From an uncultured Candidatus Saccharibacteria bacterium (lineage in GTDB: Bacteria; Patescibacteriota; Minisyncoccia; Phycocordibacterales; UBA5272): a DNA stretch of 64,000 bases. Positions 1 through 64,000 of the stretch are shown here, one piece after another (within the stretch, counting starts at the first letter, position 1; every line of letters begins with the position of its first letter). The stretch lies in assembly GCA_964455195.1 (NCBI GenBank), contig CAYVUY010000001.1, positions 3,642 to 67,641 of the forward strand. Direction: 5' to 3'. The notes under the pieces are model-generated. The model did no database searches. It worked only from the letters and a program-made list of their open reading frames with translations, and was not told the DNA's origin. The translations under genes were made by a program, and so were the position numbers.

Positions 1-166
1 CAAGCTCCAATTCACGAGAAACTATATCTGCAATGTGCTTAGCAATTGGTGCCTTATCTTCTCTGGTAACTGCTATAAATGCACTCTTAATCGCACGCTC
101 TATCTTATCAACCTCAAACGATACAACATCCCCATTACGCTTCTTAATTTGTTGAAGAGTGGACAT
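1..166 (-). CDS. Partial CDS (N-terminus only), ATP-cone domain protein. Probably the N-terminus of a ribonucleotide reductase or NrdR-like regulator. Continues beyond the window start.
   Basis: Reverse-complement reading from ATG at 164-166 gives MSTLQQIKKRNGDVVSFEVDKIERAIKSAF..., the ATP-cone consensus (V.KRDG..E.F...KI..AI). It runs off the window edge. Confidence 0.45.
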   Translation of the reverse strand, partial: MSTLQQIKKRNGDVVSFEVDKIERAIKSAFIAVTREDKAPIAKHIADIVSRELEL

Positions 167-292
167 AAAACTACTACAAGACTAAATTGTGAATAATACA
201 TACAGTGTATTCATCTGCAAGTAAAAGTCATCTATATTGTCCTAGAATGTGCTGTCAAGAGAAAACTTGACACCCCTTCGGGCATGCTTTTT

Positions 293-1504
293 TTAGAGCT
301 TATTTCGTAATAGTTTGTGATAGGTAATTGCAAAGCGATGAGCCTCAGAGTTAGCCAAAAGTATTTCCTTTTTATGGTAATCCACATGCTCTTTTCTACC
401 GAGGATGTCCTTTGGTTTATGTCTCTCATCTTTCACCACAGAAACGCATGGAATGAGCACTCCGGCTTCCGCAAGTAAAGCTTCACCTGTTTGCTTATGG
501 GCTAATCCCCCATCAAAAACGATAAGGTCTGGATATCTCCACTCCGTATGCATGAGTCGTCTTCGAAGCACTTCACGCAATCCTTCATAATCATCATTTA
601 CTTTTTCTGTGAGCTTAAATTTACGGTATTCATCTTTATTTTTATCTCCTCCTTCTATAACGGTCATAACCCCCACACGATGAGATCCTGAGATATGCGC
701 TACGTCATAAGCCTCTATTCTGAAATCTGTCTTTTTAAAAGACACGATATCATCATGTGTTATAAGGCTTGTGTCCTTTATATGCTCAATTGCAAAAAGT
801 GTATTCCTTATATGTGCAGCTTTTTCGAACATCTCCTTCTTAGCATATTCTTTCATTTCTTTTTCAAGGGAGCGCTTGATATCCTCCTTTTTACCATCGA
901 AGAATCTTCGTATGTTAGCGATGTTTTTCTTATAGTCTGTTTGTGATATAGCGCCAGTACACACCCCTGGGCAAAGCTTAATCTGAGCGTTGAAACAAGC
1001 CTTACCTTGATTAGGTTCACAGCTGTCTCGGAATGGAAACATCTTACGAATTATCTTAAGCGCAGAGCGTAACTGTGTACCAGAAGCGAATGGTCCATAC
1101 ACTGCGAGTACCCCTTTCTTTTGGTACTTCTTCTCGAAATCTCGCACACGTACAAGAAGCACTCTTGGATATGGTTCCTTGGTTATCACTACACACACGT
1201 AACTACGATTATCCTTTTCTTTGGTGTTATAAACCGGCGCATGTTTCTTAATGAGAGTGTTTTCAAGTAAAAGTGCCTCCAAGACACTCCCTGTTTCTTG
1301 GAAGGTTACCGTCTCTGCGATGGTTACCATACTTACTACTTTCAACCCTCGTGTTTGGATGAGATCTGGACTGAAATAGCTCTTCACTCTGTCATATAAA
1401 GAAGTGGCTTTTCCTATATAAAGAATGTTGCCCTCCTTGTCACGAAAAAAATAAACCCCTGGGGTTTCTGGTAATCCACATTTTGCTAGGTCTTGCTTTT
1501 TCAC
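293..1504 (-). CDS. uvrC: Excinuclease ABC subunit C, compact form. Has GIY-YIG, Cys motif, UVR domain and RNase H-like endonuclease domain. Lacks the C-terminal (HhH)2.
   Basis: N-terminal PGVYFFRDKEGNILYIGKA (GIY-YIG). UVR-like EKEMKEYAKKEMFEKAAHIRNTLFAIE. IEAYDVAHISGSH...DDYEGLREVLRRR...EAHRFAITYH (C-terminal endonuclease domain). GTG start. Confidence 0.9.
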   Translation of the reverse strand: MKKQDLAKCGLPETPGVYFFRDKEGNILYIGKATSLYDRVKSYFSPDLIQTRGLKVVSMVTIAETVTFQETGSVLEALLLENTLIKKHAPVYNTKEKDNRSYVCVVITKEPYPRVLLVRVRDFEKKYQKKGVLAVYGPFASGTQLRSALKIIRKMFPFRDSCEPNQGKACFNAQIKLCPGVCTGAISQTDYKKNIANIRRFFDGKKEDIKRSLEKEMKEYAKKEMFEKAAHIRNTLFAIEHIKDTSLITHDDIVSFKKTDFRIEAYDVAHISGSHRVGVMTVIEGGDKNKDEYRKFKLTEKVNDDYEGLREVLRRRLMHTEWRYPDLIVFDGGLAHKQTGEALLAEAGVLIPCVSVVKDERHKPKDILGRKEHVDYHKKEILLANSEAHRFAITYHKLLRNKL

Positions 1505-1532
1505 TGGATGTATTGTACTATAAATTCTCGCT

Positions 1533-1575
1533 TTAGCAATTTGTCAGTCCCTCCAAAAGACTGTTACATTGCTAA
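1533..1575. promoter_or_regulatory. Inverted repeat with nested hairpin just upstream of the uvrC promoter/start. Arms are TTAGCAAT ... ATTGCTAA.
   Basis: Perfect 8-bp arms at 1533-1540 and 1568-1575. Inner cagtc/gactg hairpin at 1545-1563. Located -30 to -70 relative to the uvrC GTG start on the minus strand. Confidence 0.3.
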
Positions 1576-1626
1576 GACGAAAAGGGTGTAGTTCATTATA
1601 AAACCTTTCGAAAAGAAGGAAAAAAG

Positions 1627-2091
1627 ATGTCGAAAAAAAGGAGTGGCAACCAAACGGGTAGTGGTCTTGGCCTAATCGGCCGTATCTCACACCGGGACCT
1701 CCTGGGTCTCGCAGGTGAGTGCATGACTGTCATTGGCCGTCCGGTGAGTTCGCCAGTTGCGAAGCATTCTGCTGTTCTGGATATTTGTATTTCTCCAGAG
1801 GGTATCAACGTCAAGCGCGGCGGAAAGTCGCTCTCGAAAGAAAAGTTGAGCCCTTCTCAGTTTCGGCATATTGTCGACTCTGGAAAACGTCGGGGTATCA
1901 TCGGATTCAGCGAGGTGGTTCATCTCAAGGAATTCGAGGTCGTTGTGAAAACAACGGTAAAGAACCCGACACGCAAAGAAATGGGCATCCTCGATGTGCT
2001 GGATGTCCTCGACGGCAAAATCAAACTGCCAAAAAAGGCAAAGATCGTCGAAGAAGCGCCGACAAAAAACACTGTCGCTGCGGCTGCATAA
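1627..2091 (+). CDS. Hypothetical protein, 154 aa, encoded in a strongly GC-enriched islet. Coding status uncertain; could alternatively be structured RNA.
   Basis: RBS-like GAAGGA 6 nt before the ATG. Ends at a strong tandem-hairpin terminator. Local GC is far above flanks, and long ORFs are open in several frames (typical of GC-rich DNA), so ORF length alone is weak evidence. Confidence 0.35.
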   Translation: MSKKRSGNQTGSGLGLIGRISHRDLLGLAGECMTVIGRPVSSPVAKHSAVLDICISPEGINVKRGGKSLSKEKLSPSQFRHIVDSGKRRGIIGFSEVVHLKEFEVVVKTTVKNPTRKEMGILDVLDVLDGKIKLPKKAKIVEEAPTKNTVAAAA

Positions 2092-2104
2092 GCCAAAGCA
2101 AATT

Positions 2105-2148
2105 TTCGTGGAACTATTCCACGAAAAGGCGTCCCAAGGGACGCCTTT
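2105..2148. terminator. Tandem hairpins forming a bidirectional intrinsic terminator between the GC-rich ORF and uvrA.
   Basis: cgtggaa-cta-ttccacg followed by aaaaggcgtccc-aa-gggacgcctttt. A-tract and T-tract on either side. Confidence 0.7.
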
Positions 2149-2187
2149 TCTACTGCTTGAGTGGACCTTAGTATGTCGTGAAAATAT

Positions 2188-4842
2188 TTATTTATTCTTA
2201 CTATTATCCTTATGTCTCTTTAAAACTTTTTTAAGATACTGACCAGTGTATGAATTAGGATTAGACGCTACTTGTTCTGGAGTACCTGTAGCGATAACCT
2301 TACCACCTCCCACTCCTCCTTCTGGTCCGATATCGATGACGTGGTCCGCATTCTTCACAATATCTAAGTTGTGTTCGATAAGAACCACAGTGTTCCCCTT
2401 ATCTACAAGACGGTTCAGAATTTCAATAAGTTTAACAATATCATCATAGTGAAGTCCGATAGATGGCTCATCGAGAAGATAAATAGTTTTTTCTACATGA
2501 GGACGATACAACTCTGAAGAAATTTTCACACGCTGTGCTTCTCCACCTGATAAGGTAGTTGCAGACTGACCAAGCTCCAAATACGTAAGCCCTACATCAG
2601 AAAGAGTCTTAATACGATCATACACTGCTGGAATATCAATAAAGAATGTAAGAGCCTCCTCTACTGTCATGTGAAGTACATCATTGATGTTCTTACCTTT
2701 GTACTTTACTTCAAGTGTTTCTTTCATGAAGCGCTTACCACCACATACGTCACACTGCACATACACAGTAGGCAGGAAGTGCATTTCAACTGCAATCTCA
2801 CCATTACCTTGGCAAGCTTCGCAGCGACCACCTTTCACATTAAAAGAAAATCTCGATGGCTTCCAACCACGAATACGAGCTTCTTCAGAAGATGCGAAGA
2901 GGTCACGAATATGAGTCCACGCACCAGTATATGTCGCAGGATTAGAACGTGGGGTACGACCGATAGCTGACTGATCAATCATCACTACACGAGAGACATA
3001 CTCCGTACCCGTGAAGTCTTCTACATTAAATAACTTAGCAGTTCTATGACGACGCTCTAAACGTGCGAGTAAGTTACGATGAAGAATCTCATACATAAAA
3101 GAACTCTTCCCTGATCCTGACACTCCAGTTATCACATTGAATCGTCCGAGTGGTACCGAAACATTCATATTCTTAATATTAAAAACGTTTCCATTCTTCA
3201 CGCGTAGTGTTCCTTTGTCATCTTGGCGACGTGCTGGTACTCCGATTTCCTTTTCACCACGAAGATACGCGAGTGTCGCACTTTCTGATTTATTACGTGG
3301 AGCAGAAAGGAGATCCTCGAGATACCCAGAGACAACAACTTCACCACCGTGGACTCCGGCTTTCGGACCAATATCTACGATGAAATCACTTGCGAAAATA
3401 GTATCTTCGTCATGCTCTACGATGATAATGGTATTACCCATATCCCGAAGATGAAGTAATGTCTTAATGAGTCTGTCATTATCACGCTGATGAAGTCCAA
3501 TAGTCGGTTCATCGAGTACGTAGAGTGCTCCTACTAATTTAGAACCAAGTTGTGATGCTAGACGTATACGTTGTGCTTCTCCACCTGAAAGAGTGTCTGC
3601 CTTACGATTAAGTGAGAGATAATCAAGTCCAACATCTAACATGAAAATAAGACGCGATTCAATTTCTTTAATTACTACAGATGCAATTTCTTGGTCTTTC
3701 TTAGAAAGCGGAAGACGCTCGAAATAATTCTGCGCATCACGAATAGAGAGTGCTGTAATATCTACGATATTAATCTTCTCGTGATCATCGAGATACACAG
3801 TAAGAGCTTCCTTACGAAGACGCTTACCTCCACAATCCTCACACTCGTCGAGTCCACCGAAGTATTTAGTTCCGAGTCCATTACATGTAGGACATGCTCC
3901 ATATGGTGAGTTGAAAGAAAAGAGTCGAGGTTCTATTTCTGGGAATGAAAAGCCGCAATTCGCACATGCGAACTTACTACTCATAATGAATTTCTCTCCG
4001 AGAATTTCTATTTCTACCAACCCCTCTGCTTCGTGCATAGCACGTTCTACAGATTCAGAAAGACGCATCATGGCATCCTTTTGTTTTTCTTTATTCTTAT
4101 CAGTTCCTAAATGACGGAAATCATCGATGGCGATAGAATCAACAACGAATGATATTTCGTGTTGTTTAGTTTTTGAAAGTTCGATACGCTCACGAAGTGA
4201 TTTACGCTCCCCGTCGATGACTGCTTCGGTAAATCCTTTACCTAACATATCATAGAGTAGTTGATAGTACTCCCCTTTACGGCCACGTACCACAGGTGAA
4301 AGAATGTGCACTTCTTCGTGAGAAAATTGCACTCCCATTAATTCTTTTTTTACTTTACTGTAATCAATCTTTTTTACTTTATCAGTAATGAAAGCAATAA
4401 TTTCTTCGTTGGAAAGTTTCTGAATTTTGTGACCACATTCTGTACAGTATGGCTTACCTACACGAGCATAGAGCACACGAAGATAGTCATATATTTCTGT
4501 AATAGTAGCAACAGTAGATCGAGGGTTACGCCCAGCTGACTTTTGATCAATAGAAATAGCAGGAGAAAGACCGACGATTTCATCGACGTCTGGTTTTTGC
4601 ATTTGATTAAGGAATTGACGAGCGTATGCAGAAAGAGATTCTACGTAACGACGTTGCCCTTCTGCGAAGATAGTATCGAATGCAAGAGATGACTTCCCTG
4701 AACCGGAAAGACCTGTGAATACAATCATCTTGTGACGAGGCATTTCTACCGTAATATTCTTCAAATTATGCGTTCTAGCGCCACGAACAATGATGTTGGA
4801 TAACGCTAAATCCTTCCCTGGGGTTTTGGAGTCTTTTTTCAT
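2188..4842 (-). CDS. uvrA: Excinuclease ABC subunit A
   Basis: 884 aa. Duplicated ABC ATPase motifs (GLSGSGKSSLAFDT, LSGGEAQRIRLA twice). Zn-finger Cys pairs (CTECGHK, CANCGFSF, CEACQGNG, CDVCGGKR). Confidence 0.95.
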   Translation of the reverse strand: MKKDSKTPGKDLALSNIIVRGARTHNLKNITVEMPRHKMIVFTGLSGSGKSSLAFDTIFAEGQRRYVESLSAYARQFLNQMQKPDVDEIVGLSPAISIDQKSAGRNPRSTVATITEIYDYLRVLYARVGKPYCTECGHKIQKLSNEEIIAFITDKVKKIDYSKVKKELMGVQFSHEEVHILSPVVRGRKGEYYQLLYDMLGKGFTEAVIDGERKSLRERIELSKTKQHEISFVVDSIAIDDFRHLGTDKNKEKQKDAMMRLSESVERAMHEAEGLVEIEILGEKFIMSSKFACANCGFSFPEIEPRLFSFNSPYGACPTCNGLGTKYFGGLDECEDCGGKRLRKEALTVYLDDHEKINIVDITALSIRDAQNYFERLPLSKKDQEIASVVIKEIESRLIFMLDVGLDYLSLNRKADTLSGGEAQRIRLASQLGSKLVGALYVLDEPTIGLHQRDNDRLIKTLLHLRDMGNTIIIVEHDEDTIFASDFIVDIGPKAGVHGGEVVVSGYLEDLLSAPRNKSESATLAYLRGEKEIGVPARRQDDKGTLRVKNGNVFNIKNMNVSVPLGRFNVITGVSGSGKSSFMYEILHRNLLARLERRHRTAKLFNVEDFTGTEYVSRVVMIDQSAIGRTPRSNPATYTGAWTHIRDLFASSEEARIRGWKPSRFSFNVKGGRCEACQGNGEIAVEMHFLPTVYVQCDVCGGKRFMKETLEVKYKGKNINDVLHMTVEEALTFFIDIPAVYDRIKTLSDVGLTYLELGQSATTLSGGEAQRVKISSELYRPHVEKTIYLLDEPSIGLHYDDIVKLIEILNRLVDKGNTVVLIEHNLDIVKNADHVIDIGPEGGVGGGKVIATGTPEQVASNPNSYTGQYLKKVLKRHKDNSKNK

Positions 4843-4875
4843 ATCAATTCGTTATTATACCACAAAAAATAGGGT

Positions 4876-4893
4876 TTTGTTTAGCAAAACAAA
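4876..4893. promoter_or_regulatory. Palindrome TTTGTTT-agca-AAACAAA overlapping the -35 region of the uvrA promoter. Candidate operator.
   Basis: 7-bp arms with 4-nt spacer. On the uvrA strand it sits about 20 nt upstream of an extended -10 (TGGTATAAT) that lies 12 nt before the ATG. Confidence 0.35.
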
Positions 4894-5022
4894 CCTATAT
4901 TTTTGCGGTGCAAGAGTACTTGGTTTTTATGATTTCATGAAATAAAAACCTTAGTACTAGTTGCAATAAATTAAAGTTATTCATCTTTATGTTATAGTGT
5001 CGAATCTTTAACACAAATCAAT

Positions 5023-5040
5023 TTTGTTTAGAAAAACAAA
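5023..5040. promoter_or_regulatory. Second copy of the same palindrome (TTTGTTT-agaa-AAACAAA), about 150 bp further upstream of uvrA.
   Basis: 24-nt block ttttgtttag(c/a)aaaacaaacctaat is near-identical to the copy at 4875-4897. Confidence 0.3.
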
Positions 5041-5050
5041 CCTAATAAAA

Positions 5051-5088
5051 AACAAAAATCACACACTTTTAAGTGTGTGATTTTTGTT
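5051..5088. terminator. Long A/T-armed hairpin terminator
   Basis: aacaaaaatcacacactt-ttaa-gtgtgtgatttttgtt. Downstream of the minus-strand gene ending at 5106. Confidence 0.6.
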
Positions 5089-5105
5089 AGAATAAAAACA
5101 TTATA

Positions 5106-5648
5106 TTAATCCACCTTAAGTGTATTGAAGATATTCTTCACTGCGTCAGCATCTGCCTTTTTTGATTCCACCATCATGAGCCATTCACCACCTTTCAAAG
5201 TAGCAATGTTCCATTCCATGGTATTAGATTCAACATGATACCAATCATAACTTCCCATATGTACTGTACTTGTAGAAGTTAGCACTGGAACCTTAGGAGC
5301 AATAATAGAATCAAAATATTGTTCTGGTGTCCATGCACGAATTCCTTCGTAACTAAAATACGCTAGAGCTTTCTGAGAATCATCAGCTCCTTTAACAACT
5401 ACAGTTTGAGAGTCATCTCCTTTTGATGAAGTCATTCCCTCTGGGACATAAAACTTATAAGAAAGAAAATTCTGTCCCTCTGCCATCTGTGCTGTAGCCC
5501 CACTTACTTCTACCATTCCAGAAACATCCTGCTTATTTCCCATCATCTCACTGCCACTATCTGAGTGAGAAAAAAGGTATGCTCCAACCGCCACAAGAAT
5601 TACTGCTAATATCACCACCCACGTAACTACTGAATTTTTTGATTGCAT
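5106..5648 (-). CDS. Hypothetical membrane-anchored secreted protein
   Basis: Start taken at MQSKNSVVTWVVILAVILVAVGAYLF (single N-terminal TM). The longer track ORF (to 6074) would overlap the uvrB 3' end and a plus-strand gene. Confidence 0.5.
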   Translation of the reverse strand: MQSKNSVVTWVVILAVILVAVGAYLFSHSDSGSEMMGNKQDVSGMVEVSGATAQMAEGQNFLSYKFYVPEGMTSSKGDDSQTVVVKGADDSQKALAYFSYEGIRAWTPEQYFDSIIAPKVPVLTSTSTVHMGSYDWYHVESNTMEWNIATLKGGEWLMMVESKKADADAVKNIFNTLKVD

Positions 5649-5771
5649 AATAGGGATAGTATATTCCTCTAAAATAGGAATGTAAAATACCCCTAAAATT
5701 TGACAAAAGCCTAAAAAATCAGTAGATTTACAATTGAAGTTTATTTCTATCAGCACCCCAAGGAGAGCTAC

Positions 5772-6029
5772 ATGAGCGCAAGCGATGTGCCTGTCATTTG
5801 TACCCACTGCAAAGGTGAAACACAGTTCATGAAAGAAGTGTCCGGGAATGATTCTATCCAGTACTACTTCTTTTGCCCTTGCAAAAAAACCCCACGCTAC
5901 GGCTCTTTTATGAAGGCAGAAGCAATGTGGGAAACTCATTGGTACAAAATAAAACCAGAAGATATGCCCCCATTCGAAGAAATGGAACCAGCGAGGAGAG
6001 CTGGTTACACTGGGATGGTAGGGAACTGA
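5772..6029 (+). CDS. Small zinc-ribbon-like protein, 85 aa
   Basis: AAGGAG RBS 7 nt upstream of the ATG. CTHC ... CPC cysteine pairs. Followed by a GC hairpin terminator. Confidence 0.5.
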   Translation: MSASDVPVICTHCKGETQFMKEVSGNDSIQYYFFCPCKKTPRYGSFMKAEAMWETHWYKIKPEDMPPFEEMEPARRAGYTGMVGN

Positions 6030-6030
6030 A

Positions 6031-6057
6031 ATGGGGGCGTCCAAAAGACGCCCCCAT
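6031..6057. terminator. Bidirectional intrinsic terminator serving uvrB and the small zinc-ribbon gene
   Basis: atgggggcgtc-caaaa-gacgcccccat. Confidence 0.7.
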
Positions 6058-6063
6058 AACTTT

Positions 6064-8160
6064 TTACACATCATCCTCTCCTATTTCTACATTAGTCTCT
6101 ACATTCTTTAACCCCTCTTCTTCATTTTTAAGAGCTCTTCCTTTCAAAACTTTTATTTCATCACGAAGTATTGCAGCAGTTTCGAAATCAAGTGCCTTCA
6201 CTGCTTCTTTCATTTGTTTTTCTTTCAACTTAATTAATTTAGTTGGATTTTTTGCAAATAACTTTTGATCCACTTCAAGTTCTGTCGACACTGCTTTATC
6301 GTGATCACTTGCTATACCTTCTGTAATATCTTGTATGCTCTTTGAAATAGTAATCGGAGTGATGTTGTGTTCTTTGTTATATGCTTCTTGTAATGCGCGT
6401 CGTCGATTGGTCTCACCTATTGCACGCTCAAGTGAACCTGTCATCTGATCTGCATATAAAATAACTCTTCCCTTAGCATTACGTGCTGCACGACCGATAG
6501 TTTGAATAAGCGATGTTTCACTTCGAAGGAATCCTTCTTTATCAGCATCAAGTATCCCAATAAGTGTTACTTCTGGTAGGTCTAATCCTTCACGGAGCAA
6601 GTTAACTCCCACAAGACAATCGAATTCTCCTTTTCGGAATCGAGTAAGAATTTGAATACGTTCAATGGTTTTAATATCACTATGTAAATACTCTGCCTTA
6701 ATACCTTCCCCACGAAGATACTCGGAAAGAGACTCTGCCATTTTCTTGGTGAGTGTTGTTGCTAGTATTCTTCCACCTGCTTTTGTATCTTTAATTGTTT
6801 CTTGTATAAAATCATATACTTGACCCTTATATGCACCCTTTTCTAACACTGGTCGAACGAAGAGTTGCGGGTCGAGCAATCCTGTCGGACGAATAATCTG
6901 CTCCACCACTTGTTCCCCTTCTGTGCGCTCATACTCACCTGGAGTAGCAGAAACATACACAACCTGACCAATACGCTCTTCGAATTCTTCATAACGTAGT
7001 GGGCGGTTATCTTTCGCTGATGGAAGACGGAATCCGTATTCGACGAGTGTCTGCTTGCGAGACTGATCTCCTGCATACATACCGTGTAATTGTGGAAGTG
7101 TTACGTGTGACTCATCTATCACAGTTAAGAAATCCTGTGTTCCGTCTGGAAGTTTAGGAAAATATTCAATAAGTGTATCCGGTGCAACCCCTGGTGCTTT
7201 ACCTGATAAGTGTCTTGAGTAGTTTTCGATTCCTTGGCAGAATCCCATTTCTCTAATCATCGCTATGTCATAACGAGTACGACGCTTAAGGCGCTCTACT
7301 TCTAGAATCTTACCTTCCTTTTCTAATTCTGCGAGACGTTCTTTAAGTTCCTTCTCTATAGTTTTCACAGCTCGTTCACGTGTTGGAATATCAGAAATGA
7401 AGTGCTTTGCTGGGAAAATAAAATAATCATCTACTTCTTTTAGAATGCGCATAGATACTGGGTCAGTCACAATCAGTGAAGAAATACTGTTACCTGCTAT
7501 TTCTATTTGAAGCATTACTGTTTCTGATATAGGCATAATATCTATTCTGTTACCTATCGCACGGAATGTTCCTGGTGAAAGATCAGCGGTAGTTCTTTCA
7601 TATTGAATATTTACGAAACGTTGCATGAGCTCTGCCTTTGATGCAGGGTCTCCCACTGAGAGTTTAATATTCTCTCTTTCGTAATCAGCTGGTGACCCGA
7701 GACCATAAATACATGATACAGATGCGACGATAATAACATCACGACGTGTGAGAAGCGCTTGAGTAGAAGCGTGACGAAGACGATCAATTTCTTCATTAAT
7801 CTGAGCGTCTTTCTCTATATAGGTATCCGTCACTGGCATGTATGCCTCTGGCTGATAGTAGTCGTAATACGATACGAAGTAATGCACCGCCGCATCAGGA
7901 AAGAATGAACGGAATTCTTGTGCGAGTTGTGCAGCGAGAGTTTTGTTGTGAGCTATAACAAGAGTTGGCTTTTGAATTTCATTAATAACACTAGCCATAG
8001 TGAATGTCTTCCCTGTTCCGGTAGCACCAAGTAATGTCTGCTTACGCATACCTTTATTAAGCCCTGCCACGAGAGCTTTAATTGCTTTGGGTTGATCTCC
8101 TGCTGGAGTAAATCCTTTTAGAACGAATGTTCCCTCACCTCTTTTGTTCTTGCTTGACAT
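6064..8160 (-). CDS. uvrB: Excinuclease ABC subunit B
   Basis: 698 aa. Helicase motifs GATGTGKTFTMA, DESH. C-terminal UVR domain ALDFETAAILRDEI. Confidence 0.95.
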   Translation of the reverse strand: MSSKNKRGEGTFVLKGFTPAGDQPKAIKALVAGLNKGMRKQTLLGATGTGKTFTMASVINEIQKPTLVIAHNKTLAAQLAQEFRSFFPDAAVHYFVSYYDYYQPEAYMPVTDTYIEKDAQINEEIDRLRHASTQALLTRRDVIIVASVSCIYGLGSPADYERENIKLSVGDPASKAELMQRFVNIQYERTTADLSPGTFRAIGNRIDIMPISETVMLQIEIAGNSISSLIVTDPVSMRILKEVDDYFIFPAKHFISDIPTRERAVKTIEKELKERLAELEKEGKILEVERLKRRTRYDIAMIREMGFCQGIENYSRHLSGKAPGVAPDTLIEYFPKLPDGTQDFLTVIDESHVTLPQLHGMYAGDQSRKQTLVEYGFRLPSAKDNRPLRYEEFEERIGQVVYVSATPGEYERTEGEQVVEQIIRPTGLLDPQLFVRPVLEKGAYKGQVYDFIQETIKDTKAGGRILATTLTKKMAESLSEYLRGEGIKAEYLHSDIKTIERIQILTRFRKGEFDCLVGVNLLREGLDLPEVTLIGILDADKEGFLRSETSLIQTIGRAARNAKGRVILYADQMTGSLERAIGETNRRRALQEAYNKEHNITPITISKSIQDITEGIASDHDKAVSTELEVDQKLFAKNPTKLIKLKEKQMKEAVKALDFETAAILRDEIKVLKGRALKNEEEGLKNVETNVEIGEDDV

Positions 8161-8238
8161 AGTCGATTATTGATTATAGCATAAAATCGAACATCAACCA
8201 CTTTAGTCAACAACGATACACAAGAAAAGGAGCCTTAC

Positions 8239-8613
8239 ATGTCTTCCCCTGAAACGTTGCAAGACCTCGCAGTCACGCATCGCCTCGTGTCAACACCGGA
8301 TGATTTGAAAATCATCGCGACCCTCATCAATGAGCGCGTCGATAACGGTGTCTACGCCTACGAGAAAGGACGAGAGAAGCTGATAGATGCTCATGAGTAC
8401 ATCACGAGCCCTGTCTACTTCGAAGCTCGCCACGGACAAGTTCGTCTCTACGGACGCGTTCGGCAAAGCGGGAAAGTGTGGGGGATCAGCATCGCTGGAA
8501 CCCCAACAGCCCCAGTCATCAACGTGTTCGCACGTGGACATGAAGGAAACCCTGTGCAGTCGGTTGATTTTGCAATTTACATACCGAAATGGTACGAAAA
8601 AAGTCACGGGTGA
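8239..8613 (+). CDS. Hypothetical protein, first gene of a GC-rich three-gene operon
   Basis: AAGGAG RBS. GC content clearly above flanking genes. Confidence 0.5.
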   Translation: MSSPETLQDLAVTHRLVSTPDDLKIIATLINERVDNGVYAYEKGREKLIDAHEYITSPVYFEARHGQVRLYGRVRQSGKVWGISIAGTPTAPVINVFARGHEGNPVQSVDFAIYIPKWYEKSHG

Positions 8614-8657
8614 AGTGCACAGTACCTTAACACAACCAACACTTACTTGGAGGGTCT

Positions 8658-8993
8658 ATGGATACACAAGAACATAGCGACGACCCTCGAAGGGTCTGTC
8701 TGCCGAGCAAGGGTGCACTCCTCCTTCGCGCATTAAGCGATGGGGATACGCGCATCTATATCAAACTGCAAGACCTTGGAAAGGATTCAACTGAACTGTT
8801 AGAGTTTTACAAAGTTGGTTTGCCCCCATTTGATTTATCACGTAGGGGCGGAGCACTGTTACTGACATGTTCAGAGCCGGGGAATCCTAACAAACGCAAA
8901 AACCTGCAACTAATCAATGACACCATTGTTGATGAGTCTGGACGCACCCCGAAGACGTATTCGGTCATCATGCCGAGGTGGCTTCATGACTAA
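8658..8993 (+). CDS. Hypothetical protein, GC-rich operon gene 2
   Basis: Same strand and composition as its neighbours. Its stop overlaps the next start (ATGACTAA). Confidence 0.5.
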   Translation: MDTQEHSDDPRRVCLPSKGALLLRALSDGDTRIYIKLQDLGKDSTELLEFYKVGLPPFDLSRRGGALLLTCSEPGNPNKRKNLQLINDTIVDESGRTPKTYSVIMPRWLHD

Positions 8994-9423
8994 CATCGAC
9001 CCGTATGATGTCGGTCCGTTCGGTGAGCCGGACTTTGACTACATTGATTTTTTGGAACAGGTACACGACTTCGATGAGTACTCATTTTTCTATGAGGACC
9101 TGGATTACGAAGAAGTACTCAAGCTCTGTGGTATTGTTGAATACGACCTTCATCCTTTCTATGAGGACACATCACTTTACCAAAGAACGATTCTTTCTGA
9201 TCAGGAATTCCTAACGACCGATAACGTATGGCGTATAAGGACCGCCAAAGAAAAGCATGTAGGAAGAAGTGAACGTCAAAAGGCAACGGAGATTCTGCAA
9301 TCCCTCCGTGAAGAAAACCCAGCGACACAAAGTACTGACGAGTGGCTGCACTCTTTTGAAGTTGGAACACGCTGTTACGAAATATTGCAAGCCCCATTGG
9401 GGAAACTGAAACCACGCCTATGA
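8986..9423 (+). CDS. Hypothetical strongly acidic protein (aromatic and D/E-rich N-terminal half), GC-rich operon gene 3
   Basis: ATGA overlap coupling with the upstream gene. N-terminus MTNIDPYDVGPFGEPDFDYIDFLEQVHDFDEYSFFYEDLDYEE. Confidence 0.5.
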   Translation: MTNIDPYDVGPFGEPDFDYIDFLEQVHDFDEYSFFYEDLDYEEVLKLCGIVEYDLHPFYEDTSLYQRTILSDQEFLTTDNVWRIRTAKEKHVGRSERQKATEILQSLREENPATQSTDEWLHSFEVGTRCYEILQAPLGKLKPRL

Positions 9424-9447
9424 GAACGAAGATTCTCGGGCGGGTTT

Positions 9448-10701
9448 TTATTTTTTATAATATCTTTCGATAAAATTATTTTTGAATTTTAAAAAGTTAC
9501 CTTCGATGAGAGCTTGTCGTGCATTCTCCACTAATGTAGTGATAAATTTAAGATTATGAAGTGATGCGATAGTGGCTCCTGTCATTTCATCAGAACGGAA
9601 TAAATGTGCGAGATAGCTCTTCGTATACTGATGTGTGTACCATGTAGGTTCATCTGATACTGGCGTCATATCTTCTTTGTACTTTGCATTGAATATATTG
9701 ATACGACCATCAAGAGTATAGAGTCCACCATTACGCGCAATACGTGTCGGAGCAACACAGTCGAAGGTATCTATTCCATTTTCTATTCCAAGTAAAATAT
9801 CTAACGGTTCTCCAATGCCAAGTAGGTGACGAGGTTTACCTTCTGGTAGAATTTCATTCACCCATCTCACAGCTGTACCCATATCTTCTTTTGTAAAACT
9901 TCCCCCTATTCCATATCCATCGAAATCCATAGCACCTAGAATTCTAGCTGATTCCTTGCGTAAATCTTCATATGCTCCACCTTGCACAACTCCAAAAAGT
10001 GCTTGCATTTCTCCAGTAGCTTGTGATACTCCGAGGCGCTTATGTTCTCTTAAACTGCGCTCTGCCCAGCTATGGGTTCTGTCTATTGCTTTTAATTGAT
10101 ACTCCTTCGGAGCTAGTGGTGAGGTACATTCATCAAATGCAAAAAACATATCCGCGCCCAAGTTGTGCTGTATCTGCATACTGCGCTCTGGTGTGAAGCG
10201 ATGCTCACTCCCATCAATAATAGATTTAAACGTCACACCTTCATCATCTATTACCGCTAACTTCTCATGTGCATTCGTTGTTTCCTTTTTCTCACGCTTG
10301 GAAATATCTTGTGTTTCTAATTCTGATATTTCTTTACTTGTTGCAATCTTACTTACACCATGCCCCATAGCTTGTCCTAAAGAAAATACTTGGAAGCCTC
10401 CTGAATCAGTAAATGTTGGACCATTCCATCCCATCATCTTGGCGAATCCTCCGTGCTTTGCTACAAGCTCATCTCCTGGTTCAAGATAAAGATGATATGT
10501 ATTTGCAAGCACTGCTTCTGCACCTACATAATCACGTACTTGTTCTGGGGTAAGTGACTTCACTGTGGCTTTCGTACCTACTGTAATAAATGCTGGAGTT
10601 TTAATATCACCATGTGGAGTATGGATAACGCCCGCACGCGCCAAAGGCGCTTCAGAAGACTTTTTTACTATTTCAAAATTAAATATTTTATTCATTTTCA
10701 A
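9448..10701 (-). CDS. tgt: Queuine tRNA-ribosyltransferase (tRNA-guanine transglycosylase), with an internal insertion
   Basis: LARAGVIHTPHGDIKTPAFITVGTKA ... FTDSGGFQVFSL ... C-terminal Zn-site-like CVAPTRIARNG. Confidence 0.9.
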   Translation of the reverse strand: MKMNKIFNFEIVKKSSEAPLARAGVIHTPHGDIKTPAFITVGTKATVKSLTPEQVRDYVGAEAVLANTYHLYLEPGDELVAKHGGFAKMMGWNGPTFTDSGGFQVFSLGQAMGHGVSKIATSKEISELETQDISKREKKETTNAHEKLAVIDDEGVTFKSIIDGSEHRFTPERSMQIQHNLGADMFFAFDECTSPLAPKEYQLKAIDRTHSWAERSLREHKRLGVSQATGEMQALFGVVQGGAYEDLRKESARILGAMDFDGYGIGGSFTKEDMGTAVRWVNEILPEGKPRHLLGIGEPLDILLGIENGIDTFDCVAPTRIARNGGLYTLDGRINIFNAKYKEDMTPVSDEPTWYTHQYTKSYLAHLFRSDEMTGATIASLHNLKFITTLVENARQALIEGNFLKFKNNFIERYYKK

Positions 10702-11188
10702 TATTTTTAAACATCCTATAAGAATCGGTAATGAACCCTAAAGATTCATAAAAACAAATAGCCTTACTGTTTCTTGCTTTTACATTTAATCTTACAATAG
10801 TTATTCCTTTGCTTTTAGCCCACCCATAGAAATCTGCAAGCAGACCCGTGCCGATTTTACTCCCTCTAAATTCTTCAACAACAAAAATCCCATCACAAAA
10901 TGCTATTTTTTCGACACCAAAATAATTACTAATATCTTCTGTATAGCCTAAAATATATCCGATTGGATTTTCATTAGAAAATATAATTTCGCAAAATACA
11001 TCGTGATTGAAAGCCTCTTTTATTTCTTTTTTAAAATCGACCTCGGGTGTTTGTTTAGGCTTTAGCTCCGAATAGTTAAAGTTATTTTTAATATATTCAT
11101 CATTAAAGTTCTGATACAAAAAAATTAATGCGTCTCTATGCAACTCTAAATTTTCTTTAGATACAATAATCTTTTTAAACTCAATCAT
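10688..11188 (-). CDS. GNAT family N-acetyltransferase
   Basis: Motif A: IFVVEEFRGSKIGTGLL. Confidence 0.8.
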   Translation of the reverse strand: MIEFKKIIVSKENLELHRDALIFLYQNFNDEYIKNNFNYSELKPKQTPEVDFKKEIKEAFNHDVFCEIIFSNENPIGYILGYTEDISNYFGVEKIAFCDGIFVVEEFRGSKIGTGLLADFYGWAKSKGITIVRLNVKARNSKAICFYESLGFITDSYRMFKNIENE

Positions 11189-11301
11189 ATCGGCATTCTA
11201 CCATGAATTGTAAAGTAAGAAGAAACAGTGTAGGCTACATCGTAAGTGCTCATTTTATTTTCGCGAGCAACCCATCCACCTTATTCATTGAAGGATTTTC
11301 C

Positions 11302-12081
11302 ATGACCAATAACGAAAAGAATGCTCAGGCAAACTTTGAGAAGTTGGTGATGGATACAGTCATTCAAATTGACTCCTTCACCCCTTCAAAGAATGCACAC
11401 GATCGCGAGCGATTGTATCAGCTCGTAACCACCATTTTACTAGCCTCGCTCAAGCATTTTGGCAAAGCTGGTATGAAAGGTATTGTCAGAACAATGCTCT
11501 TTAGTGCCAAAAAGCACGCGGGGGTATACAGGGCTGATGAATCTACTCCATATTTCCATCATCCGCTTGAAGTTACGCTCATCGCTTTTTCTTGTGGAGT
11601 CTTTCACTATAAACTCACGCAAGCGATGATTGCGCATGATACGTACGAGGATACCGATACGCTACTAAATGAGTTACAGAGACTGTTCGGACTTCTCGTG
11701 AGAGAAATTGTCTCGCATGTCAGCAAAAAGAAGCATGCTGACGGCACTCCTGACAAGTACTTCTTCCGGCGGTTGCGTCGTTGCAAGAAACTGCTAGTTC
11801 GCATACTTGCAATTATTGCGAAATTTGCCGACCGAATCCACAATCAAAAAACAACAAAGCCTTTAAGTGAGGAGAAGGTACGCCGGAAAATTGCCGAAAC
11901 AGAAAAGGAGTTCCCACTACTTGAGAAGGTCCTTCGCAGGTCCGTCAAAGAGTACGTTAAGATTCACAAGAAGGAACTATACCTTCTGCGCGCAGTGGAT
12001 TTGCTCGTCTTGCAACTGCGAGATGCAGTAAGAGCTGCGAAACATGAGCTTGCCTCGCGAGGTAAGAATCCGTCGCCGTAA
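11302..12081 (+). CDS. Stand-alone HD-domain (p)ppGpp-hydrolase-like protein (RelA/SpoT N-terminal HD fold, SAH/Mesh1-like)
   Basis: HHPLEVTLIA ... AHDTYEDTDT ... ADRIHNQ, matching the SpoT HD motifs (H..., HDxxED, DRLHN). Start chosen at the ATG with the best context. Moderately GC-enriched. Confidence 0.7.
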   Translation: MTNNEKNAQANFEKLVMDTVIQIDSFTPSKNAHDRERLYQLVTTILLASLKHFGKAGMKGIVRTMLFSAKKHAGVYRADESTPYFHHPLEVTLIAFSCGVFHYKLTQAMIAHDTYEDTDTLLNELQRLFGLLVREIVSHVSKKKHADGTPDKYFFRRLRRCKKLLVRILAIIAKFADRIHNQKTTKPLSEEKVRRKIAETEKEFPLLEKVLRRSVKEYVKIHKKELYLLRAVDLLVLQLRDAVRAAKHELASRGKNPSP

Positions 12082-12117
12082 CCCAGTGCAACATCGGGTA
12101 CGGCGACTTTTGTTTTG

Positions 12118-13266
12118 TTATGCAAATTTCTTTATTGTTTCCGCTACGATACCGACTATTTCTTTATCGAACATACTTGGAAGAATTTTTTCAGTACTTA
12201 TATCCTTCACATGATCAGCGAGCGCGATAGCGATAGCGACGAACATTTCCGTCTTAAACTGTGGTACACGTCCATCAAGCATTCCACGAAATGCTCCAGG
12301 GAATACGAGTGAATTATTAATTTGATTCGGATAATCACTTCGTCCTGTAGCCATAATGAACACCCCTGCTTGGTGAGCTACCTCTGGCATAATCTCCGGT
12401 GTCGGATTTGCAAGTGCGAATATGATAGGTCGTTCTGCCATAGTCTCCACCATTTCTTTCGTTAATACATTCGGCTTAGATAATCCAATGAAGATATGAG
12501 CTCCGACGAGTGCATCTTTCAATTCTCCTTCGTATCCTGAAAGCGCACTTGCAAATAATAACTCTTTCTTTTCTTTGGTGAGTTCAGTGCGTTCTTTGTG
12601 AATAATTCCTTTTGTATCACAGAACAAAATATGTTTAATTCCATAAGCAAGAAGTAATCGCGCAGTAGCAACTCCAGCTGCTCCTATACCATTAATAACA
12701 ACTCTGGCTTCTTCTTTTGTAATTCCTCGTAACTTAAGTGAATTAATTACTGCAGTAAGCGATACAGTTCCTGCCCCCCATTGATCGTCATGCATTACAG
12801 GAATATTTAATTCTTTTCGCAATCTTTCTTCTATTTCGAAACATCGTGGTGCTGCGATATCTTCTAGATTAATAGCACCGAATACTGGAGCAATATGCTT
12901 CACTGCTTTTATAATTTCTTCTGTATCTTGAGTATCAAGACAAATTGGAAACGCATCAACATTAGCAAATGATTTTAGTATCGCAGCTTTACCTTCCATA
13001 ACAGGAAGGGCTGCTTGTGGTCCAAGATTACCAAGTCCAAGTATCGCAGAGCCATCAGTGACTATTGCAACAGTGTTTCTTTTAAGCGTGTAATCATAGA
13101 CGGTATCAGGATGAGCGGCTATCTCACGACATACTTCTGCTACCCCAGGTGTATATGCTCGTGAAAGATCTTCACGAGTTGCGAGTGGCACCTTAAGTCC
13201 AGTTTCAATCTTTCCGTGAAATTTTTTATGTAATTCTAACGCTTCTTTATTATAATCGTGATTCAT
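12118..13266 (-). CDS. NAD(P)-dependent malic enzyme (short form)
   Basis: LSRAYTPGVAEVC ... VTDGSAILGLGNLG ... GIGAAGVA. Confidence 0.9.
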   Translation of the reverse strand: MNHDYNKEALELHKKFHGKIETGLKVPLATREDLSRAYTPGVAEVCREIAAHPDTVYDYTLKRNTVAIVTDGSAILGLGNLGPQAALPVMEGKAAILKSFANVDAFPICLDTQDTEEIIKAVKHIAPVFGAINLEDIAAPRCFEIEERLRKELNIPVMHDDQWGAGTVSLTAVINSLKLRGITKEEARVVINGIGAAGVATARLLLAYGIKHILFCDTKGIIHKERTELTKEKKELLFASALSGYEGELKDALVGAHIFIGLSKPNVLTKEMVETMAERPIIFALANPTPEIMPEVAHQAGVFIMATGRSDYPNQINNSLVFPGAFRGMLDGRVPQFKTEMFVAIAIALADHVKDISTEKILPSMFDKEIVGIVAETIKKFA

Positions 13267-13311
13267 GTGTTGTTATTAGTTATTGGTAATTAGTTCAACT
13301 TTTCGTTAAAT

Positions 13312-13833
13312 GTGGTGATAGATAGTATACTTCTTTATATGAGAAATCTAAAAACTATGTTACCAGAGATTGTTTATGGTGGGTCAGATGGTGTCGTTAC
13401 CACCTTTTCAGTAATGGCCGGAGCGGCTGGCGCTGGATTAGATCCGAAAGTAGTGATTATTTTGGGATGTGCTAACCTCGCTTCCGATGGCTTCTCCATG
13501 GCTTCCGCTGACTTCCTTGCAGAAGAATCAAAAGAAAAATCAAATGAAAAGAAATCCTTACATCAAGCGATTACTACTTTTGTGTCTTTCGTAGGTATTG
13601 GACTTGTACCTCTTATCCCGTTTCTTTTTGCACTATGTGTGACCTTGCCTGCGAATGAATTCTTTCTTTCTACATTACTCACCTTCATTGCCTTCATCTC
13701 TATTGGATATATGCGTGGGTATGTACTGAAGAAAAATAAACTAGGAACGATACTAGAGTCTGTGGGTATAGGCTCATTGTGTGCTGGCCTTGCTTATCTG
13801 GTGGGCCAAATGATTGCAGTAGTGATCGGGTAG
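13312..13833 (+). CDS. VIT1/CCC1-family membrane protein (putative Fe/Mn transporter)
   Basis: GGSDGVVTTFSVMAGAAGAG motif plus multiple TM segments. Confidence 0.75.
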   Translation: MVIDSILLYMRNLKTMLPEIVYGGSDGVVTTFSVMAGAAGAGLDPKVVIILGCANLASDGFSMASADFLAEESKEKSNEKKSLHQAITTFVSFVGIGLVPLIPFLFALCVTLPANEFFLSTLLTFIAFISIGYMRGYVLKKNKLGTILESVGIGSLCAGLAYLVGQMIAVVIG

Positions 13834-14004
13834 TTACTAGTTATTGGTTGGTAGTTTACTTCGCGATTGCAATTGCATTGGCCGAGTAAATATTTGGATG
13901 CAATACGAAAATAATGTTTCAAAAAAAGTTATGAGGCGTAGAGAGCGGTACGTTGAAAAACTTTTTGAAAATATCAAGTAGGGCGCCAAATAGTGACTCG
14001 GTGT

Positions 14005-14895
14005 TTACTTCATATAGAGTTCCATCTTGGCACGTACCACCTTCTTCATTTCTTCTTGCCCTTCCTTTCCGAACTTATATGGCGCAACTTCTTGTGGGTG
14101 CTCATTTACATATCGAGTTACTCCATCTCGGAATGCTTTTCTAATTTCGGTATTGATATGTACTATAGAAACACCATTATCTATTGAGCCCATGAGGTCT
14201 TCGTCTGTATTTCCTGATGCGCCGTGTAGCACAAGTGGTACGTCTACTGTAGTGATGATTTCTTTCAATCTATCGATGTGTAGTTTAGGCTCTTCTGCGT
14301 CAATTAACATACCGTGCACATTACCAATGGCTGGAGCGAACATATCGATTCCTGTTCTAAGTACGAAATCCTGTGCCTGCTCTTTGGTTGTTAAATTCTC
14401 ATCACTTACCCCCTCTGGGAGAGCGCTATTAAGTGATGATGACTGCCCTATGTATCCAAGTTCTGCTTCCACGAGAATGCGCTTACCGGTTTTACTCTCA
14501 TACTCACGAACGAAATCAACACACTTCTTAACGAGTGCGACGTTTTCTTCATACGGAAGTTTCGCTCCGTCTACGATAACACTGTCATATCCTAGCTCTA
14601 CCACCTCTTGCACCTTTTCGAATGAATAGGTGTGATCTGCATTTAAGAAAATAGGTATAGAATATTCTTGATTGAGTTGATTTACGATAGCGCGAACCAT
14701 AGCAACACCCATATAACCACGTTCCCCTTCACTTACTCCGATGATGACTGGTTGTTTAAGCTCCTCAGCTACATCGCAGATTGTTCTCGCCTGATCTAGG
14801 TTAGAGATATTAAAGTGAGCAATTGCTTTACCTTGCTCTTTATAGGAAATAATGGTTTCGTAATATGTTGGTGATTGGTTCTTTAATTCTTTCAT
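14005..14895 (-). CDS. fba: Class II fructose-bisphosphate aldolase
   Basis: PVIIGVSEGERGYMG ... FLNADHTYS ... LVLHGASG. Confidence 0.9.
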   Translation of the reverse strand: MKELKNQSPTYYETIISYKEQGKAIAHFNISNLDQARTICDVAEELKQPVIIGVSEGERGYMGVAMVRAIVNQLNQEYSIPIFLNADHTYSFEKVQEVVELGYDSVIVDGAKLPYEENVALVKKCVDFVREYESKTGKRILVEAELGYIGQSSSLNSALPEGVSDENLTTKEQAQDFVLRTGIDMFAPAIGNVHGMLIDAEEPKLHIDRLKEIITTVDVPLVLHGASGNTDEDLMGSIDNGVSIVHINTEIRKAFRDGVTRYVNEHPQEVAPYKFGKEGQEEMKKVVRAKMELYMK

Positions 14896-14938
14896 ATCAA
14901 CAAGTATATAGTAAACCCAAGTGATAGACTAGAAAGAT

Positions 14939-15925
14939 ATGAATAACGAATACGATGTAATCGCAATTGGAGATAGTGTTGTTGAACCATTTATACGACT
15001 TAACTTAGGACATGAACAAACTGACGAACACGGAGGAGAACTTTGTATTCCTTTCGGAACCAAAATCCCTTATGAAAGTGCTACATTAATAGCAGGTGTA
15101 GGAAATGCAGCTAACGCCGCAGTATCTGCATCACGTATTGGCCTTAAGGTGGCACTTGTTACATTCTTAGGAAATGATAGCTATGGTCTTGAATGTATCA
15201 ATCGTCTACAACGTGAAGGGGTAGATATGACTTTTGCAGCTCAACAAGAAGGTAAGCACACTAACTATCACTATGTGCTTTGGCATGGAGAAGAGCGTAC
15301 TATTTTAATAAAGCATGAAAGTTTCGACTACAAACTACCAGATATTGGTAATCCTAAGTGGCTTTATTTCTCATCTGTTGCTGAACACACTGAAGCTTTC
15401 CATAAAGAAATTGGAGAGTATCTCAAGTCTCATCCTGATGTAAAACTTGCATTCCAACCTGGAACATTCCAAATGAAAATGGGAATAGAAGCCCTTAAGG
15501 ATATCTATGCTCGCACGGAAGTATTTTGTGCCAATAAAGAAGAATACATGATGATGCTTGGAATGGATGGAAGTGATATAAAAGCCATGATGGACAAGAT
15601 GCAAGAACACGGACCGAAAATTATTCTTTTAAGTGATGGTCCACATGGGGCTTACATGAAGTATGATGGGAAGTATTTCTATGTACCACTTTATCCTGAT
15701 ATTGCACCCCCTCTTGAGCGCACTGGAGCGGGAGATGCTTTCGCAAGTACATTCGTAAGTTATATTATCAAGGGATTCGCTCCTGAAGATGCGCTACTTA
15801 GAGCACCAATTAACAGTATGAATGTGAATCAACATATTGGTGCGCAAGAAGGATTACTACAAGACAAAGACATTGAAAACTATATAGTAAAAGCTCCTGC
15901 GGACTACAAGGTGAAAAGTATCTAA
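14939..15925 (+). CDS. PfkB-family carbohydrate kinase (phosphofructokinase/ribokinase-like)
   Basis: GAGDAF anion-hole motif plus N-terminal GG dipeptide region. Adjacent to fba. Confidence 0.8.
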   Translation: MNNEYDVIAIGDSVVEPFIRLNLGHEQTDEHGGELCIPFGTKIPYESATLIAGVGNAANAAVSASRIGLKVALVTFLGNDSYGLECINRLQREGVDMTFAAQQEGKHTNYHYVLWHGEERTILIKHESFDYKLPDIGNPKWLYFSSVAEHTEAFHKEIGEYLKSHPDVKLAFQPGTFQMKMGIEALKDIYARTEVFCANKEEYMMMLGMDGSDIKAMMDKMQEHGPKIILLSDGPHGAYMKYDGKYFYVPLYPDIAPPLERTGAGDAFASTFVSYIIKGFAPEDALLRAPINSMNVNQHIGAQEGLLQDKDIENYIVKAPADYKVKSI

Positions 15926-15970
15926 TCTTAAGTAATTAAAAACTCGCACAATGTGCGAGTTTTTAATTAC

Positions 15971-16948
15971 TTAGCCAAGCACTGTCTTTCTTACGTGATC
16001 CATTATGTGCTTGTAATTAAGACCGTATTCTTCATATAAATCTACTGCTTTACCGCTTTGGCCGAATCTATTTTGTACTGCTACTATACTCATCTTAGTA
16101 GGTTGATGCTGGGATAGTAATGATGCTACCGCATCCCCTAGTCCACCAACTGCTTGATGCTCTTCTACTGTTACTATTCTTTTCATATCTTTTGCAAAAC
16201 GTAGAACAAATGCTTCATCGAGTGGTTTAATTGTTGGCATATTCGCAACTGTCACCCCTATACCTTCCTTTTCAAGTTCACGAGACGCTTTAATCGCTTC
16301 ATAAAGTAATGGACCGCAACCGATAATTCCCATGGTAAGCGGATGAGTCTTCTTCGGAATATGCATCACATACCCTTTACCGAAATTAAATGTATATGTA
16401 TCAGTAAGCATGAGCGGAGTCTTTTCACGAGTAAGACGAAGGTATACTGGTCCATCGATATTAGGCATAGCGAGAGTCGCTTTCTCTGCTTCTACTCCAT
16501 CACATGGAACTATCACTGACATATTGGGAATAAGTCTCATGAGACCCACATCTTCAAGAGCTTGATGTGTTGCTCCGTCAGGACCCACAGAAACTCCAGC
16601 GTGCGCACCGACGATTTTAACAGGAACATTATTATAAGCGATAGTAGTACGAATTTGTTCCCAGTTACGACCTGGAGAAAACATTGCGTAACTTGCCATA
16701 AAAGGAATCTTCCCTGCGGATGCCATACCGGATGCCACTCCACTCATAGCTTGTTCTGTGATACCCATTTCGAAAAATCGCTTCGGATAAAGTTCACGGA
16801 ATTTATCCATCTTGGTACTTTCTGTAAGATCAGCGCAGAGCGCCACTACTCTCTCGTCTGTTTTTCCAAGTGAAAGTAATGCCTCACCGAATCCTTCTCG
16901 TGTAGCTTTTTCCTCTTCACTCCCTGTAAATAAAGTTTTTCTTAACAT
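15971..16948 (-). CDS. tkt: Transketolase, C-terminal (pyrimidine-binding) subunit
   Basis: Homology to the transketolase C-terminal half. Lies immediately downstream of the N-terminal subunit gene. Confidence 0.9.
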   Translation of the reverse strand: MLRKTLFTGSEEEKATREGFGEALLSLGKTDERVVALCADLTESTKMDKFRELYPKRFFEMGITEQAMSGVASGMASAGKIPFMASYAMFSPGRNWEQIRTTIAYNNVPVKIVGAHAGVSVGPDGATHQALEDVGLMRLIPNMSVIVPCDGVEAEKATLAMPNIDGPVYLRLTREKTPLMLTDTYTFNFGKGYVMHIPKKTHPLTMGIIGCGPLLYEAIKASRELEKEGIGVTVANMPTIKPLDEAFVLRFAKDMKRIVTVEEHQAVGGLGDAVASLLSQHQPTKMSIVAVQNRFGQSGKAVDLYEEYGLNYKHIMDHVRKTVLG

Positions 16949-16952
16949 AAAT

Positions 16953-17882
16953 TTAATCTGCTGCGTGTGTAATTTTACCGCGAAAAGTTCTCAGTTCTTT
17001 AAGAGCCATCTTCGCCTCATCTTCATTCGGTGCTTTTCCATGCCAATGGAAATCTCCCTCGAATTCTTTTACTCCTTTACCAGGAATAGTACGAGCGATA
17101 ATTACAGTAGCATAATCAAGCGTACTCTTCGCCTGTCCCACAGCAGAACATATCGCTCTCATATCATGTCCATCAACCTCAATCACATTTAAATTAAAAG
17201 CTTTTAGTTTATCTGCGAGTGGTTCAAGTGGTAACACTGTCTCAGTAAAGCCATCAATTTGAATAGTATTTCTATCGATAATGGTAATAATATTTTTAAA
17301 TTTCTCACGTCCCAAAATAAGAAGTGACTCCCAAACTTGTCCTTCATTCATTTCACCATCCCCCATAACACAATAAATATATCTATCAGGTTTATGTTCT
17401 TCTAATCTATCAACAAACGCCATACCTATTGCCTGTGATAATCCGCATCCAAGCGGTCCACTTGATGTTTCTACACCAGGAAGAGTCTCTCTATGTGGGT
17501 GCCCCTGTAGACGAGAACCGAAACGACGAAGTGTTTTAAGTTCAGATACTGGGAAATACCCAGAGTGCGCAAGAGATGCGTAGAGAACTGGAGCAGTATG
17601 ACCATTAGAAAGAACCAACTTATCTCGGTGTGACCACGCTGGATTCTTAGGGTTGTGATTAAGTAATCTAAAATAAAGACAAGAGAAAATATCTGCCATT
17701 CCAAGAGGTCCTGCAGTGTGCCCTGAACCTGCTTCAAGCAACATAGAAATAATACTCTCACGAATATCTTCTGCTCGAAGTTCAAGTGCTTCTACTTCTA
17801 TGTCAGTGATGTTATGCATTGTATTAGTATATCGTGCTAAATGATTAGTAAACAGTAGATAGCTAAAGGCACCTACTGACAA
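16953..17882 (-). CDS. tkt: Transketolase, N-terminal (TPP-binding) subunit
   Basis: GSGHTAGPLGMADIF ... GDGEMNEG. Confidence 0.9.
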   Translation of the reverse strand: MSVGAFSYLLFTNHLARYTNTMHNITDIEVEALELRAEDIRESIISMLLEAGSGHTAGPLGMADIFSCLYFRLLNHNPKNPAWSHRDKLVLSNGHTAPVLYASLAHSGYFPVSELKTLRRFGSRLQGHPHRETLPGVETSSGPLGCGLSQAIGMAFVDRLEEHKPDRYIYCVMGDGEMNEGQVWESLLILGREKFKNIITIIDRNTIQIDGFTETVLPLEPLADKLKAFNLNVIEVDGHDMRAICSAVGQAKSTLDYATVIIARTIPGKGVKEFEGDFHWHGKAPNEDEAKMALKELRTFRGKITHAAD

Positions 17883-18547
17883 ATCGTACTTTCAATAATA
17901 GATAATTCTGAATAAGCGGTTCCAATATCATCGTGTCGTGATAAATAAGAACCTACAACAATATTCGTAGCACCAGCATTAGCTACTTTCTGTGCTGTTT
18001 CTGGACGCATTGCACCATCTACCTGTACGTGTACATCCGGAAATACTTGTAAGCTGTGCGCTATCCGTTCTAAACAAGACTCGTCGAAGAGTTGCCCTTG
18101 CTCCCCTATTTGTTCTATTCCCATTACTTGTACAAAAAGTTTATGCTTCTTCTCACGATAGAATCGTATCTTATTATCAAATTCATCCAAAAGATGATCA
18201 TTAGAAACCGCAAGACCAGTGTAGATATGTGAGTCAGCAACCATTCCAAGAAACTCATCGATATCTTCATTACTCCATTGGTCAATATGAATGACGAGAC
18301 GTTTAAATCCGAGCGCCACAACCCTAGGAACATATGTGCGCCAATCATATACCATTAAATCGCATTCATATTCAATTGAGTCTTTACTAGGTAATACTTC
18401 ATCTCCGCTAGGTAACCATGTGAGTTCGCGCCCCATACGGCCATCACAAAGGTCTATCTGTACACGCGTAGCAAAACCAGAAAGTCTTTCTAACTTCTCA
18501 GCTATTTCATCAAATGATTTAGGAAGTATCGCTGGAGTTATTTGCAT
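17873..18547 (-). CDS. rpe: Ribulose-phosphate 3-epimerase family protein
   Basis: ITPAILPKSF ... VQIDLCDGRM ... VQVDGAMRPETAQKVANAGATNIVVGS aligns with Rpe. Confidence 0.75.
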   Translation of the reverse strand: MQITPAILPKSFDEIAEKLERLSGFATRVQIDLCDGRMGRELTWLPSGDEVLPSKDSIEYECDLMVYDWRTYVPRVVALGFKRLVIHIDQWSNEDIDEFLGMVADSHIYTGLAVSNDHLLDEFDNKIRFYREKKHKLFVQVMGIEQIGEQGQLFDESCLERIAHSLQVFPDVHVQVDGAMRPETAQKVANAGATNIVVGSYLSRHDDIGTAYSELSIIESTICQ

Positions 18548-18999
18548 AGTTCTTCTATCATAATTACTCTATCGGCATGACGTTCTTGATGTGAGAATGG
18601 AGTGGACAAGAATACTTCTACAGCTTTCTTAGTGTCATCAAAATTAACGAATCGCGCACCAATAGAGAGTACATTCGCATCATTGTGCTCGCGTGAGAGT
18701 TTCACTAATTCTAAATCACCACCATTATATATTCCGGCACGTACGTGGTGGAAGCGATTTGCTACTATCGCCTCTCCCGTACCAGAGCCACCGAAGATAA
18801 TGGCCATAGAAGGTTCATGCATTGCATCATCTTGCACCGCCTTGGCAGCAATAGCCATATATTTAGGATAGTCATCACCATCTATGTAGGATTCTGCTCC
18901 GCAATCCACAACAGAATATTCACTCTTTTCAGAAAGCCAATTCTTAACTTGTTCTTTTAATTCAAAACCTGCGTGGTCAGTAGCTAAATATAATTTCAT
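18538..18999 (-). CDS. rpiB: Ribose-5-phosphate isomerase B
   Basis: MKLYLATDHAGFELKE ... IFGGSGTGEAIVANR ... NDANVLSIGARF. Confidence 0.9.
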   Translation of the reverse strand: MKLYLATDHAGFELKEQVKNWLSEKSEYSVVDCGAESYIDGDDYPKYMAIAAKAVQDDAMHEPSMAIIFGGSGTGEAIVANRFHHVRAGIYNGGDLELVKLSREHNDANVLSIGARFVNFDDTKKAVEVFLSTPFSHQERHADRVIMIEELCK

Positions 19000-19023
19000 A
19001 TCCTATAAGTATATCTTAATCCT

Positions 19024-19230
19024 TCAGTTAATTACAAAATATAACAACTGTTCTAATGTAATAAATTCATAGCCCATGTACCCACCGAAATTTTCTTCAT
19101 AACAACCTTTGTAATTACAGGGCGTATAGCTTGTTTGAATAAAAGCTCTATGAGGAATTATCGGTATGAATAAAGACAAGGCTAAAAAAACACAACTACA
19201 ACTAAAAAGTGTGATTAACACCCTCTTCAT
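19024..19230 (-). CDS. Small hypothetical secreted peptide, 68 aa
   Basis: N-terminal signal-like hydrophobic segment. Fills the gap between rpiB and gap. Confidence 0.3.
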   Translation of the reverse strand: MKRVLITLFSCSCVFLALSLFIPIIPHRAFIQTSYTPCNYKGCYEENFGGYMGYEFITLEQLLYFVIN

Positions 19231-19232
19231 CT

Positions 19233-20303
19233 TTATTTCTTTATTGCAGCTCCTGCCTTTGCTACGTGCTCAACAAGTGTATGAGTGTATCCCATTTCAT
19301 TGTCATACCACGCAAGAACTTTCACGAGATTACCACCTACTACGCGAGTCATATTAAGATCAGCGATAGAAGCAAAAGGGAGTCCTAGAATATCTGATGA
19401 TACGAGTTCTTCTTCTGTTACTGCAAAAACCGTCTTCCACTTATCTGTAACCGCAGCATCAGAAAGAACTTTATTAATTTCTTCCTTAGTAGTTGGTTTC
19501 TTAGAGATAAAGGTGACATCCACTATTGATCCTGCTGGCACTGGCACGCGAATAGAAATACCATCGAATAGTCCTTCTAGTTTAGTGAAGGCCTTAGTAA
19601 CGGCAATAGCAGCACCAGTTGATGTTGGCACTATGTTTTGTGCAGCAGCGCGACCTTCACGGAAGTCTTTTTTAGGACCATCAACTATTGATTGAGATGC
19701 TGTGTAAGCATGTGTGGTACTTAGAATCGCTTTTTCTATTCCGAATGCTTCGTCGAGAATCGCGATAAGTGGAGATGATGCGTTCGTTGTACAAGATGCA
19801 TTAGAAGTAACTTGGCACGTACCGAATTTTTCTTCATTTACAGACATAAGGATTGTCTCACCCGGAACTTCTACCTCCCCTTTCTTAGCTGGAGCAGAAA
19901 TAACCACATGCTTAGCCCCTGCATCGATGTGAGCATGAGCCTTGTCATAGGTAACGAAGAGACCTGTACTTTCAAGCGCTACATCAATATCCATGTCTTT
20001 CCAAGGAAGTTCCTTTGGATCCTTCACTTGTGTAACCCGAATCTTCCTTTTCATGTCAGCATCAGTAATTACTAAATACTGTTCAGTAGGAGAAACGACT
20101 TCCGCAGTAACATCAAATGGTGATACACGATACACGGTATCGTATTGAAGAAGGTAGGCTAGATTATTAATATCCCCCAAGTCATTCACAGCGACAACTT
20201 CCATATCTGTTCTCGCAAGTGACATTTTTAAAAAGGCACGTCCTATTCGCCCGAAACCGTTGATAGCTATTTTTAATGGTTGCATATCTAAAGAGTGTAG
20301 CAC
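19233..20303 (-). CDS. gap: Glyceraldehyde-3-phosphate dehydrogenase
   Basis: INGFGRIGR ... ASCTTN active-site motif. Confidence 0.95.
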   Translation of the reverse strand: MLHSLDMQPLKIAINGFGRIGRAFLKMSLARTDMEVVAVNDLGDINNLAYLLQYDTVYRVSPFDVTAEVVSPTEQYLVITDADMKRKIRVTQVKDPKELPWKDMDIDVALESTGLFVTYDKAHAHIDAGAKHVVISAPAKKGEVEVPGETILMSVNEEKFGTCQVTSNASCTTNASSPLIAILDEAFGIEKAILSTTHAYTASQSIVDGPKKDFREGRAAAQNIVPTSTGAAIAVTKAFTKLEGLFDGISIRVPVPAGSIVDVTFISKKPTTKEEINKVLSDAAVTDKWKTVFAVTEEELVSSDILGLPFASIADLNMTRVVGGNLVKVLAWYDNEMGYTHTLVEHVAKAGAAIKK

Positions 20304-20336
20304 TTCTAGGGAAACCTGAGTGTGGAATACTTCTAC

Positions 20337-20975
20337 CTAGAATGCACTATCTATGGTGGTTGTTGAATACTTTTCTGTACTGTAGACTGCCCCCTTACTG
20401 TTATAACACTTCTCTTCTACCTGCTTAGCGGTAATCCATCCTGATGTTCCTGTTATTTTAACAATATATGATGTTGTATTCTTGCAATCCCCTGCTCCTC
20501 CTATAGTTACTATTTCAAATGTTGCCGGGTCAAGAAGTTTAATAGAACTAAACTCATTCTCTCCGAACCCTCTCATCAAGAGTAGATGTGGTGTTAAGCG
20601 TGTATCGCCTTTATGAGCACTTACATTCCAATAGAATGAACATGGTCCTGTCGTACGCGTACCGCATGAAGCCTTCTTAGTTCCTTGATCAAGAACGGTG
20701 ATGGTTCCACTTCTCATACCTGTACTATCGATATATGGAATACTTTCCACCACGTCCGCTGGGTTATATCTATTTAAATTATTACTCATCATTACTCTAC
20801 TTAAATAATATCTATACTGCATCTCCTTTTGGAAAACATGACGCCCTTGTAGAGCAAACCCAAGTACTATAAAAATTAAACCTGCCAAAACGAAAATACT
20901 CCCATGGTGACGAGATTTTGGAATAAAAGGAAGTGATGGGATATTTCGAAAAAACGAAGCTGTCTTTTTAATCAT
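20337..20975 (-). CDS. Hypothetical membrane-anchored protein with extracytoplasmic domain
   Basis: Start chosen at MIKKTASFF. The longer upstream extension would overlap the divergent ABC gene. Confidence 0.5.
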   Translation of the reverse strand: MIKKTASFFRNIPSLPFIPKSRHHGSIFVLAGLIFIVLGFALQGRHVFQKEMQYRYYLSRVMMSNNLNRYNPADVVESIPYIDSTGMRSGTITVLDQGTKKASCGTRTTGPCSFYWNVSAHKGDTRLTPHLLLMRGFGENEFSSIKLLDPATFEIVTIGGAGDCKNTTSYIVKITGTSGWITAKQVEEKCYNSKGAVYSTEKYSTTTIDSAF

Positions 20976-21087
20976 ATACTTAAGTGTATCAGTAAGTTCA
21001 TGTAAGTATATGTAGAAAAAGAGAATTACTGTGTATAAAAAGTCATCTTCTCTGTTTGCGATGTTTTTTGCTATAATTAACCATACT

Positions 21088-21831
21088 ATGAGTGAAATAA
21101 TACTTTCTAATCTTTCTAAATCGTACGGCAAGAAACATGATATTCATGTTGTTAAAAAATTATCATTAACCGTAGAAAAAGGCAGTGTATTCGGATTCAT
21201 TGGACCAAACGGTGCCGGTAAAACTTCCACCATCAAAATGCTCGTTGGACTATCTAAACCCACTTCTGGTTTTATAACCATTGCTGGAGGTACCCCACAT
21301 GATATGAATATAAAGAAACATATTGGATTCATGCCGGAGTCTCCAACCTTCTATCAGTATCTCTCAGGTGGTGAGTTCCTTGGTTTCATCGCCACCATCT
21401 TTAATATAGAAGATAAGGAAAAAAGAATAACCGAAGTACTCAAAAAGGTAAACCTCCTTTCAGCAAAAGATAAGAAAATTCGCACCTATTCCAAAGGAAT
21501 GCTACAACGTCTAGGTCTTGCTCAAGCCATTATTAATGACCCAAGTATTTTATTCCTCGATGAACCACTAGATGGTCTTGACCCATTAGGGCGTGCTGAA
21601 GTAAAGAAAATTATTCTTGAACTCAAAAAAGAAGGTAAAACAGTATTTATCAACACTCACATCTTAGGTGATGTTACCGAGATATGCGATATGGTGGGGA
21701 TTATCGATAACGGAACGATGATTATGGTCGATTCGCCTACCAAGATTGCAACTGGTTATCGAGATCTAGAAGATGCCTTTGTTCATATTATTCAAAAGTC
21801 ACGCGAAGGACACGCAGTACCTAACAAATAA
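21088..21831 (+). CDS. ABC transporter ATP-binding protein
   Basis: Walker A GPNGAGKTS. Signature LSGGEFLG/YSKGMLQRL. Walker B ILFLDEP. Confidence 0.85.
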   Translation: MSEIILSNLSKSYGKKHDIHVVKKLSLTVEKGSVFGFIGPNGAGKTSTIKMLVGLSKPTSGFITIAGGTPHDMNIKKHIGFMPESPTFYQYLSGGEFLGFIATIFNIEDKEKRITEVLKKVNLLSAKDKKIRTYSKGMLQRLGLAQAIINDPSILFLDEPLDGLDPLGRAEVKKIILELKKEGKTVFINTHILGDVTEICDMVGIIDNGTMIMVDSPTKIATGYRDLEDAFVHIIQKSREGHAVPNK

Positions 21832-21835
21832 CACT

Positions 21836-22606
21836 ATGTTTAAAAATATATTTGCCATAGCCCAAAATACATTCCGCGAAACAATTCGTGACCGAATATT
21901 ACTTTCTGCCTCAGCTGTAATAGTTGCTATTATACTTTTCAGTCTTTTTATAGCTTCAATCTCACTGGAACAAAGCAGTAAAATGATTGTAGATTTCAGT
22001 GTAACCGCTATTTATATACTTCAGGTATTCGTAGCTATTTTCATAGGTTCTATGCTTATTTATAAAGAAGTAGAACGTAAAACATTTTTTTTAATTCTTC
22101 CTAAACCAATAAAAACTTCCGAAATTATTCTTGGTAAATGCCTCGGACTTGTGACCACTACAGCGCTTGTTACATTACTCTCCACATGTGTACTCTTCGC
22201 GATACTTTTCTTCCAAGGGGAACATGGACTATTCTTAGCTATTGGTATTTCTCTTTTCTTAAGTGTTCTTGAATCAATAATTCTTATTCTCATCTCAATC
22301 CTATTTTCTGGATTGACTTCCCCTATTCTCTCTGCGGTATTTACTATTTCTATTTTCTTAGCGGGGCACTCTAGCGAAATACTTAGAACAATTTTCATGA
22401 AGAATGACTTCGTCGTTACATCTTATATAGCAAAAGCTGCATATTATCTCTTGCCTAATTTAGAAAAGTTCAATATTCGTAACGACATCGTTTATGGTTC
22501 TCTGCCAAGTACACACCTTATTATTCTTACTTGTATTTATGCGTTTTGCTATTCTCTTTTCCTTTTCTTACTTGCTCAAGCGATGTTGAAGCGTAAAGAT
22601 TTCTAA
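21836..22606 (+). CDS. ABC-2 type transporter permease
   Basis: Six hydrophobic segments. Immediately downstream of the ABC ATPase. Confidence 0.7.
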   Translation: MFKNIFAIAQNTFRETIRDRILLSASAVIVAIILFSLFIASISLEQSSKMIVDFSVTAIYILQVFVAIFIGSMLIYKEVERKTFFLILPKPIKTSEIILGKCLGLVTTTALVTLLSTCVLFAILFFQGEHGLFLAIGISLFLSVLESIILILISILFSGLTSPILSAVFTISIFLAGHSSEILRTIFMKNDFVVTSYIAKAAYYLLPNLEKFNIRNDIVYGSLPSTHLIILTCIYAFCYSLFLFLLAQAMLKRKDF

Positions 22607-22608
22607 TT

Positions 22609-23460
22609 ATGAAACTACGCAGTACCACATTACAACCAATACTCTTTGCTGGGTTACTTGTAGTTCTACTTACCCTTTCAGCTCTTACTCAAGTACGCTT
22701 TGATGAAGCTTCGAAACCTTTTAGTTTTAAATTAGAAGCTATCGATAGACATATTATTCCCTATCAATTACTTAAACACGTTAATTTCGGATTCTCTAGC
22801 ATCATGGCTGATTACTACTGGATAATGGCAGTGCAAGACCTTTCACATTGGAATAATAAAGATATATTCTATCTTGAGTATTTCAAAAATATTGCAACGC
22901 TAGATCCGAGATTCGAATACCCATTCCTTTTCGGAATATTCGTTGTCCCTAATGAAAAGTCTCCGGAGCTATTAGATAAGATAGCAGAGATATCAGAAGA
23001 TGTAATGACGGCGCTTCCTGATGACTGGGCAATACCGTTTTACTTAAGTACAAAATATAAGACACTTACGAAAAATCTTGAAAGAACCGAACACTATCTT
23101 TTTATTGCTCAATCCAAAAAAGAAGCTCCAAATGTCGTACATGTTGTATATAATGGATTTATAACTAATCAAACAAAAGAGCGTACTGCGATTAGTCAAA
23201 TGATAAAAGTGATTTATGACACTACTGATAACGAAACGATTAAGAAATTAGCCGCGAAAGGAATACTTATAAATGAACTTAATGGGAAAATAGAAGAAGC
23301 AATAGCAAAGTTCAAAATTAAATACGGAGAGTTCCCTGCTAATTATGATGCACTAGAGAAAACTTCTATCTTAACACTTCCGCAAGAGATTAAAGATGCT
23401 TTTAGTGTAGAGATATATAAAGATGGGAGTTTTAGATTGGTAGAGAAAGCAGAAAACTAA
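22609..23460 (+). CDS. Hypothetical membrane-anchored protein, same operon as the ABC transporter
   Basis: N-terminal TM. No recognised domain. Confidence 0.5.
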   Translation: MKLRSTTLQPILFAGLLVVLLTLSALTQVRFDEASKPFSFKLEAIDRHIIPYQLLKHVNFGFSSIMADYYWIMAVQDLSHWNNKDIFYLEYFKNIATLDPRFEYPFLFGIFVVPNEKSPELLDKIAEISEDVMTALPDDWAIPFYLSTKYKTLTKNLERTEHYLFIAQSKKEAPNVVHVVYNGFITNQTKERTAISQMIKVIYDTTDNETIKKLAAKGILINELNGKIEEAIAKFKIKYGEFPANYDALEKTSILTLPQEIKDAFSVEIYKDGSFRLVEKAEN

Positions 23461-23461
23461 A

Positions 23462-23502
23462 CAAAACAAAAATCACAACATTATGTTGTGATTTTTGTTT
23501 TG
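23462..23502. terminator. Long perfect hairpin (about 19-bp stem) with A/T arms
   Basis: caaaacaaaaatcacaacat-tatg-ttgtgatttttgttttg. Abuts the tRNA-Trp 3' end. Confidence 0.6.
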
Positions 23503-23504
23503 TG

Positions 23505-23575
23505 CGCGCCCACTTGGGATCGAACCAAGGTCGTCGGTTTTGGAGACCGAAATTCTACCGCTGAACTATAGGCGC
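23505..23575 (-). tRNA. trnW: tRNA-Trp (anticodon CCA)
   Basis: Reverse complement GCGCCUAUAGUUCAGCGGUAGAAUUUCGGUCUCCAAAACCGACGACCUUGGUUCGAUCCCAAGUGGGCGCG folds as a cloverleaf. 7-bp acceptor, D stem GUUC/GAAU, anticodon stem UCGGU/ACCGA with loop CUCCAAA, T arm CUUGG-UUCGAUC-CCAAG. Confidence 0.85.
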
Positions 23576-23726
23576 ATACAATGTTGGGGTGAGCTACACT
23601 TCTTCTGAAGTGACGAGTGGAGCATTCCTGCAGCCACTCACATAAAGCACTGTCAGTCAATCGAGTGCCGAAGCACGGCAAGAGAGCTTCCATGCAATAA
23701 GGCTCAACCCAACGTATACAGACTAA

Positions 23727-23757
23727 CAAAAAATCGCTGTTTTGAACAGCGATTTTT
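23727..23757. terminator. Bidirectional intrinsic terminator
   Basis: aaaaaatcgctgtt-ttga-acagcgatttttt. Confidence 0.6.
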
Positions 23758-23774
23758 TGTTAGGCATTTTAATA

Positions 23775-24146
23775 TTAATTAGGTTGATTCATTCCAGGAA
23801 CTGGAGGAACCTTCACTCGAGCATAAGGATCGATATTAAGAGTGCCTTGCATGAAAGAAATAATTCCCCAGATTGATACCATTACGAAAAGCGAAACCAC
23901 AGAATAAATCATGAATTGTTTTGCTTTTGCAACAGCCTCACCCCCTTCTCTTCCTTTCCAAATAAAGACTACAAGTCCGTAGAAGAAACACACCATTGCA
24001 ACCCCCATAAGTAATGTTACAAGTTGTGCAACAGCTCCTTGAGCAGTTCCTAAGAGGCTAGAGAGTGGATTATACCCTTGAGCAAGTGCTAATCCTGTTC
24101 CAGCTAAAGCACTTAATGCAGTAATGCTAATAGTTTTTATTTTCAT
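23775..24146 (-). CDS. Small secreted two-TM protein, VirB2/TrbC-like pilin-like family member P1
   Basis: Sec signal with ALAQG cleavage motif. TM1 ...CFFYGLVVFIW, charged loop KGREGGEAVAKAK, TM2 ...SLFVMVSIWGIISF. Confidence 0.6.
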   Translation of the reverse strand: MKIKTISITALSALAGTGLALAQGYNPLSSLLGTAQGAVAQLVTLLMGVAMVCFFYGLVVFIWKGREGGEAVAKAKQFMIYSVVSLFVMVSIWGIISFMQGTLNIDPYARVKVPPVPGMNQPN

Positions 24147-24192
24147 ATATTTTATAGTATCTAAAAAGTATATAAGCTATTTATAGCTAGCG

Positions 24193-24229
24193 CAAGGAAA
24201 AACCCACCTTTTAGGTGGGTTTTTCCTTG
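24193..24229. terminator. Bidirectional intrinsic terminator downstream of rpmG
   Basis: caaggaaaaacccacc-tttta-ggtgggtttttccttg. Confidence 0.6.
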
Positions 24230-24242
24230 TCATAGAAATGAA

Positions 24243-24374
24243 TTACTTCTTTGATTCCTTGAAAGTAACGTGTTTACGTAGCTTCTTAGAATATTTCTTG
24301 AGCTCGAGCTTACGCTGAACTTGCTTCTTGTTCTTTGTAGTGTGGTAAACCTCCTTGGTTTCCTTGTTTTTCAT
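24243..24374 (-). CDS. rpmG: 50S ribosomal protein L33, 43 aa. Below the ORF-track length cutoff.
   Basis: Translation MKNKETKEVYHTTKNKKQVQRKLELKKYSKKLRKHVTFKESKK matches the bL33 consensus (Y.T.KNK....LEL.KY....KH....E.K). Confidence 0.8.
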   Translation of the reverse strand: MKNKETKEVYHTTKNKKQVQRKLELKKYSKKLRKHVTFKESKK

Positions 24375-24452
24375 TATAAGGAGATGGTCTTGGATCTTCG
24401 TCATAGTTATAGAATAATACAGTATTTTGAGCTAATTTGCAAGAGACCTTTA

Positions 24453-25856
24453 CTAGACAAGCTTTTCCATCAAATACGCCTCTAATGTATCTATCGAGAT
24501 TCTCACCTGCTCCATTGTGTCGCGGTCGCGCACAGTAACAGCATTATCGGTAAGAGAATCGAAATCAAAGGTAACGCAATATGGTGTTCCTATTTCATCC
24601 TGACGGCGATAACGTTTCCCGATAGACTGCGTCTCATCATATTCTGTAAAAAACTTCTTTGAGAGCTTTTGCCATATCTCGGCTGCTGGCTTAGTTAGTT
24701 CTTCTTTTTTGGAAAGTGGAAGTATTGCAACCTTAACTGGAGCAATGCGCTTGTCGAATTTCAATACTACACGAGAATCATCCCCTATGACTTCTTCTGT
24801 GTATGCACTGTCAATGAAAGCAAGTGCCATACGTGCAAGTCCAACCGATGTTTCTACGATATGTGGTATGAATCTCTCACGTGTCGCTTCATCGAAATAT
24901 GAGAGATCTTGTCCTGAAAACTTACTGTGTTGGGTTAAGTCCCATGCTCCACGTGCATGTACTCCTTCTAATTCTTTAAACCCTCCTAACATCTTGTAAT
25001 CATACTCAATATCATAGGCTTCACTTGCATAATGAGCTAATTTTTCATGTTTATACCAATGTAATCTAGCTTCTGGAATACCATACTTAAGATAAAATTC
25101 CCAACGTGTTTGTTGCCATGCCTTAAAAATTTCTGCGGTTTGAGATTGATGATGGAAATATTGCATTTCCATTTGTTCAAATTCACGTGTTCTAAACACG
25201 AATTGTTTCGCAACAATTTCATTACGAAATGCTTTACCAATTTGAGCTATACCGAACGGTAGTTTTGGATGGAGGCTATCTAATGTATTTTTATATTCAA
25301 GATATATTCCTCCGCAAGTTTCAGGACGAAGATACATTACGTTCTCATCTGATAGCTCGTCTACAGGAGAACCAAGGTTAGACTTTACCATGAGAGAAAA
25401 TCTGCGTGCGGGAGTAAGGTCTGCTGAACCACAATTAGTACACACAAGTTTCTTCTCGTCTCTTAACTTATCCAACTCAACATTAATCCATTCGATAGAT
25501 TGCTTATCAGCCTGAATACCAAAACTTTCAAGAACATGATCTGCTCGGAAGCGATTATTACACTTACGACAATCAATTTGAGGATCATCGAATCCATCTA
25601 TATGCCCTGATGCTTTCCACGCTGTAGGGTGCATGAAAATAGCACTATCTAATCCAACAACATCTAATCTTTCCTGAACCATTGATTTCCACCATTCTTG
25701 TTTTATATTATTTAAAAGCAACGTTCCATAATGTCCATAATCATACACACCAGAAAGACCTCCATAAATTTCTGACGACGGGAAAATAAACCCTCTTCGT
25801 TTACAAAGTGAGACTATCGCTTCCATCGTATCTTGTGTTGATTGTTGTGTAGTCAT
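24453..25856 (-). CDS. glyQS: Glycine--tRNA ligase, homodimeric (alpha2) class II type
   Basis: RRGFIFPSSEIYGGLSGVYDYGHYG N-terminal signature. Class II motifs. Confidence 0.9.
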   Translation of the reverse strand: MTTQQSTQDTMEAIVSLCKRRGFIFPSSEIYGGLSGVYDYGHYGTLLLNNIKQEWWKSMVQERLDVVGLDSAIFMHPTAWKASGHIDGFDDPQIDCRKCNNRFRADHVLESFGIQADKQSIEWINVELDKLRDEKKLVCTNCGSADLTPARRFSLMVKSNLGSPVDELSDENVMYLRPETCGGIYLEYKNTLDSLHPKLPFGIAQIGKAFRNEIVAKQFVFRTREFEQMEMQYFHHQSQTAEIFKAWQQTRWEFYLKYGIPEARLHWYKHEKLAHYASEAYDIEYDYKMLGGFKELEGVHARGAWDLTQHSKFSGQDLSYFDEATRERFIPHIVETSVGLARMALAFIDSAYTEEVIGDDSRVVLKFDKRIAPVKVAILPLSKKEELTKPAAEIWQKLSKKFFTEYDETQSIGKRYRRQDEIGTPYCVTFDFDSLTDNAVTVRDRDTMEQVRISIDTLEAYLMEKLV

Positions 25857-25900
25857 GTATATATACGATACTAATATAAGCTTCTAAATAATTCAAATAA

Positions 25901-26155
25901 CTAGAAAGTAAATATTCCTGTGAATACTCCACTAAAAAGTTTGAAAAGTCCTCCAACAGAAAACATAATGAATAGTCCAATACCTCCCCAAAGAAGATGC
26001 TCCCTGGCTTTGTCTCTTACATCTGGGTTGTTCATCTGCCACATATACCACATCACACCAAAAAGAAAATATGCAAATGTTGCTCCTAGGAATAACTGGT
26101 AAAGTGGAACGAATACACTATTAATAAATTTGGTTAGCAAATCTGTTCCATCCAT
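25901..26155 (-). CDS. Small two-TM membrane protein related to the pilin-like family (P2). No obvious signal peptide.
   Basis: TM1 ...YFLFGVMWYMW, loop NNPDVRDKAREH, TM2 GIGLFIMFSVGG. Same spacing as P1/P3/P4. Confidence 0.5.
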   Translation of the reverse strand: MDGTDLLTKFINSVFVPLYQLFLGATFAYFLFGVMWYMWQMNNPDVRDKAREHLLWGGIGLFIMFSVGGLFKLFSGVFTGIFTF

Positions 26156-26172
26156 AATTACTATAGTGTACT

Positions 26173-26216
26173 ACAAAACAAAAATGATGTCGCTTCGCGA
26201 CATCATTTTTGTTTGT
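26173..26216. terminator. Long A/T-armed hairpin terminator
   Basis: acaaaacaaaaatgatgtcgc-ttcg-cgacatcatttttgtttgt. Confidence 0.55.
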
Positions 26217-26233
26217 GAGAACTTAAAAGTATA

Positions 26234-26650
26234 TTAACAACGTGTTGAACCTGGAACACAAGGTACTGGAACACCTCCACCTTGTCCTACTCCTACGATA
26301 GATCCAAGGAAGTTTACAATTCCCCAGATTGATACCATCACGAAGAGTCCAAGTATTGCCATTCCCATGAACTTTGCCCACTTCTCATGTTCACCTCCAT
26401 CCTTCTTGCCGAACATGAATCCTATAACTCCAACGAAAAGTGCGATAACTCCCACACCGATAAGTAAAGGAACAAGTGTACTTACTACAGCTTGACCAAG
26501 TCCCAAGAGACTAAGCACACTTTGTCCGATAGCTTGACCTGAAGCATTAGTTCCTCCGGATTGGATAACTTGTCCAGGAACGACACCCTGAGCAAGAGCA
26601 TATCCGACTCCTGCTAACGTCATACTAATTGTTGTTATTATTTTTTTCAT
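26234..26650 (-). CDS. Pilin-like family member P3 (signal peptide plus two TM, ends with Cys-containing tail)
   Basis: ALAQG cleavage motif. ...ALFVGVIGFMFGKKDGGEHEKWAKFMGMAILGLFVMVSIWGIVNF. C-terminal PCVPGSTRC. Confidence 0.6.
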   Translation of the reverse strand: MKKIITTISMTLAGVGYALAQGVVPGQVIQSGGTNASGQAIGQSVLSLLGLGQAVVSTLVPLLIGVGVIALFVGVIGFMFGKKDGGEHEKWAKFMGMAILGLFVMVSIWGIVNFLGSIVGVGQGGGVPVPCVPGSTRC

Positions 26651-26732
26651 ACTTTTTAATTATTACTTAAGTATATGCTTAATTTCAATGAAAACAAGGT
26701 GGATAAGGGAGTTACGATTGATTTATAAGGGA

Positions 26733-27446
26733 TTATGGCCCGACCGTTGACCCTGAGACACATGTGCCAGTATTCGGATCGAAGTTAGTTCCATTAGAGC
26801 ATCCACAGGTTCCAGTATCCATATCAAGAGGCACACAAGAAAGTCCAGATTTACAACTATTAGCACCGCTTATTGCACACGACGCTCCGAAGTCGCCCGC
26901 CCCTGCACCTGAAGAGCTAGTAGTTCTTGTGTAGTCAACCTTACAAAATCCTCCTGCACATGAACATCCATACCCAGCTGGAGCTATACAGGTACTACAT
27001 GGATTACCTTCAGGACAAGAGGAATTAGTGCTTGGACCTCCAGAAGAAGGTGTTGAGCCAGTAGGTGTGGTGCCTGTTTTACTGAATCCAAATGTTGGTA
27101 ATTGAATAACACTTACATCTCCATCTATTCCTATAGTTCTTTGTGCATAACGAATAATTCCCCAGATAGAAACCATGACGAAAAGTGATATAACTCCCCA
27201 GAGCATGAATTGACGGCCATTAGCCATCTTAGTAACTTCTCCGGTACGGGATGCAAAAATAAAAATTGCCATTCCATAAAAGAACGCAGTGGTGGCAAGT
27301 GCCATGAAGAGTGTAGCGAGTGCGGAGACAATATTAGCATTGATTGACGATATAGTCGATCCGAAATCTGTAATCTTATCAGCAGAAGCGATAAGCGGAG
27401 TGAGAGCACTTAAAAATAGTGTTGAAAATAATAATTGTTTTTTCAT
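26733..27446 (-). CDS. Pilin-like family member P4 with a roughly 100-aa disulfide-rich (16 Cys) C-terminal extension
   Basis: Start at MKKQLLFSTLFLSALTPLIASA (signal peptide). AFFYGMAIFIFASRTGEVTKMANGRQFMLWGVISLFVMVSIWGIIRY. Tail CPEGNPCSTCIAPAGYGCSCAGGFCKV...CGCSNGT. Confidence 0.6.
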   Translation of the reverse strand: MKKQLLFSTLFLSALTPLIASADKITDFGSTISSINANIVSALATLFMALATTAFFYGMAIFIFASRTGEVTKMANGRQFMLWGVISLFVMVSIWGIIRYAQRTIGIDGDVSVIQLPTFGFSKTGTTPTGSTPSSGGPSTNSSCPEGNPCSTCIAPAGYGCSCAGGFCKVDYTRTTSSSGAGAGDFGASCAISGANSCKSGLSCVPLDMDTGTCGCSNGTNFDPNTGTCVSGSTVGP

Positions 27447-27541
27447 AATAAATAATGTAGGTAGATGAATACTACTCTTAGGGTAAAGTATAGCAGTGAA
27501 GCATGAATAATAGCAAAGCAACTATTAACGTTTTAGAGGAT

Positions 27542-28573
27542 TTACTGCCCCATCGCTACACAACTAAGTTTCATACTTGCATCAAATTTACATGTACCTG
27601 GGAATCCCATATTAGTACAAGACATCCCATCGAATAATCCAGTACATGCCATATCTGTTGAATATTGGACACACTGTGCATTTTTACATACACCTCCGCC
27701 GGCACATGGTTGCCCATCTAAGAAGTTAGGCTGATCTGCACTGTAATAACACTCACTAGCTTTTGGTTCTGGAGTTGTTGTGGTTTGAGTCTGAGTATTA
27801 TTGGTGGTCTGCGTAGTTTGTGTAGTCTGTGTCGTTTGAACAGATGATTGAGCTGGGGTAGCTCCTGCCACCTTGTCTAAGGATCCAGCCAAAGAAAGAA
27901 GAAGTCCTTGTATAAGCATTAGCACTATTGTGATATATACCGTGAACCATAGGCGTCCTTTTGCTTTCTGAAGTTCTGGTGGATTACCACGTGCAGCAAC
28001 AAGTAGAAACCCAGCATATACCCACAATATAATAAGACCAATGAAAAGAATTTGAAGAATCGCTTGGAATACTTTCACTGCGAAGTCATACCAATTACCT
28101 CCAATATCAATTGGTGATTTAAGTGTGGTCCCTTGTGCATATGCGTGAGGGAATACATCCAAATTAATCGGCACCAATGACTGCGGGCATCCAGGACCTG
28201 CACGTAATAAACAATCTATTGGTTCTTGAATTCCTTTATCAATATTAAATTCTTTAAGTAAGTATGATGTTGCTGGAATAAGTGCAATAAGAGCGAAAAG
28301 TGCTCCGACAACAATAAGAATATTGGTAGTGAACTCTTTTCTTATTTCTGGAGAATACTGATGTGTACCGTATTTAATGGCAAGCCATGCAATACGCATT
28401 GCTCCATAGAACATCAAAAGTCCAAGACCAAGACTGATGAGATTTCGTGCTGTCTTAAAAAATTCAGGCCATGTACATGTTGGGCCATCGCATGTCACTA
28501 ATTGTTGTGCATGTGCTGAGAATGCTCCTATCACGAAGAAAGCTAGGAGTATCGGTAAAAAGTATTTTTTCAT
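27542..28573 (-). CDS. Pilin-like family member P5. Internally duplicated two-TM module, TQTT repeat linker and Cys-rich C-terminal domain.
   Basis: Signal peptide ...AFSAHAQQ. Two copies of the TM1-loop-TM2 module (LMFYGAMRIAWLAIKYGTHQ..., LWVYAGFLLVAARGNPPELQKAKGRLW...). TQTTQTTQTTNNTQTQTTTTP. 10 Cys in the last 70 aa. Confidence 0.6.
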   Translation of the reverse strand: MKKYFLPILLAFFVIGAFSAHAQQLVTCDGPTCTWPEFFKTARNLISLGLGLLMFYGAMRIAWLAIKYGTHQYSPEIRKEFTTNILIVVGALFALIALIPATSYLLKEFNIDKGIQEPIDCLLRAGPGCPQSLVPINLDVFPHAYAQGTTLKSPIDIGGNWYDFAVKVFQAILQILFIGLIILWVYAGFLLVAARGNPPELQKAKGRLWFTVYITIVLMLIQGLLLSLAGSLDKVAGATPAQSSVQTTQTTQTTQTTNNTQTQTTTTPEPKASECYYSADQPNFLDGQPCAGGGVCKNAQCVQYSTDMACTGLFDGMSCTNMGFPGTCKFDASMKLSCVAMGQ

Positions 28574-28576
28574 AAT

Positions 28577-29881
28577 TTATCTAGTATAAGACTCTGTGAG
28601 AGCTCTTACAAATCCCTCCCCTGATTCTGATATAGTTCTACGTCCTGAGAGGATATCGTTAACAGTAGCTTGTAACAATGCACTAGAAGTATTTGCATTA
28701 ATATCATACCAACCACGCGCAACTAAAATACTCTTTATATATTCTTGATTTACAGTAGTTGCCTGAGAGAGTATAGATTTAAGAGGAGAGAATCCCCCTG
28801 CGATAGATGCCATTTGGGCACCATAGATATTACTCGTAAGTAAATACTGCGCGGTAAGTGCTGTTGTGAGATTAGTTGAGCGTTTAAGTGTCGCTATAGC
28901 ATATACCTTCATACCTGTTGCTATTGTCGGATGACCTTTTGATTGTGGGAAAGATTTCACCCCTATATCTAAACGAGGATTCTTCGCGCGAATGAGAGCT
29001 TCCTCATCAGAATACCCTACATACATAGCAAGCTTCTCCGCTACGAATTGATCTTGGGCAAGTTGTGCTAATGGACTCCAAGTATAGGTTGCCTTACCTG
29101 GGTCTGAGAACTGTGTGAAGAATCTAAGTGATGACGTTAGTGGGTGAACAGGATCATTTGAAGTTAAAGGAGTATCAGCAAGTACCGTAAATTTCTCTTC
29201 AGTTCCAGAAATATTTCTCACCACTGGAACTTGTCCGAGCTGAGCTACGAAGGTCATGATGATATCTTTTGCTGCAGGAATATTAGTATATGAGCCAAGT
29301 GCGATAGCGCTTTGTAAAATTCTATTATTCACATCTATTACTGTAAGCTTAGGAACGATAGCTGCGATTTCATCCCACATAGTCGGTGGATCGATAAGCC
29401 CTGCATTAGAAAAGAGCGTATGGTTATAAAAAAGCATAAGCGGTGATATAGATATAGGTAAACCAAGAGCTCCACTTTCACTAAACAATATGGACATACC
29501 ATCTACATACAAGTCACGATATTGTTGTTGACTCATACTTTGTAGTGGGAATGGGTAGATACGATTACGTTGTTCGAGAATAATTTGGTACGGCACAAGA
29601 ATAAGATCAGGACCCCCACCAGAAGCTAGTGCTTCAAGTAATTTAGGAGAAAACGTTGCTTCATCAACTTGATTATAAGAAATACGATATGTCTTGGTTG
29701 TGGCATTAACTGCCTGAAGGAAACTTTCTACTTGGTTCTGAGGAAGAGTCCCCCACATTACAACTGTTCCCACAGGAGTATTGGCTTTATTTCCAGTACC
29801 AATAGGTAACTTACCGGAGAAAATAAGTACAGCAAACACCGCTGCAAAAATTCCCAATCCTAAAATAATATTCTTAAACAT
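28577..29881 (-). CDS. Membrane-anchored extracellular solute-binding protein family 1-like protein. Orphan, with no cognate permease adjacent.
   Basis: Start at MFKNIILGLGIFAAVFAVLIF (TM anchor). ...GGGPDLILVPYQ..., typical of SBP_bac_1. Confidence 0.6.
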   Translation of the reverse strand: MFKNIILGLGIFAAVFAVLIFSGKLPIGTGNKANTPVGTVVMWGTLPQNQVESFLQAVNATTKTYRISYNQVDEATFSPKLLEALASGGGPDLILVPYQIILEQRNRIYPFPLQSMSQQQYRDLYVDGMSILFSESGALGLPISISPLMLFYNHTLFSNAGLIDPPTMWDEIAAIVPKLTVIDVNNRILQSAIALGSYTNIPAAKDIIMTFVAQLGQVPVVRNISGTEEKFTVLADTPLTSNDPVHPLTSSLRFFTQFSDPGKATYTWSPLAQLAQDQFVAEKLAMYVGYSDEEALIRAKNPRLDIGVKSFPQSKGHPTIATGMKVYAIATLKRSTNLTTALTAQYLLTSNIYGAQMASIAGGFSPLKSILSQATTVNQEYIKSILVARGWYDINANTSSALLQATVNDILSGRRTISESGEGFVRALTESYTR

Positions 29882-29885
29882 ATGT

Positions 29886-30410
29886 TTATAATTTGGTAGC
29901 AATAAATGCGTAATGATAATCCCCTGCTGGGAGTCTCTCACCGATTTGGAATCCATGCTTAGTGAAAAGTTCTTCAGCTCGCGCTTCAGAGACTACATGA
30001 GATGGATGCGGACCTATACCATCATGGGCCCCGGACCAATCAACACAAAGTACTCTTCCGGATGGGACTAAGATGCGAGCAGCTTCTTCTATGGCTTTTT
30101 CTGGATGCTCGAGCATGAAAAGAATGTTAGAGATTATAACTGCTTCCATTGAATACGAATCGATATATGTAGAAGTTTCAAGATCCGCCCACACAGTTTC
30201 TATATTTAAGAACCCCATTTTATGAGCAGTGTGCTCAAGAGTTTGTAATAAGTCACGATGAATATCTATCGCATAGACTTTACCTGTATCAGTAACTGCT
30301 CGAGCAAGTTCAAGAGCATACACACCAGAGCCCGCACCAAAGTCAGCTACAGCGGTGCCTTTTTTAATATACAATTTTTCTACGAGATGTGCTGGGGTAA
30401 GAAATGCCAT
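29886..30410 (-). CDS. Class I SAM-dependent methyltransferase
   Basis: Motif I VADFGAGSGVYALELA. Confidence 0.8.
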   Translation of the reverse strand: MAFLTPAHLVEKLYIKKGTAVADFGAGSGVYALELARAVTDTGKVYAIDIHRDLLQTLEHTAHKMGFLNIETVWADLETSTYIDSYSMEAVIISNILFMLEHPEKAIEEAARILVPSGRVLCVDWSGAHDGIGPHPSHVVSEARAEELFTKHGFQIGERLPAGDYHYAFIATKL

Positions 30411-30467
30411 ATAGCCCTAGTTTATAGGTAATAGTTAATAGTTACTAGTGGATACACCGGTATGTCT

Positions 30468-32948
30468 TTAGAGGAGATTAAAGGTTGCAACACTGTCCCC
30501 TTCACGTAACTTCATGATTCTCACACCTTGTGTATCGCGACCAAGTGTCGGAATAGAAGTAAGTTCTGTACGAATCACTTGAGATGCCTTTGATACCGCG
30601 AGTAACTCTTCAGTTTCTCCATTTACTACACGAGCAACCATGAGTTTTCCAGTCTTCTCTGTGACTTTCACTGTCTTGATACCTGACCCACCTCGCTTTT
30701 GTATCTTGTATTCAGATAACTTAGTCTTCTTTCCGTATCCATTAGCTGTCATGATAAGAAGTTCTGCGCCCTTACTTCCACCAACTATCTTATCTGATGC
30801 TACGATATGATCTCCCTTATCTAACTTCATTCCTATTACTCCAGCTGCAGTACGCCCCATTTCGCGAACGTCATTATGATCAAAACGTATAGACTGACCA
30901 TTCTGTGTAGTAAGGATCACACTATCATCTCCCGTTACGAAAAGTGTTGAAAGTAATTCATCTCCATCTTCTAGACGAATAGCAATAAGGCCGTTACGAC
31001 GTACATCCTTGAAACTATCTGCTGCAGATTTCTTCACGGTACCATCTTTAGTAATCATCATAAGAGATAAGCCTTGCATTGCTTTCACATCCTTTGGCAT
31101 TGGAAGAATAGAAGTAACCTTTTCATCACTGCCTAATTGAATGAAATTCATAATACTCTTACCACGTGTTGCACGCTTCCCTTCTGGAAGATCATACATC
31201 TTGATTTGATATGCTTTTCCTTTATCAGTAAAGAAGAGTAAATCTGAGTGTGAGGAAGTAGTAAGCGACATCGTGACAAAATCTTCTTCTTTAGTATTTA
31301 AATCAACTACCCCTACACCTCCACGCTTTTGTGTACGGAATTCTGATGGATCAGTACGCTTCACATACCCACCTGCGGTGTATACGAGTACTTCATCCTT
31401 TTCAGTAATTAAATCTTCTGGATTAAATTCCTTAGCGCGATGCTTCACAATCTTAGTACGACGCTCATCACCATAACGCTCCTTGATATCACCAAGCTCA
31501 TCTTTAATAATCTTCATCATTACCTTCTTACTAGCGAGAATTGCGCGAAGTTCTGCGATGAGAGCCTGTACTGCTTTCAAATCATCTTCTATCTTCTTAC
31601 GCTCAAGACCAGCGAGACGCTGTAATTTCATTTCAAGAATTGCAGTAGCTTGAATTTCAGAGAACTTGAATTTCTTCATCAATTGCGCATGAGCATCAGG
31701 AGTATCTTTTGATTTCTTAATCGTCTGGATGATTTCATCAATATGATCAAGTGCCTTCTTTAAACCAAGTAAAATATGCTCTTTTTCGAGTGCGCGAGCG
31801 AGATCGAACTCTGTGCGACGACGAATAACTTCACTACGATGGCTAATGAATTCTGACAATGAGTCTTTAAGCGAAAGTGTCTGTGGAATACCATCAACGA
31901 GAGCTACGACGTTGTAGTGGAATGTAGTTTCGAGTTCTGTATGTTTATATAAATAATTAAGTACCTTTTGTGGTTGAGCTCCACTCTTTAAATCTATTAC
32001 AACACGAATATCTTTCGCTGACTCATCGCGAAGTCCTTTGATACCATCAATCTTCTTTTCTCGTACGAGATCAGCAATCTTTTCAATTAAATTACTTTTA
32101 AGAACTCTAAACGGAATAGAGGTAATAATGATTTGGAATTGACCATTTTTAGTTTCTACAATTTCTGCTTCACCACGAGTAACCACTCCCCCACGACCAG
32201 TTGCATACGCATGACGAATATCTGCTTGACCAAACGCAATACCCCCAAGTGGGAAATCTGGACCTTTAACATAATCACAAAGTTCCTCAGTGGTAGCCTG
32301 AGGATTATCGATAAGATGAAGTGTTGCATCCACTACTTCATTAAGGTTATGTGGTGGAATATTCGTAGCCATTCCCACCGCGATACCGAGAGTTCCATTA
32401 AGAAGCATTGATGGTACAGCTGTAGGAAGTACTGATGGTTCTTTCTTAGTTCCATCGTAGTTCGGAGTCATATCGACGGTATCCTTTTCGATGTCACGCA
32501 TAAGCTCCATAGATATCTTAGACATCTTAGCTTCTGTATAACGATATGCCGCAGCTCCATCACCGTCGATAGAACCGAAGTTACCTTGACCCATCACAAG
32601 AGGATAACGATAAGAGAAGTCCTGTGCACTTTTTACCATAGCGTCATATACTGACGCATCTCCATGTGGGTGATAGTTACCAAGCACCTCTCCTACAATC
32701 GTCGCAGACTTACGGAACTTGGCCCCTGCAGTAAGACCCATATTATGCATAGCAAAAAGAATTCTACGATGTACTGGCTTAAGTCCATCACGAGCATCCG
32801 GTAGGGCACGAGAAGTAATAACACTCATCGCATAGTCAAGATATGCGCGACGCATTTCTTCAGAAATATTCACTGGCATATGCTCTGAAATCGCTGTATT
32901 TTTTACAGGTTCTTCGGGTGGAGTGTTTTTATTTGGAGCTTTAGCCAT
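30468..32948 (-). CDS. gyrA: DNA gyrase subunit A
   Basis: [24 protein letters not shown] (active-site Tyr region). Repeated C-terminal beta-pinwheel with QKRGG(V/S)G motifs. Confidence 0.95.
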
Positions 32949-33008
32949 AGATTTATTTTCCTAGTATAGCAAAATTATACGAAATTGACGAGTGCTTTTC
33001 CTTACTAT

Positions 33009-33371
33009 TTATTCTGGTCTTTGATAGATTTTAGTCTCTGAAATTGAATCAGAAAAACTCTTTGGAATAGAATCCATCCTTGTTTTTGCATCATTAAAAA
33101 ATCGGGAGAGAGTCTCCTTTGGGCTTGGAAAACCACCTTCTGTGGAAGTGCTCGTAGTTCCGTTAGAAAGATCTCTTACTTCATAACTTTGGCCTTCAAC
33201 ATAAACATCATTCTCTGGAGAAGACCAGAATCCATAGTGGAAGTGAAGCCATAGCACTGCAACGATAACAGTAATGACCCCAGAAATACTGAAAGCATGC
33301 ACTCTCTGGTGATACGTAGATTGTCTACGCATATGCTTCAAATATTTTTTAATCATTCCTATAATATCCAT
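33009..33371 (-). CDS. Hypothetical small membrane-anchored protein upstream of gyrA
   Basis: Single TM (VITVIVAVLWLHF). No recognised domain. Confidence 0.45.
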   Translation of the reverse strand: MDIIGMIKKYLKHMRRQSTYHQRVHAFSISGVITVIVAVLWLHFHYGFWSSPENDVYVEGQSYEVRDLSNGTTSTSTEGGFPSPKETLSRFFNDAKTRMDSIPKSFSDSISETKIYQRPE

Positions 33372-33487
33372 AAAGTATCACTAGTATACCCCAAAATTAC
33401 AGCTTTAGTTTTTAATACAAAACATACAATAAGGTATACTAAGTAAGGTTGTTTAACTTTGTTCTTGACCACATTTATGGAGGTTCC

Positions 33488-33676
33488 ATGCCAAGTCTAA
33501 ATCCTGAATGGCAAAAGCGGATTCGTCTTGCAAAACGGGAAAACCGCAAATTAGCCAAAAACTTTCCTGAATTCTTTCCTGAGTATCAAATGCTCCGTCT
33601 AAGCGAAAAGGCGCTGAAAGATGCAAAGGAGGCGCACCGTCTGGCGAGCACTGCGTGGAAAGCTATTCGGGGGTAA
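33488..33676 (+). CDS. Small basic hypothetical protein, 62 aa, in a GC-enriched islet
   Basis: GGAGG RBS 5 nt before the ATG. Followed by a hairpin terminator at 33695-33728. Confidence 0.4.
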   Translation: MPSLNPEWQKRIRLAKRENRKLAKNFPEFFPEYQMLRLSEKALKDAKEAHRLASTAWKAIRG

Positions 33677-33784
33677 TGCAAATATGTTCAGTTCGAAATC
33701 TCGGCCATACCAATGTGTCGAGATTTTCTACTTTAAAACTTTCAATACTTTTAATTTTTAATGTAGAAAACCAATAGTGAAAAT

Positions 33785-35377
33785 CTAATACCCCACTGTC
33801 ACAGTAATCTCTGCTACTGTATCGGTTCTACTTACCCACATAGCGCACATTGTTCCAGGTGTTGGTTTACAGTCATTGTAAATGGTTTTAAGTAATTTCG
33901 CGGTATATGTTCCTGCTGTTGGATACGTGTAATATGACAGATATCCATCACAGCTCAATTTTCCTTGGGTGTTAGTTGTCCCCGAAACCTGAGAAATAGT
34001 ATTCATAGCATTTGCATACATCGAATCTACTTTACCATTACCATAATCTACTGAGTAGAGGGAATTTTGATCACACATAGAGATGACATTACCACCATTT
34101 GCTTTACTCCCCGCTGTAAAAACCACAGCAAGTGGGTTAGTTACATACGGTTGTCGTGCATATGTAAAAGACAATACCCCATCTGAAACTACTGGAGGGG
34201 TAGCGACTTCATTCGAAGTTGTAGGACACGCTACGAATTCACAGTTTGGTCCGGATCTCCCTACATAAGTTTTACCATCCGGACAAAGTTTCGCTTCTGC
34301 AGTACAAGCAACCATACCAGGATTAACCGGAGAAGGTGTAGGAGATGGAGAGTATCCTGAAATTGGTGGTAGTGGTGCAGATTGAGTACCGCATGTTAAT
34401 GCTTTTATTTTACTTCGTGTGAGAGGTCCTACACGCCCTGTGTTATCTATATTATTTGCACGTTGAAATCTTTTTACAGCAGAAAGCGTTGCTACTCCAA
34501 AAAATCCTGTTGGTTCTCCAGATAAATACTGTGGACTGAGGAAATCTTGAAGAAGAGAAACTTCTCCTGAAGTTTTTGCATCGCGAGCACGATAAGAAAG
34601 ATTGTATTGTAAATCTATACAATTATTTGAACTAACGAAATCATCAGTGAGAGCAAATGAAGTTGAAAACGAAATTAATAATAAAGAAGCTAAGACAAAT
34701 TTTTTCATATGTATTAAGAGTAACACCAGTAAAAGCTTTTCTACCATATCGTGGACAAGAATCACCGCTCCTAATTTTCCTTCAATATCTTTTCTTTTAA
34801 TAGTAAGTTTCTCAACTGGTTCAACCTTTTCAGAACCTGCTTCTTTCAAGAAGATCGGCAGTGTTTGTTCGTTGTAGTCCATCGGGATGCAAAGCTTAGG
34901 TTCAAGTGCTACAGATAACTTATGAGCATCATATGGATTAAGCGTTACTTCGTCTCCGCCAACTGGTACGAAAAGTACATCTGTTTCATCAATAATTTCT
35001 TTATGTGCTGGTTCAAGTATGTGATGTAGCGCACCCAAAAAGGTAATGCGAATACCATCTAAAGTAAAGACATAACTGGTATTTTGATATATTCTCTTTT
35101 TCTTTCCATCAAGAAGTTCTGTCTCTGTCGCGAATCCTTTAATGAATATTCCCGCTACTTCATATTCCCCTGCGCCTTTAATTACGAAAGGTACTTTATC
35201 TCCATGTGTTACCTGTTCGGAACCATTGTAATCTGGGTGATTAGTAGTAATAAGACATATATCTGCTCCGTATTTCGCAATCTTTCCTTTACCATCTTTC
35301 GATACTGGGTTGGTAGCAATAGTGAGATCTCCAACTTGAAGCTTGAAATGCTCTCGTCCGTAATGTGTGATTATCAT
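33785..35377 (-). CDS. Single ORF joining an N-terminal metallo-beta-lactamase-fold hydrolase to a secreted peptidoglycan-binding / PKD-like Cys-containing protein. Possibly two genes fused in frame, with an internal start and signal peptide at 34708.
   Basis: MBL part: ICLITTNHPDY ... GALHH. Internal MKKFVLASLLLISFSTSFA signal. PG_binding_1-like LQDFLSPQYLSGEPTGFFGVATLSAVKRFQ. C-terminal AGTYTAKLLKTIYN PKD-like strand. No stop codon between the parts. Confidence 0.6.
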   Translation of the reverse strand: MIITHYGREHFKLQVGDLTIATNPVSKDGKGKIAKYGADICLITTNHPDYNGSEQVTHGDKVPFVIKGAGEYEVAGIFIKGFATETELLDGKKKRIYQNTSYVFTLDGIRITFLGALHHILEPAHKEIIDETDVLFVPVGGDEVTLNPYDAHKLSVALEPKLCIPMDYNEQTLPIFLKEAGSEKVEPVEKLTIKRKDIEGKLGAVILVHDMVEKLLLVLLLIHMKKFVLASLLLISFSTSFALTDDFVSSNNCIDLQYNLSYRARDAKTSGEVSLLQDFLSPQYLSGEPTGFFGVATLSAVKRFQRANNIDNTGRVGPLTRSKIKALTCGTQSAPLPPISGYSPSPTPSPVNPGMVACTAEAKLCPDGKTYVGRSGPNCEFVACPTTSNEVATPPVVSDGVLSFTYARQPYVTNPLAVVFTAGSKANGGNVISMCDQNSLYSVDYGNGKVDSMYANAMNTISQVSGTTNTQGKLSCDGYLSYYTYPTAGTYTAKLLKTIYNDCKPTPGTMCAMWVSRTDTVAEITVTVGY

Positions 35378-35419
35378 GTGACCTATTCTAACACGAGACT
35401 TAGTTTCAGAAAATATTAT

Positions 35420-35448
35420 TTGACAATGTCAATAAAAAGTAGTATTAT
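35420..35448 (+). promoter_or_regulatory. Near-consensus sigma70-type promoter (TTGACA-17-TATTAT) driving the GC-rich small ORF
   Basis: TTGACA at 35420-35425, 17-nt spacer, TATTAT at 35443-35448. Confidence 0.5.
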
Positions 35449-35506
35449 AATAATGTACTTTGAATTAAAGCATTTCAATTGCAGTACCTTACAAGGAGAG
35501 ACGCAC

Positions 35507-35794
35507 ATGGCACTACGCCGATTGAAAGGGGTAAACATCAGTCATCAAGGAGCAGCGGAAGCGAACATGCACTCGAGCAAACCAGTCTACGCGCTGGCTC
35601 CGGGCCAAATCACGATTGTTTCGGTGCTTGGCGATGAAATCGCCGAAGCGATGGTCCAGGAGCATCAATCAAACATCGAAAGGCGGATTGCTGCCGGAGA
35701 CGAAAATGTCGAACGGCTCATGACTATCGCCTGCGAAGTCATCGAAACTCACGCAAGTCATGAAGACCGTCAGGACTTCGACGACAGGCGCTAA
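35507..35794 (+). CDS. Small hypothetical protein, 95 aa. GC-rich, with codon usage unlike neighbouring genes.
   Basis: AAGGAG RBS 8 nt upstream of the ATG. Consensus promoter upstream. GC-rich terminator downstream. Acidic C-terminus. Confidence 0.55.
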   Translation: MALRRLKGVNISHQGAAEANMHSSKPVYALAPGQITIVSVLGDEIAEAMVQEHQSNIERRIAAGDENVERLMTIACEVIETHASHEDRQDFDDRR

Positions 35795-35810
35795 CACCTC
35801 GAAATCCCTC

Positions 35811-35835
35811 AGGGGCCAGCCAACAGGCTGGCCCC
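35811..35835. terminator. Intrinsic terminator
   Basis: aggggccagcc-aac-aggctggcccct followed by a T-rich tract. Confidence 0.65.
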
Positions 35836-36100
35836 TATTCATTTATATACATTCAATTGAGTTGCCAAAATCGCCAAAATACTATAGTATGAGACTACTC
35901 TAATTATTAACAAGAGAACGTTCTGGCGTAACCCTCCGTTACCGATTGCATTGGCAAAGTAATGGAAAAACCAGACCGAAGCGTACATCCGCATTCGTGC
36001 GGAAATTTTTCTTTTGACAAGCGAGGATAACGCACAAATAAAATTTGTATGTTATCCGAGTGCAGTCAAAAAACAAAAAAGTTTAAGAAACTTAATTTTT

Positions 36101-37180
36101 ATGGAAGAAACAAAACAAGTAGTAGATACACCAGTTCTTAAGAACGAGGATATCGTAGAAGGTTCTGTCGTAGCTATCGAGAAAGCTGCATTATATGTAG
36201 ATCTCGGTAACTTCGGTACAGGTATTATTTATGGTATCGAGTTCATGAATGCTCGTGACGTTATCAAGCGTATCAACATTGGAGATTCTATCTCTGCTAA
36301 AGTTGTAATGCGTGAAAATGAGAACGGCTATGTAGAACTTTCACTTAAGGAAGCTCGCCAAGCTCTCATTTGGTCTGATGCAGAAGTTGCTATTCGTGAG
36401 AAGCGTATCGTTGATATCGTCGTTAAAGACGCTAACAAGGGTGGTCTTATTCTCGATTGGCAAGGCATCATGGGATTCCTCCCTGCATCACAGCTTAAGG
36501 AAGAAAATTATCCTCGCATCGAAGATGGAGATAAGGACAAGATTATGCGTGAATTAAAGAAGCTTATCGGTAAGCGTCTTTCAGTAATGATGATTAACGC
36601 TATTCCAAAAGAAGGTAAGCTTATCTTCTCAGAAAAGGATAGTAAGGGTGGAGCAACTGGAGGTTCTACAAACAAGGAAAAGGGTGAAATCACCTCTGGT
36701 TCTTATGTTGTAGGTGATGAAGTAGACGGTACTGTAACAGGTGTTGTTGAATTCGGAATCTTCGTACGTCTCGAAGAAGGTGTGGAAGGTCTTGTACACA
36801 AGAGTGAAATTGATTGGGGTCTTGTAGAAGATACTAAGGCATACGCTCGTGTAGGAGATAAGGTTCGCGCTAAGATTATCGAGATTAAGGATGGTAAGAT
36901 TTCTCTTTCTATGAAAGCTCTTAAGCAAAACCCATGGAAAGAAGCTGCCGCTAAATACAAGAAAGGTGATGCTGTCACCGGTGTTGTTATCAAGTTCAAC
37001 AAGCATGGTGCACTCGTTTCTGTAGAAGAAGGAGTGGCTGGTCTTGTGCATGTATCTGATTTCGGAGATGAAGAGAAGCTTCGCGCTACTCTTTCACTTG
37101 GAAAGAGCTACAACTTCAGTATCACACTCTTTGATGCTGACGAAGAAAGAATGACTCTTTCTTTTGCAGACAAGAAATAA
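36101..37180 (+). CDS. rpsA: 30S ribosomal protein S1 (four S1 domains, short form)
   Basis: Repeated S1-domain pattern (G.VV.G.V......GA.V.L..GV.G..H.S). Start chosen at MEETKQV. Long structured leader upstream. Confidence 0.9.
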   Translation: MEETKQVVDTPVLKNEDIVEGSVVAIEKAALYVDLGNFGTGIIYGIEFMNARDVIKRINIGDSISAKVVMRENENGYVELSLKEARQALIWSDAEVAIREKRIVDIVVKDANKGGLILDWQGIMGFLPASQLKEENYPRIEDGDKDKIMRELKKLIGKRLSVMMINAIPKEGKLIFSEKDSKGGATGGSTNKEKGEITSGSYVVGDEVDGTVTGVVEFGIFVRLEEGVEGLVHKSEIDWGLVEDTKAYARVGDKVRAKIIEIKDGKISLSMKALKQNPWKEAAAKYKKGDAVTGVVIKFNKHGALVSVEEGVAGLVHVSDFGDEEKLRATLSLGKSYNFSITLFDADEERMTLSFADKK

Positions 37181-37205
37181 CTAGTTTAAAACGTTTAAAG
37201 TTTGT

Positions 37206-37247
37206 ACATAATAAAAGCATCACTACACAGTGATGCTTTTATTATGT
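37206..37247. terminator. Long A/T-armed hairpin terminator
   Basis: acataataaaagcatcact-acac-agtgatgcttttattatgt. Confidence 0.6.
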
Positions 37248-37260
37248 GTATCAACAAAAT

Positions 37261-38250
37261 CTAGGCGTATTGTTTTTTCCTTCTGCCGATATAAAAAACG
37301 TGATTCTCTTTATGGATTTCCCTAACACTCCTTACTAGAGAAATATTATTCGTAAGTATTAAATCTTCTGATTCCCCTAACTGTAAAACATATTCCTTTT
37401 CTGAATCAAAAGAAGAGGAATGTAAAATAGAAACCGCCTCCTCTAGAATTCTTTTTGAATAATGAACGGTGATTTTATCACTGAACATATAAACATCCTT
37501 CGGTATAGCAATAGTATTTTGTGGAACTTTTTCTATCTCACGTCTTAACCCATCAATAGCAACACAGATTTCATCATATCTAGTCCAATCTTCCTCTTCT
37601 AGGACCTGAGCAACTTCTTTACTTATTCTTTCTGTGCTTTTAGCTCTCCCAAAATCAATAACATAAGGAAGCCCTGACTCTTTATCAATCATGATATTTC
37701 TTGCGAATAAATCTCCGTGAACTATATTCTTTTTTGCATGTAAAGAATCTACATAATCTGACACTATATCCAAGAATAAATCATAATCAAACCCTTCTGG
37801 TAATTGTTCTGTTCCATTAAAAATATGCTGTAGATTAACTGCATTTAATTTTTCCATAACAATAATAGCGGTATCCCCTGTCTCAATACACATTTCCGCA
37901 ACTGGAGTTCGACAACCACGCAAATTTAATCCTCTTACTTTTTCCATAAAATTAAATTCTTGAAGTGGTGAAGCTCCCAAATCATAGTGTGTAGCATTCG
38001 GTAATGAGTGTCTATTTTTCATAATCTTGAAACAAGATTTTTTTTGATTCGGCATATCGTACACTCGGGCAGCTCCACCATTATCAATAAAATTTCCTTG
38101 ATCTTGTGCAAGTGAAGCTAAGTACTGTGTATATTCTAAAGATTTCTTTTCTTCCAAAGAAGGCATTTGATTGCTTAATTCGAAACGAATTACTGATGCC
38201 TTAGCATTAGTCTCCATTGTATTTTCGCGTGATGGTCCTTGTTCAAACAT
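37261..38250 (-). CDS. Protein kinase-like (PKL) superfamily protein (Kdo/WaaP/RIO/ePK-like fold)
   Basis: Gly-rich GGAARVY. Lysine motif FKIMK. Catalytic loop IVHGDLFARNIMI. DFG (VIDFGRAK). Confidence 0.65.
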   Translation of the reverse strand: MFEQGPSRENTMETNAKASVIRFELSNQMPSLEEKKSLEYTQYLASLAQDQGNFIDNGGAARVYDMPNQKKSCFKIMKNRHSLPNATHYDLGASPLQEFNFMEKVRGLNLRGCRTPVAEMCIETGDTAIIVMEKLNAVNLQHIFNGTEQLPEGFDYDLFLDIVSDYVDSLHAKKNIVHGDLFARNIMIDKESGLPYVIDFGRAKSTERISKEVAQVLEEEDWTRYDEICVAIDGLRREIEKVPQNTIAIPKDVYMFSDKITVHYSKRILEEAVSILHSSSFDSEKEYVLQLGESEDLILTNNISLVRSVREIHKENHVFYIGRRKKQYA

Positions 38251-38255
38251 ATATT

Positions 38256-38780
38256 TTAATTAAATCTTTCCATTGCTTTCATATACCCATTCTCTACTAT
38301 TTCTGTGAGAGCATACTCAACACGTCTAGAAATAAGCTTTAACTCTTTCATTTCTTCCTCTGTGAAGTTACCAAGCACATACTTTTGCACTTCATCTCCA
38401 TGTGGAGGAGTTGCGCTCTCTGTAAGCATTTCTTTCGGTCCTATTCCAATACGAAGACGTATAAAAGCTGTTGTGCCTAATGCTTCTATTATACTCTTCA
38501 CACCGTTGTGTCCTCCATCACCCCTATCATAAGAGATACGAATAGTACCTAAAGGTAAATCTTTATCGTCATAGAGTATGACAAGTTCTCTGTCATTGTG
38601 ATACTTAAGGTACTCGTAGATAGCAACTCCTGACTCATTCATGAATGTTGTCGGAATAAATAACTCCATACGCTTTTCATCTATCGTAATTTCACCACAC
38701 ACAATACGTCCAGCATTGTGACGGGTGTTCTCATACTGCTTACCTGGGTTTCCGAGTGGCACTAACGTATACATAATCAT
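38256..38780 (-). CDS. pth: Peptidyl-tRNA hydrolase
   Basis: LVPLGNPGKQYENTRHNAGR ... GHNGVKS. Confidence 0.9.
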   Translation of the reverse strand: MIMYTLVPLGNPGKQYENTRHNAGRIVCGEITIDEKRMELFIPTTFMNESGVAIYEYLKYHNDRELVILYDDKDLPLGTIRISYDRGDGGHNGVKSIIEALGTTAFIRLRIGIGPKEMLTESATPPHGDEVQKYVLGNFTEEEMKELKLISRRVEYALTEIVENGYMKAMERFN

Positions 38781-38945
38781 AAAAGTGTATCACAAAAAAC
38801 AAAGAGTTATTTTGATAGAAATAGCGATTATGTTTTTGCGATGCCGAAGTAATTAGTATTTATGAGCTTTACGAAATAAATATTTTAGTACTAGCGGCAC
38901 ACGTCACGTTGCAGTGCATCGCAAGAACGATTATACTGATGCAAC

Positions 38946-39674
38946 ATGACACCTTCGCTGCTAGAATTACTGACAGAATCGTTCACCGACATGACCCAGA
39001 ATGATGTGAGTATGCTCGTCATCGCGATACTTATCATCATCATTGCATCTTTGGTCACTGCGATGTTTTCTCCTCATGTTCGTAAGCTCCTCGTACGTCT
39101 TCGCTTATTAGAAAAAGATGAAACCCCTGGCTCACTACTTACTTGGGTAATAGGAATTATTATTGCAGTAAAAATCTTCCAAGCTTTTATTATTCAACCT
39201 TTTATTGTAGATGGAGCATCTATGCTTGCAACCTTCCATGATAAAGAATTCCTTCTTGTGGACAAAATAAGCTATATGATTCACCCCGCTTCACGTGGGG
39301 ACGTAGTTATTTTCAAACTCTATGAAAATATTGGTGGTGAATACGGGGGAAGATATCTTATTAAACGCATCATTGGTCTTCCTGGTGAACACGTAGTAGT
39401 AAAAGATGGTGTTACAACTATCTACAATGATGCTCATAAAGATGGTTTTATTGTAGATGAATCATTCGTTACGTATAAAGATCCAAAACATGATGCTGAT
39501 GTAGAGCTTGGCAAAGATCAATATTTCGTCATGGGTGATAATCGAAGCGTAAGTTATGATAGCCGCTTCTGGGGAGCATTACCTTCATCTCAATTACGTG
39601 GCCGGGCCCTTGTGCGATTACTACCATTTGGAGTATTCTCAATATATCCAGGAAGTTACAGTTACGATAAATAA
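38946..39674 (+). CDS. lepB: Signal peptidase I
   Basis: GASMLATF (Ser box). RGDVVIFK. YLIKRIIGLPGE. VMGDNRSVSYDSRFWG. Confidence 0.9.
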   Translation: MTPSLLELLTESFTDMTQNDVSMLVIAILIIIIASLVTAMFSPHVRKLLVRLRLLEKDETPGSLLTWVIGIIIAVKIFQAFIIQPFIVDGASMLATFHDKEFLLVDKISYMIHPASRGDVVIFKLYENIGGEYGGRYLIKRIIGLPGEHVVVKDGVTTIYNDAHKDGFIVDESFVTYKDPKHDADVELGKDQYFVMGDNRSVSYDSRFWGALPSSQLRGRALVRLLPFGVFSIYPGSYSYDK

Positions 39675-39698
39675 AAAATAAATTTTAATATTCAAGTT

Positions 39699-41006
39699 AT
39701 GAGTCAACCAGATAAAAATACAAAGAAAGAAGTTCCAACATCACTTAAAGGAATGTTCGATCTTATAGGTGATGAATATTACCGCTACCAAGGACTTTTC
39801 GAAAAGGCTCAGGAAGTTGCTGTGTACTACGGATTCAAACCTATTGAAACTCCAATTCTTGAAAAGGAAGATGTGTTCATTTCCGCTATTGGTGAAGGAA
39901 CTGATGTTGTCGATAAAGAAATGTATGCATTTAGCTCCAAAGGACGTGATCGTTTAGCGCTTCGCCCAGAATATACTGCATCTGTCATGCGTGCATATCT
40001 AGAACATGGCATGCAAACACTTCCTCAGCCAGTACTTCTTTACTCATATGGACAACTTTTCCGCCACGAAAACCCACAGCGAGGGCGCCTTCGCCAATTA
40101 CGACAATTCAATATTGAAATTCTAGGAACAACCAAGAGTATCGCTGATGCTCTTGTGATTAGAACACTGATGACTATTTTGGAAGAGTTTGGTTTCGAAG
40201 ATTTAATGATTGATATTAATAGCATGGGAGATAAAGAAACTCGACCAGCATATATAAAAGAACTAACCAACTACTATAAGAAACACATTGGTTCAATGTG
40301 TAAAAACTGCCAAGAAAGAATTAAAGTTAATCCTCTACGCCTCCTTGATTGTAAAGAAGTAGAGTGTCAACCATTTAAAGAAGCAGCTCCAACATCGCTT
40401 TCATTCTTATCATCTGATGCACGTCATCACTTCAAAGAAGTACTTCAATACCTAGAAGAAATGGGTATTCCGTATCGTATGAATCACACACTTGTACGCG
40501 GACTTTCATATTATTCTCGTACTGTGTTTGAAGTAATTAAAATTGATAAAGATGAGAATGGTAATGAAAAAGAAATAACCATTACTGGTGGTGGTCGCTA
40601 TGATTATCTCGCGAAAGATATGGGTTCTAAGAAAGATGTCCCTGCTGTAGGTACAGCGCTTGGTATTGATCGTATTCTCATGTTCCCTGAATGTAAGAAA
40701 TTGATGCCACGCATAATGAAAACACCTAAAGTGTATTTCATACAACTTGGGTTCGAGGCCAAACTAAAGAGTCTCTGTGTTATCGAAGTGCTTCGCAAAG
40801 CAAAGATTCCAGTTCACCAATCAATTTCAAAAGACTCACTCTCGATACAGCTAGCACTTGCTGAAAAAATGGAGGTACCATACTGCATCATCTTCGGACA
40901 AAAAGAAGCGATGGATAATACAGTAATAGTACGCGACATGAAAACTCACTCTCAAGACACTGTAAAAATCGACGCACTCTCTGATTACATCAAGCATTTG
41001 AAATAA
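39699..41006 (+). CDS. hisS: Histidine--tRNA ligase
   Basis: Class II motif 2: FRHENPQRGRLRQFRQFNIEILG. Motif 3: GGGRYD. Confidence 0.95.
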   Translation: MSQPDKNTKKEVPTSLKGMFDLIGDEYYRYQGLFEKAQEVAVYYGFKPIETPILEKEDVFISAIGEGTDVVDKEMYAFSSKGRDRLALRPEYTASVMRAYLEHGMQTLPQPVLLYSYGQLFRHENPQRGRLRQLRQFNIEILGTTKSIADALVIRTLMTILEEFGFEDLMIDINSMGDKETRPAYIKELTNYYKKHIGSMCKNCQERIKVNPLRLLDCKEVECQPFKEAAPTSLSFLSSDARHHFKEVLQYLEEMGIPYRMNHTLVRGLSYYSRTVFEVIKIDKDENGNEKEITITGGGRYDYLAKDMGSKKDVPAVGTALGIDRILMFPECKKLMPRIMKTPKVYFIQLGFEAKLKSLCVIEVLRKAKIPVHQSISKDSLSIQLALAEKMEVPYCIIFGQKEAMDNTVIVRDMKTHSQDTVKIDALSDYIKHLK

Positions 41007-41010
41007 AATT

Positions 41011-41042
41011 AAAAAACCGATACCTCAAGGTATCGGTTTTTT
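41011..41042. terminator. Bidirectional intrinsic terminator after hisS
   Basis: aaaaaaccgatacc-tcaa-ggtatcggtttttt. Confidence 0.6.
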
Positions 41043-41164
41043 AATTTTATTTCACTTCGATTTTCCACATCCAGTGGAAAGTCGAAGTTTAGTCACTAAA
41101 TGACACGACGGTCACTTTAGGTGTATAATCCAATTGAACAAATAACCAATCGGGGGTAGTTGCT

Positions 41165-41626
41165 ATGAGCACTGTGCACACTGTGAAGAGCTTTACCCAA
41201 TCTTTGGTTGGGTCGACATGCCTTGTCTACTGGCTTCAGCACTACGGCATCGGCGGGAGGCGATTCAAACATAACATCGGAATTGGAGTTATCACAAAAA
41301 TAGATACGAAGACTGTTTCGTTTGCTTTTCTTCTCACTCGAACGCGGGACTTTAATGACGGAACATTTTCGGCAATGACCCAAACGCGTGGGAATGATGC
41401 TGAGCGTATCATGATTTTGAAAAAGCATCCGACGCGCAAGCAATACGGCCAGAACGTCTCCTACCGGTACATTATAGATTGCCACCTGATTACGGAAGAC
41501 GAGGAGGCTCTCAAGGCTACCCTACTTGCGAACTTGAGCTGGGTAGGCAGAAAAGAAATTGCAGAGATTGTCAGGCTTTTACCGAAACTTCACGAAGATT
41601 GTGCGAAGTACGCAAAAAGTCTGTAA
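41165..41626 (+). CDS. Hypothetical protein, 153 aa, in a GC-enriched islet. An antisense ORF is also open.
   Basis: Upstream TGACAC-17-TATAAT promoter-like element (41104-41129) and a G-rich RBS. Strong terminator downstream. Confidence 0.45.
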   Translation: MSTVHTVKSFTQSLVGSTCLVYWLQHYGIGGRRFKHNIGIGVITKIDTKTVSFAFLLTRTRDFNDGTFSAMTQTRGNDAERIMILKKHPTRKQYGQNVSYRYIIDCHLITEDEEALKATLLANLSWVGRKEIAEIVRLLPKLHEDCAKYAKSL

Positions 41627-41643
41627 CTGGAAGCGCCTGCCAT

Positions 41644-41678
41644 CGCGGCACTCAATAACCCTGAGTGCCGCGTTTTTT
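41644..41678. terminator. Intrinsic terminator
   Basis: cgcggcactc-aataaccct-gagtgccgcg-tttttt. Confidence 0.65.
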
Positions 41679-41740
41679 CATCCTGTTTTCCTTACCGACC
41701 TTGTATATTTTGTAAATATATAGTAGAATTGTGCCTACAT

Positions 41741-41986
41741 ATGTCAAACATTAACGTAGAAGTAAAGAAGACCCAAACTGAGAACATTCAAGGTCTTATT
41801 CGTCGCTTCCAAAAAAGAGTTCAAGAATCAGGAGTTCTCCCACGAGTACGTAGTATTCGTTACAACGATCGCCCTCTTTCTACTCTAAAAACCAAGCGCG
41901 CTAAGCTCAAAAAGATTGCCAACACTCTAAAGTACGAAAAAGCAAAGAAAATGGGTAAGGTTATCGAAAAGAAGAAACGCAGATAA
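41741..41986 (+). CDS. rpsU: 30S ribosomal protein S21
   Basis: ...IRRFQKRVQESGVLPRVRSIRYNDRPLSTLKTKRAKLKK... matches the bS21 consensus (ALRRFKR..EKAGVL.E.RRR.FYEKP...RKR). Confidence 0.8.
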   Translation: MSNINVEVKKTQTENIQGLIRRFQKRVQESGVLPRVRSIRYNDRPLSTLKTKRAKLKKIANTLKYEKAKKMGKVIEKKKRR

Positions 41987-41988
41987 TT

Positions 41989-42417
41989 ATGTCTATAAGT
42001 GAGCAAAAAAATCTCACGGTTATCAGGAAAAATGGTACGCTCCCGAGTGTGCCATTTCTTGCTATTAAGGAAAAGATTCTTGGCAAGCGTTATGCTCTCA
42101 CTATTATTTTTTGTACTCCGAAAGAATCAAAAGAAAAAAACAAAGCCTATCGTGGTAAGGATTATCCAACGAACATTCTCTCTTTCCCCTTATCAGAAAC
42201 TGAAGGAGAAATGTACATTTCACTTTCTACAGCAAGAAAAGATGCTAAGAACTTCGAGATGACACACTTAGAATTCCTTCATTTACTTATTGTTCATGGA
42301 GCACTTCATTTGAAAGGATACGACCATGGTAGTACAATGGAAGGATTGGAAGATACTTACCTTTCACATTTTTATACACGTGGCAAAAATAAAAGAACAA
42401 ATACTCATAGGGGTTGA
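41989..42417 (+). CDS. ybeY: rRNA maturation endoribonuclease YbeY
   Basis: HLLIVHGALHLKGYDH (H3xH5xH metal-binding motif). Confidence 0.85.
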   Translation: MSISEQKNLTVIRKNGTLPSVPFLAIKEKILGKRYALTIIFCTPKESKEKNKAYRGKDYPTNILSFPLSETEGEMYISLSTARKDAKNFEMTHLEFLHLLIVHGALHLKGYDHGSTMEGLEDTYLSHFYTRGKNKRTNTHRG

Positions 42418-43549
42418 TATCGGTAGCACATGGATTCGTGGTGTTGTTACACGACAAATGTCTAACGAGCGCTACAAAGAAGTAATCGCCACATATAAAC
42501 TCCCTCTTGAAGGAGTAGACAAAGGTAACGTTACTGATCCTATACTCGTAGCTGAAACATTTCGTGAACTAATACACACACTAGAAAAAGGTGGTGGTGA
42601 AAATCCAGATGGTATAGTTGTTTCTCTTGGTGGGTCTCATATTCATTCGACACATTCAAATGGTCATACCCTGATCTCACGAGGAGATGGGAGTGTATCT
42701 GATATAGATATTGAGAAAGCGCTTAAAGATGCAGAAAAAAGTGTCTTTGATGTGAAAAACAAAATGATTCTTCACACCATCCCTCTTCGTTTCAAGTTAG
42801 ATGGCCAAGAAGTAAGTGGTAATATCATGGGACTTCATGGACACAAGCTAGAAGTGAAAGCTCTCTTTATCACCTACCCTAAGCAATACTTCGCAACCTT
42901 ACAAAACGCTCTTGAGAAAACAAACCTAGAAATCAGCGATGTGATTGCTGGCCCTATAGCAGAAAGTGTCTGTCTTTTAAGTAGAAAGCAGAAAATGGCA
43001 GGAACTGCAGTCATTAACATAGGAAGTGACACCACTTCACTTCTTGTCTATGAGAACAACCTCCCTCTTGTTGTGTCTGTACTTCCGGTTGGTGGTAATG
43101 ACATTACCAAAGACATCGCTCTTGGACTTAAAATTTCACTTGAAGAGGCTGAGGATATCAAATGTGGTAACACCACACTTATGTATTCGAAACGCCGAGT
43201 AGATGAAATCATTGAAGCACGTATCGAAGATATTTGTGAAAAAATAAATAGAGAGCTTGATAGAATTCATAGACGAGAATTACTCCCTGCTGGAGTAGTA
43301 GTGCTCGGAGATGCAACATTAATTCCTCGTATTGATTACACGATGAGATACACAATGAAGCTTCCAATAAAAATAGCAAATAATGAATTAGTTCCGATAA
43401 GTAATGGAACACTTACTGATTCTTCGTGGGCTAGATGTTACGGGCTTACATTCTTAGCTCCAGAAATTAAAGAACATGTTATTTTGGGAGCTTTTTTCAA
43501 GAGATTAACAACAACACTTAAGCGATTTTTTGTCCAATTTTTGCCATAA
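42380..43549 (+). CDS. ftsA: Cell division protein FtsA (actin-like ATPase)
   Basis: IGVDIGSTWIRGVV phosphate-1 motif. DKGNVTD. Immediately upstream of ftsZ. GTG start chosen. Confidence 0.85.
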   Translation: MAKIKEQILIGVDIGSTWIRGVVTRQMSNERYKEVIATYKLPLEGVDKGNVTDPILVAETFRELIHTLEKGGGENPDGIVVSLGGSHIHSTHSNGHTLISRGDGSVSDIDIEKALKDAEKSVFDVKNKMILHTIPLRFKLDGQEVSGNIMGLHGHKLEVKALFITYPKQYFATLQNALEKTNLEISDVIAGPIAESVCLLSRKQKMAGTAVINIGSDTTSLLVYENNLPLVVSVLPVGGNDITKDIALGLKISLEEAEDIKCGNTTLMYSKRRVDEIIEARIEDICEKINRELDRIHRRELLPAGVVVLGDATLIPRIDYTMRYTMKLPIKIANNELVPISNGTLTDSSWARCYGLTFLAPEIKEHVILGAFFKRLTTTLKRFFVQFLP

Positions 43550-43649
43550 TCATTCCTAAAAACCCTTACTTTGCAAGCTTTTTTAATAGTTGGCAAAGAT
43601 TTTTTTATTTTGTTATAGTAAGTACATTATTAACTTCAAAGAACCCCAC

Positions 43650-44909
43650 ATGGCAAAAGTAAACCCAGAAATTGAAAGCTTCGCACGTATTAAAGTAATC
43701 GGTATAGGAGGATCAGGAAAAGGAGCACTGAACCACATGATCAACTCTAAGTTAACAGGTGTTGAGTTCATTGCGATGAACACTGATACCCAAGACTTAC
43801 ATCATTCTCTCGCTGAGAAAAAAATTCACATTGGTAAAAATCTTACCAAAGGTCTCGGTGCGGGTATGGATCCAGAAGTGGGAAAGCGTTCTGCTGAAGA
43901 AACTCGTGAAGAAATTCAAGATGTAATCAAAGGTGCGGATATGGTATTCATCGCCGGGGGTATGGGAGGAGGAACAGGAACAGGTGCTGCTCCAGTAGTA
44001 GCATCTATCGCTAAGAATGAGGGGATACTTACAATAGGAGTAGTTACTAAGCCATTTTTCTTTGAAGGAATGCAACGCATGAAGTTAGCGGAGCAAGGAC
44101 TAGAAGAACTTGAAAAAGAAGTAGACGCACTTATCGTCATCCCTAACGACCGTCTTCTTTCTGTAATTGATAAAAGCACTACAGTAAAGCAAGCCTTTGA
44201 AATGTGTGATGAGGTTTTGAAACAAGCTGTAGAAGGAATTTCAGATATTATTCGTACCGCAGGAACGATTAACCTCGACTTTGCTGATATTAAGAGAATT
44301 CTTAAAGATTCTGGAACAGCGCTTATGGGTGTAGGACGTGGAGCTGGTGAGAACCGTGCTCGTGAAGCAGCCTCAGCAGCTATTAATTCACCATTACTTG
44401 ATGTATCTATACATGGAGCTAAGGGAGTACTGTTCGCTATTTATGGAGCAGATGATCTTGGAATGTTAGAAGTACAAGAAGCTGCGAAGATAATTACTGA
44501 ATCAGTAGACAAGGATGCGAAGGTAATCTTCGGTATCGCACAAGATGCAACTCTTAAGAAGGACGAGGTAAAGGTTACCGTGATTGCTACTGGGTTCCCT
44601 TCAGCATTCTCTAACCGTTCACTTCCAACATTATCACTTGATGAAGACCCTCGCCCTAAAGCAGAGAAAAAGGAAGAATCAATCTTCGGAGACATGCTAC
44701 GTGGTAAGGATTCAAAAGAAACTGTAGCTAAGGAGGAAAAATCTGATTCTCGTATCGAAAACACTATCGAGGATAAGAAGGAAGAAGTAAAAGAAAAAGA
44801 AACCAAAAAGGGAAAAGATGATGATAAGAAATCCCCTTTCAAGTTTGAAGATGAGGATGAAAGTGATGACTGGGATGCTCTCCCACCATTCCTTCGCCGT
44901 AAGAAGTAA
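43650..44909 (+). CDS. ftsZ: Cell division GTPase FtsZ
   Basis: IKVIGIGGSGKGALNHM. Tubulin signature GGGTGTGAAPVVA. Acidic C-terminal tail. Confidence 0.95.
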   Translation: MAKVNPEIESFARIKVIGIGGSGKGALNHMINSKLTGVEFIAMNTDTQDLHHSLAEKKIHIGKNLTKGLGAGMDPEVGKRSAEETREEIQDVIKGADMVFIAGGMGGGTGTGAAPVVASIAKNEGILTIGVVTKPFFFEGMQRMKLAEQGLEELEKEVDALIVIPNDRLLSVIDKSTTVKQAFEMCDEVLKQAVEGISDIIRTAGTINLDFADIKRILKDSGTALMGVGRGAGENRAREAASAAINSPLLDVSIHGAKGVLFAIYGADDLGMLEVQEAAKIITESVDKDAKVIFGIAQDATLKKDEVKVTVIATGFPSAFSNRSLPTLSLDEDPRPKAEKKEESIFGDMLRGKDSKETVAKEEKSDSRIENTIEDKKEEVKEKETKKGKDDDKKSPFKFEDEDESDDWDALPPFLRRKK

Positions 44910-44925
44910 TTAAAAACTAGAAAAG

Positions 44926-44950
44926 CAAAATCCCGCCTAAGCGGGATTTT
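44926..44950. terminator. Bidirectional intrinsic terminator
   Basis: caaaatcccgc-ctaa-gcgggatttt. Confidence 0.6.
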
Positions 44951-44968
44951 ATGTACCAATAAGTTTGA

Positions 44969-45265
44969 CTACTGTCCAAAATATCCGGTACGAACACTGC
45001 GGGACCCACTGACACTGTATGAATCAACCGCTGATCCAAATGCCTGTGGAGCCTCATCGTACTTCATTGAAACCTGACCGCGTAGCAGCATTCTTCGCCT
45101 TGCAAAATCGGTCTCAGGTGGCGCATTCCTAGGAACTGTAGGAAGATGAGTCGCGCAAATCAGCGCGACTAGTGCCTGTACCGCATCTCTTAACTGCTTT
45201 TGCCCTGCGTCGTCATTTTCATTTGCATCCGGTTCTACATGACTGCCATTCGTCACTGTGTTCAT
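44969..45265 (-). CDS. Hypothetical protein (about 98 aa) in a GC-enriched islet
   Basis: GAGGGG RBS 7 nt upstream of MNTVTNG. GC well above flanking genes. Confidence 0.4.
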   Translation of the reverse strand: MNTVTNGSHVEPDANENDDAGQKQLRDAVQALVALICATHLPTVPRNAPPETDFARRRMLLRGQVSMKYDEAPQAFGSAVDSYSVSGSRSVRTGYFGQ

Positions 45266-45431
45266 GTGTCGACCCCTCAACTAGGTTAATTGATTGTTAC
45301 TTCCATAAGCATTTTAACAATTTAAATGGTTTAAGACAAAACAAGAATCTTAGACGTAACTCTTTATAAAATCTCACTGTCATCCGATTTTATTATTTTC
45401 ATGTAAATGAGCTATGGTATACTGACATCCT

Positions 45432-46358
45432 ATGAACACTCTTTACGACCTTATTATTATCGGTGGTGGACCAGCAGGTACAGCAGCTGCCGTGTACGCA
45501 GCGAGAAAGCAACTTAAAACTGCTCTAATTCTTAAAGAGTGGGGTGGGCAATCTACTGTATCAGACGATATTCAGAACTGGATAGGAACACCACATATAA
45601 GTGGCGCCAAACTTGCAGAATCCCTCAAGGCTCACGTGGAAGAGTACAAAGGTGAGTACTTAGATATTATTGATGGTTCACTTGCTACAAACATTATTGG
45701 GGAAGCTGGTGACTTCACTGTGACGCTCGAAAATAGCCTTACTCATAAGACCAAAACAGTTCTTATTTCTACTGGTTCATCTCGTCGTAAACTAGATATT
45801 CCAGGTGCTAATGAATTTGAAAATAAAGGTATCACCTATTGTGCTTCATGTGACGGACCACTCTTTGGAGGAATGGACGTTGTTGTTGTGGGTGGTGGGA
45901 ATGCAGGTTTTGAATCCGCTGCGCAATTGCTCGCTTACTGTAAGTCAGTCACACTACTATCTCGTAGCGAACCAAGAGCAGATGAGATTACTGTGAAAAA
46001 GTTACTCACTAGACCGAACTTTAAACTTATTAAAAATGTAGCACCGAAAAGTATACAAGGTTCTGTATTCGTAGAATCAATTACGTATACTGACACAGTC
46101 ACAAATACTGATACCACACTACCGGTATCTGCGGTGTTCGTAGAAATTGGCCAAATACCTGCTACCTCTTTCGCAAAAGACTTGGTAAAAGTAAATGAAA
46201 TAGGAAACATAATTATCGATCCTCGTACGCAAGAAACTAGTGTAGAAGGTATCTGGGCAGCAGGAGACTGTACCGATGTCCTCTATCATCAGAACAATAT
46301 CGCAGCAGGTGACGCAGTACGAGCACTTGAAGATATTTATCTTCATATACACGCATAG
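45432..46358 (+). CDS. trxB: Thioredoxin-disulfide reductase
   Basis: IIIGGGPAGTAAAVYAAR (FAD). Redox-active CASCDG. VVVVGGGNAGFESA (NADPH). Extended -10 TGGTATACT upstream. Confidence 0.9.
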   Translation: MNTLYDLIIIGGGPAGTAAAVYAARKQLKTALILKEWGGQSTVSDDIQNWIGTPHISGAKLAESLKAHVEEYKGEYLDIIDGSLATNIIGEAGDFTVTLENSLTHKTKTVLISTGSSRRKLDIPGANEFENKGITYCASCDGPLFGGMDVVVVGGGNAGFESAAQLLAYCKSVTLLSRSEPRADEITVKKLLTRPNFKLIKNVAPKSIQGSVFVESITYTDTVTNTDTTLPVSAVFVEIGQIPATSFAKDLVKVNEIGNIIIDPRTQETSVEGIWAAGDCTDVLYHQNNIAAGDAVRALEDIYLHIHA

Positions 46359-46470
46359 AAAAAGCACTGCCTGCGGCAGTGCTTTTTCTTTATCATATAT
46401 ACATTATAACATACATAACCCTCACGAAACAAGACTATTCTTTTCTCGTCAACAGTGTTACGCTATACCC

Positions 46471-48213
46471 ATGCAAAAATACGTATCAACAATACTTAGA
46501 CTTTGGAAATTGCTCAAACCATTTCATAAAGATTTTTACATACAGCTCTCTTCAACCATCGTTCAGCAAGTTATTCAGGTTGGAATTACTTACATTTTTG
46601 CACGTACCTTAGATTCGCTAGTGACCAAAAATATACCGATTTTACTTTGGATAATTTTCCTGTATCCATTTTTAAATATTATTAAAAATAGAATTGGTTA
46701 CTACACAGATATTCACTCTATAAAAAGATTAGACAATGCTATTCAGCAATATCTAGAAGAATTCTCTTTTAAAAAAATCTTTAATTTAAATGTATCTCAA
46801 TTTAGAGAAGACCACTCTGCAATTAAACTACAAGTGATTAACCGCGGAGAATCTGCCGTGGAATCAATCGTCTCCACTATCGTACTTACTTTTTTACCTG
46901 CGGTAAGTCAGGTTATTTTGGCTCTTATCGCTATTTCTTTTTATTCAATAAGTGTTGCTCTTTGGTGTCTAGCGACTCTCACATTAGCAATCATATGGAG
47001 TAATCATTTTTCAAACTTTCATCGTCCGCTAATTAAAGAAAATATAGATAACTGGGATAAGCAACGTAAAATTCGCGCTGAGGCTTTTCAGCATTTGGCA
47101 CTTATTAAACTGCTATCTTCTGAAGTTCACTACATAAAAAAGTATCTTGCTAACAGATTCAAATATATAACGTTCAATATCAATGTGTGGAGTCTTGCTT
47201 CAAAACATGTTTTTAATCGTGGTCTTTTCCTTATTGTGAGTAGGACTGTCAGTTTTTTAATTATTATAGTGCTTTACTTAAAATCTCTCGTTAGTCTCGG
47301 AGCTGTATATGCTCTATGGTCTTGGATTAATGATATTTATGGAACAATACAAAGTATTGTTCAAACGTTACGACAAGTACCATTACGTTTTGTTGAACTT
47401 GATAAGTACTTAGACATCATTGACAAGGAGGCTTCATTTAAAGAAGAGGGGCCTTCATTATTTCAAGAAGGAGACATCGTATTTGACGATGTATCTTTCA
47501 AATACCCCCTTGGTCAAAATGATGTTATTAGTAACCTAAATATTACAATTCCTAAAGGAAAAACCATTGCTTTTGTAGGACATTCTGGATCTGGAAAATC
47601 TACTATTGTAAGTCTACTGCTGCGTATTTATGATTGGAACAGTGGAAACATAACTATCAATGGTATTAGTTTAAGAGAAATGAGTGCGAAAGATTTAAGA
47701 GAGCACATAGGATACGTAGAGCAACATGTTGATCTATTCGATGACACAATAAAAGAAAACATACTTCTTGGTGTTAAAAAAGAAGATTTAGAAAAGGCTG
47801 AAAGCAAGATAGAAACTATTGCTCATAAGGCCCGTATTGACCAGTTCTACCACCGTCTCGGGGAGCAAAAGTTTGATACGGTTATTGGTGAACGCGGTAT
47901 TAAACTTTCTGGTGGTGAACGCCAACGTGTAGGAATAGCACGAGCAATTATTAAAGATCCGGAAATATTAATCTTTGATGAAGCAACCTCTTCGCTTGAT
48001 TCCGAAAATGAAAAGTATGTAATGGATGCTATTAATGATGTATCGATTGGTAAAACAACTATCATCATTGCGCATAGATTATCAACAGTACGTAATGCGG
48101 ATAAGATAATTGTTATGGATAAAGGTAAGGTGGTAGGAGAAGGTACACACGAAGAACTAATGCAAAATTCCTCTCAATATAAAACCCTCGTTGAACATCA
48201 AGTGCTTAGTTAA
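46471..48213 (+). CDS. ABC exporter, fused permease and ATPase (MsbA/multidrug-type)
   Basis: Six-TM N-terminal half. Walker A GHSGSGKST. LSGGERQRVGIARA. ILIFDEATS. Confidence 0.85.
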   Translation: MQKYVSTILRLWKLLKPFHKDFYIQLSSTIVQQVIQVGITYIFARTLDSLVTKNIPILLWIIFLYPFLNIIKNRIGYYTDIHSIKRLDNAIQQYLEEFSFKKIFNLNVSQFREDHSAIKLQVINRGESAVESIVSTIVLTFLPAVSQVILALIAISFYSISVALWCLATLTLAIIWSNHFSNFHRPLIKENIDNWDKQRKIRAEAFQHLALIKLLSSEVHYIKKYLANRFKYITFNINVWSLASKHVFNRGLFLIVSRTVSFLIIIVLYLKSLVSLGAVYALWSWINDIYGTIQSIVQTLRQVPLRFVELDKYLDIIDKEASFKEEGPSLFQEGDIVFDDVSFKYPLGQNDVISNLNITIPKGKTIAFVGHSGSGKSTIVSLLLRIYDWNSGNITINGISLREMSAKDLREHIGYVEQHVDLFDDTIKENILLGVKKEDLEKAESKIETIAHKARIDQFYHRLGEQKFDTVIGERGIKLSGGERQRVGIARAIIKDPEILIFDEATSSLDSENEKYVMDAINDVSIGKTTIIIAHRLSTVRNADKIIVMDKGKVVGEGTHEELMQNSSQYKTLVEHQVLS

Positions 48214-48214
48214 A

Positions 48215-48553
48215 TTATTTCTTCTTTTTCGGAAGTGTTGCTACAGAAAGTGCCATATCGAACCATTCACTAAATTCATCTTTATTTTCTAAAACATCAC
48301 TTGGCATAAGAAAGTAATTCATATATTGTTTCTTTCCCTCTTTCATATACCAAAATTTTTTGGCTCCGTGTTCTAAGTACCACCCTTCAGTATTACTGCT
48401 ACCCTTAAAATACAGTTTCTCGTCATCGATAATAGCAAACACCTTACCATCCTTATATAGCGTATATCCTCCCATCATAGCTCTGTAGGTAATACCCTCC
48501 CCTTCACCAAAAACATCATATACAACATATTCCAAAAATGGTGTCGTTTTCAT
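48215..48553 (-). CDS. TfoX/Sxy N-terminal domain protein (competence-regulator-like)
   Basis: YRAMMGGYTLYKDGKVFAIIDDEKLYFK resembles the TfoX_N core (MFGEY.LY.DGK.FAL...D.LY.K). Confidence 0.6.
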   Translation of the reverse strand: MKTTPFLEYVVYDVFGEGEGITYRAMMGGYTLYKDGKVFAIIDDEKLYFKGSSNTEGWYLEHGAKKFWYMKEGKKQYMNYFLMPSDVLENKDEFSEWFDMALSVATLPKKKK

Positions 48554-48608
48554 TTATCTATTCTAGCAATTTTTGTAATGTATTTGTATTCTCACACTTT
48601 AAATGCTA

Positions 48609-48623
48609 AAAGCTACTAGCTTT
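48609..48623. promoter_or_regulatory. Palindrome AAAGCTA-c-TAGCTTT immediately upstream of the mntH -10. Candidate metalloregulator operator.
   Basis: Perfect 7-bp arms. Ends 6 nt before a TATACT -10 (48630-48635). About 20 nt before the NRAMP start. Confidence 0.3.
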
Positions 48624-48642
48624 TCCATGTATACTATTTACT

Positions 48643-49905
48643 ATGAAAGAATTAATACGACGTGTGAAAAAAGCGATGGGGCCGGGAGTTATTACTGGTA
48701 TTGCTGATGATGATCCATCAGGTATAGCAACATATGCTCAGACAGGTGCGATGTTCGGCTATTCTCAATTATGGTTAGCGTTATTCACCTACCCTTTTAT
48801 GGTGGCCATACAAGAAATGTGTGGACGTATAGGTCTAGTAACTGGTAAAGGCTTAGCTGGTGTTATTAAAGGGTACTATTCCAAAAAAGTTCTCTACGGT
48901 GCAATAGCATTACTTGCGATTACCAATATCATTAATATTGGCGCTGACTTAGGTGCTATGGCATCCTCTGTACAACTTTTACTTCCTATCCCCTTCGTCC
49001 CTACGCTTATTTTCCTCACGCTTGCTACCATCATCGCAGAAGTCGTTATTCCATACAAAACCTATGTTTCTGTACTCAAGTGGCTGGCACTCACCGTAAT
49101 AGCTTACATTATCGCAGCATTTGCAGTGCATCAAGATTGGTTACATATTCTAAAAGATACCCTTATTCCAAATATAGAATGGAATAGGGATTTTATTCTT
49201 AATATCACAGCGATGCTAGGAACAACTATTTCTCCGTATTTATTCTTCTGGCAAGCTGACGAAGAAGTAGAAGAGCTTGTGCTTGATAATAAATTACAAG
49301 CAATGGGTAAAGGTGTACCAGCAATAACACAAAGAGATGTTAACCAGATGCGCGTGGATACTGCTTTTGGAATGCTTGTATCTAATATAGTTACCTTCTT
49401 CATTATTATTACTGCAGCAGGCACGCTCGGCGCACAAGGAATAACATCTGTTACCTCTGCAGCTCAAGTAGCAGCATCCCTTGAACCTCTCGCTGGTAAA
49501 TTCTCATCGCTTTTATTTACACTAGGCATTTTGGGTACTGGGTTACTTGCTGTTCCGGTACTTGCAGGATCTGCAGCGTATGCGATTGCGGAAGCGTTCG
49601 GGTGGAATGAAGGACTTGGTAAAACATTTACTCAAGCAAGTAGTTTCTATCTTGTTATTATCATCGCAACGATGATTGGGGTGTTCGTTAACCTTTCTCC
49701 TATTTCACCTATTACCATGCTTTACTACGCAGCTATTTTAAATGGACTCCTTGCTCCTCCCCTTATGATACTTATTCTTCTTATTGGAAATAATAAGTCT
49801 ATTTTAGGAGAGAGAACCAATGGCAAGCTTGGTAATATTCTTGGAATAATCATTACTGTGCTTATGTCAGCACTTACTCTTTATTTCTTGTATAGTCTTT
49901 TCTAA
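48643..49905 (+). CDS. mntH: NRAMP-family divalent metal (Mn/Fe) transporter
   Basis: GPGVITGIADDDPSGIATYAQTGAMFGY matches the NRAMP N-terminal signature. About 11 TM segments. Confidence 0.85.
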   Translation: MKELIRRVKKAMGPGVITGIADDDPSGIATYAQTGAMFGYSQLWLALFTYPFMVAIQEMCGRIGLVTGKGLAGVIKGYYSKKVLYGAIALLAITNIINIGADLGAMASSVQLLLPIPFVPTLIFLTLATIIAEVVIPYKTYVSVLKWLALTVIAYIIAAFAVHQDWLHILKDTLIPNIEWNRDFILNITAMLGTTISPYLFFWQADEEVEELVLDNKLQAMGKGVPAITQRDVNQMRVDTAFGMLVSNIVTFFIIITAAGTLGAQGITSVTSAAQVAASLEPLAGKFSSLLFTLGILGTGLLAVPVLAGSAAYAIAEAFGWNEGLGKTFTQASSFYLVIIIATMIGVFVNLSPISPITMLYYAAILNGLLAPPLMILILLIGNNKSILGERTNGKLGNILGIIITVLMSALTLYFLYSLF

Positions 49906-49920
49906 AGTAATAAATACATA

Positions 49921-49957
49921 AACAAATACACCCGCGCTTCGCGCGGGTGTATTTGTT
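49921..49957. terminator. Bidirectional intrinsic terminator
   Basis: aacaaatacacccgcgc-ttcg-cgcgggtgtatttgtt. Confidence 0.6.
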
Positions 49958-52348
49958 TTAAAATATACTATCTAGTAAACCTGTAAACCAATCCTTAACT
50001 GATGTTCCTCCACTTACAGTCGGTGCTGTATCTGGTCCTGTAAATTGCTGGAAGAATTCTTCTGATCCCCCAGGTCCATTTGAGTCATTTGGTCCAACAC
50101 CTCCGCCAATACCTTCATCTGGTGATGGACTAGGCATAGGTTGAGGGTTAGAAGATCCATTACCCATTAAGCTACCGACGCCATTAGAAATGGTATCCCA
50201 GAGTCCTCCGAAGGTATAAGTATTATCAGTATTTCCACCTGCACTACCTCCAACTCCATATGTTCCGAAGTATCCACCTGTACTAGAAGACGCTGGCTGA
50301 TCAATAGTAGAATTAGTTCTTCCTATTGTTGCACTTGATTTAAGTGAAGTACTTTTTACTTCTATGGTTGCAGTTACTATATTATTAGGTGAGGATTTTT
50401 TACGGAAATATGAAACTGTTTTTATTCCACCTGTACCCCATGTGCTTTGATCGTATACTATTTTACCCACGAGAGTATTCCCAACAAAATTCCAATCATC
50501 ATTTCCATTGAAATCAACGAAATTACTAGTTGTATTACAATACGTAGCATTAACTGATGCAGGCGAAGTTGGGTTAGCTACTACTGCATAACAAGCTTGA
50601 ATATCTCCTGATTTAGCATTCCCTACTGTAAACGTTACACTACTTCCTTGCGATGTATACAGTGTTCCTGCTTCTGGAGAAATAGTTATTGGATTACTAT
50701 TAACTTCGCCAGTTGAAGTAGTTCCCTTGCATATGAATCCTCCTTGCATAGCTTCTTTCACTGTTCCTTCTGGACAATTACATGGTGCATGACCTAACGT
50801 AGAACGAAATGTATTGATAGGACACACCTCAGGTTCCCCATTTGCAGGTAGAGGACGAAGTATAAAAGCTTCATTTTCACCCAACTTTGCAAGCATTCCA
50901 TCTGCTATGTATCCAGCTTTATTAAAATTAATCAATGAAACAAAAGCAGGTTCTACATTAGATATTGCATATCTTCCGCTGGTGTCGGTAGTTGCGGTAT
51001 ATGAACCTCCGAACCCAACCATAGGAATTACAACATTCACTCCTGCTACTGGTTTACCTGTAGTATCTCTTACAACCCCAGAAACATTCTTAGCTACTTC
51101 AAAACTTGCTTCTCCGTTTGGAGTACAATTAAATATCTTTGCATTCGTATCTGTTGCACTTGTCCCAACTTGGCAGGCAGCAGCACCCTTACTACAACTA
51201 ATACCAGTATCGCCTGCCGGAAGACCTGCAGTAGAAAATGAGCAGCTTAACTTTGGATGATCAAATATTGATGAAGGTGGTGTATGCATGTTCCATCTAT
51301 ATTGAACAGCTGCAACGTTCTGACATGTTGATTGTGTTGTGCGCCATTCAGCAGCAATATACTCACAATCAGTACATCCTCTATATATTCTAAATGGATC
51401 GATTCCTTGTCCCCCTCTTTCATCACAAGGACCGTAGTTAGTAAGTGTTGTTGCTTTCACACCATTTGCCTTCATCGTAATACTTGCAACATTGGCAGAA
51501 ACCATAGGTGGAGTTACTTGCCCTCCTGTATATGGTATTAAAGCAGCAGCAATAGCTTTTACATTATATATTTGATCAGAAGTATTAACTGTAGTTGCTC
51601 CTTGACCATTTGCATAACAAATATACTCTATCTTACCTGTAGAATCCGCATACCATTGAGCTGGAGAAACTCCCATATACTTAGGTAATATTCCACATGA
51701 AATTCCTACGCCCACTTGGCAGAGATCTGATCTACTAGCATTTTCACAAGAAGATGCCGGAGCTCCAACACGACTGAAACGTAACAAATAACCACTAGTA
51801 AAATAACGTGACGGTAATCCTGTAACCGTAACCTTGAATAGTTCATTCTGTGTGGTAACTAATTTATCTACTTCTACATGAAGAACTGTATCGGCTGTTG
51901 TTTGTCCTCCTGTGGTACTTTGATTAAGAGCACTGCTAACTTGTCCCTTTTTAACATCTTGAATATCAATAGTGGTCGTAATAGGTGTAATAGCAACATT
52001 ATTTATCTTTATGATAGAAGCCTTTATTGTTTCATTGGAATCGGTGACACTATCTGCATTAGTCTGTACTCCGAAAATTTTCCCCTCAGTATCTCCCTTA
52101 GCAAAAGGAATAGAGAAATAACCACTTAACCCAGGAACAATGAAATCAGAACCGGCACTAGCTGTCCCTTTTTCTACCTTAATAGTAACTGTTGTCGGTT
52201 CTGTGACATCGTGTGGTATCACAGTAACCACAGCACGAAGCCCTTCTGCTACGGTATAAGCACTTTTAGAGAAGGTAAAACTTGCTGCCGAAGCGAGAGA
52301 AACACTACTGATAATGATTGATAAAAGACTAATGGCTATTTTATTCAT
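49958..52348 (-). CDS. Large secreted surface protein (796 aa). Calx-beta domain, CarboxypepD_reg/Cna-B-like domain, Cys/Thr/Gly-rich regions, Gly-rich C-terminus. Putative adhesin.
   Basis: Signal peptide MNKIAISLLSIIISSVSLASA. Calx-beta motif KGTASAGSDF...AKGDTEGKIF. DTTGKPVAGVNVVI...TDTSGRYAISNV. Confidence 0.65.
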   Translation of the reverse strand: MNKIAISLLSIIISSVSLASAASFTFSKSAYTVAEGLRAVVTVIPHDVTEPTTVTIKVEKGTASAGSDFIVPGLSGYFSIPFAKGDTEGKIFGVQTNADSVTDSNETIKASIIKINNVAITPITTTIDIQDVKKGQVSSALNQSTTGGQTTADTVLHVEVDKLVTTQNELFKVTVTGLPSRYFTSGYLLRFSRVGAPASSCENASRSDLCQVGVGISCGILPKYMGVSPAQWYADSTGKIEYICYANGQGATTVNTSDQIYNVKAIAAALIPYTGGQVTPPMVSANVASITMKANGVKATTLTNYGPCDERGGQGIDPFRIYRGCTDCEYIAAEWRTTQSTCQNVAAVQYRWNMHTPPSSIFDHPKLSCSFSTAGLPAGDTGISCSKGAAACQVGTSATDTNAKIFNCTPNGEASFEVAKNVSGVVRDTTGKPVAGVNVVIPMVGFGGSYTATTDTSGRYAISNVEPAFVSLINFNKAGYIADGMLAKLGENEAFILRPLPANGEPEVCPINTFRSTLGHAPCNCPEGTVKEAMQGGFICKGTTSTGEVNSNPITISPEAGTLYTSQGSSVTFTVGNAKSGDIQACYAVVANPTSPASVNATYCNTTSNFVDFNGNDDWNFVGNTLVGKIVYDQSTWGTGGIKTVSYFRKKSSPNNIVTATIEVKSTSLKSSATIGRTNSTIDQPASSSTGGYFGTYGVGGSAGGNTDNTYTFGGLWDTISNGVGSLMGNGSSNPQPMPSPSPDEGIGGGVGPNDSNGPGGSEEFFQQFTGPDTAPTVSGGTSVKDWFTGLLDSIF

Positions 52349-52424
52349 ATACTTAATGGTATCTCGTTATAAATACAAAAGAAAGCCTTTATAATAAAGG
52401 CCTGTGGAGAACATTTTTTTACAA

Positions 52425-52442
52425 TATAGCATATATGCTATA
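52425..52442. promoter_or_regulatory. Perfect 18-bp palindrome TATAGCATA|TATGCTATA, 34 nt upstream of the HTH-MurA start. Candidate autoregulatory operator.
   Basis: 9+9 perfect inverted repeat overlapping -10-like TACAAT/TATACA elements. Confidence 0.45.
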
Positions 52443-52475
52443 CAATAATACTTATACACGTATCGAAATTTATTT

Positions 52476-53993
52476 ATGAAAAACACCTTGGAAGATGCGG
52501 GGAAAATAGGACTATTTATTAAACAACTCCGCGAAGAAAGAGACTTAACCCAAGGAGATTTAGCTGACGCACTGAAAACAACTCAAAGCGTCGTTGCTCG
52601 TATCGAAACAGGTAAGCAAAATATTACCATAGAACAGATTTCTAAAATTTCTGAAGTCTTAGGCCGACCTATTCTTTCTCTTCAAGATACACTTGATTTT
52701 AAAATCGAAGGTGGGCGCAAACTTTCAGGAAGTATTGAAACCAACACGTCTAAGAATGGTGCTATTAATATGCTGGTTGCTTCTCTTGCAAATAGCGGCA
52801 CCACCATATTACATGGTATTCCACATATTGAAGAAGTGTATAGATATATAGAACTTTTAGAGAGTATTGGCGTTAAGGTACGCTGGATAAAAGATAACTC
52901 AGTAGAAATAGTACCTCCCAAAAAATTAAATCTAAAGGCCATGAACAAGAACGTTGCGATGAAAATACGCTCTTTCACTTTTATCGGCGCTTTCATTCAC
53001 TATAGTAATCACTTTTCACTCCCCCACTCTGGAGGATGCAAAATGGGTGAACGCACTGTAGCATCTCATAAATATGCTCTTGAGCATCTAGGTGTAAAAA
53101 CGGTGACGAAAGAAAGTTTCTATGCTATCTCATATACCAAACTACAACCTGGTCGCATTCCACTCTATGAATCTTCTGACACCGGTGCTATCACCGCTAT
53201 TATTGCTGCATCTCGTATCCCAGGGGTGACAGTAATTAAATTTGCTCCACCTAATTATCAAGTTCAGGATGTTTGTTTCTTAATGGAAAAGATGGGGGTC
53301 AAGATTGAAGGTATAGGAACGAGCACACTTACTATTCATGGTAAGAAAGATATTAATGTAAATATAGAACATCATAACAGTGAAGACCCTATAGAAAGTA
53401 TGTTCTTCATCTCTGCGGCAATAGTAACTAAATCTAAGCTCACCATTACTAGATGTCCTATTGATTTCTTAGAACTAGAACTAGAGAAGCTTCGTCATAT
53501 GGGACTCATATACCGACTTTCAAAACCTTACCTTTCGTATAATGGTCGCACTCATTTAGTAGATATTACTATTATGCCGTCGAAGCTTACTGCTCCGACA
53601 GATAAAATCCACACCCAACCTTTCCCTGGAATAAATAATGACAACCTTCCATTCTTCGTACCAATATGTAGTTTTGCAGAAGGTCAAACCCTTATTCATG
53701 ATTGGACATGGGAAAACCGTGCTATTTATTTTACAGAACTCAATAGACTTGGGGCAGATATTAAATTACTTGATCCACATCGAGCACTCGTAACTGGTGT
53801 GAAAAAACTTCGTGGTGCTCAGATAGTTTCCCCTCCAGCATTACGCCCTACTGCTATTATTCTTATCGCCATGCTGGCTGCAGAAGGAACATCTATGCTT
53901 CGTAATGTGTATTCTATTAAACGTGGCTACGCTGATATAGCAGAAAGACTTAATTCTATCGGCGCCAAAATAACTGTCATTAAAGGAGTGTAA
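52476..53993 (+). CDS. murA: Fusion protein: N-terminal XRE-family HTH DNA-binding domain plus full-length UDP-N-acetylglucosamine 1-carboxyvinyltransferase (MurA/EPT family)
   Basis: IKQLREERDLTQGDLADALKTTQSVVARIETGKQNITIEQISKISEVLG (Cro/C1 HTH). Then GSIETNTSKNGAINMLVASLANSGTTILHGIPHIEEV and LPHSGGCKMGERTVASH (MurA active-site Cys loop). Confidence 0.8.
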   Translation: MKNTLEDAGKIGLFIKQLREERDLTQGDLADALKTTQSVVARIETGKQNITIEQISKISEVLGRPILSLQDTLDFKIEGGRKLSGSIETNTSKNGAINMLVASLANSGTTILHGIPHIEEVYRYIELLESIGVKVRWIKDNSVEIVPPKKLNLKAMNKNVAMKIRSFTFIGAFIHYSNHFSLPHSGGCKMGERTVASHKYALEHLGVKTVTKESFYAISYTKLQPGRIPLYESSDTGAITAIIAASRIPGVTVIKFAPPNYQVQDVCFLMEKMGVKIEGIGTSTLTIHGKKDINVNIEHHNSEDPIESMFFISAAIVTKSKLTITRCPIDFLELELEKLRHMGLIYRLSKPYLSYNGRTHLVDITIMPSKLTAPTDKIHTQPFPGINNDNLPFFVPICSFAEGQTLIHDWTWENRAIYFTELNRLGADIKLLDPHRALVTGVKKLRGAQIVSPPALRPTAIILIAMLAAEGTSMLRNVYSIKRGYADIAERLNSIGAKITVIKGV

Positions 53994-54071
53994 GTGTACA
54001 ACTAGTGGATACCTATCTACACCAAAAATAAAATACTCTATATACTTCATATATACTACGCTCTTGGCGTT

Positions 54072-55757
54072 TTGTTTTATATGCCACACAGAACTACACA
54101 GAACAAACAATCATTGTCTCATCCTAATAATGTTTCTTGTCGTAACATCAATGTTATTGCCAAGTATGTACATAACAAAATTGGTAGCGATGTTCTTCTC
54201 ACCTCTAATCTGACGTACATGCCAGAGTATTTGTTAAATGAGCACAATTGGGTACCGCTTCATGTCTATAACGAAGTAATGAATCGTGCTATCTCACTCC
54301 TAAATGATCCAGATGCGCCTTATAAAATGGGCCTTTCTGCGATGGAGCTTGAAAGTTGGGGAATTTTTAAATATATACAAAAAATATTTCTTACTGTTGT
54401 TATCGACCCGATCATTGTCTACCAAAAGATTAGTGAGTATAATCCCCTCTTTAATAACACTAAGGACTTTCATCTTCTTTCTACGAGCGATACGCATTGT
54501 GTTTTCAAAGTAGAATTCCACACAGATGTAAATCCGGTAGAAGATTATCATAGTGACAAGTATATTCAAGGATTACTTGCGAGCATTCCTCAGATATGGA
54601 ATCTTCCTTCCTCTTCTGTGAAATCAATTTCGAATGAATATGACGTTATCGATTTACTACACAAAAAAGGAAATGTACCTCTTGATGCTATTGAAATGAA
54701 TAGTGACACTTTATTTATACGAGGAGAGGCAATTGGGAAACGAATCGCCAGCTATAAAGAAGAAAACTGGTGGCAAGATACTGTACGCTCCACTCATAAA
54801 ATACATGATGCGCTTATGTATGAGAGTCTCATCGAAGCGAAATCAAAAGTTGGATCAGGTATTCTTATTACAAAGGATTATAACGCGAGCGATATGGTGC
54901 ATTTAAAAGTTGGTGAAATATATAATGCTCCCCATTTCCTCTATCATATTTCATGGGATAAACCATCGCTTTCTCTTAGACTTCGCCATCTTTTTTTTAA
55001 TCAAGGTCGCTCTCGCAAATCTTATGAAAGTGCAATCGTAGCATCCTTATCTACCATTAAAGGGTACACCGAGACGCTTGAACAAAAGGTAATCGAACGT
55101 ACTCACGAACTAGAAGTAGCAAAAAAAGAATCAGAATACTGGCGAAACAAAGCAGATGAACTTCTTTCTACAATGCTTCCAGAACACATTGCGAAGAAAA
55201 TGATTGAAAAGGAATTAGAAAGTCAGGAAGTTCATGGCACTGTACTATTTACAGATATTGTAGGCTTTACTGAGTATAGCCAAAATAATGATAAAGAATT
55301 TGTAGACCAAGAACTGAAACTATACTTCGCAGAAATTACAAACATAGTTACTAGACATGGTGGTTGGGTAAACAAATTTTTAGGAGATGGAATGCTTGTA
55401 GTATTTGGATTAAATGGAGGAACGCAGTATGTAGAAGATGGAGCAAAGGCAGCAAAAGCAATAGTCGAAACAATAGAGCAGTATTCATGGGGAACACGAG
55501 TAAGTCTCTCTACGGGGCCATTTACTATTGGTGAATACGGTAATGGTGCACTCAGACGATTCGATTGTATGGGTAATGTTCTTAATTTAGGTAGTCGCTT
55601 ACAAAATCACGCTGACAAAAATCAAATTCTTATTTGTGATAATACTTACAAAGCATTATCTAAAGAAAGTGCGATGTATAACTTTGGTAAAATGCGTACT
55701 CTAGATGTGAAAGGTATTGGTGAAGTAACAGCATACCCTCTTATTACTTCTCATTAA
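54072..55757 (+). CDS. Class III adenylate/guanylate cyclase with a large uncharacterised N-terminal sensor region and coiled-coil linker
   Basis: C-terminal VLFTDIVGFTEYSQ ... KFLGDGMLVVFG ... class III cyclase motifs. Confidence 0.8.
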   Translation: MFYMPHRTTQNKQSLSHPNNVSCRNINVIAKYVHNKIGSDVLLTSNLTYMPEYLLNEHNWVPLHVYNEVMNRAISLLNDPDAPYKMGLSAMELESWGIFKYIQKIFLTVVIDPIIVYQKISEYNPLFNNTKDFHLLSTSDTHCVFKVEFHTDVNPVEDYHSDKYIQGLLASIPQIWNLPSSSVKSISNEYDVIDLLHKKGNVPLDAIEMNSDTLFIRGEAIGKRIASYKEENWWQDTVRSTHKIHDALMYESLIEAKSKVGSGILITKDYNASDMVHLKVGEIYNAPHFLYHISWDKPSLSLRLRHLFFNQGRSRKSYESAIVASLSTIKGYTETLEQKVIERTHELEVAKKESEYWRNKADELLSTMLPEHIAKKMIEKELESQEVHGTVLFTDIVGFTEYSQNNDKEFVDQELKLYFAEITNIVTRHGGWVNKFLGDGMLVVFGLNGGTQYVEDGAKAAKAIVETIEQYSWGTRVSLSTGPFTIGEYGNGALRRFDCMGNVLNLGSRLQNHADKNQILICDNTYKALSKESAMYNFGKMRTLDVKGIGEVTAYPLITSH

Positions 55758-57214
55758 TCGTGTTTCTTAAGAATAGGGAAATTATGTTTTTTCGCATAGT
55801 GTTTTAATTTCCAATCAGGATTCACCGCGACAGGATGTCCCACAAGAGATAAGAATGGAATATCGACATAACTATCAGCATAAGCATAGCTATTCTTAGC
55901 ATTAATTTGCTTTTCTAACATAAAGTTTTTAACAGCGTGTGCTTTTTCATCACCGCGACATAGAAGTGTTATATCTCCTGTATATGTGCGCCCGCGTTTA
56001 ATAAGAGAAGTATCTATGGCTTTATCTGCTTTAAAGAATTCTACGAATGCGTCCGCTATTGGATGCATCACTTCTGTCACGAATACTATATGATGGTGTT
56101 TAGCAAGATGATCTTCAAGAATAGCGAATAATCCGTATTCAAGTTTAGGAAGAGCTAACTCTCGGAAGAATCTTCCCATGAGCTTATCTATTGCCTCCAC
56201 ATTCCATCCAGCCAATAGATGTATCGCCTCTTTCATAAGCTTCTTATGATTAATGAAATGTATTTTTTCAAGAATAAAAAGATACATAATGTATGAAAAA
56301 TCTTTTACTGGAATATTCCCTTTTCGTGTCATATAGACAAGAAAATCAACCTGAGAAAGACTCTTATAGATAGTTAAGTCGATATCTACGAATACCCCCA
56401 CATCAGATGCTTCATGACGCTGTTCATTTAAAAGTCGTAATGGTAAATGCTTTAATACCTCATTTTCTAGCTCTTGGGTTCTTTCTTTTATCCTATGGCG
56501 CACTTTCATATCAGTACTGAAGAGTACATGCTCGTTGTACCCCTGTTCTGGAAGAAAACACTTACCGAACTCGATTGTTACTTTTCTATTTCCTGTTTTA
56601 AATGTATCTGAAAATACTTTATGAGAATCTTTAAGTACAACCGTTTGAATCGGAGATTGAGCGGCATAACTTAATCTCACTGCTCCAGTATGGAAACGAT
56701 ACAATGCTTCTAATAATTCAGCGTGTCCTTCAGGAAACATAAGAAGTGAGTTGCCACGTTTAAGAGCTTTTAGGGCTTTATGGAGAGCTTCATACTTAGT
56801 ATTAGACTTTGGATACATTCTATGGTCCACCTCATCACGTATGACATCTATTGCTCCCATTCCCTTAAGCCATAAAGCAATAATGCGTGGAAATTGTCTA
56901 AGAGGTGCAACCATAGGGATTACATTTGGACCAAGTAATGCCTGCAAAAGAAATCCATCCATTTCACTGGGATGATTACTTACGAATATTGTTGAGTCAT
57001 CTAAGAAAAAGTTATTAGCAGTAACAACTTGTACACGTGAAAGATAGAATGCTGCACGAATTATTTTAATGGAGCACTCTCGGAAGAAATATTCCCTTTC
57101 ATGACGATTTTTAAAAAAGTATGAAGCAAAAAGTACAGGTATGTACGCAGTACTAGTAAAGAGTGTGAGGTAGCATTTTATAACGAAAAGACGGAACATA
57201 AAATTACATGCCAT
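55754..57214 (-). CDS. Bifunctional 1-acyl-sn-glycerol-3-phosphate acyltransferase (PlsC-like, N-terminal) plus HAD-IB hydrolase (C-terminal)
   Basis: Acyltransferase NHPSEMDG (HX4D) and FPEGH. HAD motif I FVDIDLT. Motif IV AYADSYVDIPFLSLVGHPVAVNP. Confidence 0.75.
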   Translation of the reverse strand: MACNFMFRLFVIKCYLTLFTSTAYIPVLFASYFFKNRHEREYFFRECSIKIIRAAFYLSRVQVVTANNFFLDDSTIFVSNHPSEMDGFLLQALLGPNVIPMVAPLRQFPRIIALWLKGMGAIDVIRDEVDHRMYPKSNTKYEALHKALKALKRGNSLLMFPEGHAELLEALYRFHTGAVRLSYAAQSPIQTVVLKDSHKVFSDTFKTGNRKVTIEFGKCFLPEQGYNEHVLFSTDMKVRHRIKERTQELENEVLKHLPLRLLNEQRHEASDVGVFVDIDLTIYKSLSQVDFLVYMTRKGNIPVKDFSYIMYLFILEKIHFINHKKLMKEAIHLLAGWNVEAIDKLMGRFFRELALPKLEYGLFAILEDHLAKHHHIVFVTEVMHPIADAFVEFFKADKAIDTSLIKRGRTYTGDITLLCRGDEKAHAVKNFMLEKQINAKNSYAYADSYVDIPFLSLVGHPVAVNPDWKLKHYAKKHNFPILKKHD

Positions 57215-57280
57215 GCACTACAACATATAATAAGTATACCATGTAGAAATATTGAATTTATTACCGTAATGCTTGTTTGA

Positions 57281-57321
57281 ACAAAATAAAATAGCGCCCT
57301 TTGGGCGCTATTTTATTTTGT
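57281..57321. terminator. Long A/T-armed hairpin terminator
   Basis: acaaaataaaatagcgccc-tttg-ggcgctattttattttgt. Confidence 0.6.
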
Positions 57322-57324
57322 TTA

Positions 57325-58146
57325 TTAGTCGAGCGTTGGTGTCCCTTCTTTCTTTTGCATGCCTTGCTTTGGAAATGTCACATAAAAGGTTGAACCTACA
57401 TTTTCTGTTGAAGTAAACCAGACCGCGCCTCCGACGTTACTTACTATAAGTTCAGTCATATAGAGCCCCAATCCAGCACCTTTACTCTCTTCTCCTGCAA
57501 CATTAGACCCTTTATAGAGTTTAGAAAATATTTTTTCTTTATCTTTTTCGGGGATTCCAATTCCAGAATCAGTAACAGAAAACAGAAGGCTATCTTCTAG
57601 TATCTTTTCACCGCCACATTCATCCCCTTGTTTCACTTCATGTATCGAAACAAGTACTTTCCCCTCCTCTTTCGAGAAAAGGATTGCATTAGAAATAAGA
57701 TTTCTCAAAATTACTACACACATCTGCTTATCAAGTAAAAGAGTTGGAACCAGTGGAGAAGAATCGCTTACGTACGACTCTTCTATGGTTATTTTCTTTT
57801 CTGTTATGAAACTACTCAGCTCAGAAAGTACTTGTTTAACTATCCGACTAAGATCAGCTTCAACTGGAGAGATACTAAAAGTACCCAGGGTTAACCTGGA
57901 TACGTTTAGTAATGACCTAATAAGGTCAATAGCTCTCTCATTACTTGATTGTATGGTCTTTAGATATTTTGTTTGATCATCATTTAATGTTCCACAGTCA
58001 CCATCTAGTAGCATTTCTGTGTACCATTTTATGACAGATAGTGGGGTTCGTAGATCATGTGCGGCAAGTGATAATAGTGTATCACTTGCTTTTTCATGAC
58101 CATCCGCATCACTTCTTTCGTGGTGATCAACTAGTTCTAAAGACAT
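57325..58146 (-). CDS. Soluble sensor histidine kinase (HisKA plus HATPase_c). No TM or sensor domain, and no response regulator in the window.
   Basis: H-box LAAHDLRTPLS. N-box LRNLISNA. G1 VTDSGIGIP. G2 GAGLGLYM. Confidence 0.85.
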   Translation of the reverse strand: MSLELVDHHERSDADGHEKASDTLLSLAAHDLRTPLSVIKWYTEMLLDGDCGTLNDDQTKYLKTIQSSNERAIDLIRSLLNVSRLTLGTFSISPVEADLSRIVKQVLSELSSFITEKKITIEESYVSDSSPLVPTLLLDKQMCVVILRNLISNAILFSKEEGKVLVSIHEVKQGDECGGEKILEDSLLFSVTDSGIGIPEKDKEKIFSKLYKGSNVAGEESKGAGLGLYMTELIVSNVGGAVWFTSTENVGSTFYVTFPKQGMQKKEGTPTLD

Positions 58147-58160
58147 ACTTCAAATGTGTA

Positions 58161-58610
58161 CTATCTTGTAACAGTAATCGTAGCGCCTTGCTCAGCAAGT
58201 GGAGCTGTAACAGTAATACGTCCATACGCATTCTTTGAAATGGTATATCCGTTGCCGTTAACAGTAATCTTTTGTGGGTCCTGAGGAATAGCAGTAAGGT
58301 ACTTACCATTAACTGTAAGTACTGACAAATCTATAAGTCCAGTACACGAAGCTGCTCCTGATGCACAAATTTCTGTTGTTGATGCCACGATAGATGCAGG
58401 CAATACTCCATTGTTATCAATTGAGTATTGGTATGCTGCGTTAAGAAGTGTTGTCACATCAGAACGACGTTGTGCGTTACGAGTATCACCAAGTTGCTTA
58501 CCTGGGTTAATAGCCACGATAACGATACCTGCCAAAATAGCGATAGCTGCAACCACGAGAAGGATTTCAATAAGTGTAAACCCTTTCTGGCTACGTAATA
58601 ACTTTTTCAT
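58161..58610 (-). CDS. pilA: Type IV major pilin (prepilin), copy 1
   Basis: MKKLLRSQKGFTLIEILLVVAAIAILAGI class III signal (G/FTLIE). C-terminal Cys pair CASGAASC. Confidence 0.85.
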   Translation of the reverse strand: MKKLLRSQKGFTLIEILLVVAAIAILAGIVIVAINPGKQLGDTRNAQRRSDVTTLLNAAYQYSIDNNGVLPASIVASTTEICASGAASCTGLIDLSVLTVNGKYLTAIPQDPQKITVNGNGYTISKNAYGRITVTAPLAEQGATITVTR

Positions 58611-58624
58611 GCTCTACTTTTAAA

Positions 58625-59074
58625 CTATCTTGTTACGGTAATTACCGCACCTTGCTCAGCAAGTGGAGCTGTAACGGTAATACGTCCATTCACATCCTTA
58701 AAGATGTTGTAACCATTACCATTTGCAGTAACCTTTTGTGGGTCTTGTGGAATACCAACAAGATACTTACCGTTAAGAGCAAGTACTGATAGGTCTATAA
58801 CACCAGTACATGATGCTGCTCCTTGCGCACAAATTTCTGTTGATGAAGCAGTAATGCCTGCAGGAAGTACTCCATTGTTATCAATTGAGTATTGGTATGC
58901 TGCGTTAAGAAGTGTTGTCACATCAGAACGACGTTGTGCGTTACGAGTATCACCAAGTTGCTTACCTGGGTTAATAGCCACGATAACGATACCTGCCAAA
59001 ATAGCGATAGCTGCAACCACGAGAAGGATTTCAATAAGTGTAAACCCTTTCTGGCTACGAAGTAATTTTTTCAT
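58625..59074 (-). CDS. pilA: Type IV major pilin (prepilin), copy 2
   Basis: Identical N-terminal 72 aa to copy 1. Diverged C-terminal D-region (CAQGAASC). Start chosen at MKKLLRSQKGFTL. Confidence 0.85.
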   Translation of the reverse strand: MKKLLRSQKGFTLIEILLVVAAIAILAGIVIVAINPGKQLGDTRNAQRRSDVTTLLNAAYQYSIDNNGVLPAGITASSTEICAQGAASCTGVIDLSVLALNGKYLVGIPQDPQKVTANGNGYNIFKDVNGRITVTAPLAEQGAVITVTR

Positions 59075-59305
59075 AAAATGTAAATTAGTATTTTTGTATT
59101 TAAACACATTAACCTTATAAATGAGGCACTATAGAATTTGTAGACTTGATTGAAGTTCGTGACAGAGCTCATGGATTAATGTCATCATACGTTGATGAAA
59201 AACATAGAACCTGAAACCGTAGCCAAGAAATTCATCAAGCACACAAATTCTATATAAAAAGGCACAAATAACTTGCCTTAGTCAGTATATCAAATATAGA
59301 AGGGT

Positions 59306-59731
59306 TTAGAAGTCCCCAACCTCTTTCCATGAGGATAAGATTATTGAGGGGGTAGTCGTAGCAATAACGATTTTTACCTTACTTAGGATGGTTCCGACCT
59401 GCCCTGTTGCATTAACCGTTATATTTTGGCCGTTTTGGCTGGTAATAGTGTAGGAACATGTACCCGAAGCAATCGTTAAATTACCACTCCCCGTGGTTGT
59501 TCCAGTTTCTAGTATTTTTTGCAAAGCCTCTTCTCCACATGAAGAAGCTGCTACTTTAGCACTTCCTGCTTGCTGTAATGCGAAATCTGTCCTTGATGCA
59601 GTCACCCCAGAAAGTAACACTGAAAGCATGATTGCTGTGCCAATAGCTCCAATAATAAGAACTGAAAGTAGCGCTATGTACCCTCGACGCATATGTACTC
59701 TTAATCCCCTTGTATGAAAGGTACTTGTCAT
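59306..59731 (-). CDS. Pilin-like / pseudopilin protein with atypical N-terminus
   Basis: ...MRRGYIALLSVLIIGAIGTAIM hydrophobic N-terminal helix after Gly. Cys pair. Lacks Glu+5. Confidence 0.5.
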   Translation of the reverse strand: MTSTFHTRGLRVHMRRGYIALLSVLIIGAIGTAIMLSVLLSGVTASRTDFALQQAGSAKVAASSCGEEALQKILETGTTTGSGNLTIASGTCSYTITSQNGQNITVNATGQVGTILSKVKIVIATTTPSIILSSWKEVGDF

Positions 59732-59735
59732 GGAT

Positions 59736-60254
59736 TTATTGTCTCAGTGTAGCACTTCCTGTAAATGACTTTGTGAAGGAATTTTCATTACGACCACTGG
59801 TATTAATATGGTCTATAGTAAAAGAAATACGTACTATTCTGTCAGTAGAACCTACAGATGAGATATTTTGAAATAGAAGTGAGGAAACAGCCACATGAGA
59901 ATTCGTAAGTAATATAGGAGCATTTGACCCCTCTGTGATTCTCACAGAACCATTTACTATATCAAATACTGTCGGACTAAGAAGCGGGTCAGACATAGTC
60001 ATTGATAGTGAAGTGCTTGTTGCTCCTATACTAGGGAAATCAACAGTTTTGGCATTTCGTATTGTCTGAGTTACTAATTGCATTACTTGTAACCCCTGCT
60101 GATTAACATCACCTATAGATTGATTTTTGATTCTTGAACTCATGAGGAATGTTAAGAACAAAGAAAGCGAAAGGAGTACGAATGACAAAACACTTACATA
60201 TAATAGTAATTCAACTAGTGAAAACCCTCTGAAAGTTCTTGGTACTATTTTCAT
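59736..60254 (-). CDS. Minor pilin / pseudopilin (prepilin-type N-terminal cleavage/methylation domain)
   Basis: RGFSLVELLLYVSVLSFVLLS. Confidence 0.7.
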   Translation of the reverse strand: MKIVPRTFRGFSLVELLLYVSVLSFVLLSLSLFLTFLMSSRIKNQSIGDVNQQGLQVMQLVTQTIRNAKTVDFPSIGATSTSLSMTMSDPLLSPTVFDIVNGSVRITEGSNAPILLTNSHVAVSSLLFQNISSVGSTDRIVRISFTIDHINTSGRNENSFTKSFTGSATLRQ

Positions 60255-60256
60255 AC

Positions 60257-62590
60257 TTACTTTTGCCAGAAAGCAAATGAGAATGGTGAAGAAATAACTT
60301 GTGGAAGTGTTGTTTCTAGGGCGCCTCCATCTGAGTTAGTCCATGTGAATGTTGATGTGCTTGTTAGACTGAGTCTTTTCGCAAAGAGGTCATTAGCATT
60401 ATCCGATGTAAGGAACATAAGCTGACTTGTATCAACTGGATCCATGTGTATATCCATGTAACCACGAGTAGTATTAATAAGTGGTGTTGGGACGAAGTCT
60501 GGTTGACGTGTGAAGACACCAGCATTTCCTGAATACCAATTAATATTAGGAGAGTTAAGGTCTGTATAGACAACAACGGATCGTGTTGAAGTACCGTTAA
60601 TTAACCACCCTGTTGTTACTAACTTAGATGCAGTATATGGAACGCTACACGAAGTATCGGCGTTTGCTGTATCAGTCCATGTCGAACCATTCCAATATCC
60701 GATTTGAAGATCGCCCCCTGCATTACCAATGGACGCAAACACTATTTCATCTGTTTTTGGATTGGCAGAAATATCAAGTGATGTAGCGTCGTCTAAGAAT
60801 GTAGGTGGTGTTGATACTGGTCCCCATATACAATTAGCAATTCCACCAGTACATGTTCTATATCTCACACCGTTTGTTCCATTATTTCCCGCACCATTTG
60901 CCCATACCAACATTAAATCTCCAGACACAGATTCGAATTCAAGATCCATATCTTCTATATCATGAGACGATGAAACTATTTCAACATTATTATCTGTTAC
61001 TGCAGATGGTTCATTAACCCACGCAGTACCATCCCAGATTTTTGCAGAAATATCATCACTAGTATCTACCCATGTAAGCGCTATTATATTTGACCCTGGG
61101 CGTCTATCTTGTGCCATCTTTACATACATAATGTCATTTGATGTACGAAGTGGATCAAGGAGTGTTTCTCCAGACCAGTTAGCAGACCCACATCCGGTTG
61201 CACCACTTTTCGTACGATATCCGAGTTGGCCAGGGTTATGTGTCCCTTTACTATAGACAACCATCGCATCACCTGATGTTTTTTCAAATGCTATATCATT
61301 ACGATGTCTATTACCAACTCCACCTGAAGCTGCTACGAACTCTTGTGTCCAGCTTGTACCATCAAAACACATCACAATAAGTGACCCTGTTGAATCGTAA
61401 TACCCTGCAATTGCTGTGTGATTAATAGGTGAAGTTCTAATAATCCACGTTGGGCCAACGGTTGCTGTGAATGTTCCAGTTTCAGCACTAAACGTATTAG
61501 AAGATGTAAAATAATTTCTAAACTTAGGAACATTGGTTCCATCTCCATAAATCATAAGTCCGGAAAGAGATGTACTACTACCGTTACCATTACCTTGTTG
61601 TACTATTTCTTCATTTGTAAGGGTACAAACTTTATCATCACCTGGTAGGAAAGATATTGTTCCATTAGTAAAACATCCTCCACTGTAGGTAAGAGTATAA
61701 AGTGAGCTCGATGCTTCTGTAATAACATATGATCCAGAATCTATGGTCGTTGTCGCGCCAACCGTTACTGTTGTTGAGCCGATTTTATACGGTGCGAAAT
61801 CAGAAACAACCTTGGATCCTCCATGATTAATAACTGTAGCGTCTATTTTAATATGTGAAAGTTTTTCTTCATTGGTAATAGTACATAACTTAGATGATGA
61901 GGCTGTGAGTGTTACTTGGCCACTTGCATTACAATCCCCACTAAAGGTTTGTATATAGTTTGGATTGGTCGCCTCAGAAACAGTGTACGTTCCTGCTCCG
62001 AACTTAGTAGAAGTAGCAAGTTGCACCGTCGTAGCACCCACTTTATACGGCGCGAAATCTGCAGTCGTTTTGGAAAGCCCGTGATTAATAACAACCTTAT
62101 TAACCATAAGTCCTTGTCCCAAATTAAAAACTGTTTTCCAATTCGTAAGTCTTCCATCGAGAGAAATACTTCCTGTTCTTCCTGGTGTCTGTTGCCATGT
62201 AACATTCGTGGTGATATTTTTCCTGTTAGCATCAACTGTCGAAATGATAACTTGTCTTGTATAGATTCCAGTAACATCTTGTGTTCCAGAAAAACTCCAT
62301 GCGTTATTAGAGTACACAAGACCATGAGTTCCATCAGTTAAGCTGGCGAAGTTAACATTTTTCATACTTCTGACAGCTTCTTGCCCCTCTTCTGCTAAGA
62401 TTGTTGCTTGAGATCTATTCCCAGCGAGTGTTGATGCCTCGAAACCATAATAAAAAACACCCACAAAGGCAGTAACAAGCATGATAAAAACAGAACTCGA
62501 CAAAAGTACTTCGACAAGTAAGAAGCCGTGTCTCTTCCTATTAATAGTCAACCATTCCTTTTTGATTAATTGTGACATTTCTAACTTCAT
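60257..62590 (-). CDS. Large (about 780 aa) pilin-like protein with prepilin-type N-terminus. Putative pilus tip adhesin.
   Basis: KRHGFLLVEVLLSSSVFIMLVTAF N-terminal pilin helix followed by a large beta-rich domain. Start among M24/M28 of the track ORF. Confidence 0.6.
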   Translation of the reverse strand: MKLEMSQLIKKEWLTINRKRHGFLLVEVLLSSSVFIMLVTAFVGVFYYGFEASTLAGNRSQATILAEEGQEAVRSMKNVNFASLTDGTHGLVYSNNAWSFSGTQDVTGIYTRQVIISTVDANRKNITTNVTWQQTPGRTGSISLDGRLTNWKTVFNLGQGLMVNKVVINHGLSKTTADFAPYKVGATTVQLATSTKFGAGTYTVSEATNPNYIQTFSGDCNASGQVTLTASSSKLCTITNEEKLSHIKIDATVINHGGSKVVSDFAPYKIGSTTVTVGATTTIDSGSYVITEASSSLYTLTYSGGCFTNGTISFLPGDDKVCTLTNEEIVQQGNGNGSSTSLSGLMIYGDGTNVPKFRNYFTSSNTFSAETGTFTATVGPTWIIRTSPINHTAIAGYYDSTGSLIVMCFDGTSWTQEFVAASGGVGNRHRNDIAFEKTSGDAMVVYSKGTHNPGQLGYRTKSGATGCGSANWSGETLLDPLRTSNDIMYVKMAQDRRPGSNIIALTWVDTSDDISAKIWDGTAWVNEPSAVTDNNVEIVSSSHDIEDMDLEFESVSGDLMLVWANGAGNNGTNGVRYRTCTGGIANCIWGPVSTPPTFLDDATSLDISANPKTDEIVFASIGNAGGDLQIGYWNGSTWTDTANADTSCSVPYTASKLVTTGWLINGTSTRSVVVYTDLNSPNINWYSGNAGVFTRQPDFVPTPLINTTRGYMDIHMDPVDTSQLMFLTSDNANDLFAKRLSLTSTSTFTWTNSDGGALETTLPQVISSPFSFAFWQK

Positions 62591-63020
62591 TGGTAGTTGA
62601 TGTAAGTGTTGTTGTTCCAGTGCTTTGTGGCATGCCAGTTTGTTTACTGAACAAAACATCGTTTAATCCAGAAAACACAATGCTAGCCGATACAGAGGCG
62701 TCCTCATCGTATGCCTGATCGCGTGTTGCATAATTAATACCCTTATATAAGAGTATACTCCCCGTTGCTACGTGCACCCCCCATGAACTATCCCCATCTG
62801 TAATTTGTGACAGTACTTGCGCCCTTCTAAAATTTTCAACGAGGGTCATTACTGCGATATCAGTATCATTTCTTACCATGAATTTATGGTACGCTGGTAT
62901 TGTCATTGTAAAAATAATTAGAAGTATAGAAAGAGATAGTGCAATTTCTATCATCGTGAAAGCTCTGTAGCTAGATTGCGAGTTGCGATATGTAGGTTGT
63001 GTGAAATCAAAATTTTTCAT
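62541..63020 (-). CDS. Minor pilin (FimT/GspH-like)
   Basis: YRAFTMIEIALSLSILLIIFT prepilin N-terminus with Glu+5. Confidence 0.7.
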   Translation of the reverse strand: MKNFDFTQPTYRNSQSSYRAFTMIEIALSLSILLIIFTMTIPAYHKFMVRNDTDIAVMTLVENFRRAQVLSQITDGDSSWGVHVATGSILLYKGINYATRDQAYDEDASVSASIVFSGLNDVLFSKQTGMPQSTGTTTLTSTTNEVRNVTINQKGMVDY

Positions 63021-64000
63021 GCTTTATTAATACCTCCAACCAGACTATATATAGGTAAAATAACTGCAAAAGCAACACCCACGACACCTGCCCATACGAT
63101 AACGAGAAGTATTGGTTCCATAATGATGGTAAGGTTTTTTGTTGTGGTGTCTGATTTTTCTTCGAGAACTTGGCCTATTTTTAAAAGTGTTTTATTAAGA
63201 TTTCCTGATTGTTCCCCTGAGAAAATAAGTTGTTGCATTGGTTGAGGTATAAGTTTATCCGTCTTAGGATAACTCATAAAACTTTTCTGGAAAGAATTTC
63301 CCATTTCAATAGAATCTTTGAGGTGTGTATAGAATTTTTTGTATCTCACAGAGTCCGATGCTCCTAGTAATGACTCAATCGCTTTAATAATAGGAAGGCC
63401 AGCTTCAAGAAGTGTTCCTAACAAATATCCCAATCGTGCAACTTCAACTTCCATAAGAAGTGTTTTAATTCCTGGTATCGAGTATAAGAATGATTCCCCT
63501 AAGAACTTTGTTTTGTCATTTATAAAAACAGTCCATATCACAAGTGCGAGCACGGTAAATCCAAGCGGTACGAACCAAAGTCCATTTTTTTGTAAGAACA
63601 AACCGAAGCCAATAAGGATTTTTGTTATAAGAGGAAGATCAAGTTTAAGATCAGCAAAAATCTTCGCAAGCTTAGGAAGAATAAACCATGAAATACCCAA
63701 CCCAATAACCACCACCAAAACAAGTACGAACACCGGATACATAAGGGCTGACTTTACTTTTGATTTAAGATTTCTTTCTTTTTCCTGTTGAAGAGAAACC
63801 ACTTTTAGATTCTCTGCGAATTTACCGGACTCCTCACCAATACGAAGAAGAGAAATAGTATACCCCTTGAAGAGCCCTGTTCTGTCGAATGATTTCCATA
63901 GTGGTGAACCACCTTCCAGCTCCAGCAATATTGCTTCTAGGATTTTTTTCATCTGAGCACTTTTTGTATCACGGGTGATTGCAGCAAGAGCACTCATAAT
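63017..64000 (-). CDS. pilC: Type IV pilus assembly platform protein PilC/GspF family. Partial; N-terminus lies beyond the window end.
   Basis: T2SSF-domain pattern with three TM segments. Reading frame still open at position 64000. Confidence 0.8.
   Translation of the reverse strand: MMSALAAITRDTKSAQMKKILEAILLELEGGSPLWKSFDRTGLFKGYTISLLRIGEESGKFAENLKVVSLQQEKERNLKSKVKSALMYPVFVLVLVVVIGLGISWFILPKLAKIFADLKLDLPLITKILIGFGLFLQKNGLWFVPLGFTVLALVIWTVFINDKTKFLGESFLYSIPGIKTLLMEVEVARLGYLLGTLLEAGLPIIKAIESLLGASDSVRYKKFYTHLKDSIEMGNSFQKSFMSYPKTDKLIPQPMQQLIFSGEQSGNLNKTLLKIGQVLEEKSDTTTKNLTIIMEPILLVIVWAGVVGVAFAVILPIYSLVGGINKA

Follow-up and report, generated by a model that had tools for sequence, protein, structure and literature searches.

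GC3-rich small-gene islets between housekeeping genes of a CPR bacterium: apparently old, fast-evolving residents of recurrent accessory slots

Phage 'morons', a concept of the Hendrix laboratory, are autonomous promoter-gene-terminator units that lie among conserved phage genes and are often of deviant composition. Other well-known classes of small or variable loci include bacterial orphan genes, which are usually AT-richer than their host, and replacement-type flexible genomic islands or hypervariable loci, e.g. O-antigen or pherotype loci, which are flanked by conserved genes. In a 64,000-nt stretch of a Paceibacteria/Parcubacteria (CPR) genome (hereafter the window) we characterized seven islets, comprising nine ORFs, together with a tenth GC3-rich gene. 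Like morons, the islets are self-contained (promoter-like site, Shine-Dalgarno motif, small ORF and hairpin terminator), lie between undisturbed conserved genes, deviate in base composition, and vary in presence among relatives. Unlike morons, they are chromosomal, with uvrABC, tgt, hisS, rpsU and ftsZ as neighbors and no prophage genes nearby, and most of them are slot-stable across deep divergence. The features are as follows:

1627..2091, plus strand: islet A, 154-aa basic (pI 10) soluble orphan protein; GC3.54
5772..6029, plus strand: islet B, 85-aa zinc-ribbon-like protein (CxxC...CxC); GC3.49
8239..9423, plus strand: islet C, three-gene operon convergent with tgt; promoter-like site at 8154-8182
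8239-8613, plus strand: C1, 124 aa; GC3.56; Shine-Dalgarno motif present
8658-8993, plus strand: C2, 111 aa; GC3.49; Shine-Dalgarno motif present
8986-9423, plus strand: C3, 145 aa, acidic (pI 4.4); GC3.45; overlaps the C2 stop
11203-12081, plus strand: HD_4 domain gene (RelA/SpoT-type HD hydrolase); matches PF13328 and TIGR00691
33488..33676, plus strand: islet D, 62-aa basic orphan, probably helical; GC3.44; Shine-Dalgarno motif GGAGG
35507..35794, plus strand: islet E, 95-aa acidic orphan protein; GC3.57; the highest-GC segment of the window
41165..41626, plus strand: islet F, 153-aa protein between hisS and rpsU; GC3.54
44969..45265, minus strand: islet G, 98-aa protein with the conserved C-terminal motif GSAVDS(Y/F)SVSGSRSVRTGY; GC3.41

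Third codon positions set these ORFs apart from the rest of the window, which has an overall GC of 39.2%: all nine islet ORFs (GC3 0.41-0.57) exceed the maximum of the 52 other genes (mean 0.288, sd 0.035, max 0.384). On raw GC, z-scores against windows of the same length are 3.5 for A, 1.6 for B, 3.8 for C, 1.8 for D, 3.6 for E, 2.3 for F and 2.8 for G, and ranking the 64 kb by GC in 300-nt windows places the top six within E, C1, A, G, F and C2; B and D, lying outside these strongest windows, are therefore weak by this measure. The overall GC of G (.50) is mostly due to its Gly/Ala/Arg/Pro-rich amino acid content (GC1.62, GC2.48, GC3.41). Third-position bases are near-uniform in the islets (A.24, C.26, G.25, T.25), as against A.33, C.14, G.15 and T.39 in housekeeping genes; the effective codon numbers of the two sets are 57 and 46, respectively. 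Within their synonymous families (Arg, Arg and Leu) CGG, AGG and CTG reach shares of.16,.17 and.26 in the islets versus.00,.01 and.02 in housekeeping genes. Intergenic DNA has 33% GC and the islet 5' regions 30-35%; the enrichment ends at the ORF boundaries, and no GC3 gradient into the flanking genes was seen around the islets. They form a separate, sharp-edged compositional class almost devoid of codon bias, whose foreignness in composition and codon usage is real, in a host genome whose neutral drift is toward AT.

The nine ORFs are organized as seven autonomous promoter-Shine-Dalgarno-ORF-terminator units and are genuine genes for small, soluble, cytoplasmic proteins. A Shine-Dalgarno motif lies 5-9 nt 5' of the ATG in 9/9 of them, and most units have both a promoter-like site and a hairpin terminator, the latter being found 3' of A, B, E, F and G. 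The best two sigma-70-like matches (11/12) in the 33.3-45.5 kb region are directly upstream of E and F. Searches against Pfam, PHROG, PADLOC and PDB sequences returned no match for any islet ORF. The initial annotation had described seven GC-enriched segments with high-GC codons that encode small proteins without recognizable domains and have their own expression signals, and this description stands. The start of C3 is corrected to 8986, and the GC3-rich genes are joined by the HD_4 gene, which the initial annotation had overlooked. Among the neighboring genes that it named, rpsA is now placed at 36014-37180, and 33785-35377 encodes an MBL-fold protein with a peptidoglycan-binding domain.

Relatives were sought by scanning 1.84 billion representative proteins exhaustively with HMMER; the genomic comparison covers a handful of short metagenomic contigs and, for the organism itself, the 64 kb window. 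Islet A, divergent from uvrC and convergent with uvrA, has a promoter-like site (1541-1570), the Shine-Dalgarno motif GAAGGA and two hairpins (2103-2150) that it shares with the 3' end of uvrA; its AlphaFold model is poor (pLDDT 38). A homolog with 31% identity (P0013; GC3.48-.51) occupies the same uvrC-uvrA slot in the strain pair L085/L086, in which the flanks of the slot are 89-96% identical to the window, and nucleotide identity falls from ~.9 to ~.4 exactly at the edges of the cassette. Between these two strains the islet has 1 mismatch/486 nt versus 10/600 nt, with an indel at the junction, which argues against hypermutation in the islet. Islet B is preceded by a promoter-like site (5700-5728) and shares with uvrB the hairpin at 6031-6057, a predicted bidirectional terminator for both genes. 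It lies antisense within an over-extended mechanical ORF (5106-6074), the real gene of which is probably 5106-5600. An ortholog of B with 59-60% identity (P0009) and host-like GC3 (~.32) adjoins uvrB in L083. A more distant relative (P0017, 37% identity) occurs in three phage contigs (L099-L101) beside NinG, HNH, DnaB, methylase, holin and endolysin genes, and is the sole phage link of the islets. For C1 and C2 the scan recovered no homolog, while members of the C3 family were found in the uvrB-tgt slot of L097 (34% identity, GC.55) and of L098 (P0016, GC3.32).

Islet D is the weakest member of the class; its putative protein is predicted from the Shine-Dalgarno motif and the ORF, no homolog of it was found in the same scan, and the corresponding slot in L089, L091 and L094 is short (~150-175 nt) and without a D homolog. 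Islet E is framed by the promoter TTGACA-17-TATTAT (35420-35448) and a terminator (35811-35836). Weak homologs (31-34% identity) occupy the same slot, between rpsA and the MBL-fold gene, in L090 and L087, and the cassette is ~40% identical in nucleotides to that of L090 between flanks that are 75-95% identical. The slot is filled by different GC-rich DNA in L088, L089, L091 and L092; L094 has nothing in it. Islet F, with a promoter at 41100-41129 and a terminator at 41644-41672, has orthologs whose GC3 ranges from.31 to.75 at almost constant GC1 and GC2, that of L094 being host-like; pairwise identities in the family are roughly congruent with those of the flanks. It is missing from L089, the closest relative by flanks, which implies a loss, and comparison of occupied with empty F slots shows a plain insertion between terminator and rpsU promoter. 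Islet G has a promoter-like site at 45339-45311, shares a bidirectional terminator (44951-44926) with ftsZ, and has an ortholog (P0011, 42% identity) between trxB and ftsZ in L084; in L094, from which it is absent, the ftsZ-trxB gap is 29 nt.

The HD_4 gene, between a GNAT gene and a malic enzyme gene, shares the compositional signature (GC3.485, likewise above the 0.384 maximum; effective number of codons ~64). Its ortholog in L097 (79-84% identity) has a GC3 of.56-.58 versus.33-.35 in the flanks, so that the gene is GC3-rich in both lineages. In overall nucleotide identity it does not differ from its flanks, so that a late transfer did not take place. It is less diverged at four-fold sites, where the LogDet distance is 1.00 (CI 0.65-1.76) for this gene versus 1.82 (CI 1.37-2.56) for the flanks.

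Taken across the window, A, B, C3, F, G and, weakly, E have distant homologs (25-60% identity) in the same syntenic slot of relatives with flanking proteins 63-96% identical to those of the window; orthology at 25-35% identity rests on synteny together with E-values of 1e-10 to 1e-28. All islet-family matches for which the context was looked up lie in the same slot of related Paceibacteria, with the exception of the B relative in phage contigs. The flanks have reached a dS of at least 1.5, or saturation, between the window and these relatives. Islet proteins have a dN of 0.26-0.9, as against 0.04-0.24 for their neighbors (omega ~0.4 where estimable), and, the HD protein excepted, evolve ~3-20 times faster. 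The same-slot homologs and the near-saturated synonymous sites thus identify these genes as long-standing, fast-evolving orphans. With a probability of roughly one half, we favor the view that most of the islets are old slot residents kept in a GC-rich state. They resemble other bacterial orphan genes in being short, fast-evolving, taxonomically restricted, patchy, and deviant in GC3 and codon usage. Unlike the usual orphan they are GC-richer than the host, their deviation is retained by positional orthologs despite near-saturated dS, at values that vary from.31 to.75, and neither a donor nor a tRNA anchor, repeats or mobility genes came to light. For C1, C2 and D, which have no homologs at all, recent acquisition or de novo origin is possible.

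The first alternative, that each islet is a separate and fairly recent acquisition from a GC-richer donor (a host bacterium or phage) that has not yet ameliorated, we consider unlikely. It would account for the atypical GC3 and codon usage and the sharp borders, for the singletons C1, C2 and D, for the B family in phage contigs, and for variably filled slots: F and D are absent from L089, and D, E and G from L094, whereas L089 has other GC-rich inserts in other slots, and the insert in slot E of L088 and L089 has 67% GC. The numbers for A, taken alone, fit an import with GC3 ~.73 shortly before the split of the window and L085, still ameliorating. However, near-saturated dS separates the positional orthologs of six families. 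The spread of GC3 among F orthologs, from fully host-like to.75, is not explained by a single high-GC donor; back-extrapolation for F and the HD gene requires an ancestral GC3 of.85 to >1; and the latter retains more G/C at four-fold sites than neutral decay predicts. The initial annotation had proposed repeated small-scale acquisition, for which foreign composition, autonomy, variable slots and the phage relative of B speak, but most islets are not recent imports: A, B, C3, F, G and the HD gene are kept across dS of at least 1.5, conservation of the kind that it had itself named as pointing to ancient rather than acquired genes. The high-GC host that it suggested as donor finds no counterpart, as the scan of 1.84 billion representatives revealed no homolog in a recognizable high-GC donor. 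For the phage source the 37% relative of B is favorable, but no islet homolog was present in 50,697 phage records, 72,556 plasmids or IMG/VR. A single old import that simply ameliorates slowly does not fit either. Conserved flanks, diverged or different content at the same locus and sharp identity breakpoints further recall replacement-type islands, but the islets encode single small cytoplasmic proteins and not surface-structure clusters, and, with flanks saturated at synonymous sites, weak constraint alone can explain the divergence of the inserts.

Distinctly less probable is a codon-class regulon, in which selection for GC-ending and rare codons (CGG, AGG and CTG among them) ties accessory or stress translation to rare-tRNA supply or starvation. 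The TTA/bldA system of high-GC Streptomyces provides a parallel. The enrichment of the three codons, the almost purely synonymous nature of the shift, and the presence in the class of a SpoT-like HD gene with seemingly constrained synonymous sites are in line with such a regulon. Nevertheless, all G- and C-ending codons rise together, with effective numbers of 57-64, which indicates loss of bias and not preference for particular codons, and the shift is missing from the orthologs in L094, L098 and L083. The tRNA content of the window is tRNA-Trp only.

A site-specific mechanism of an undescribed kind, inserting autonomous small-gene cassettes between housekeeping genes, is hardly credible. In its favor, the cassettes are discrete and sharp-edged and lie where conserved genes end, a given slot varies in content from genome to genome, and in L089 different slots are filled; like integron gene cassettes, the islets are small, mostly single-ORF and variable in content between relatives. 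Unlike these they are dispersed and not arrayed, have their own promoters and lack attC, with no intI or attI found in the window. The islet ends display no common terminal repeats, target duplications or attC-like sites, and Pfam recovers no integrase, transposase, reverse transcriptase or recombinase among window ORFs scanned as genes, as had been noted from the outset for most of these elements; this speaks against the mobile-cassette mechanism then offered as an alternative. Occupied F slots differ from vacant ones by plain insertion, the families are mutually unrelated, and each is faithful to one slot, fitting descent and not mobility. Least credible of all are GC-rich structured RNAs, inert GC-rich DNA with chance ORFs or assembly chimeras: although structured RNAs in AT-rich genomes classically stand out by their GC-rich DNA, A and C1 are each open in several frames, and C1, C2 and D lack homologs, the similarity is at the protein level in a single frame (E-values 1e-10 to 1e-33, at ~40% nucleotide identity), all nine ORFs have Shine-Dalgarno motifs, the C2-C3 overlap is consistent with translational coupling, Rfam yields no known RNA family even at permissive thresholds, and the same islets recur in independent assemblies (L081/L082, L085/L086, L088/L089, L095/L096).

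The nine ORFs and the HD gene occupy recurrent accessory slots between housekeeping genes of one Paceibacteria/Parcubacteria clade, and whole units are gained or lost between lineages; on the favored view A, B, C3, F, G, the HD gene and, weakly, E have been in place since before near-saturating divergence. They may have entered the clade as foreign accessory genes, probably from a phage or mobile pool. A gene- and lineage-specific GC-favoring process may hold them off compositional equilibrium. It could be recombination-associated, through biased gene conversion or through allele replacement restricted to the polymorphic cassette, or it could be selection on synonymous sites. Host-like orthologs (F in L094, the C3-like gene in L098 and B in L083) speak against it in so far as they show that these genes are not inherently GC-rich. 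As in GC-biased gene conversion (Lassalle et al. 2015, PMC4450053), GC3 is raised, mainly synonymously, on an AT-biased background, at loci where recombination between divergent alleles is plausible; unlike it, the boundary is sharp, and a rise of +0.15 to +0.45 in GC3 is large for the process. The flanks also lack the GC3 gradient that conversion tracts might give. The islets probably fulfil strain-specific accessory roles: F is a predicted Sm/SH3-like barrel adjacent to rpsU and ybeY, B is a putative zinc ribbon that phages share, and C3 is strongly acidic.

At the codon level the islets separate sharply from the rest of the window, and the GC enrichment against an AT-rich background that the initial annotation had pointed out is borne out in all nine of their ORFs. 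The units concerned, with a tenth GC3-rich gene and two neighbours whose annotation has been corrected, are as follows.

1627-2091: islet A, GC-rich small ORF
5772-6029: islet B, GC-rich small ORF
8239-9423: islet C, three ORFs (C1, C2 and C3)
11203-12081, plus strand: HD gene, tenth GC3-rich gene, between a GNAT gene and a malic enzyme gene
33488-33676: islet D, GC-rich small ORF
33785-35377: MBL-fold protein with a peptidoglycan-binding domain (corrected annotation)
35507-35794, plus strand: islet E, GC-rich small ORF
36014-37180: rpsA (corrected annotation)
41165-41626, plus strand: islet F, GC-rich small ORF between hisS and rpsU
44969-45265, minus strand: islet G, GC-rich small ORF

By raw GC, for which the window as a whole stands at 39.2%, the z-scores of the islets against windows of the same length are 3.5 (A), 1.6 (B), 3.8 (C), 1.8 (D), 3.6 (E), 2.3 (F) and 2.8 (G), so that the claimed outlier status holds for A, C, E, F and G and is marginal for B and D. 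Ranked by GC, the top six 300-nt stretches in the 64 kb lie in E, C1, A, G, F and C2. GC at third codon positions (GC3) is 0.41-0.57 in all nine islet ORFs, above the maximum of 0.384 among the 52 non-islet genes (0.288 ± 0.035); the HD gene also exceeds this maximum (0.485) and belongs to the same unbiased-codon class. The frequencies of A, C, G and T at third positions are.24,.26,.25 and.25 in the islets and.33,.14,.15 and.39 in housekeeping genes. Likewise, the usage of CGG, AGG and CTG is.16,.17 and.26 in the islets versus.00,.01 and.02 in housekeeping genes, and the effective number of codons is 57 and 46, respectively. As intergenic DNA has a GC of 33% and the islets' own 5' regions 30-35%, the enrichment is limited to the ORFs, and no GC3 gradient is seen in the flanking genes (.286 at up to 150 nt from an islet versus.271 beyond 5 kb). 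Islet G is an exception in that its GC derives mainly from a Gly/Ala/Arg/Pro-rich amino-acid content.

Two other kinds of composition were seen in the window. Two large proteins (49958-52348 and 60257-62659), which are probably surface proteins, combine high GC2 with very low GC3. The GNAT acetyltransferase gene adjoining the HD gene (10688-11188, minus strand) has a low GC of.287 and a GC3 of.246; it is missing from the otherwise collinear locus L097 of a relative, and thus represents an AT-rich accessory insertion next to a GC-rich gene.

Every islet ORF has a Shine-Dalgarno motif 5-9 nt 5' of its ATG, and C3, which starts at 8986, overlaps the end of C2 in a manner that suggests translational coupling. 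Promoter-like sites were found for all seven islets, with 11 of 12 consensus matches for E and F, 10 of 12 for B and C, and 9 of 12 for A, D and G; the two best sigma-70-like sites in the 33.3-45.5 kb region lie directly 5' of E and F. These putative signals agree with the earlier claim that the islets carry their own expression signals, and E and F with its two near-consensus promoters. The terminators claimed for each islet are reported for five, as a G+C hairpin followed by a T run occurs 3' of A, B, E, F and G; those of A, B and G also serve as terminators for the convergent uvrA, uvrB and ftsZ genes. With the HD gene counted as an eighth unit, six (A, B, C, D, G and the HD gene itself) run antiparallel to the genes on either side. 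The neighbours include uvrC, uvrA, uvrB, tgt, rpsA, hisS, rpsU, ftsZ and trxB; the earlier annotation of rpsA needs correction. This anatomy of a single ORF or short operon with its own promoter-like site and, in five units, a terminator is like that of phage morons, although the islets adjoin chromosomal housekeeping genes rather than phage or prophage genes. We conclude that the islets are real, autonomous, moron-like small-protein genes that form a distinct codon-usage class.

Some features of the surrounding DNA deserve mention in their own right. The mechanically called ORF at 5106-6074 (minus strand, 322 aa) is over-extended, as its N-terminal half runs antisense to the conserved gene of islet B. 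The protein actually made probably corresponds to the last ~164 aa (5106-5600); this shorter product has a hydrophobic segment at its N terminus and, after uvrB in the related locus L001, a counterpart of 29% identity. The non-coding stretch 5' of rpsA (35872-36013), with a small hairpin at 35988-36003, is 73-87% identical to the related locus L090, the adjoining E cassette being ~40% identical; this stretch, which gave no Rfam match, may be an rpsA leader or autoregulatory element. The hisS terminator (40999-41054) is formed by a 27-nt perfect palindrome, and a second, 15-nt inverted repeat (41054-41088) lies immediately 3' of it, just 5' of the F promoter.

No islet ORF matched anything in Pfam, PHROGs, PADLOC, NCBIfam or PDB sequences, in line with the earlier statement that they lack recognisable domains. 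The proteins are soluble, without transmembrane segments or signal peptides, and have pI values of 4.4-10.5. The B protein is a four-cysteine zinc ribbon, the G protein has a strongly conserved 20-residue C-terminal motif, and C3 and its 275-aa relative consist of strongly acidic repeats, a composition that might speculatively be called DNA-mimic-like. An RNA- or ribosome-associated role for F is a reasonable guess from its fixed position beside rpsU and ybeY. The predicted structure of the A protein is unusable (pLDDT 38), and the domain of the HD gene is HD_4 (RelA/SpoT-type HD hydrolase). Among the other genes of the window are two small ones resembling T4SS pilins (PF18895; 23775-24146 and 25901-26155, both minus strand), a type IV pilus cluster with two N-methyl pilins and a PilC/T2SSF protein (58161-63997, minus strand), and a TfoX_N competence-regulator-like gene (48215-48553).

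The best UvrB matches among GTDB species representatives are from Paceibacterota/Parcubacteria MAGs (62-75% identity), a group in which the gene order tgt-uvrB-uvrA-uvrC is kept; the proteins of the window itself each stand alone at 90% identity and come from a single 73-kb NCBI contig. Among relatives the gaps at exactly the islet slots range in length between 8 nt and 2.6 kb; those of the more distant relatives hold unrelated genes that are not GC-rich. An exhaustive HMMER scan of the nine islet proteins, concatenated, against 1.84 billion representative proteins recovered one relative of A, two of B, one (weak) of C3, three of F and one of G; it found no homolog of C1, C2 or D, and for E only E itself. 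The relatives of A, C3, F and G and the closer one of B, once their genomic positions were looked up, each proved to occupy the same syntenic slot. Thus the A homolog P0013 (31% identity) lies in the uvrC-uvrA slot of the loci L085 and L086, the flanking UvrC and UvrA of which are 89% and 96% identical to those of the window; F homologs lie in the hisS-rpsU slot of L081/L082, L094 and L095/L096; the B homolog P0009 (59%) adjoins uvrB in L083; the G homolog (42%) is in the trxB-ftsZ slot of L084; and C3-like genes are in the uvrB-tgt slot of L097 and L098. Weak E homologs were found in L087 and L090, where they fill the slot flanked by rpsA and the MBL gene. The HD gene differs from the small islet genes in its good conservation, its ortholog in L097, located between tgt and the malic enzyme gene, being 79-84% identical. 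Nucleotide identity is 75-95% in the flanks and drops to ~40% exactly at the cassette edges.

Gain and loss are nonetheless real. L089, a 50-kb JGI contig, lacks D and F (its hisS and rpsU are 126 nt apart); its slot E contains other GC-rich DNA, as do three further slots that have no insert in the window. In L094, D, E and G are missing. When F slots with and without the gene are compared, the difference is a simple insertion located 3' of the hisS terminator and 5' of the conserved rpsU promoter, and the target is not duplicated. As L089 is the relative closest in the flanks, its lack of F implies loss, and within the F family the pairwise identities roughly follow the pattern seen for hisS, rpsU and ybeY.

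These relatives, the flanking proteins of which are 63-96% identical to those of the window, are not recent, since their flanks have reached or come close to synonymous saturation: NG86 dS is 1.5-1.6 for the window versus L085 and saturated in the hisS comparisons, and identity at 4-fold sites is.37-.55, with ~.30 expected at saturation. The dN of the islets is 0.26-0.9 versus 0.04-0.24 for their neighbours, with omega ~0.4 where estimable. Over so long a time, weakly constrained orthologs would be expected to diverge to 25-60% protein identity without any need for hypermutation. Local hypermutation is also rejected by the strain pair L085/L086, for which the counts of differing positions are 1 of 486 nt in the A homolog and 10 of 600 nt in the adjacent uvrA. 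The same pair, derived from different sequencing runs, shows a ~40-nt indel exactly at the islet/uvrA junction (at about 2402 in L085), and this indel together with the uneven SNP density may mark a recombination breakpoint.

As same-slot homologs persist across near-saturated synonymous divergence, A, B, C3, F, G and the HD gene are conserved across relatives, which contradicts the view of them as recent arrivals; E is so conserved weakly, and C1, C2 and D not at all. Judged from sequence comparison, most islets are long-standing, fast-evolving positional orthologs. Of the earlier proposal of repeated recent acquisition from a high-GC host, the foreignness and the gain and loss stand, whereas the recency does not for most units, and no donor was found. 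No high-GC donor lineage was found among the 1.84 billion representatives, phages, plasmids and IMG/VR: neither 50,697 phage records nor 72,556 plasmid records yielded a tblastn match, and IMG/VR scans with the F family, C1, C3, the A family, G, B and the B family were likewise negative. Only P0017 provides a link to phages: this member of the B zinc-ribbon family (37% identity) occurs in at least 24 contigs whose gene content is that of phages (NinG, HNH, DnaB, DNA methylase, holin and M15 peptidase). High-GC DNA does enter slots in this clade, as seen in slot E of the independent assemblies L088 and L089, where a segment of 67% GC (9578-9899 in L089) lies within a locus of 44.6% GC. Its frame in L089 begins with an ATG and a Shine-Dalgarno motif and needs a +1 shift after 10 codons to continue into a signal peptide (…AVALVGSAAQA) followed by Pro/Ala-rich repeats. 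This ORF, for which no homolog was found, may represent a pseudogene or a case of programmed frameshifting, or else an assembly error common to the two assemblies.

Searches for mobility functions came back as empty as the first reading of the sequence, which had seen no integrase, transposase, attC-like site or shared terminal repeat. The Pfam scan of the window ORFs taken as genes yielded no integrase, transposase, recombinase or reverse transcriptase, and no phage structural or lysis genes are present in the window. No shared end repeats, terminal motifs or target duplications were found among the islets, and their all-against-all BLASTP comparison gave no cross-family similarity. The inverted repeats at their ends are only ordinary G+C hairpins with T runs, mutually unrelated in sequence, and the window's only tRNA (Trp, 23504-23575) is far from every islet. 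Of the hallmarks of recently acquired genomic islands, atypical base composition and codon usage is present, and those of mobility (flanking tRNA, direct repeats, integrase or transposase) are absent. For the suggested mobile gene-cassette mechanism there is likewise no indication of any mobilising machinery, no repeats or duplications and, in the scanned ORFs, no recombinases having been found. Integron gene cassettes are rejected for want of attC-type repeats and of intI or another recombinase in the scanned ORFs; moreover, integron cassettes are promoterless and arrayed, whereas the islets are dispersed over 44 kb, each with a promoter-like site. A diversity-generating retroelement target is not supported: no reverse transcriptase was found among the Pfam-scanned window ORFs, the sense strands are A-rich rather than A-depleted (the AT skew is positive over A, C and E), and L085/L086 show no hypervariation. 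Structured non-coding RNA is very unlikely, given conservation at the protein level and Rfam searches at gathering and permissive thresholds, which in the window and 12 related loci returned only tRNA-Trp and spurious terminator hairpins.

There remains the cause of the GC3 excess, for which the orthologs offer a comparison.

Table. GC3 of islet genes and the HD gene in the window and at loci of relatives
F: window.54; L094.31 (host-like); L081.59-.63; L095.75
C3: window.45; L097.51-.58; L098.32
B: window.49; L083.32-.33
A: window.54; L085.48-.51
HD gene: window.49; L097.56-.58

For F, GC1 (.47-.50) and GC2 (.39-.46) vary little across the four loci; with GC3 so wide-ranging and the first two positions near-constant, the shift is synonymous, lineage-specific and common to unrelated genes of one genome. 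Passive amelioration of a single ancient import fits A numerically, with a back-extrapolated GC3 of ~.73 at the split. It fits F and the HD gene poorly, as.85 to more than 1 would be needed at the split and, in the case of F, as one ortholog has fully equilibrated and another stands at.75. Neutral drift to 50% GC is unlikely, and weak selection drifting to an unbiased equilibrium is rejected by the intergenic GC and by the fast-evolving non-islet genes (g120, lepB, kinase and GNAT), the GC3 of which is.24-.30. Late transfer of the HD gene between lineages is dismissed, as its overall nucleotide identity to L097 equals that of its flanks. At 4-fold sites the LogDet distance of this gene is 1.00 (CI 0.65-1.76) versus 1.82 (CI 1.37-2.56) for the flanks, with many retained C-C pairs; the statistics are modest, and they suggest constraint or a GC-favouring bias at its synonymous sites. 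As to GC-biased gene conversion, GC3 is elevated in the islets, it does not decay into the flanking genes, and the junction indel and uneven SNP density of L085/L086 hint at recombination; the closest relatives available are saturated at synonymous sites. Candidate explanations for the GC3 excess are a recombination-linked bias or replacement restricted to the cassette, selection acting at synonymous positions, or the slow amelioration of imports that were very rich in GC.

The most far-reaching reading, to which we give odds of about one in five, is that in one Paceibacteria subclade unrelated autonomous accessory genes are actively held at ~50-75% GC3 with unbiased codons against an AT-biased genome, beyond neutral-site saturation, the families relaxing to host composition in sister lineages that have lost most islets. 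Such active maintenance would point to a lineage-specific, cassette-restricted GC-favouring process. Strong biased gene conversion or allele replacement might be at work in polymorphic accessory slots alone; alternatively, there might be a codon-based translational regulon mirroring TTA/bldA. To our knowledge neither process has been described for CPR bacteria, and no described equivalent in them was found in the literature searched.

CPR bacteria (Patescibacteria) have small genomes in which uncharacterised small proteins make up a large share of the genes. The nearest concepts for the islets are phage morons, compositionally atypical orphan genes and bacterial GC-biased gene conversion (PMC4450053). 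Our results indicate that orphan genes can constitute a codon-usage class that is distinct and recognisable and occupies recurrent slots between core genes, and that this GC-rich class has long persisted, its evolution being about ten times faster than that of the adjoining genes. If the GC3 excess merely reflects slow amelioration of old imports, these would be ordinary compositionally atypical accessory genes. If it is actively maintained, the islets would provide a natural system for separating biased gene conversion, synonymous selection and amelioration in bacteria, and GC3 would be a cheap marker for accessory genes, possibly with roles in host or phage interaction, in uncultivated episymbionts.

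Follow-up and report, generated by a model that had tools for sequence, protein, structure and literature searches.

The window, the whole 64,000-nucleotide stretch of DNA analysed here, derives from the MAG of an uncultured, groundwater-type member of the Patescibacteria/Paceibacterota (Paceibacteria) and carries a tgt-uvrB-uvrA-uvrC cluster. As outlined in a preliminary description of this DNA, three same-strand genes lie between uvrB and tgt, both of which are identified by Pfam; the gap of 1,287 bp is filled by three plus-strand ORFs, designated ORF1 to ORF3 (Table 1), that most readily read as a polycistronic cassette, antisense to both neighbors. Shine-Dalgarno-like sites are apparent in the sequence ahead of ORF1 (AAGGAG), ORF2 (GGAGGG) and ORF3 (GAGGTGG), all at a workable spacing. 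The longest ORF in the ORF3 frame begins at 8917 and the ATG used here is at 8986; an independent gene call on a Logan contig (L087) picked the identical, overlapping start. The preliminary description had placed an ATGA overlap at the ORF2-ORF3 junction. The coordinates were correct but the overlap is 8 nt, ATGACTAA, with ORF2 ending in TAA, and is no 4-nt ATGA with TGA as the stop codon. With a Shine-Dalgarno-like site close upstream, this arrangement nevertheless suits the coupled translation of ORF2 and ORF3 that had been suggested.

Table 1. Features of the tgt-uvrB gap and its borders, numbered from the first nucleotide of the window
Feature	Coordinates	Strand	Description
uvrB	6064..8160	-	Left boundary of the slot; Pfam UvrB, UvrB_inter, Helicase_C and UVR
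Putative promoter, TTGACA-17 nt-TAGCAT	8154..8182	+	Consensus scan, 10/12 matches; -35 overlaps the first uvrB codons; could drive the cassette
Candidate extended -10, TGCTATAAT	8173..8181	-	uvrB strand, 12 nt ahead of the uvrB ATG; overlaps the putative -10 of the cassette
ORF1	8239..8613	+	124 aa, pI 7.0, soluble, GC3 0.56; weak member of slot-associated family X
ORF2	8658..8993	+	111 aa, pI 6.7, GC3 0.49; singleton (no relatives found)
ORF2/ORF3 overlap	8986..8993	+	8 nt; ORF3 ATG at 8986-8988, then ORF2 TAA at 8991-8993; GAGGTGG upstream
ORF3	8986..9423	+	145 aa from the ATG at 8986, pI 4.4; member of the tiny family Y
Possible terminator (tentative)	9422..9455	+	Weak hairpin GAGAA...TTCTC, then a T-rich run, seen by eye (terminator scan: 0); overlaps the 3′ end of convergent tgt
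tgt (queuine tRNA-ribosyltransferase)	9448..10701	-	Right boundary of the slot; Pfam TGT, E 8e-125

The promoters predicted for the cassette and for uvrB would be divergent and face-to-face, with overlapping -10 elements. A TTGACA-N17-TAGCAT arrangement can likewise be read upstream of the ORF3 relative in a related locus, L082, and the window has the sequence blocks GATTATAGCATAAAAT and ATTATAGCATAAAAT in common with loci L085 and L082, respectively. No obvious LexA-type palindrome was seen by eye in the uvrB-ORF1 spacer.

The preliminary description had looked to profile and structure searches for homologs of the three proteins; none emerged from Pfam, PHROGs, NCBIfam, PADLOC or the PDB. With Pfam (threshold E 1), one match to YfdX (E 0.25) was at the level of noise, as were all PHROG matches (E of at least 0.12); NCBIfam gave nothing above noise, and 0 families of PADLOC defense models were matched at E ≤1. 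Nor was any member of alignments A2 and A3 matched by Pfam, or these alignments by the PDB in profile searches, the lowest E in the ORF3 family search being 0.33. In a k-mer-seeded search of 5.8 billion proteins, ORF1, ORF2 and ORF3 each retrieved only themselves and formed singleton clusters. There were also no matches by tblastn and blastn to 50,697 phage (INPHARED) and 72,556 plasmid (PLSDB) records, or by pattern scans of IMG/VR.

Further comparisons link ORF1, weakly, to a family of soluble slot proteins of ~110-135 aa, designated family X, present in loci L003, L011, L023 and L027. Smith-Waterman z-scores are 6.2 for ORF1 and L003a (reached in 0 of 400 shuffles), 7.3 for L003b and L011, and 13 for L011 and L023. 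By hhalign, ORF1 and L003a are matched with E 1.7e-4 but a probability of 49%, and the phmmer E-value is 0.75. Neither ORF2 nor the L011 group nor the L030 ORFs were recovered with a merged family X profile. With z ≤1.9 against all family X members, ORF2 is no member on that evidence, and none of 6,366 ORFs from related loci is a relative of it. Likeness between the C-terminal sequences hhYIPKW and VIMPRW raised the possibility that ORF1 and ORF2 are paralogs, and this was rejected (Smith-Waterman z 0.75; hhalign E 0.35).

ORF3, an orphan by k-mer-seeded search, is nonetheless a member of a tiny syntenic family, designated family Y. HMMER searches of 1.84 billion representatives identified the relatives P0004 (E 1.4e-6), P0005 (E 9.3e-5) and P0006 (E 5.2e-4), and no others; a further locus, L086, was found in JGI metagenomes. 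The known members number about six. P0004 and P0005 are encoded between uvrB and tgt, in L085 and L024, respectively, and P0006 adjoins a 5′ fragment of uvrB in L082. The short L086 contig does not show the flanks, and the position of family Y rests on the window, L085, L024 and L082; in all of these the gene is beside uvrB on the opposite strand and, where both flanks are visible, between uvrB and tgt. The occurrence of the operon in related genomes, which the preliminary description had proposed to examine, is thus documented in this slot for the ORF3 family, weakly for ORF1 and not for ORF2. Tiny and fast-evolving, family Y does not resemble the conserved housekeeping factor that the same description had considered as the contrary outcome.

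The quoted acidic, aromatic N-terminal sequence of ORF3 proved exact. Residues 1-66 include 19 D/E (29%), 1 K/R and 15 F/Y/W, with a net charge of -18. This half is followed by a core that is conserved, YQRTILSDQEFLTTDNVWRIR, then by a basic linker and, at the C terminus, a helical hairpin that includes QSTDEW; the C-terminal half is neutral to basic. The family Y signature is [FY][EQ]RT[ILV][LV]xD[QED]E[FLI]x[TN][TA]DxxWR[VI][KR] together with QSxD[ED]W and an upstream acidic helix that ends CG[ILMV], represented in ORF3 by YQRTILSDQEFLTTDNVWRIR, QSTDEW and LDYEEVLKLCGI. There are 19 invariant columns in alignment A1 of four sequences (M1, D16, D21, D28, D40, C48, G49, R67, T68, S71, D72, E74, D79, R83, Q115, S116, D118, W120, R144) and 12 in alignment A2 of five (D8, R67, T68, D72, E74, D79, R83, Q115, S116, D118, W120, R144). 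The conserved L-x-x-C-G was evaluated as a lipobox and that reading was rejected, as the sequence has no signal-peptide n- or h-region ahead of it. In the same genomes, family Y proteins are 31-56% identical, compared with 81-89% for UvrB and 80-85% for Tgt. The window is the outlier for family Y and UvrB alike, a pattern consistent with vertically inherited, rapidly diverging genes, although with so few members the synteny could also reflect repeated insertion into a hotspot instead of descent. An AlphaFold (AF2) model of ORF3, based on an input alignment of 4 sequences, has a pLDDT of 56.8 and a pTM of 0.29; residues 1-92 mostly have pLDDT <50, except at 6-7, 21-25, 37-48 and 72-77. A charge-hydropathy calculation likewise classes the acidic half as disordered, and this half looks disordered, low AF2 confidence with a 4-sequence alignment being no proof of this.

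Logan contigs assembled from two other runs, SRR13208889 and SRR13208906, are exact substrings of the window (7809-9153 and 8687-9845, respectively) that together span both junctions, and this rules out an assembly artifact. Taken together, the Shine-Dalgarno-like sites, reading-frame scores, ORF tiling and protein-level relatives of ORF3 and, weakly, ORF1 support the coding capacity claimed in the preliminary description, and the three genes look real. ORFs ≥100 aa long on the same strand span 88.7% of the gap, and by a host codon model the annotated frame ranks best of the six for each ORF. It is rather unlikely, on this evidence, that some or all of the ORFs, ORF2 above all, are young or non-functional proto-genes that persist because GC-richer sequence contains fewer stop codons. 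Such an origin would be in keeping with the singleton status of ORF2, with host-codon scores of only -0.03, -0.18 and 0.03 per codon for ORF1, ORF2 and ORF3 (host genes, 0.31±0.11), with the presence of orphan ORFs in further GC-rich islets of the window and with the general tendency of orphans to be more disordered and to have fewer optimal codons (PMC11293555). However, the tiling of the gap was never reached in 2,000 dinucleotide shuffles (maximum 78.5%, mean 14.7%), all three ORFs have an appropriately spaced Shine-Dalgarno-like site, with a coupled overlap in addition, and ORF1 has weak protein-level relatives. Furthermore, the ORF3 motifs are conserved between species at 31-37% identity, which indicates purifying selection on the protein. 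ORF2 itself, given its zero relatives, could still be young or non-functional.

The foreign composition noted in the preliminary description is evident, with all three genes clearly atypical for this genome. ORF1, ORF2 and ORF3 have GC contents of 0.52, 0.49 and 0.45, compared with a gene mean of 0.392±0.025, and GC3 values (Table 1; 0.45 for ORF3) that exceed those of host genes (0.29±0.05) by 0.16 to 0.27, or 3.5-5.8 SD. The edges are sharp. GC3 is 0.30 in the first 50 codons of uvrB and 0.17 in the last block of tgt, and with the uvrB 5′ end and tgt 3′ end host-like in GC3, recombination tracts that extend into the flanks were not seen. GC contents of the relatives range from 0.33 to 0.57, and raised GC3 is also a feature of slot genes in L024, L085 and L003. 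In L085 and L024, however, the ORF3 relatives have a GC3 of 0.32, well under the value for ORF3 itself; simple vertical descent does not account for this unless an exchange is added.

The adjacency of tgt and uvrB is retained in >60 GTDB species representatives. In ten distant relatives the genes are separated by -29 to 58 bp, whereas in near relatives the gap ranges from 144 bp to 7 kb and has antisense ORFs that fall into many small clusters unrelated to one another; an ORF with 2-5 TM is present in the slot of at least 22 of 33 near relatives. On balance, this is best explained by a hypervariable slot that opened, in one Paceibacteria subclade, between co-directional tgt and uvrB genes that otherwise abut. 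A search for flanking repeats as insertion scars found only short imperfect matches, as expected by chance, and a 1.3 kb insert has no space for an integrase.

The preliminary description had interpreted the cassette as an acquired module, possibly phage- or plasmid-derived. The searches of phage, plasmid, IMG/VR, PHROG and PADLOC resources were, however, empty, and the relatives of ORF3 with visible context are chromosomal, between uvrB and tgt in L024 and L085 and beside uvrB in L082. In one large study, phage-derived orphans tended to be GC-poorer, not GC-richer, than their hosts, the opposite of what is observed for this cassette, and rare orphans tended to be GC-richer (PMC11293555). Phage or plasmid capture thus fits less well than a swap from a related genome, and the cassette was probably exchanged between related genomes; the synteny and sharp GC3 excess are compatible with its having been swapped in from a related, GC-richer member of the Paceibacteria.

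The explanation we favor, by a modest degree, is that the three ORFs constitute a real, lineage-restricted orphan cassette in the hypervariable tgt-uvrB slot, with the following origin, expression and mode of action for ORF3. Recombination within the conserved flanks would have brought in the cassette. Transcription probably starts at the promoter interleaved face-to-face with that of uvrB; ORF1 would be translated from its own Shine-Dalgarno site, and ORF2 and ORF3 would be coupled through their 8-nt overlap. ORF3, as a mostly disordered acidic protein, may then bind a partner protein, a tentative suggestion prompted by its composition and motif conservation. Candidate binding parts are the acidic amphipathic-helix motif (DPFExhDxxxLLxxCG in relatives, YEDLDYEEVLKLCGI in ORF3) and the FERTLLSDQEF-TTD-W-WRVK core.

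That ORF3 is instead a DNA mimic, either an anti-restriction protein of the Ocr/ArdA type or an inhibitor of some other DNA-binding enzyme, and came with a small module of phage or plasmid origin, is improbable. Its composition (pI 4.4, with the 29% D/E and net charge of -18 of residues 1-66) is suitable, its codon usage is atypical and the fast divergence of family Y would suit an arms race; moreover, the sequence divergence of DNA mimics is so extreme that homology searches cannot exclude them (PMC3902945). The property that defines these proteins is, however, that a structure of suitable shape displays negative charges arrayed as in DNA (PMC3902945), and with pLDDT <50 and predicted disorder in the acidic half, a rigid DNA-like surface is not visible. 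In a Foldseek search of the PDB, the ORF3 model had no match below E 4.5, a value that is meaningless at such model quality. The absence of Pfam matches above noise extends to the Ocr and ArdA models, and the PHROG, phage, plasmid and IMG/VR results, the chromosomal, syntenic relatives and a GC content that reverses the phage-orphan trend (PMC11293555) argue against this origin.

We consider it similarly doubtful that the role of family Y is to modulate the replication or repair of DNA, under co-regulation with uvrB and with the beta sliding clamp or some other repair protein as docking partner. The gene consistently lies divergent from uvrB, with promoter elements that overlap, in the window, L085 and L082, and the window includes the tgt-uvrB-uvrA-uvrC cluster. 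Two long relatives have QLDLF (P0005) and QTDLF (P0004) at aligned N-terminal positions, respectively a full and a partial match to the beta-clamp-binding consensus Q-L-x-L-F (PMC4549789). This motif is nevertheless short and weak and occurs in only two sequences; ORF3 of the window, which begins MTNIDPYDVGPFGE, and P0006 have neither the N-terminal extension nor the motif. As the slot holds unrelated membrane ORFs in most relatives, the position may also mean nothing. A broader proposal, to which we assign an equally small chance, is that family Y is an undescribed class of fast-evolving acidic decoys of Patescibacteria, with a promoter interlocked with that of uvrB, and that their target is a DNA-handling protein: either the sliding clamp, contacted via the QLDLF-type motif that the long forms have, or an enzyme of repair or restriction, contacted via the acidic helix motif. 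They might so tune repair and replication, or protect DNA exchanged between cells, and the slot would be a dedicated site at which such modulators are swapped among related genomes.

Less probable again is a toxin-antitoxin or toxin-immunity pair, in which ORF3 would be an acidic, partly disordered neutralizer coupled to its partner, ORF2. The 8-nt overlap does suggest stoichiometric co-production. Many antitoxins and immunity proteins resemble this pair in size (111 and 145 aa) and in that one partner is acidic and disordered. Family Y is, however, present without an ORF2 relative in L085, L024, L082 and L086, ORF2 has no toxin-like signature, and PADLOC, Pfam and NCBIfam have no match. In AT-rich genomes, a GC-rich island often proves to be an RNA gene, and folding-energy z-scores of -1.7 and -2.0 for the plus strand of ORF1 and ORF2 might be considered in this light, but such values are weak (+0.2 for ORF3; full range, -2.0 to +0.7), Rfam identifies only a tRNA-Trp in the whole window, and ORF integrity and protein-level conservation point to coding, so that a structured non-coding RNA in place of the three genes is very improbable.

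Patescibacteria have small genomes yet keep many unexplained small genes, and the real, orphan cassette that we favor here would place one such cluster in a definable and recurrently rewritten slot between housekeeping genes. The slot, the two candidate families and their conserved motifs provide a handle with which to study accessory-gene gain and exchange in ultra-small bacteria. At present this is a documented orphan cassette and not a new mechanism; should ORF3 turn out to act as a decoy of some DNA-handling enzyme, it would have no described precedent in the phylum.

ORF3 has features in common with several known types of protein. Like T7 Ocr, ArdA, DMP12/DMP19 and SAUGI, it is small and acidic (pI 4.4), with a D/E-rich half with interspersed aromatic residues and an extremely divergent sequence, but it lacks a profile or fold match to these mimics, its acidic half is predicted to be disordered rather than a rigid scaffold, and its C-terminal half is neutral to basic. 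Its gene is chromosomal and syntenic and not on a phage or conjugative element. Location on a phage, plasmid or conjugative element is typical of anti-restriction mimics, although not of all mimics. The two long family Y relatives resemble beta-clamp binders with QLxLF (Hda, Pol IV, transposases) in having QLDLF or QTDLF near the N terminus, whereas ORF3 of the window lacks this motif and there is no other similarity to clamp partners. With type II antitoxins and the immunity proteins of polymorphic toxins, ORF3 shares its small size, acidity, partial disorder and coupling to a small upstream ORF; it differs in that the partner is not conserved alongside and that no DNA-binding or toxin domain is recognizable, with PADLOC and Pfam empty. 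The cassette as a whole resembles the lineage-specific orphan genes of variable hotspots (PMC11293555) in its narrow-lineage homologs, short length, atypical codon usage, higher predicted disorder, agreement with the GC-richer trend of rare orphans and absence of viral matches. It differs from these in occupying a well-defined slot between tgt and uvrB, antisense to both, in the size of its GC3 excess (+0.16 to +0.27) and in having at least one family, Y, that recurs in the slot, in five to six genomes.

Three same-strand ORFs lie between uvrB and tgt, as the preliminary description had stated, and together constitute the cassette (table). SD-like sites precede ORF1 (AAGGAG) and ORF2 (GGAGGG), the layout read from the sequence being polycistronic with ORF2 and ORF3 arranged for coupling. 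The overlap reported as ATGA at 8986-8993 is exactly positioned, though with 8 nt, ATGACTAA, it differs from the classic 4-nt ATGA. ORF3 in its longest form begins at 8917, but the ATG at 8986 is the better start: GAGGTGG is present upstream, the N-termini of short relatives match and a gene call made independently on another contig agrees. The putative -10 of the candidate cassette promoter overlaps, on the opposite strand, TGCTATAAT. This perfect extended -10 is only 12 nt before the uvrB ATG and there is no Shine-Dalgarno site, which suggests that the uvrB mRNA is nearly leaderless. The TGCTATAAT block (within window 8161-8238) is conserved in two related loci, L085 (within 3412-3462) and L082 (within ~330-390), and the two divergent promoters may compete or be co-regulated.

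Features of the window and of related loci (L numbers); coordinates are those of the window unless a locus is named
Feature	Coordinates	Strand	Length	Remarks
uvrC	293-1504	-		
ORF in uvrA-uvrC gap	1627-2091	+	154 aa	orphan, antisense; GC3 0.54
uvrA	2188-4842	-		
Small protein	5106-5645	-	179 aa	conserved
uvrB	6064-8160	-		flank, Pfam-confirmed
Promoter-like TTGACA-17-TAGCAT	8154-8182	+		candidate cassette promoter, sequence scan
ORF1	8239-8613	+	124 aa	
ORF2	8658-8993	+	111 aa	
ORF3	8986-9423	+	145 aa	
tgt	9448-10701	-		flank, Pfam-confirmed
ORF in GC-rich stretch	35507-35794	+	95 aa	GC3 0.57
P0004	L085 3463-4290		275 aa	HMMER E 1.4e-6 vs ORF3
P0005	L024 12172-12891	-	239 aa	HMMER E 9.3e-5 vs ORF3
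P0006	L082		152 aa	HMMER E 5.2e-4 vs ORF3
Membrane protein after family Y gene	L085 4422-5141		239 aa	multi-pass
Membrane protein after family Y gene	L086 777-1514		245 aa	multi-pass, homologous to that of L085
Slot membrane ORF	L002 11295-11648			antisense, divergent from uvrB
Slot membrane ORF	L016 11297-11710			antisense, divergent from uvrB
Slot membrane ORF	L029 11389-11940			antisense, divergent from uvrB
Slot insert	L004 11233-18090			
Slot insert	L005 11205-18225			
Slot insert	L026 11300-17730			

Same-strand ORFs of ≥100 aa span 88.7% of the 1,287-bp gap, against a maximum of 78.5% in 2,000 dinucleotide-preserving shuffles, and with a host codon model trained on 34 long window genes the annotated frame of every ORF outscores the other five. 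Scores are nonetheless low (-0.03, -0.18 and 0.03 per codon for ORF1, ORF2 and ORF3, versus 0.31±0.11) because the codon usage of the cassette is atypical, with GC3 values of 0.56, 0.49 and 0.45, respectively, versus 0.29±0.05 for host genes, and a GC3 shift that is sharp at both cassette edges. Misassembly is excluded, as Logan contigs assembled from two further sequencing runs match window segments 7809-9153 and 8687-9845 exactly. As originally proposed, the genes appear genuine and of foreign composition. A structured-RNA reading is unsupported, since an Rfam scan of the window recognized tRNA and no other RNA family and the folding-energy z-scores of the cassette are unremarkable.

None of the three proteins matched Pfam, PHROGs, NCBIfam or PADLOC, and in a k-mer-seeded search of 5.8 billion proteins each retrieved only itself. 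Among 6,366 ORFs of related loci, the best non-self match to ORF1 is an ORF between tgt and uvrB in L003 (phmmer E 0.75; Smith-Waterman z 6.2; hhalign E 1.7e-4 at 49% probability), one of two tandem paralogues that connect to ORFs at the same position in L011, L023 and L027 (z 7.3 and 13). These and ORF1 probably form a weak family, designated X. No relative of ORF2 was found, including among the same 6,366 ORFs, and Smith-Waterman alignment detected no paralogy with ORF1.

Residues 1-66 of ORF3 include 19 D/E, 1 K/R and 15 aromatic residues, confirming the acidic, aromatic-rich half described previously, the quoted stretch being exact; the C-terminal 79 residues are near-neutral. Three remote relatives, P0004 to P0006, came from a full HMMER search of 1.84 billion representatives, and one further locus, L086, from JGI metagenomes scanned by pattern; with ORF3 they form the family designated Y. 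P0004 comes from a New Zealand groundwater MAG, in which it is located between uvrB and tgt, divergent from uvrB; P0005 has the same position and P0006 adjoins a uvrB 5′-fragment. The members of family Y share an acidic helix motif ending in CG, in one or two copies, and a core, FERTLLSDQEFxTTDWxWRVK, followed by a basic serine-rich linker, QSxDEW and a basic C-terminus. In the same genomes, identities are 31-56% for Y, 81-89% for UvrB and 80-85% for Tgt, and the window is the outlier for Y and UvrB alike, which fits descent with the locus and fast divergence. ORF3 contains an exact 13-nt direct repeat, TTTCTATGAGGAC (9087-9099 and 9156-9168), encoding FYED twice, 23 codons apart, possibly left by an internal duplication of the acidic motif. 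The acidic DPFE...CG helix motif occurs twice in the long relatives P0005 and P0004, which at aligned residues ~17-22 have QLDLF and QTDLF, respectively a match and a near-match to the beta-clamp-binding consensus QLxLF (PMC4549789). This putative clamp-binding motif is a lead only, and the N-terminal segment that carries it is missing from ORF3. The membrane protein gene that follows family Y in L085 and L086, with a sub-threshold DctQ-like Pfam match in L085, is absent from the window.

A Tgt search of GTDB species representatives gave 80 loci, all Patescibacteria (Paceibacterota, Nomurabacteria, Yonathbacteria and similar), with a best Tgt match of 80-82% identity, which places the window in an uncultured Paceibacteria-type MAG. 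The order tgt then uvrB, on the same strand, is kept in >60 of the 80. The two genes abut in ten of the more distant relatives (Tgt 59-65% identity; gap -29 to 58 bp), whereas in the near clade (72-82%) they are never closer than 144 bp and lie up to 7 kb apart. The cassette, antisense to both neighbours, occupies a hypervariable slot, as gap contents differ between genomes: all-against-all BLAST gave many tiny clusters, at least 22 of 33 near relatives have an antisense ORF predicted to contain 2-5 membrane helices, and three relatives have 6.4-7 kb inserts with four genes in the same orientation, one of them a repetitive ORF of 1,079-1,202 aa. The membrane ORFs, in loci of the L002-L031 set, have little sequence similarity to one another and, being small, poorly conserved and beside SOS genes, are reminiscent of SOS-induced division inhibitors. 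No integrase, tRNA or convincing flanking repeat was found at the slot.

In the window, tgt, uvrB, the 179-aa protein gene, uvrA and uvrC form one co-directional cluster (293-10701), an order conserved in many Paceibacteria relatives. The 154-aa ORF between uvrA and uvrC has no Pfam match and no relative among 85 related loci. In relatives this gap is 400-650 bp, GC-raised in the near clade, with ORFs that lack detectable similarity to the 154-aa ORF, the same pattern as in the tgt-uvrB slot. The 95-aa ORF, in a 375-bp stretch that ranks among the most GC-rich of the window, has no Pfam family at its cutoff.

The data are read most economically as a swapping of slot contents among related Paceibacteria through recombination within the conserved flanks, the cassette probably coming from a GC-richer relative. 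GC3 is raised, too, in slot genes of L024, L085 and L003, though to a lesser degree than in the cassette, and the genomic GC of relatives ranges from 0.33 to 0.57; no donor genome was found. ORF3 would be an acidic, largely disordered protein whose conserved helix motif and core bind a partner; that it serves as a uvrB-linked acidic decoy on a DNA-handling protein seems improbable. AlphaFold2, with a four-sequence alignment, gave pLDDT 56.8 and pTM 0.29, with only a C-terminal helical hairpin (residues 91-135) at pLDDT ~80 and the acidic half mostly <50, and a charge-hydropathy calculation places this half on the disordered side. The DNA mimicry initially suggested is neither supported nor excluded; Foldseek and PDB profile searches gave no match, and there is no similarity to known mimics and no mobile-element context. 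The phage or plasmid derivation suggested with it found no support, phage records, plasmid records and IMG/VR having no match to the three proteins or the cassette DNA. A toxin-antitoxin reading of ORF2/ORF3 does not hold, since the two are not conserved as a pair.

The cassette genes are best classed as lineage-restricted orphan accessory genes in a variable chromosomal slot, with two small undescribed families, X and Y. What defines DNA mimics is a folded scaffold that bears a DNA-like array of charges (PMC3902945), and ORF3 resembles them in composition only. A large survey of prokaryotic orphans found lower GC than in the host for orphans of phage origin, and higher GC together with poorer codon adaptation for rare ones (PMC11293555); it is this rare, GC-richer type that the cassette resembles.

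Follow-up and report, generated by a model that had tools for sequence, protein, structure and literature searches.

The locus raises the question of what the five pilin-like proteins encoded here are, and what they could build next to housekeeping genes. The initial annotation of the window (the whole 64-kb stretch of DNA that was analysed) had described five paralogous genes, P1 to P5. They were recovered at exactly the coordinates given there, as five co-oriented minus-strand ORFs, and their relationship was confirmed by BLASTP and a family HMM. The genes and the surrounding features are as follows.

23504-23575: tRNA-Trp, beyond P1
23723..23763, no strand assigned: hairpin, palindromic 19-bp stem with a T tract, 12 nt past the P1 stop
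23775..24146, minus strand: P1, 123 aa; signal peptide ALA↓QG, one pilin domain with LFVMVSIWGI
24243-24404, minus strand: rpmG (L33), between P2 and P1
24453-25856, minus strand: glyS (dimeric GlyRS; NF003211, 599.6 bits), between P2 and P1
25901..26155, minus strand: P2, 84-aa pilin-like two-helix hairpin without a signal peptide, closing the array before glyS
26234..26650, minus strand: P3, 138 aa; signal peptide ALA↓QG, one pilin domain with LFVMVSIWGI, short 2-Cys C-terminal tail
26733..27446, minus strand: P4, 237 aa (ATG at 27446); signal peptide ASA↓DK, one pilin domain with LFVMVSIWGI, 12-Cys tail
27542..28573, minus strand: P5, 343 aa; signal peptide AHA↓QQ, two tandem VirB2-like pilin domains, 8-Cys tail; first pilin gene after the SBP gene
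28577..29881, minus strand: membrane-anchored SBP_bac_1 protein (SBP; PF01547, E 3e-11), ABC-type sugar-binding fold
29886..30410, minus strand: class I SAM-dependent methyltransferase (MTase; Pfam), a conserved neighbour in the order gyrA-MTase-SBP-pilins
38946..39674, plus strand: signal peptidase I (Peptidase_S26, E 1.8e-35)

In a Pfam profile search, PF18895 (T4SS_pilin; gathering threshold 26.6 bits) was the best match for all five proteins, and no significant match to any other family was found for them. P1 (29.2 bits, E 1e-6) and P2 (29.8 bits, E 6.5e-7) scored above the gathering threshold, while P4 (22.8 bits, E 9.7e-5), P3 (20.8 bits, E 4.1e-4) and P5 (18.2 bits, E 0.0026, residues 166-224) scored below it. 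The three sub-threshold proteins join P1 and P2 in one family through BLASTP and an iterated HMM. Judged by BLASTP, P1 to P4 are homologous well beyond chance (E 4e-25 for P1-P3, 2e-21 for P1-P4, 2e-11 for P3-P4, 2e-7 for P1-P2 and 3e-7 for P2-P4), and the pairwise similarity of P5 to the other paralogs is weak (E 0.002-0.02). The family HMM was iterated over 80 sequences, comprising the window itself plus 79 related loci. Of all six-frame ORFs in the window that reach 45 aa, it matched exactly P1 to P5 and nothing else, with E values of 8.2e-30 for P3, 2.8e-29 for P4, and 2.6e-13 and 9.5e-14 for the two domains of P5; the five proteins thus contain six pilin domains. For P1, 93 homologues and 8,848 cluster representatives were found, the family as a whole having thousands of members, and the 237-aa product of P4 is present in a public protein collection. 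Across 35 aligned homologues, residues M79, F87, M89 and S91-I95 are invariant. The profile and alignment evidence supports the assignment of P1 to P5 to PF18895 as VirB2-like, T4SS-type pilins.

The search against PF04956 (TrbC/VirB2) that had been proposed as a check returned no match for P1 to P5 at E up to 1, which makes the link to classical VirB2 a remote one. When a broad family profile was aligned by hhalign with eight authentic MPF_T VirB2/TrbC pilins, a probability of 67.6% and a score of 30.7 were obtained over 59 columns, with helix 1, loop and helix 2 in register; reversed-profile controls scored about 10, and the narrower A1 profile gave a probability of 2.2%. No pilin came up when PDB sequences were searched with a profile. 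Among NCBIfam models, only NF045849, the Mbov_0395 family of pilin-like conjugal transfer proteins from Mycoplasma ICEs, was hit by each of P1 to P5, with P2 as the best match (E 2.4e-4, 20.7 bits against a cut-off of 40); P5 matched it in two stretches (E 2.9e-4, best 46-101). Together with PrgF of pCF10 (MPF-FATA), these proteins are hairpins of about 75-80 aa that serve monoderm conjugation and resemble P2. PrgF has no leader, as read from the pCF10 sequence, scored 14.5 bits against our family HMM and matched no Pfam pilin family above threshold. Unlike the genes of the array described here, those for PrgF and the Mbov_0395-type proteins are single-copy and lie on mobile elements. VirB2, TrbC, TrwL and TraA (PF04956; MPF_T and MPF_F, diderms) are alike in size, cleaved leader and two helices with a short basic loop, but the present array belongs to a monoderm host, has no adjacent VirB1 or VirB3-B11 genes, and is set apart by several fixed paralogs, by tandem fusions and by its large C-terminal domains.

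A single architecture had been claimed for all five proteins, and this held in part. Hydropathy and AF2 secondary structure agree on two hydrophobic helices separated by a short charged loop, which is basic; the AF2 model of P1 (pLDDT 76) consists of a signal-peptide helix and a hairpin (27-65/70-102), and in P5 the helices were predicted at low overall confidence (pLDDT 50.7). The Sec signal peptide stood for four of the five proteins, all with AxA-type leaders, but not for P2, which has neither a leader nor an in-frame start upstream. Such a leaderless type is conserved: among family ORFs of at most 100 aa, 86 of 93 matched the profile only from position 20-39 onwards. The ALAQG-type cleavage site proved to be restricted to P1 and P3, the P4 and P5 sites reading ASADK and AHAQQ. 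The block LFVMVSIWGI, described as near-invariant, is exact in P1, P3 and P4, appears as GLFIMFSVGGL in P2 and is missing from both domains of P5. In P5 the shared architecture gave way to a tandem fusion (hairpins at about 35-108 and 161-236), in which the two domains meet at an internal FPHAYAQ motif and a T/Q-rich linker precedes the Cys-containing C-terminal tail. P4 also departs from it, with a C-terminal tail rich in G, S and T that spans about 120 aa, holds its 12 Cys and matched no Pfam family. With the exception of one residue in helix 1 of P1, the cysteines sit in predicted external segments, and the Cys count was even and non-zero in 52 of the 57 long C-terminal tails of the family. 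Tandem-domain and Cys-tailed pilins recur across the relatives.

P5, P4, P3 and P2 are contiguous, and P1 follows after two non-pilin genes. The interleaving with essential genes noted in the initial annotation was thus borne out, GlyRS and L33 lying between P2 and P1 and tRNA-Trp beyond P1; these three are neighbours through conserved synteny and stand outside the system. The order gyrA-methyltransferase-SBP-pilins(-glyS-rpmG) was found in about 150 Paceibacteria-type loci and is kept in 77 genome loci and 80 metagenome loci, with the glyS/rpmG synteny seen in the closer half. In the closer half of the 77 genome loci the order P5-P4-P3-(extra)-P2 is also kept, with best-match margins of 25-50 bits; P3 has clear positional orthologues in the closer loci, and the leaderless class holds the last array position in the relatives too. 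The base composition of the region is unremarkable, and a scan of a viral contig collection (2.9 million contigs) revealed no relatives of the pilins. Within the shared motif, 4 of 10 codons show synonymous differences, and the identity of the surrounding DNA is just 67-77%. These observations support the earlier proposal of an old chromosomal expansion rather than an island, and the conserved order and the synonymous motif codons support the view that the paralogs are old and non-redundant. The pilins (47-65% identity to the nearest relative) and the SBP (63%) evolve fast relative to the flanking genes (91-96% for GyrA, GAPDH, L33 and the MTase), and this lower identity suggests that they are surface-exposed. 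The hairpin past P1 is a candidate terminator that would end the co-oriented gyrA-to-P1 run.

No VirB4, VirB6 or VirD4 was detected among the ORFs scanned in the window, as had been stated before. The three ORFs of at least 500 aa outside the scan were read as UvrA, UvrB and GyrA by motifs or homology, and three ORFs without family assignment (800, 796 and 322 aa) contain no Walker A motif. In 77 related genome loci, the 10 kb around the array likewise yielded no T4SS ATPase or channel gene, and none adjoins the array of a complete Campbellbacteria genome, an array that has no SBP. Three of four published genomes with an orthologous array were scored as VirB4-positive, and VirB4 is so common in the published data set that this co-occurrence says little. 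In Paceibacteria, virB4 sits near dnaA/dnaN (PMC12102498).

Arrays of this kind have already been published for Patescibacteria (PMC10633639, PMC12102498, PMC12857230), the ultra-small CPR bacteria to which the host belongs, and the present locus is a further example. A VirB2-like pilin array, SEML1_0014-0019 in strain ML1, is essential in Southlakia epibionticum (Wang et al. 2023, PMC10633639), and 441 such arrays were reported across Patescibacteria (Quinonero-Coronel et al. 2025, PMC12102498). PF18895, Sec-type leaders, a chromosomal location and a monoderm host with an MPF-FATA-like T4SS, putative in our case, are common to those arrays and ours, and the mutual identity of 23-40% observed here compares with a published mean of 25% and a maximum of 54%. 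The published rule defines an array as at least two pilin genes of low mutual identity, in tandem or one non-pilin gene apart; P5-P4-P3-P2 fall under it, and P1, with two genes between, is strictly outside. The published arrays under discussion lie in or beside a VirB4 cluster and are commonest in Saccharimonadia and Microgenomatia. In contrast, ours belongs to Paceibacteria, has no T4SS gene near it (none found in the 64-kb window and, in the 77 related loci, none within 10 kb of the array), and is distinguished by the gyrA-MTase-SBP-pilins(-glyS-rpmG) locus, the two-domain fusion and the Cys-rich tailed members. VirB4-distal VirB2 runs appear in Table S3 of PMC12102498 without discussion there. 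In the literature searched, we found no published description of the SBP-array adjacency, of the absence of a T4SS ATPase within 10 kb of the array, or of the recurrence of tandem-domain and Cys-tailed pilins. According to reviews, pili have yet to be observed in a Patescibacterium, and the role of the essential T4SS and its pilin arrays in this group was called "completely unknown" (PMC11665869).

From these results, a hypothesis regarding the function of the array may be put forward: with moderate confidence, we regard P1 to P5 as subunits of a pilus-like or channel-lining polymer built by a T4SS encoded elsewhere, and, jointly with this explanation as a whole, it seems reasonably probable that the array was inherited vertically in a Paceibacteria (Parcubacteria/OD1, Nomurabacteria-like) operon. 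P1, P3, P4 and P5 would pass through Sec and be cleaved at AxA↓Q/D by signal peptidase I, for which the enzyme encoded at 38946..39674 is a candidate, and P2 would insert into the membrane without a leader. Each domain would form a two-helix hairpin in the membrane, with the termini outside and the short basic loop inside, and the subunits would leave this membrane pool for the polymer, assembled by an MPF-FATA-like T4SS (VirB4, TrsD, PrgI/VirB3, VirB6) from elsewhere on the chromosome. P5, with its tandem domains and Cys tail, and the Cys-tailed P4 may place disulphide-bonded domains outside, as an adhesin-like decoration, and the array may serve in contact with the host or in uptake. The locus leaves the overall picture unchanged and adds three testable handles for Paceibacteria, the largest class: the seemingly ancient paralogs are fixed in position among the closer relatives, which favours a hetero-oligomeric structure over antigenic variation; the near-constant SBP linkage names a candidate partner or ligand-binding component; and, from the tandem-domain and Cys-tailed pilins, a filament with a decorated surface is to be expected.

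The SBP, whose structural relatives are distant sugar-SBP structures, is probably a functional partner of the array. Its gene starts 4 nt from the upstream methyltransferase gene and stops 3 nt ahead of the P5 start, and no permease gene adjoins it. Of 80 sequences, made up of the window and 79 loci seeded from the pilins, 69 contain it, with a median gap of 4 nt to the first pilin; conversely, pilins lay directly downstream in 68 of 72 SBP-seeded loci. Many of the SBP and pilin genes overlap by 4 nt or 1 nt, and such spacing would be short enough for translational coupling.

This linkage also speaks for a rather unlikely alternative, in which the array and the SBP form an envelope apparatus of their own that needs no T4SS ATPase. 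Such an apparatus might be a hetero-oligomeric membrane channel or surface scaffold of two-helix subunits that, with the SBP, captures or imports molecules derived from the host. The pilins stand where ABC permease genes normally come after an SBP, both partners evolve fast, VirB4 was absent within 10 kb in every locus checked, and the conserved order and tandem fusions suggest a fixed stoichiometry. However, PF18895 arrays lie in or beside VirB4 clusters in Saccharimonadia and Microgenomatia, and T4SS association defines the family; the Campbellbacteria array does without the SBP, and in streamlined genomes genes may stay side by side through passive synteny alone, as gyrA and the MTase do. 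To the best of our knowledge, no transporter is built from two-helix hairpins of the pilin type, which also counts against this explanation. A further reading for Paceibacteria is likewise unlikely: the hairpin proteins would have turned into a fixed multi-subunit envelope apparatus, genetically coupled to an orphan membrane-anchored SBP and uncoupled from the T4SS ATPase locus, in which the SBP and a six-domain hetero-polymer (two with disulphide-rich surface domains) serve auxotrophic cells as a device for host contact or uptake, either as a specialised pilus that a distant VirB4 feeds or with no VirB4. If the array did work without a nearby VirB4, or without any, the VirB2 fold would have been put to a new use.

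It appears quite improbable that the paralogs are versions of a single major pilin that can replace one another and are retained for antigenic variation or host-strain matching, a model proposed for the VirB2 arrays of Bartonella and Anaplasma and suggested for Patescibacteria (PMC12102498). The low identity within the array (23-40%), the fast evolution relative to the flanking genes and that published suggestion speak for it, but each type keeps its position and architecture across lineages (tandem-domain first, tailed in the middle, leaderless last), and all genes run in one direction, closely spaced and lacking notable internal terminator-like sites. Moreover, DNA repeats capable of driving recombination or switching were looked for and not found, and the motif is held by protein-level selection rather than gene conversion. 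Hardly credible is the last alternative, that P1 to P5 are unrelated small two-TM proteins (holins, bacteriocin immunity or stress proteins) with a pilin likeness due to hydrophobic composition: helical hairpins fit many folds and three of the five Pfam scores are sub-threshold, but PF18895 is the sole consistent match, no PHROG family (holins included; E up to 0.01) or other significant family was matched, relatives are lacking in the viral contig collection scanned, the VirB2 match is abolished in the reversed-profile controls, the conserved housekeeping locus has no lysis or bacteriocin genes, and the invariant residues of the 35 homologues point to a specific family.

The distinction from type IV pilins (class III signal, PF07963), which are likewise small exported filament subunits but differ in topology, was upheld as well: PF18895 is the best match for all five proteins, none of which has an N_methyl motif at E up to 1 or the G↓FTLIE motif. 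Both kinds of pilin occur in the window, and the type IV pilins are encoded separately, as the initial annotation had stated, by N_methyl-containing ORFs at 58161-58610, 58625-59107 and 59736-60254, with PilC at 63.0-64.0 kb.

Open reading frame calling showed that the 23.7-30.4 kb part of the window carries nine closely spaced genes, all in the same orientation on its minus strand. Five of them, P1-P5, encode the pilin-like proteins.

Genes of the pilin-like array and its surroundings
30468-32948, gyrA, immediately upstream of the methyltransferase
29886-30410, minus strand, class I SAM methyltransferase (MTase)
28577-29881, minus strand, membrane-anchored SBP_bac_1 protein (SBP)
27542-28573, minus strand, P5
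26733-27446, minus strand, P4
26234-26650, minus strand, P3
25901-26155, minus strand, P2
24453-25856, minus strand, dimeric glycyl-tRNA synthetase (GlyRS, glyS)
24243-24404, minus strand, ribosomal protein L33 (rpmG)
23775-24146, minus strand, P1
23504-23575, tRNA-Trp, beyond P1
38946-39674, signal peptidase I, within the window

The interleaving with glyQS, rpmG and tRNA-Trp described in the initial annotation is thus borne out, with GlyRS and L33 lying between P2 and P1. The G+C content of the array region (0.36-0.41) is the same as that of the remaining window. The tRNA-Trp gene is bracketed by two long A/T-rich palindromic hairpins, one after P1 (23723-23763, 19-bp stem) and the other at 23461-23503 (20-bp stem), which look like bidirectional terminators. 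No T-box or other RNA element was detected near glyS, tRNA-Trp being the sole passing Rfam match, and a promoter scan was uninformative (27 sites versus 28.7 expected).

By sequence comparison the five proteins are real paralogs, as had been proposed. BLASTP within the array linked P1 with P3 (4e-25), P4 (2e-21) and P2 (2e-7), P3 with P4 (2e-11) and P2 with P4 (3e-7), and the pairwise matches of P5 were marginal. A family HMM, built on P1 homologues and iterated across all ORFs, in six frames, from 79 related loci plus the window itself, converged at 405 ORFs; in the window it matched exactly P1-P5, and in P5 it recognised two separate domains (2.6e-13 and 9.5e-14). The best Pfam match of all five was PF18895 (T4SS_pilin), with P1 (29.2 bits) and P2 (29.8 bits) above the gathering score of 26.6 bits and P3 (20.8), P4 (22.8) and P5 (18.2) under it; membership in this family is regarded as solid. 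PF04956 (TrbC/VirB2) gave no match to P1-P5 at E up to 1, and the NCBIfam matches, to the pilin-like conjugal transfer protein of Mycoplasma ICEs (NF045849), all stayed below threshold. A holin or phage origin can be dismissed, since none of the PHROG families matched P1-P5 and a scan of 2.9 million viral contigs returned no relative. An exhaustive HMMER search (E ≤ 1e-3) yielded 8,848 cluster representatives; in many of these the domain is present in two or three tandem copies.

The proposed likeness to VirB2-type pilins was also examined directly, by profile comparison. When the family profile was aligned by hhalign with one made from eight annotated VirB2/TrbC genes of MPF_T plasmids, the probability was 67.6% and the score 30.7, with 59 columns in register across helix 1, the loop and helix 2; on reversal of either profile the score fell to about 10. 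A narrower P1-type profile reached a probability of just 2.2%. The link to classical VirB2 is remote but directional. PrgF of pCF10 scored only 14.5 bits with the family HMM, and a direct ancestry of P2-type proteins from it is best treated as a lead. Structural evidence for the family is weak. The AlphaFold2 model of P1 consists of a leader helix and a helical hairpin (27-65 and 70-102) with a mean pLDDT of 76. For full-length P5 only 5 homologues could be gathered, the word-based search being swamped by a T/Q-rich linker, and the resulting low-quality model (pLDDT 50.7) was left out of the fold search. Foldseek returned no match below E 2, and PDB sequences searched by profile yielded only noise, with no pilin among the hits; the structure searches did not discriminate, speaking neither for nor against the assignment.

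The single architecture ascribed to the five proteins proved to be only partly correct. Each domain is predicted from hydropathy and models to comprise two helices joined by a K/R-rich loop. A signal peptide, thought to be present in all five, is lacking in P2; the ALAQG-type site is predicted as ALA|QG in P1 and P3 only, with AHA|QQ in P5 and ASA|DK in P4, and the supposedly near-invariant LFVMVSIWGI is exact in P1, P3 and P4 only. P5 is a tandem two-domain protein, and P4 and P5 carry C-terminal tails with 12 and 8 cysteines, respectively. The topology and processing of P1-P5 are partly inferred. Cysteines are confined to segments predicted to be extracellular, except for one residue in helix 1 of P1. 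Tails of at least 40 aa occur in 57 of the 405 family ORFs; they are G/S/T/N-rich, those of P4 (26733-27100) and P5 (27542-27830) included, match no Pfam family, and have even, non-zero cysteine counts in 52 of 57 cases (2-26), at a cysteine content of 5.6% versus 0.6% in the cores. The even counts and the enrichment point to disulphide-bonded external domains, the P4/P5-type tails being probably small disulphide-rich surface modules.

The family includes two-domain forms and also many members, some 320-370 aa long, in which three pilin domains follow one another (homologues P0104-P0118 and others), so that covalent linkage of VirB2-like subunits is recurrent. A second AxAQ motif, often (P)HAYAQ, lies exactly at the domain junction in P5 (residues 141-147) and in about half of 31 two-domain relatives, and may be either a relic of the leader of a fused gene or an internal cleavage site.

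Among GTDB species representatives, 77 loci were found, of which even the closest has no more than 52% identity; a very close relative (GyrA 95% identical) is represented by the metagenome contigs L001 and L002. The labels of the 77 loci are Patescibacteria groups or plain 'bacterium', and the specific ones are all Paceibacteria-type (Nomura-, Zambryski-, Campbell-, Kaiser-, Wolfe- and Vogelbacteria, 'Paceibacterota'). Many MAG records carrying the locus (L003-L077) bear the title 'uncultured Candidatus Saccharibacteria bacterium', and L033 that of 'Candidatus Gracilibacteria'; gene order and GyrA identity (84-88%) place them with Nomurabacteria-like genomes, and such titles look generic or wrong.

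Nearly every untruncated locus has the order gyrA-MTase-SBP-pilin array (4-9 genes), which continues into glyS-rpmG in the closer half of the loci. Best-match labelling indicated that closer lineages kept the order P5(a,b)-P4-P3-(extra)-P2 (margins 25-50 bits); distant lineages begin the array with two separate single-domain P5-like genes, and the last-position type without a signal peptide is conserved among relatives. Recent duplication or gene conversion is ruled out by synonymous differences at 4 of 10 codons of the common motif and by only 67-77% identity of the DNA around it. Conserved order, the P2-type position and synonymous divergence therefore argue for an old set of chromosomal paralogs, as initially suggested, each apparently with its own role, rather than a recent amplification. 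Identity to the nearest relative is 91-96% for GyrA, GAPDH, L33 and MTase, 47-65% for the pilins and 63% for SBP; such fast divergence of the pilins and SBP would be expected of surface-exposed proteins.

The GlyRS at its fixed position occurs in two forms, about 72-83% or 47-56% identical to the window protein (copies compared: window 24453-25856; L001 7325-8665; L003 8219-9616). The distant form (56%) is found in the nearest relative (GyrA 95%) and the close form (82%) in a farther one (GAPDH 74%), which suggests in-place displacement of this essential gene.

SBP, which has an N-terminal anchor and shares its fold family with ABC receptors that bind sugars, has no adjoining permease gene. 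In the set of 80 sequences made up of the window plus 79 loci seeded from pilins, it lies immediately upstream of the first pilin gene in 69, with a median gap of 4 nt, 63 gaps of at most 30 nt and frequent overlaps of 4 or 1 nt. Reciprocally, when metagenome contigs were scanned with an SBP alignment, pilin ORFs, usually 4-6, followed directly 3' in 68 of the 72 loci having at least 400 nt downstream. The link is not universal, since a complete Campbellbacteria genome (CP011215.1, 499641-519931) has a reduced, three-gene array of the same subfamily without SBP, next to SerRS, FtsQ, Dus, LemA, DUF2207 and M48 peptidase genes. No mention of an SBP-array linkage was found in the literature searched.

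No VirB4, VirB6 or T4CP (VirD4-type) was found among the window ORFs scanned, as had been noted. Clustering of the large flanking ORFs of the 77 loci revealed no recurrent Walker-A ATPase, and a Pfam scan of their representatives returned housekeeping families almost throughout and none of a T4SS. In Table S1 of Quinonero-Coronel et al. (2025, PMC12102498) three of the four genomes with orthologous arrays are scored VirB4-positive, the fourth being a 468-kb draft. The main rival explanation, an SBP-coupled apparatus independent of VirB4, is in line with the absence of nearby T4SS genes and with the tight SBP linkage; it has to contend with the SBP-free Campbellbacteria array, and we consider it rather unlikely. 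The mechanism that we favour, with moderate confidence, is that VirB2-like subunits with individual roles would form a membrane pool from which a T4SS encoded elsewhere assembles them, displaying Cys-rich domains on the surface, with the SBP-fold protein as a likely partner.

VirB2-like pilins have been reported in 1,948 assemblies, with 441 arrays of 2-11 genes, for which antigenic or host-range variation was proposed (Quinonero-Coronel et al. 2025, PMC12102498). According to Table S3 of that study, a single PF18895 gene is typical of Paceibacteria and lies two genes from virB4; the table also contains VirB4-distal runs of VirB2 hits, which are not discussed there. In S. epibionticum, six PF18895 pilin genes (SEML1_0014-0019) lie inside an essential T4SS cluster (Wang et al. 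2023, PMC10633639), and a pilus conduit for uptake was a speculation in a 2025 review. This kind of feature is therefore already published, and the window array is a further example, in another class and a different genomic setting.

Elsewhere in the window, the gene at 52476-53993 encodes an EPSP-synthase/MurA-fold enzyme that has an HTH_3 (Xre-type) DNA-binding domain at its N terminus, an uncommon combination. In the product of 54072-55757, an HNOBA-like segment precedes a class III adenylate/guanylate cyclase domain, although the genome has few signalling genes otherwise. Two proteins, each about 800 aa long (60257-62659 and 49958-52348), are largely or wholly uncharacterised: one, within the type IV pilus gene cluster, has neither a Pfam family nor a Walker A motif, and the other, with Calx-beta and CarboxypepD_reg domains, is probably a surface protein.
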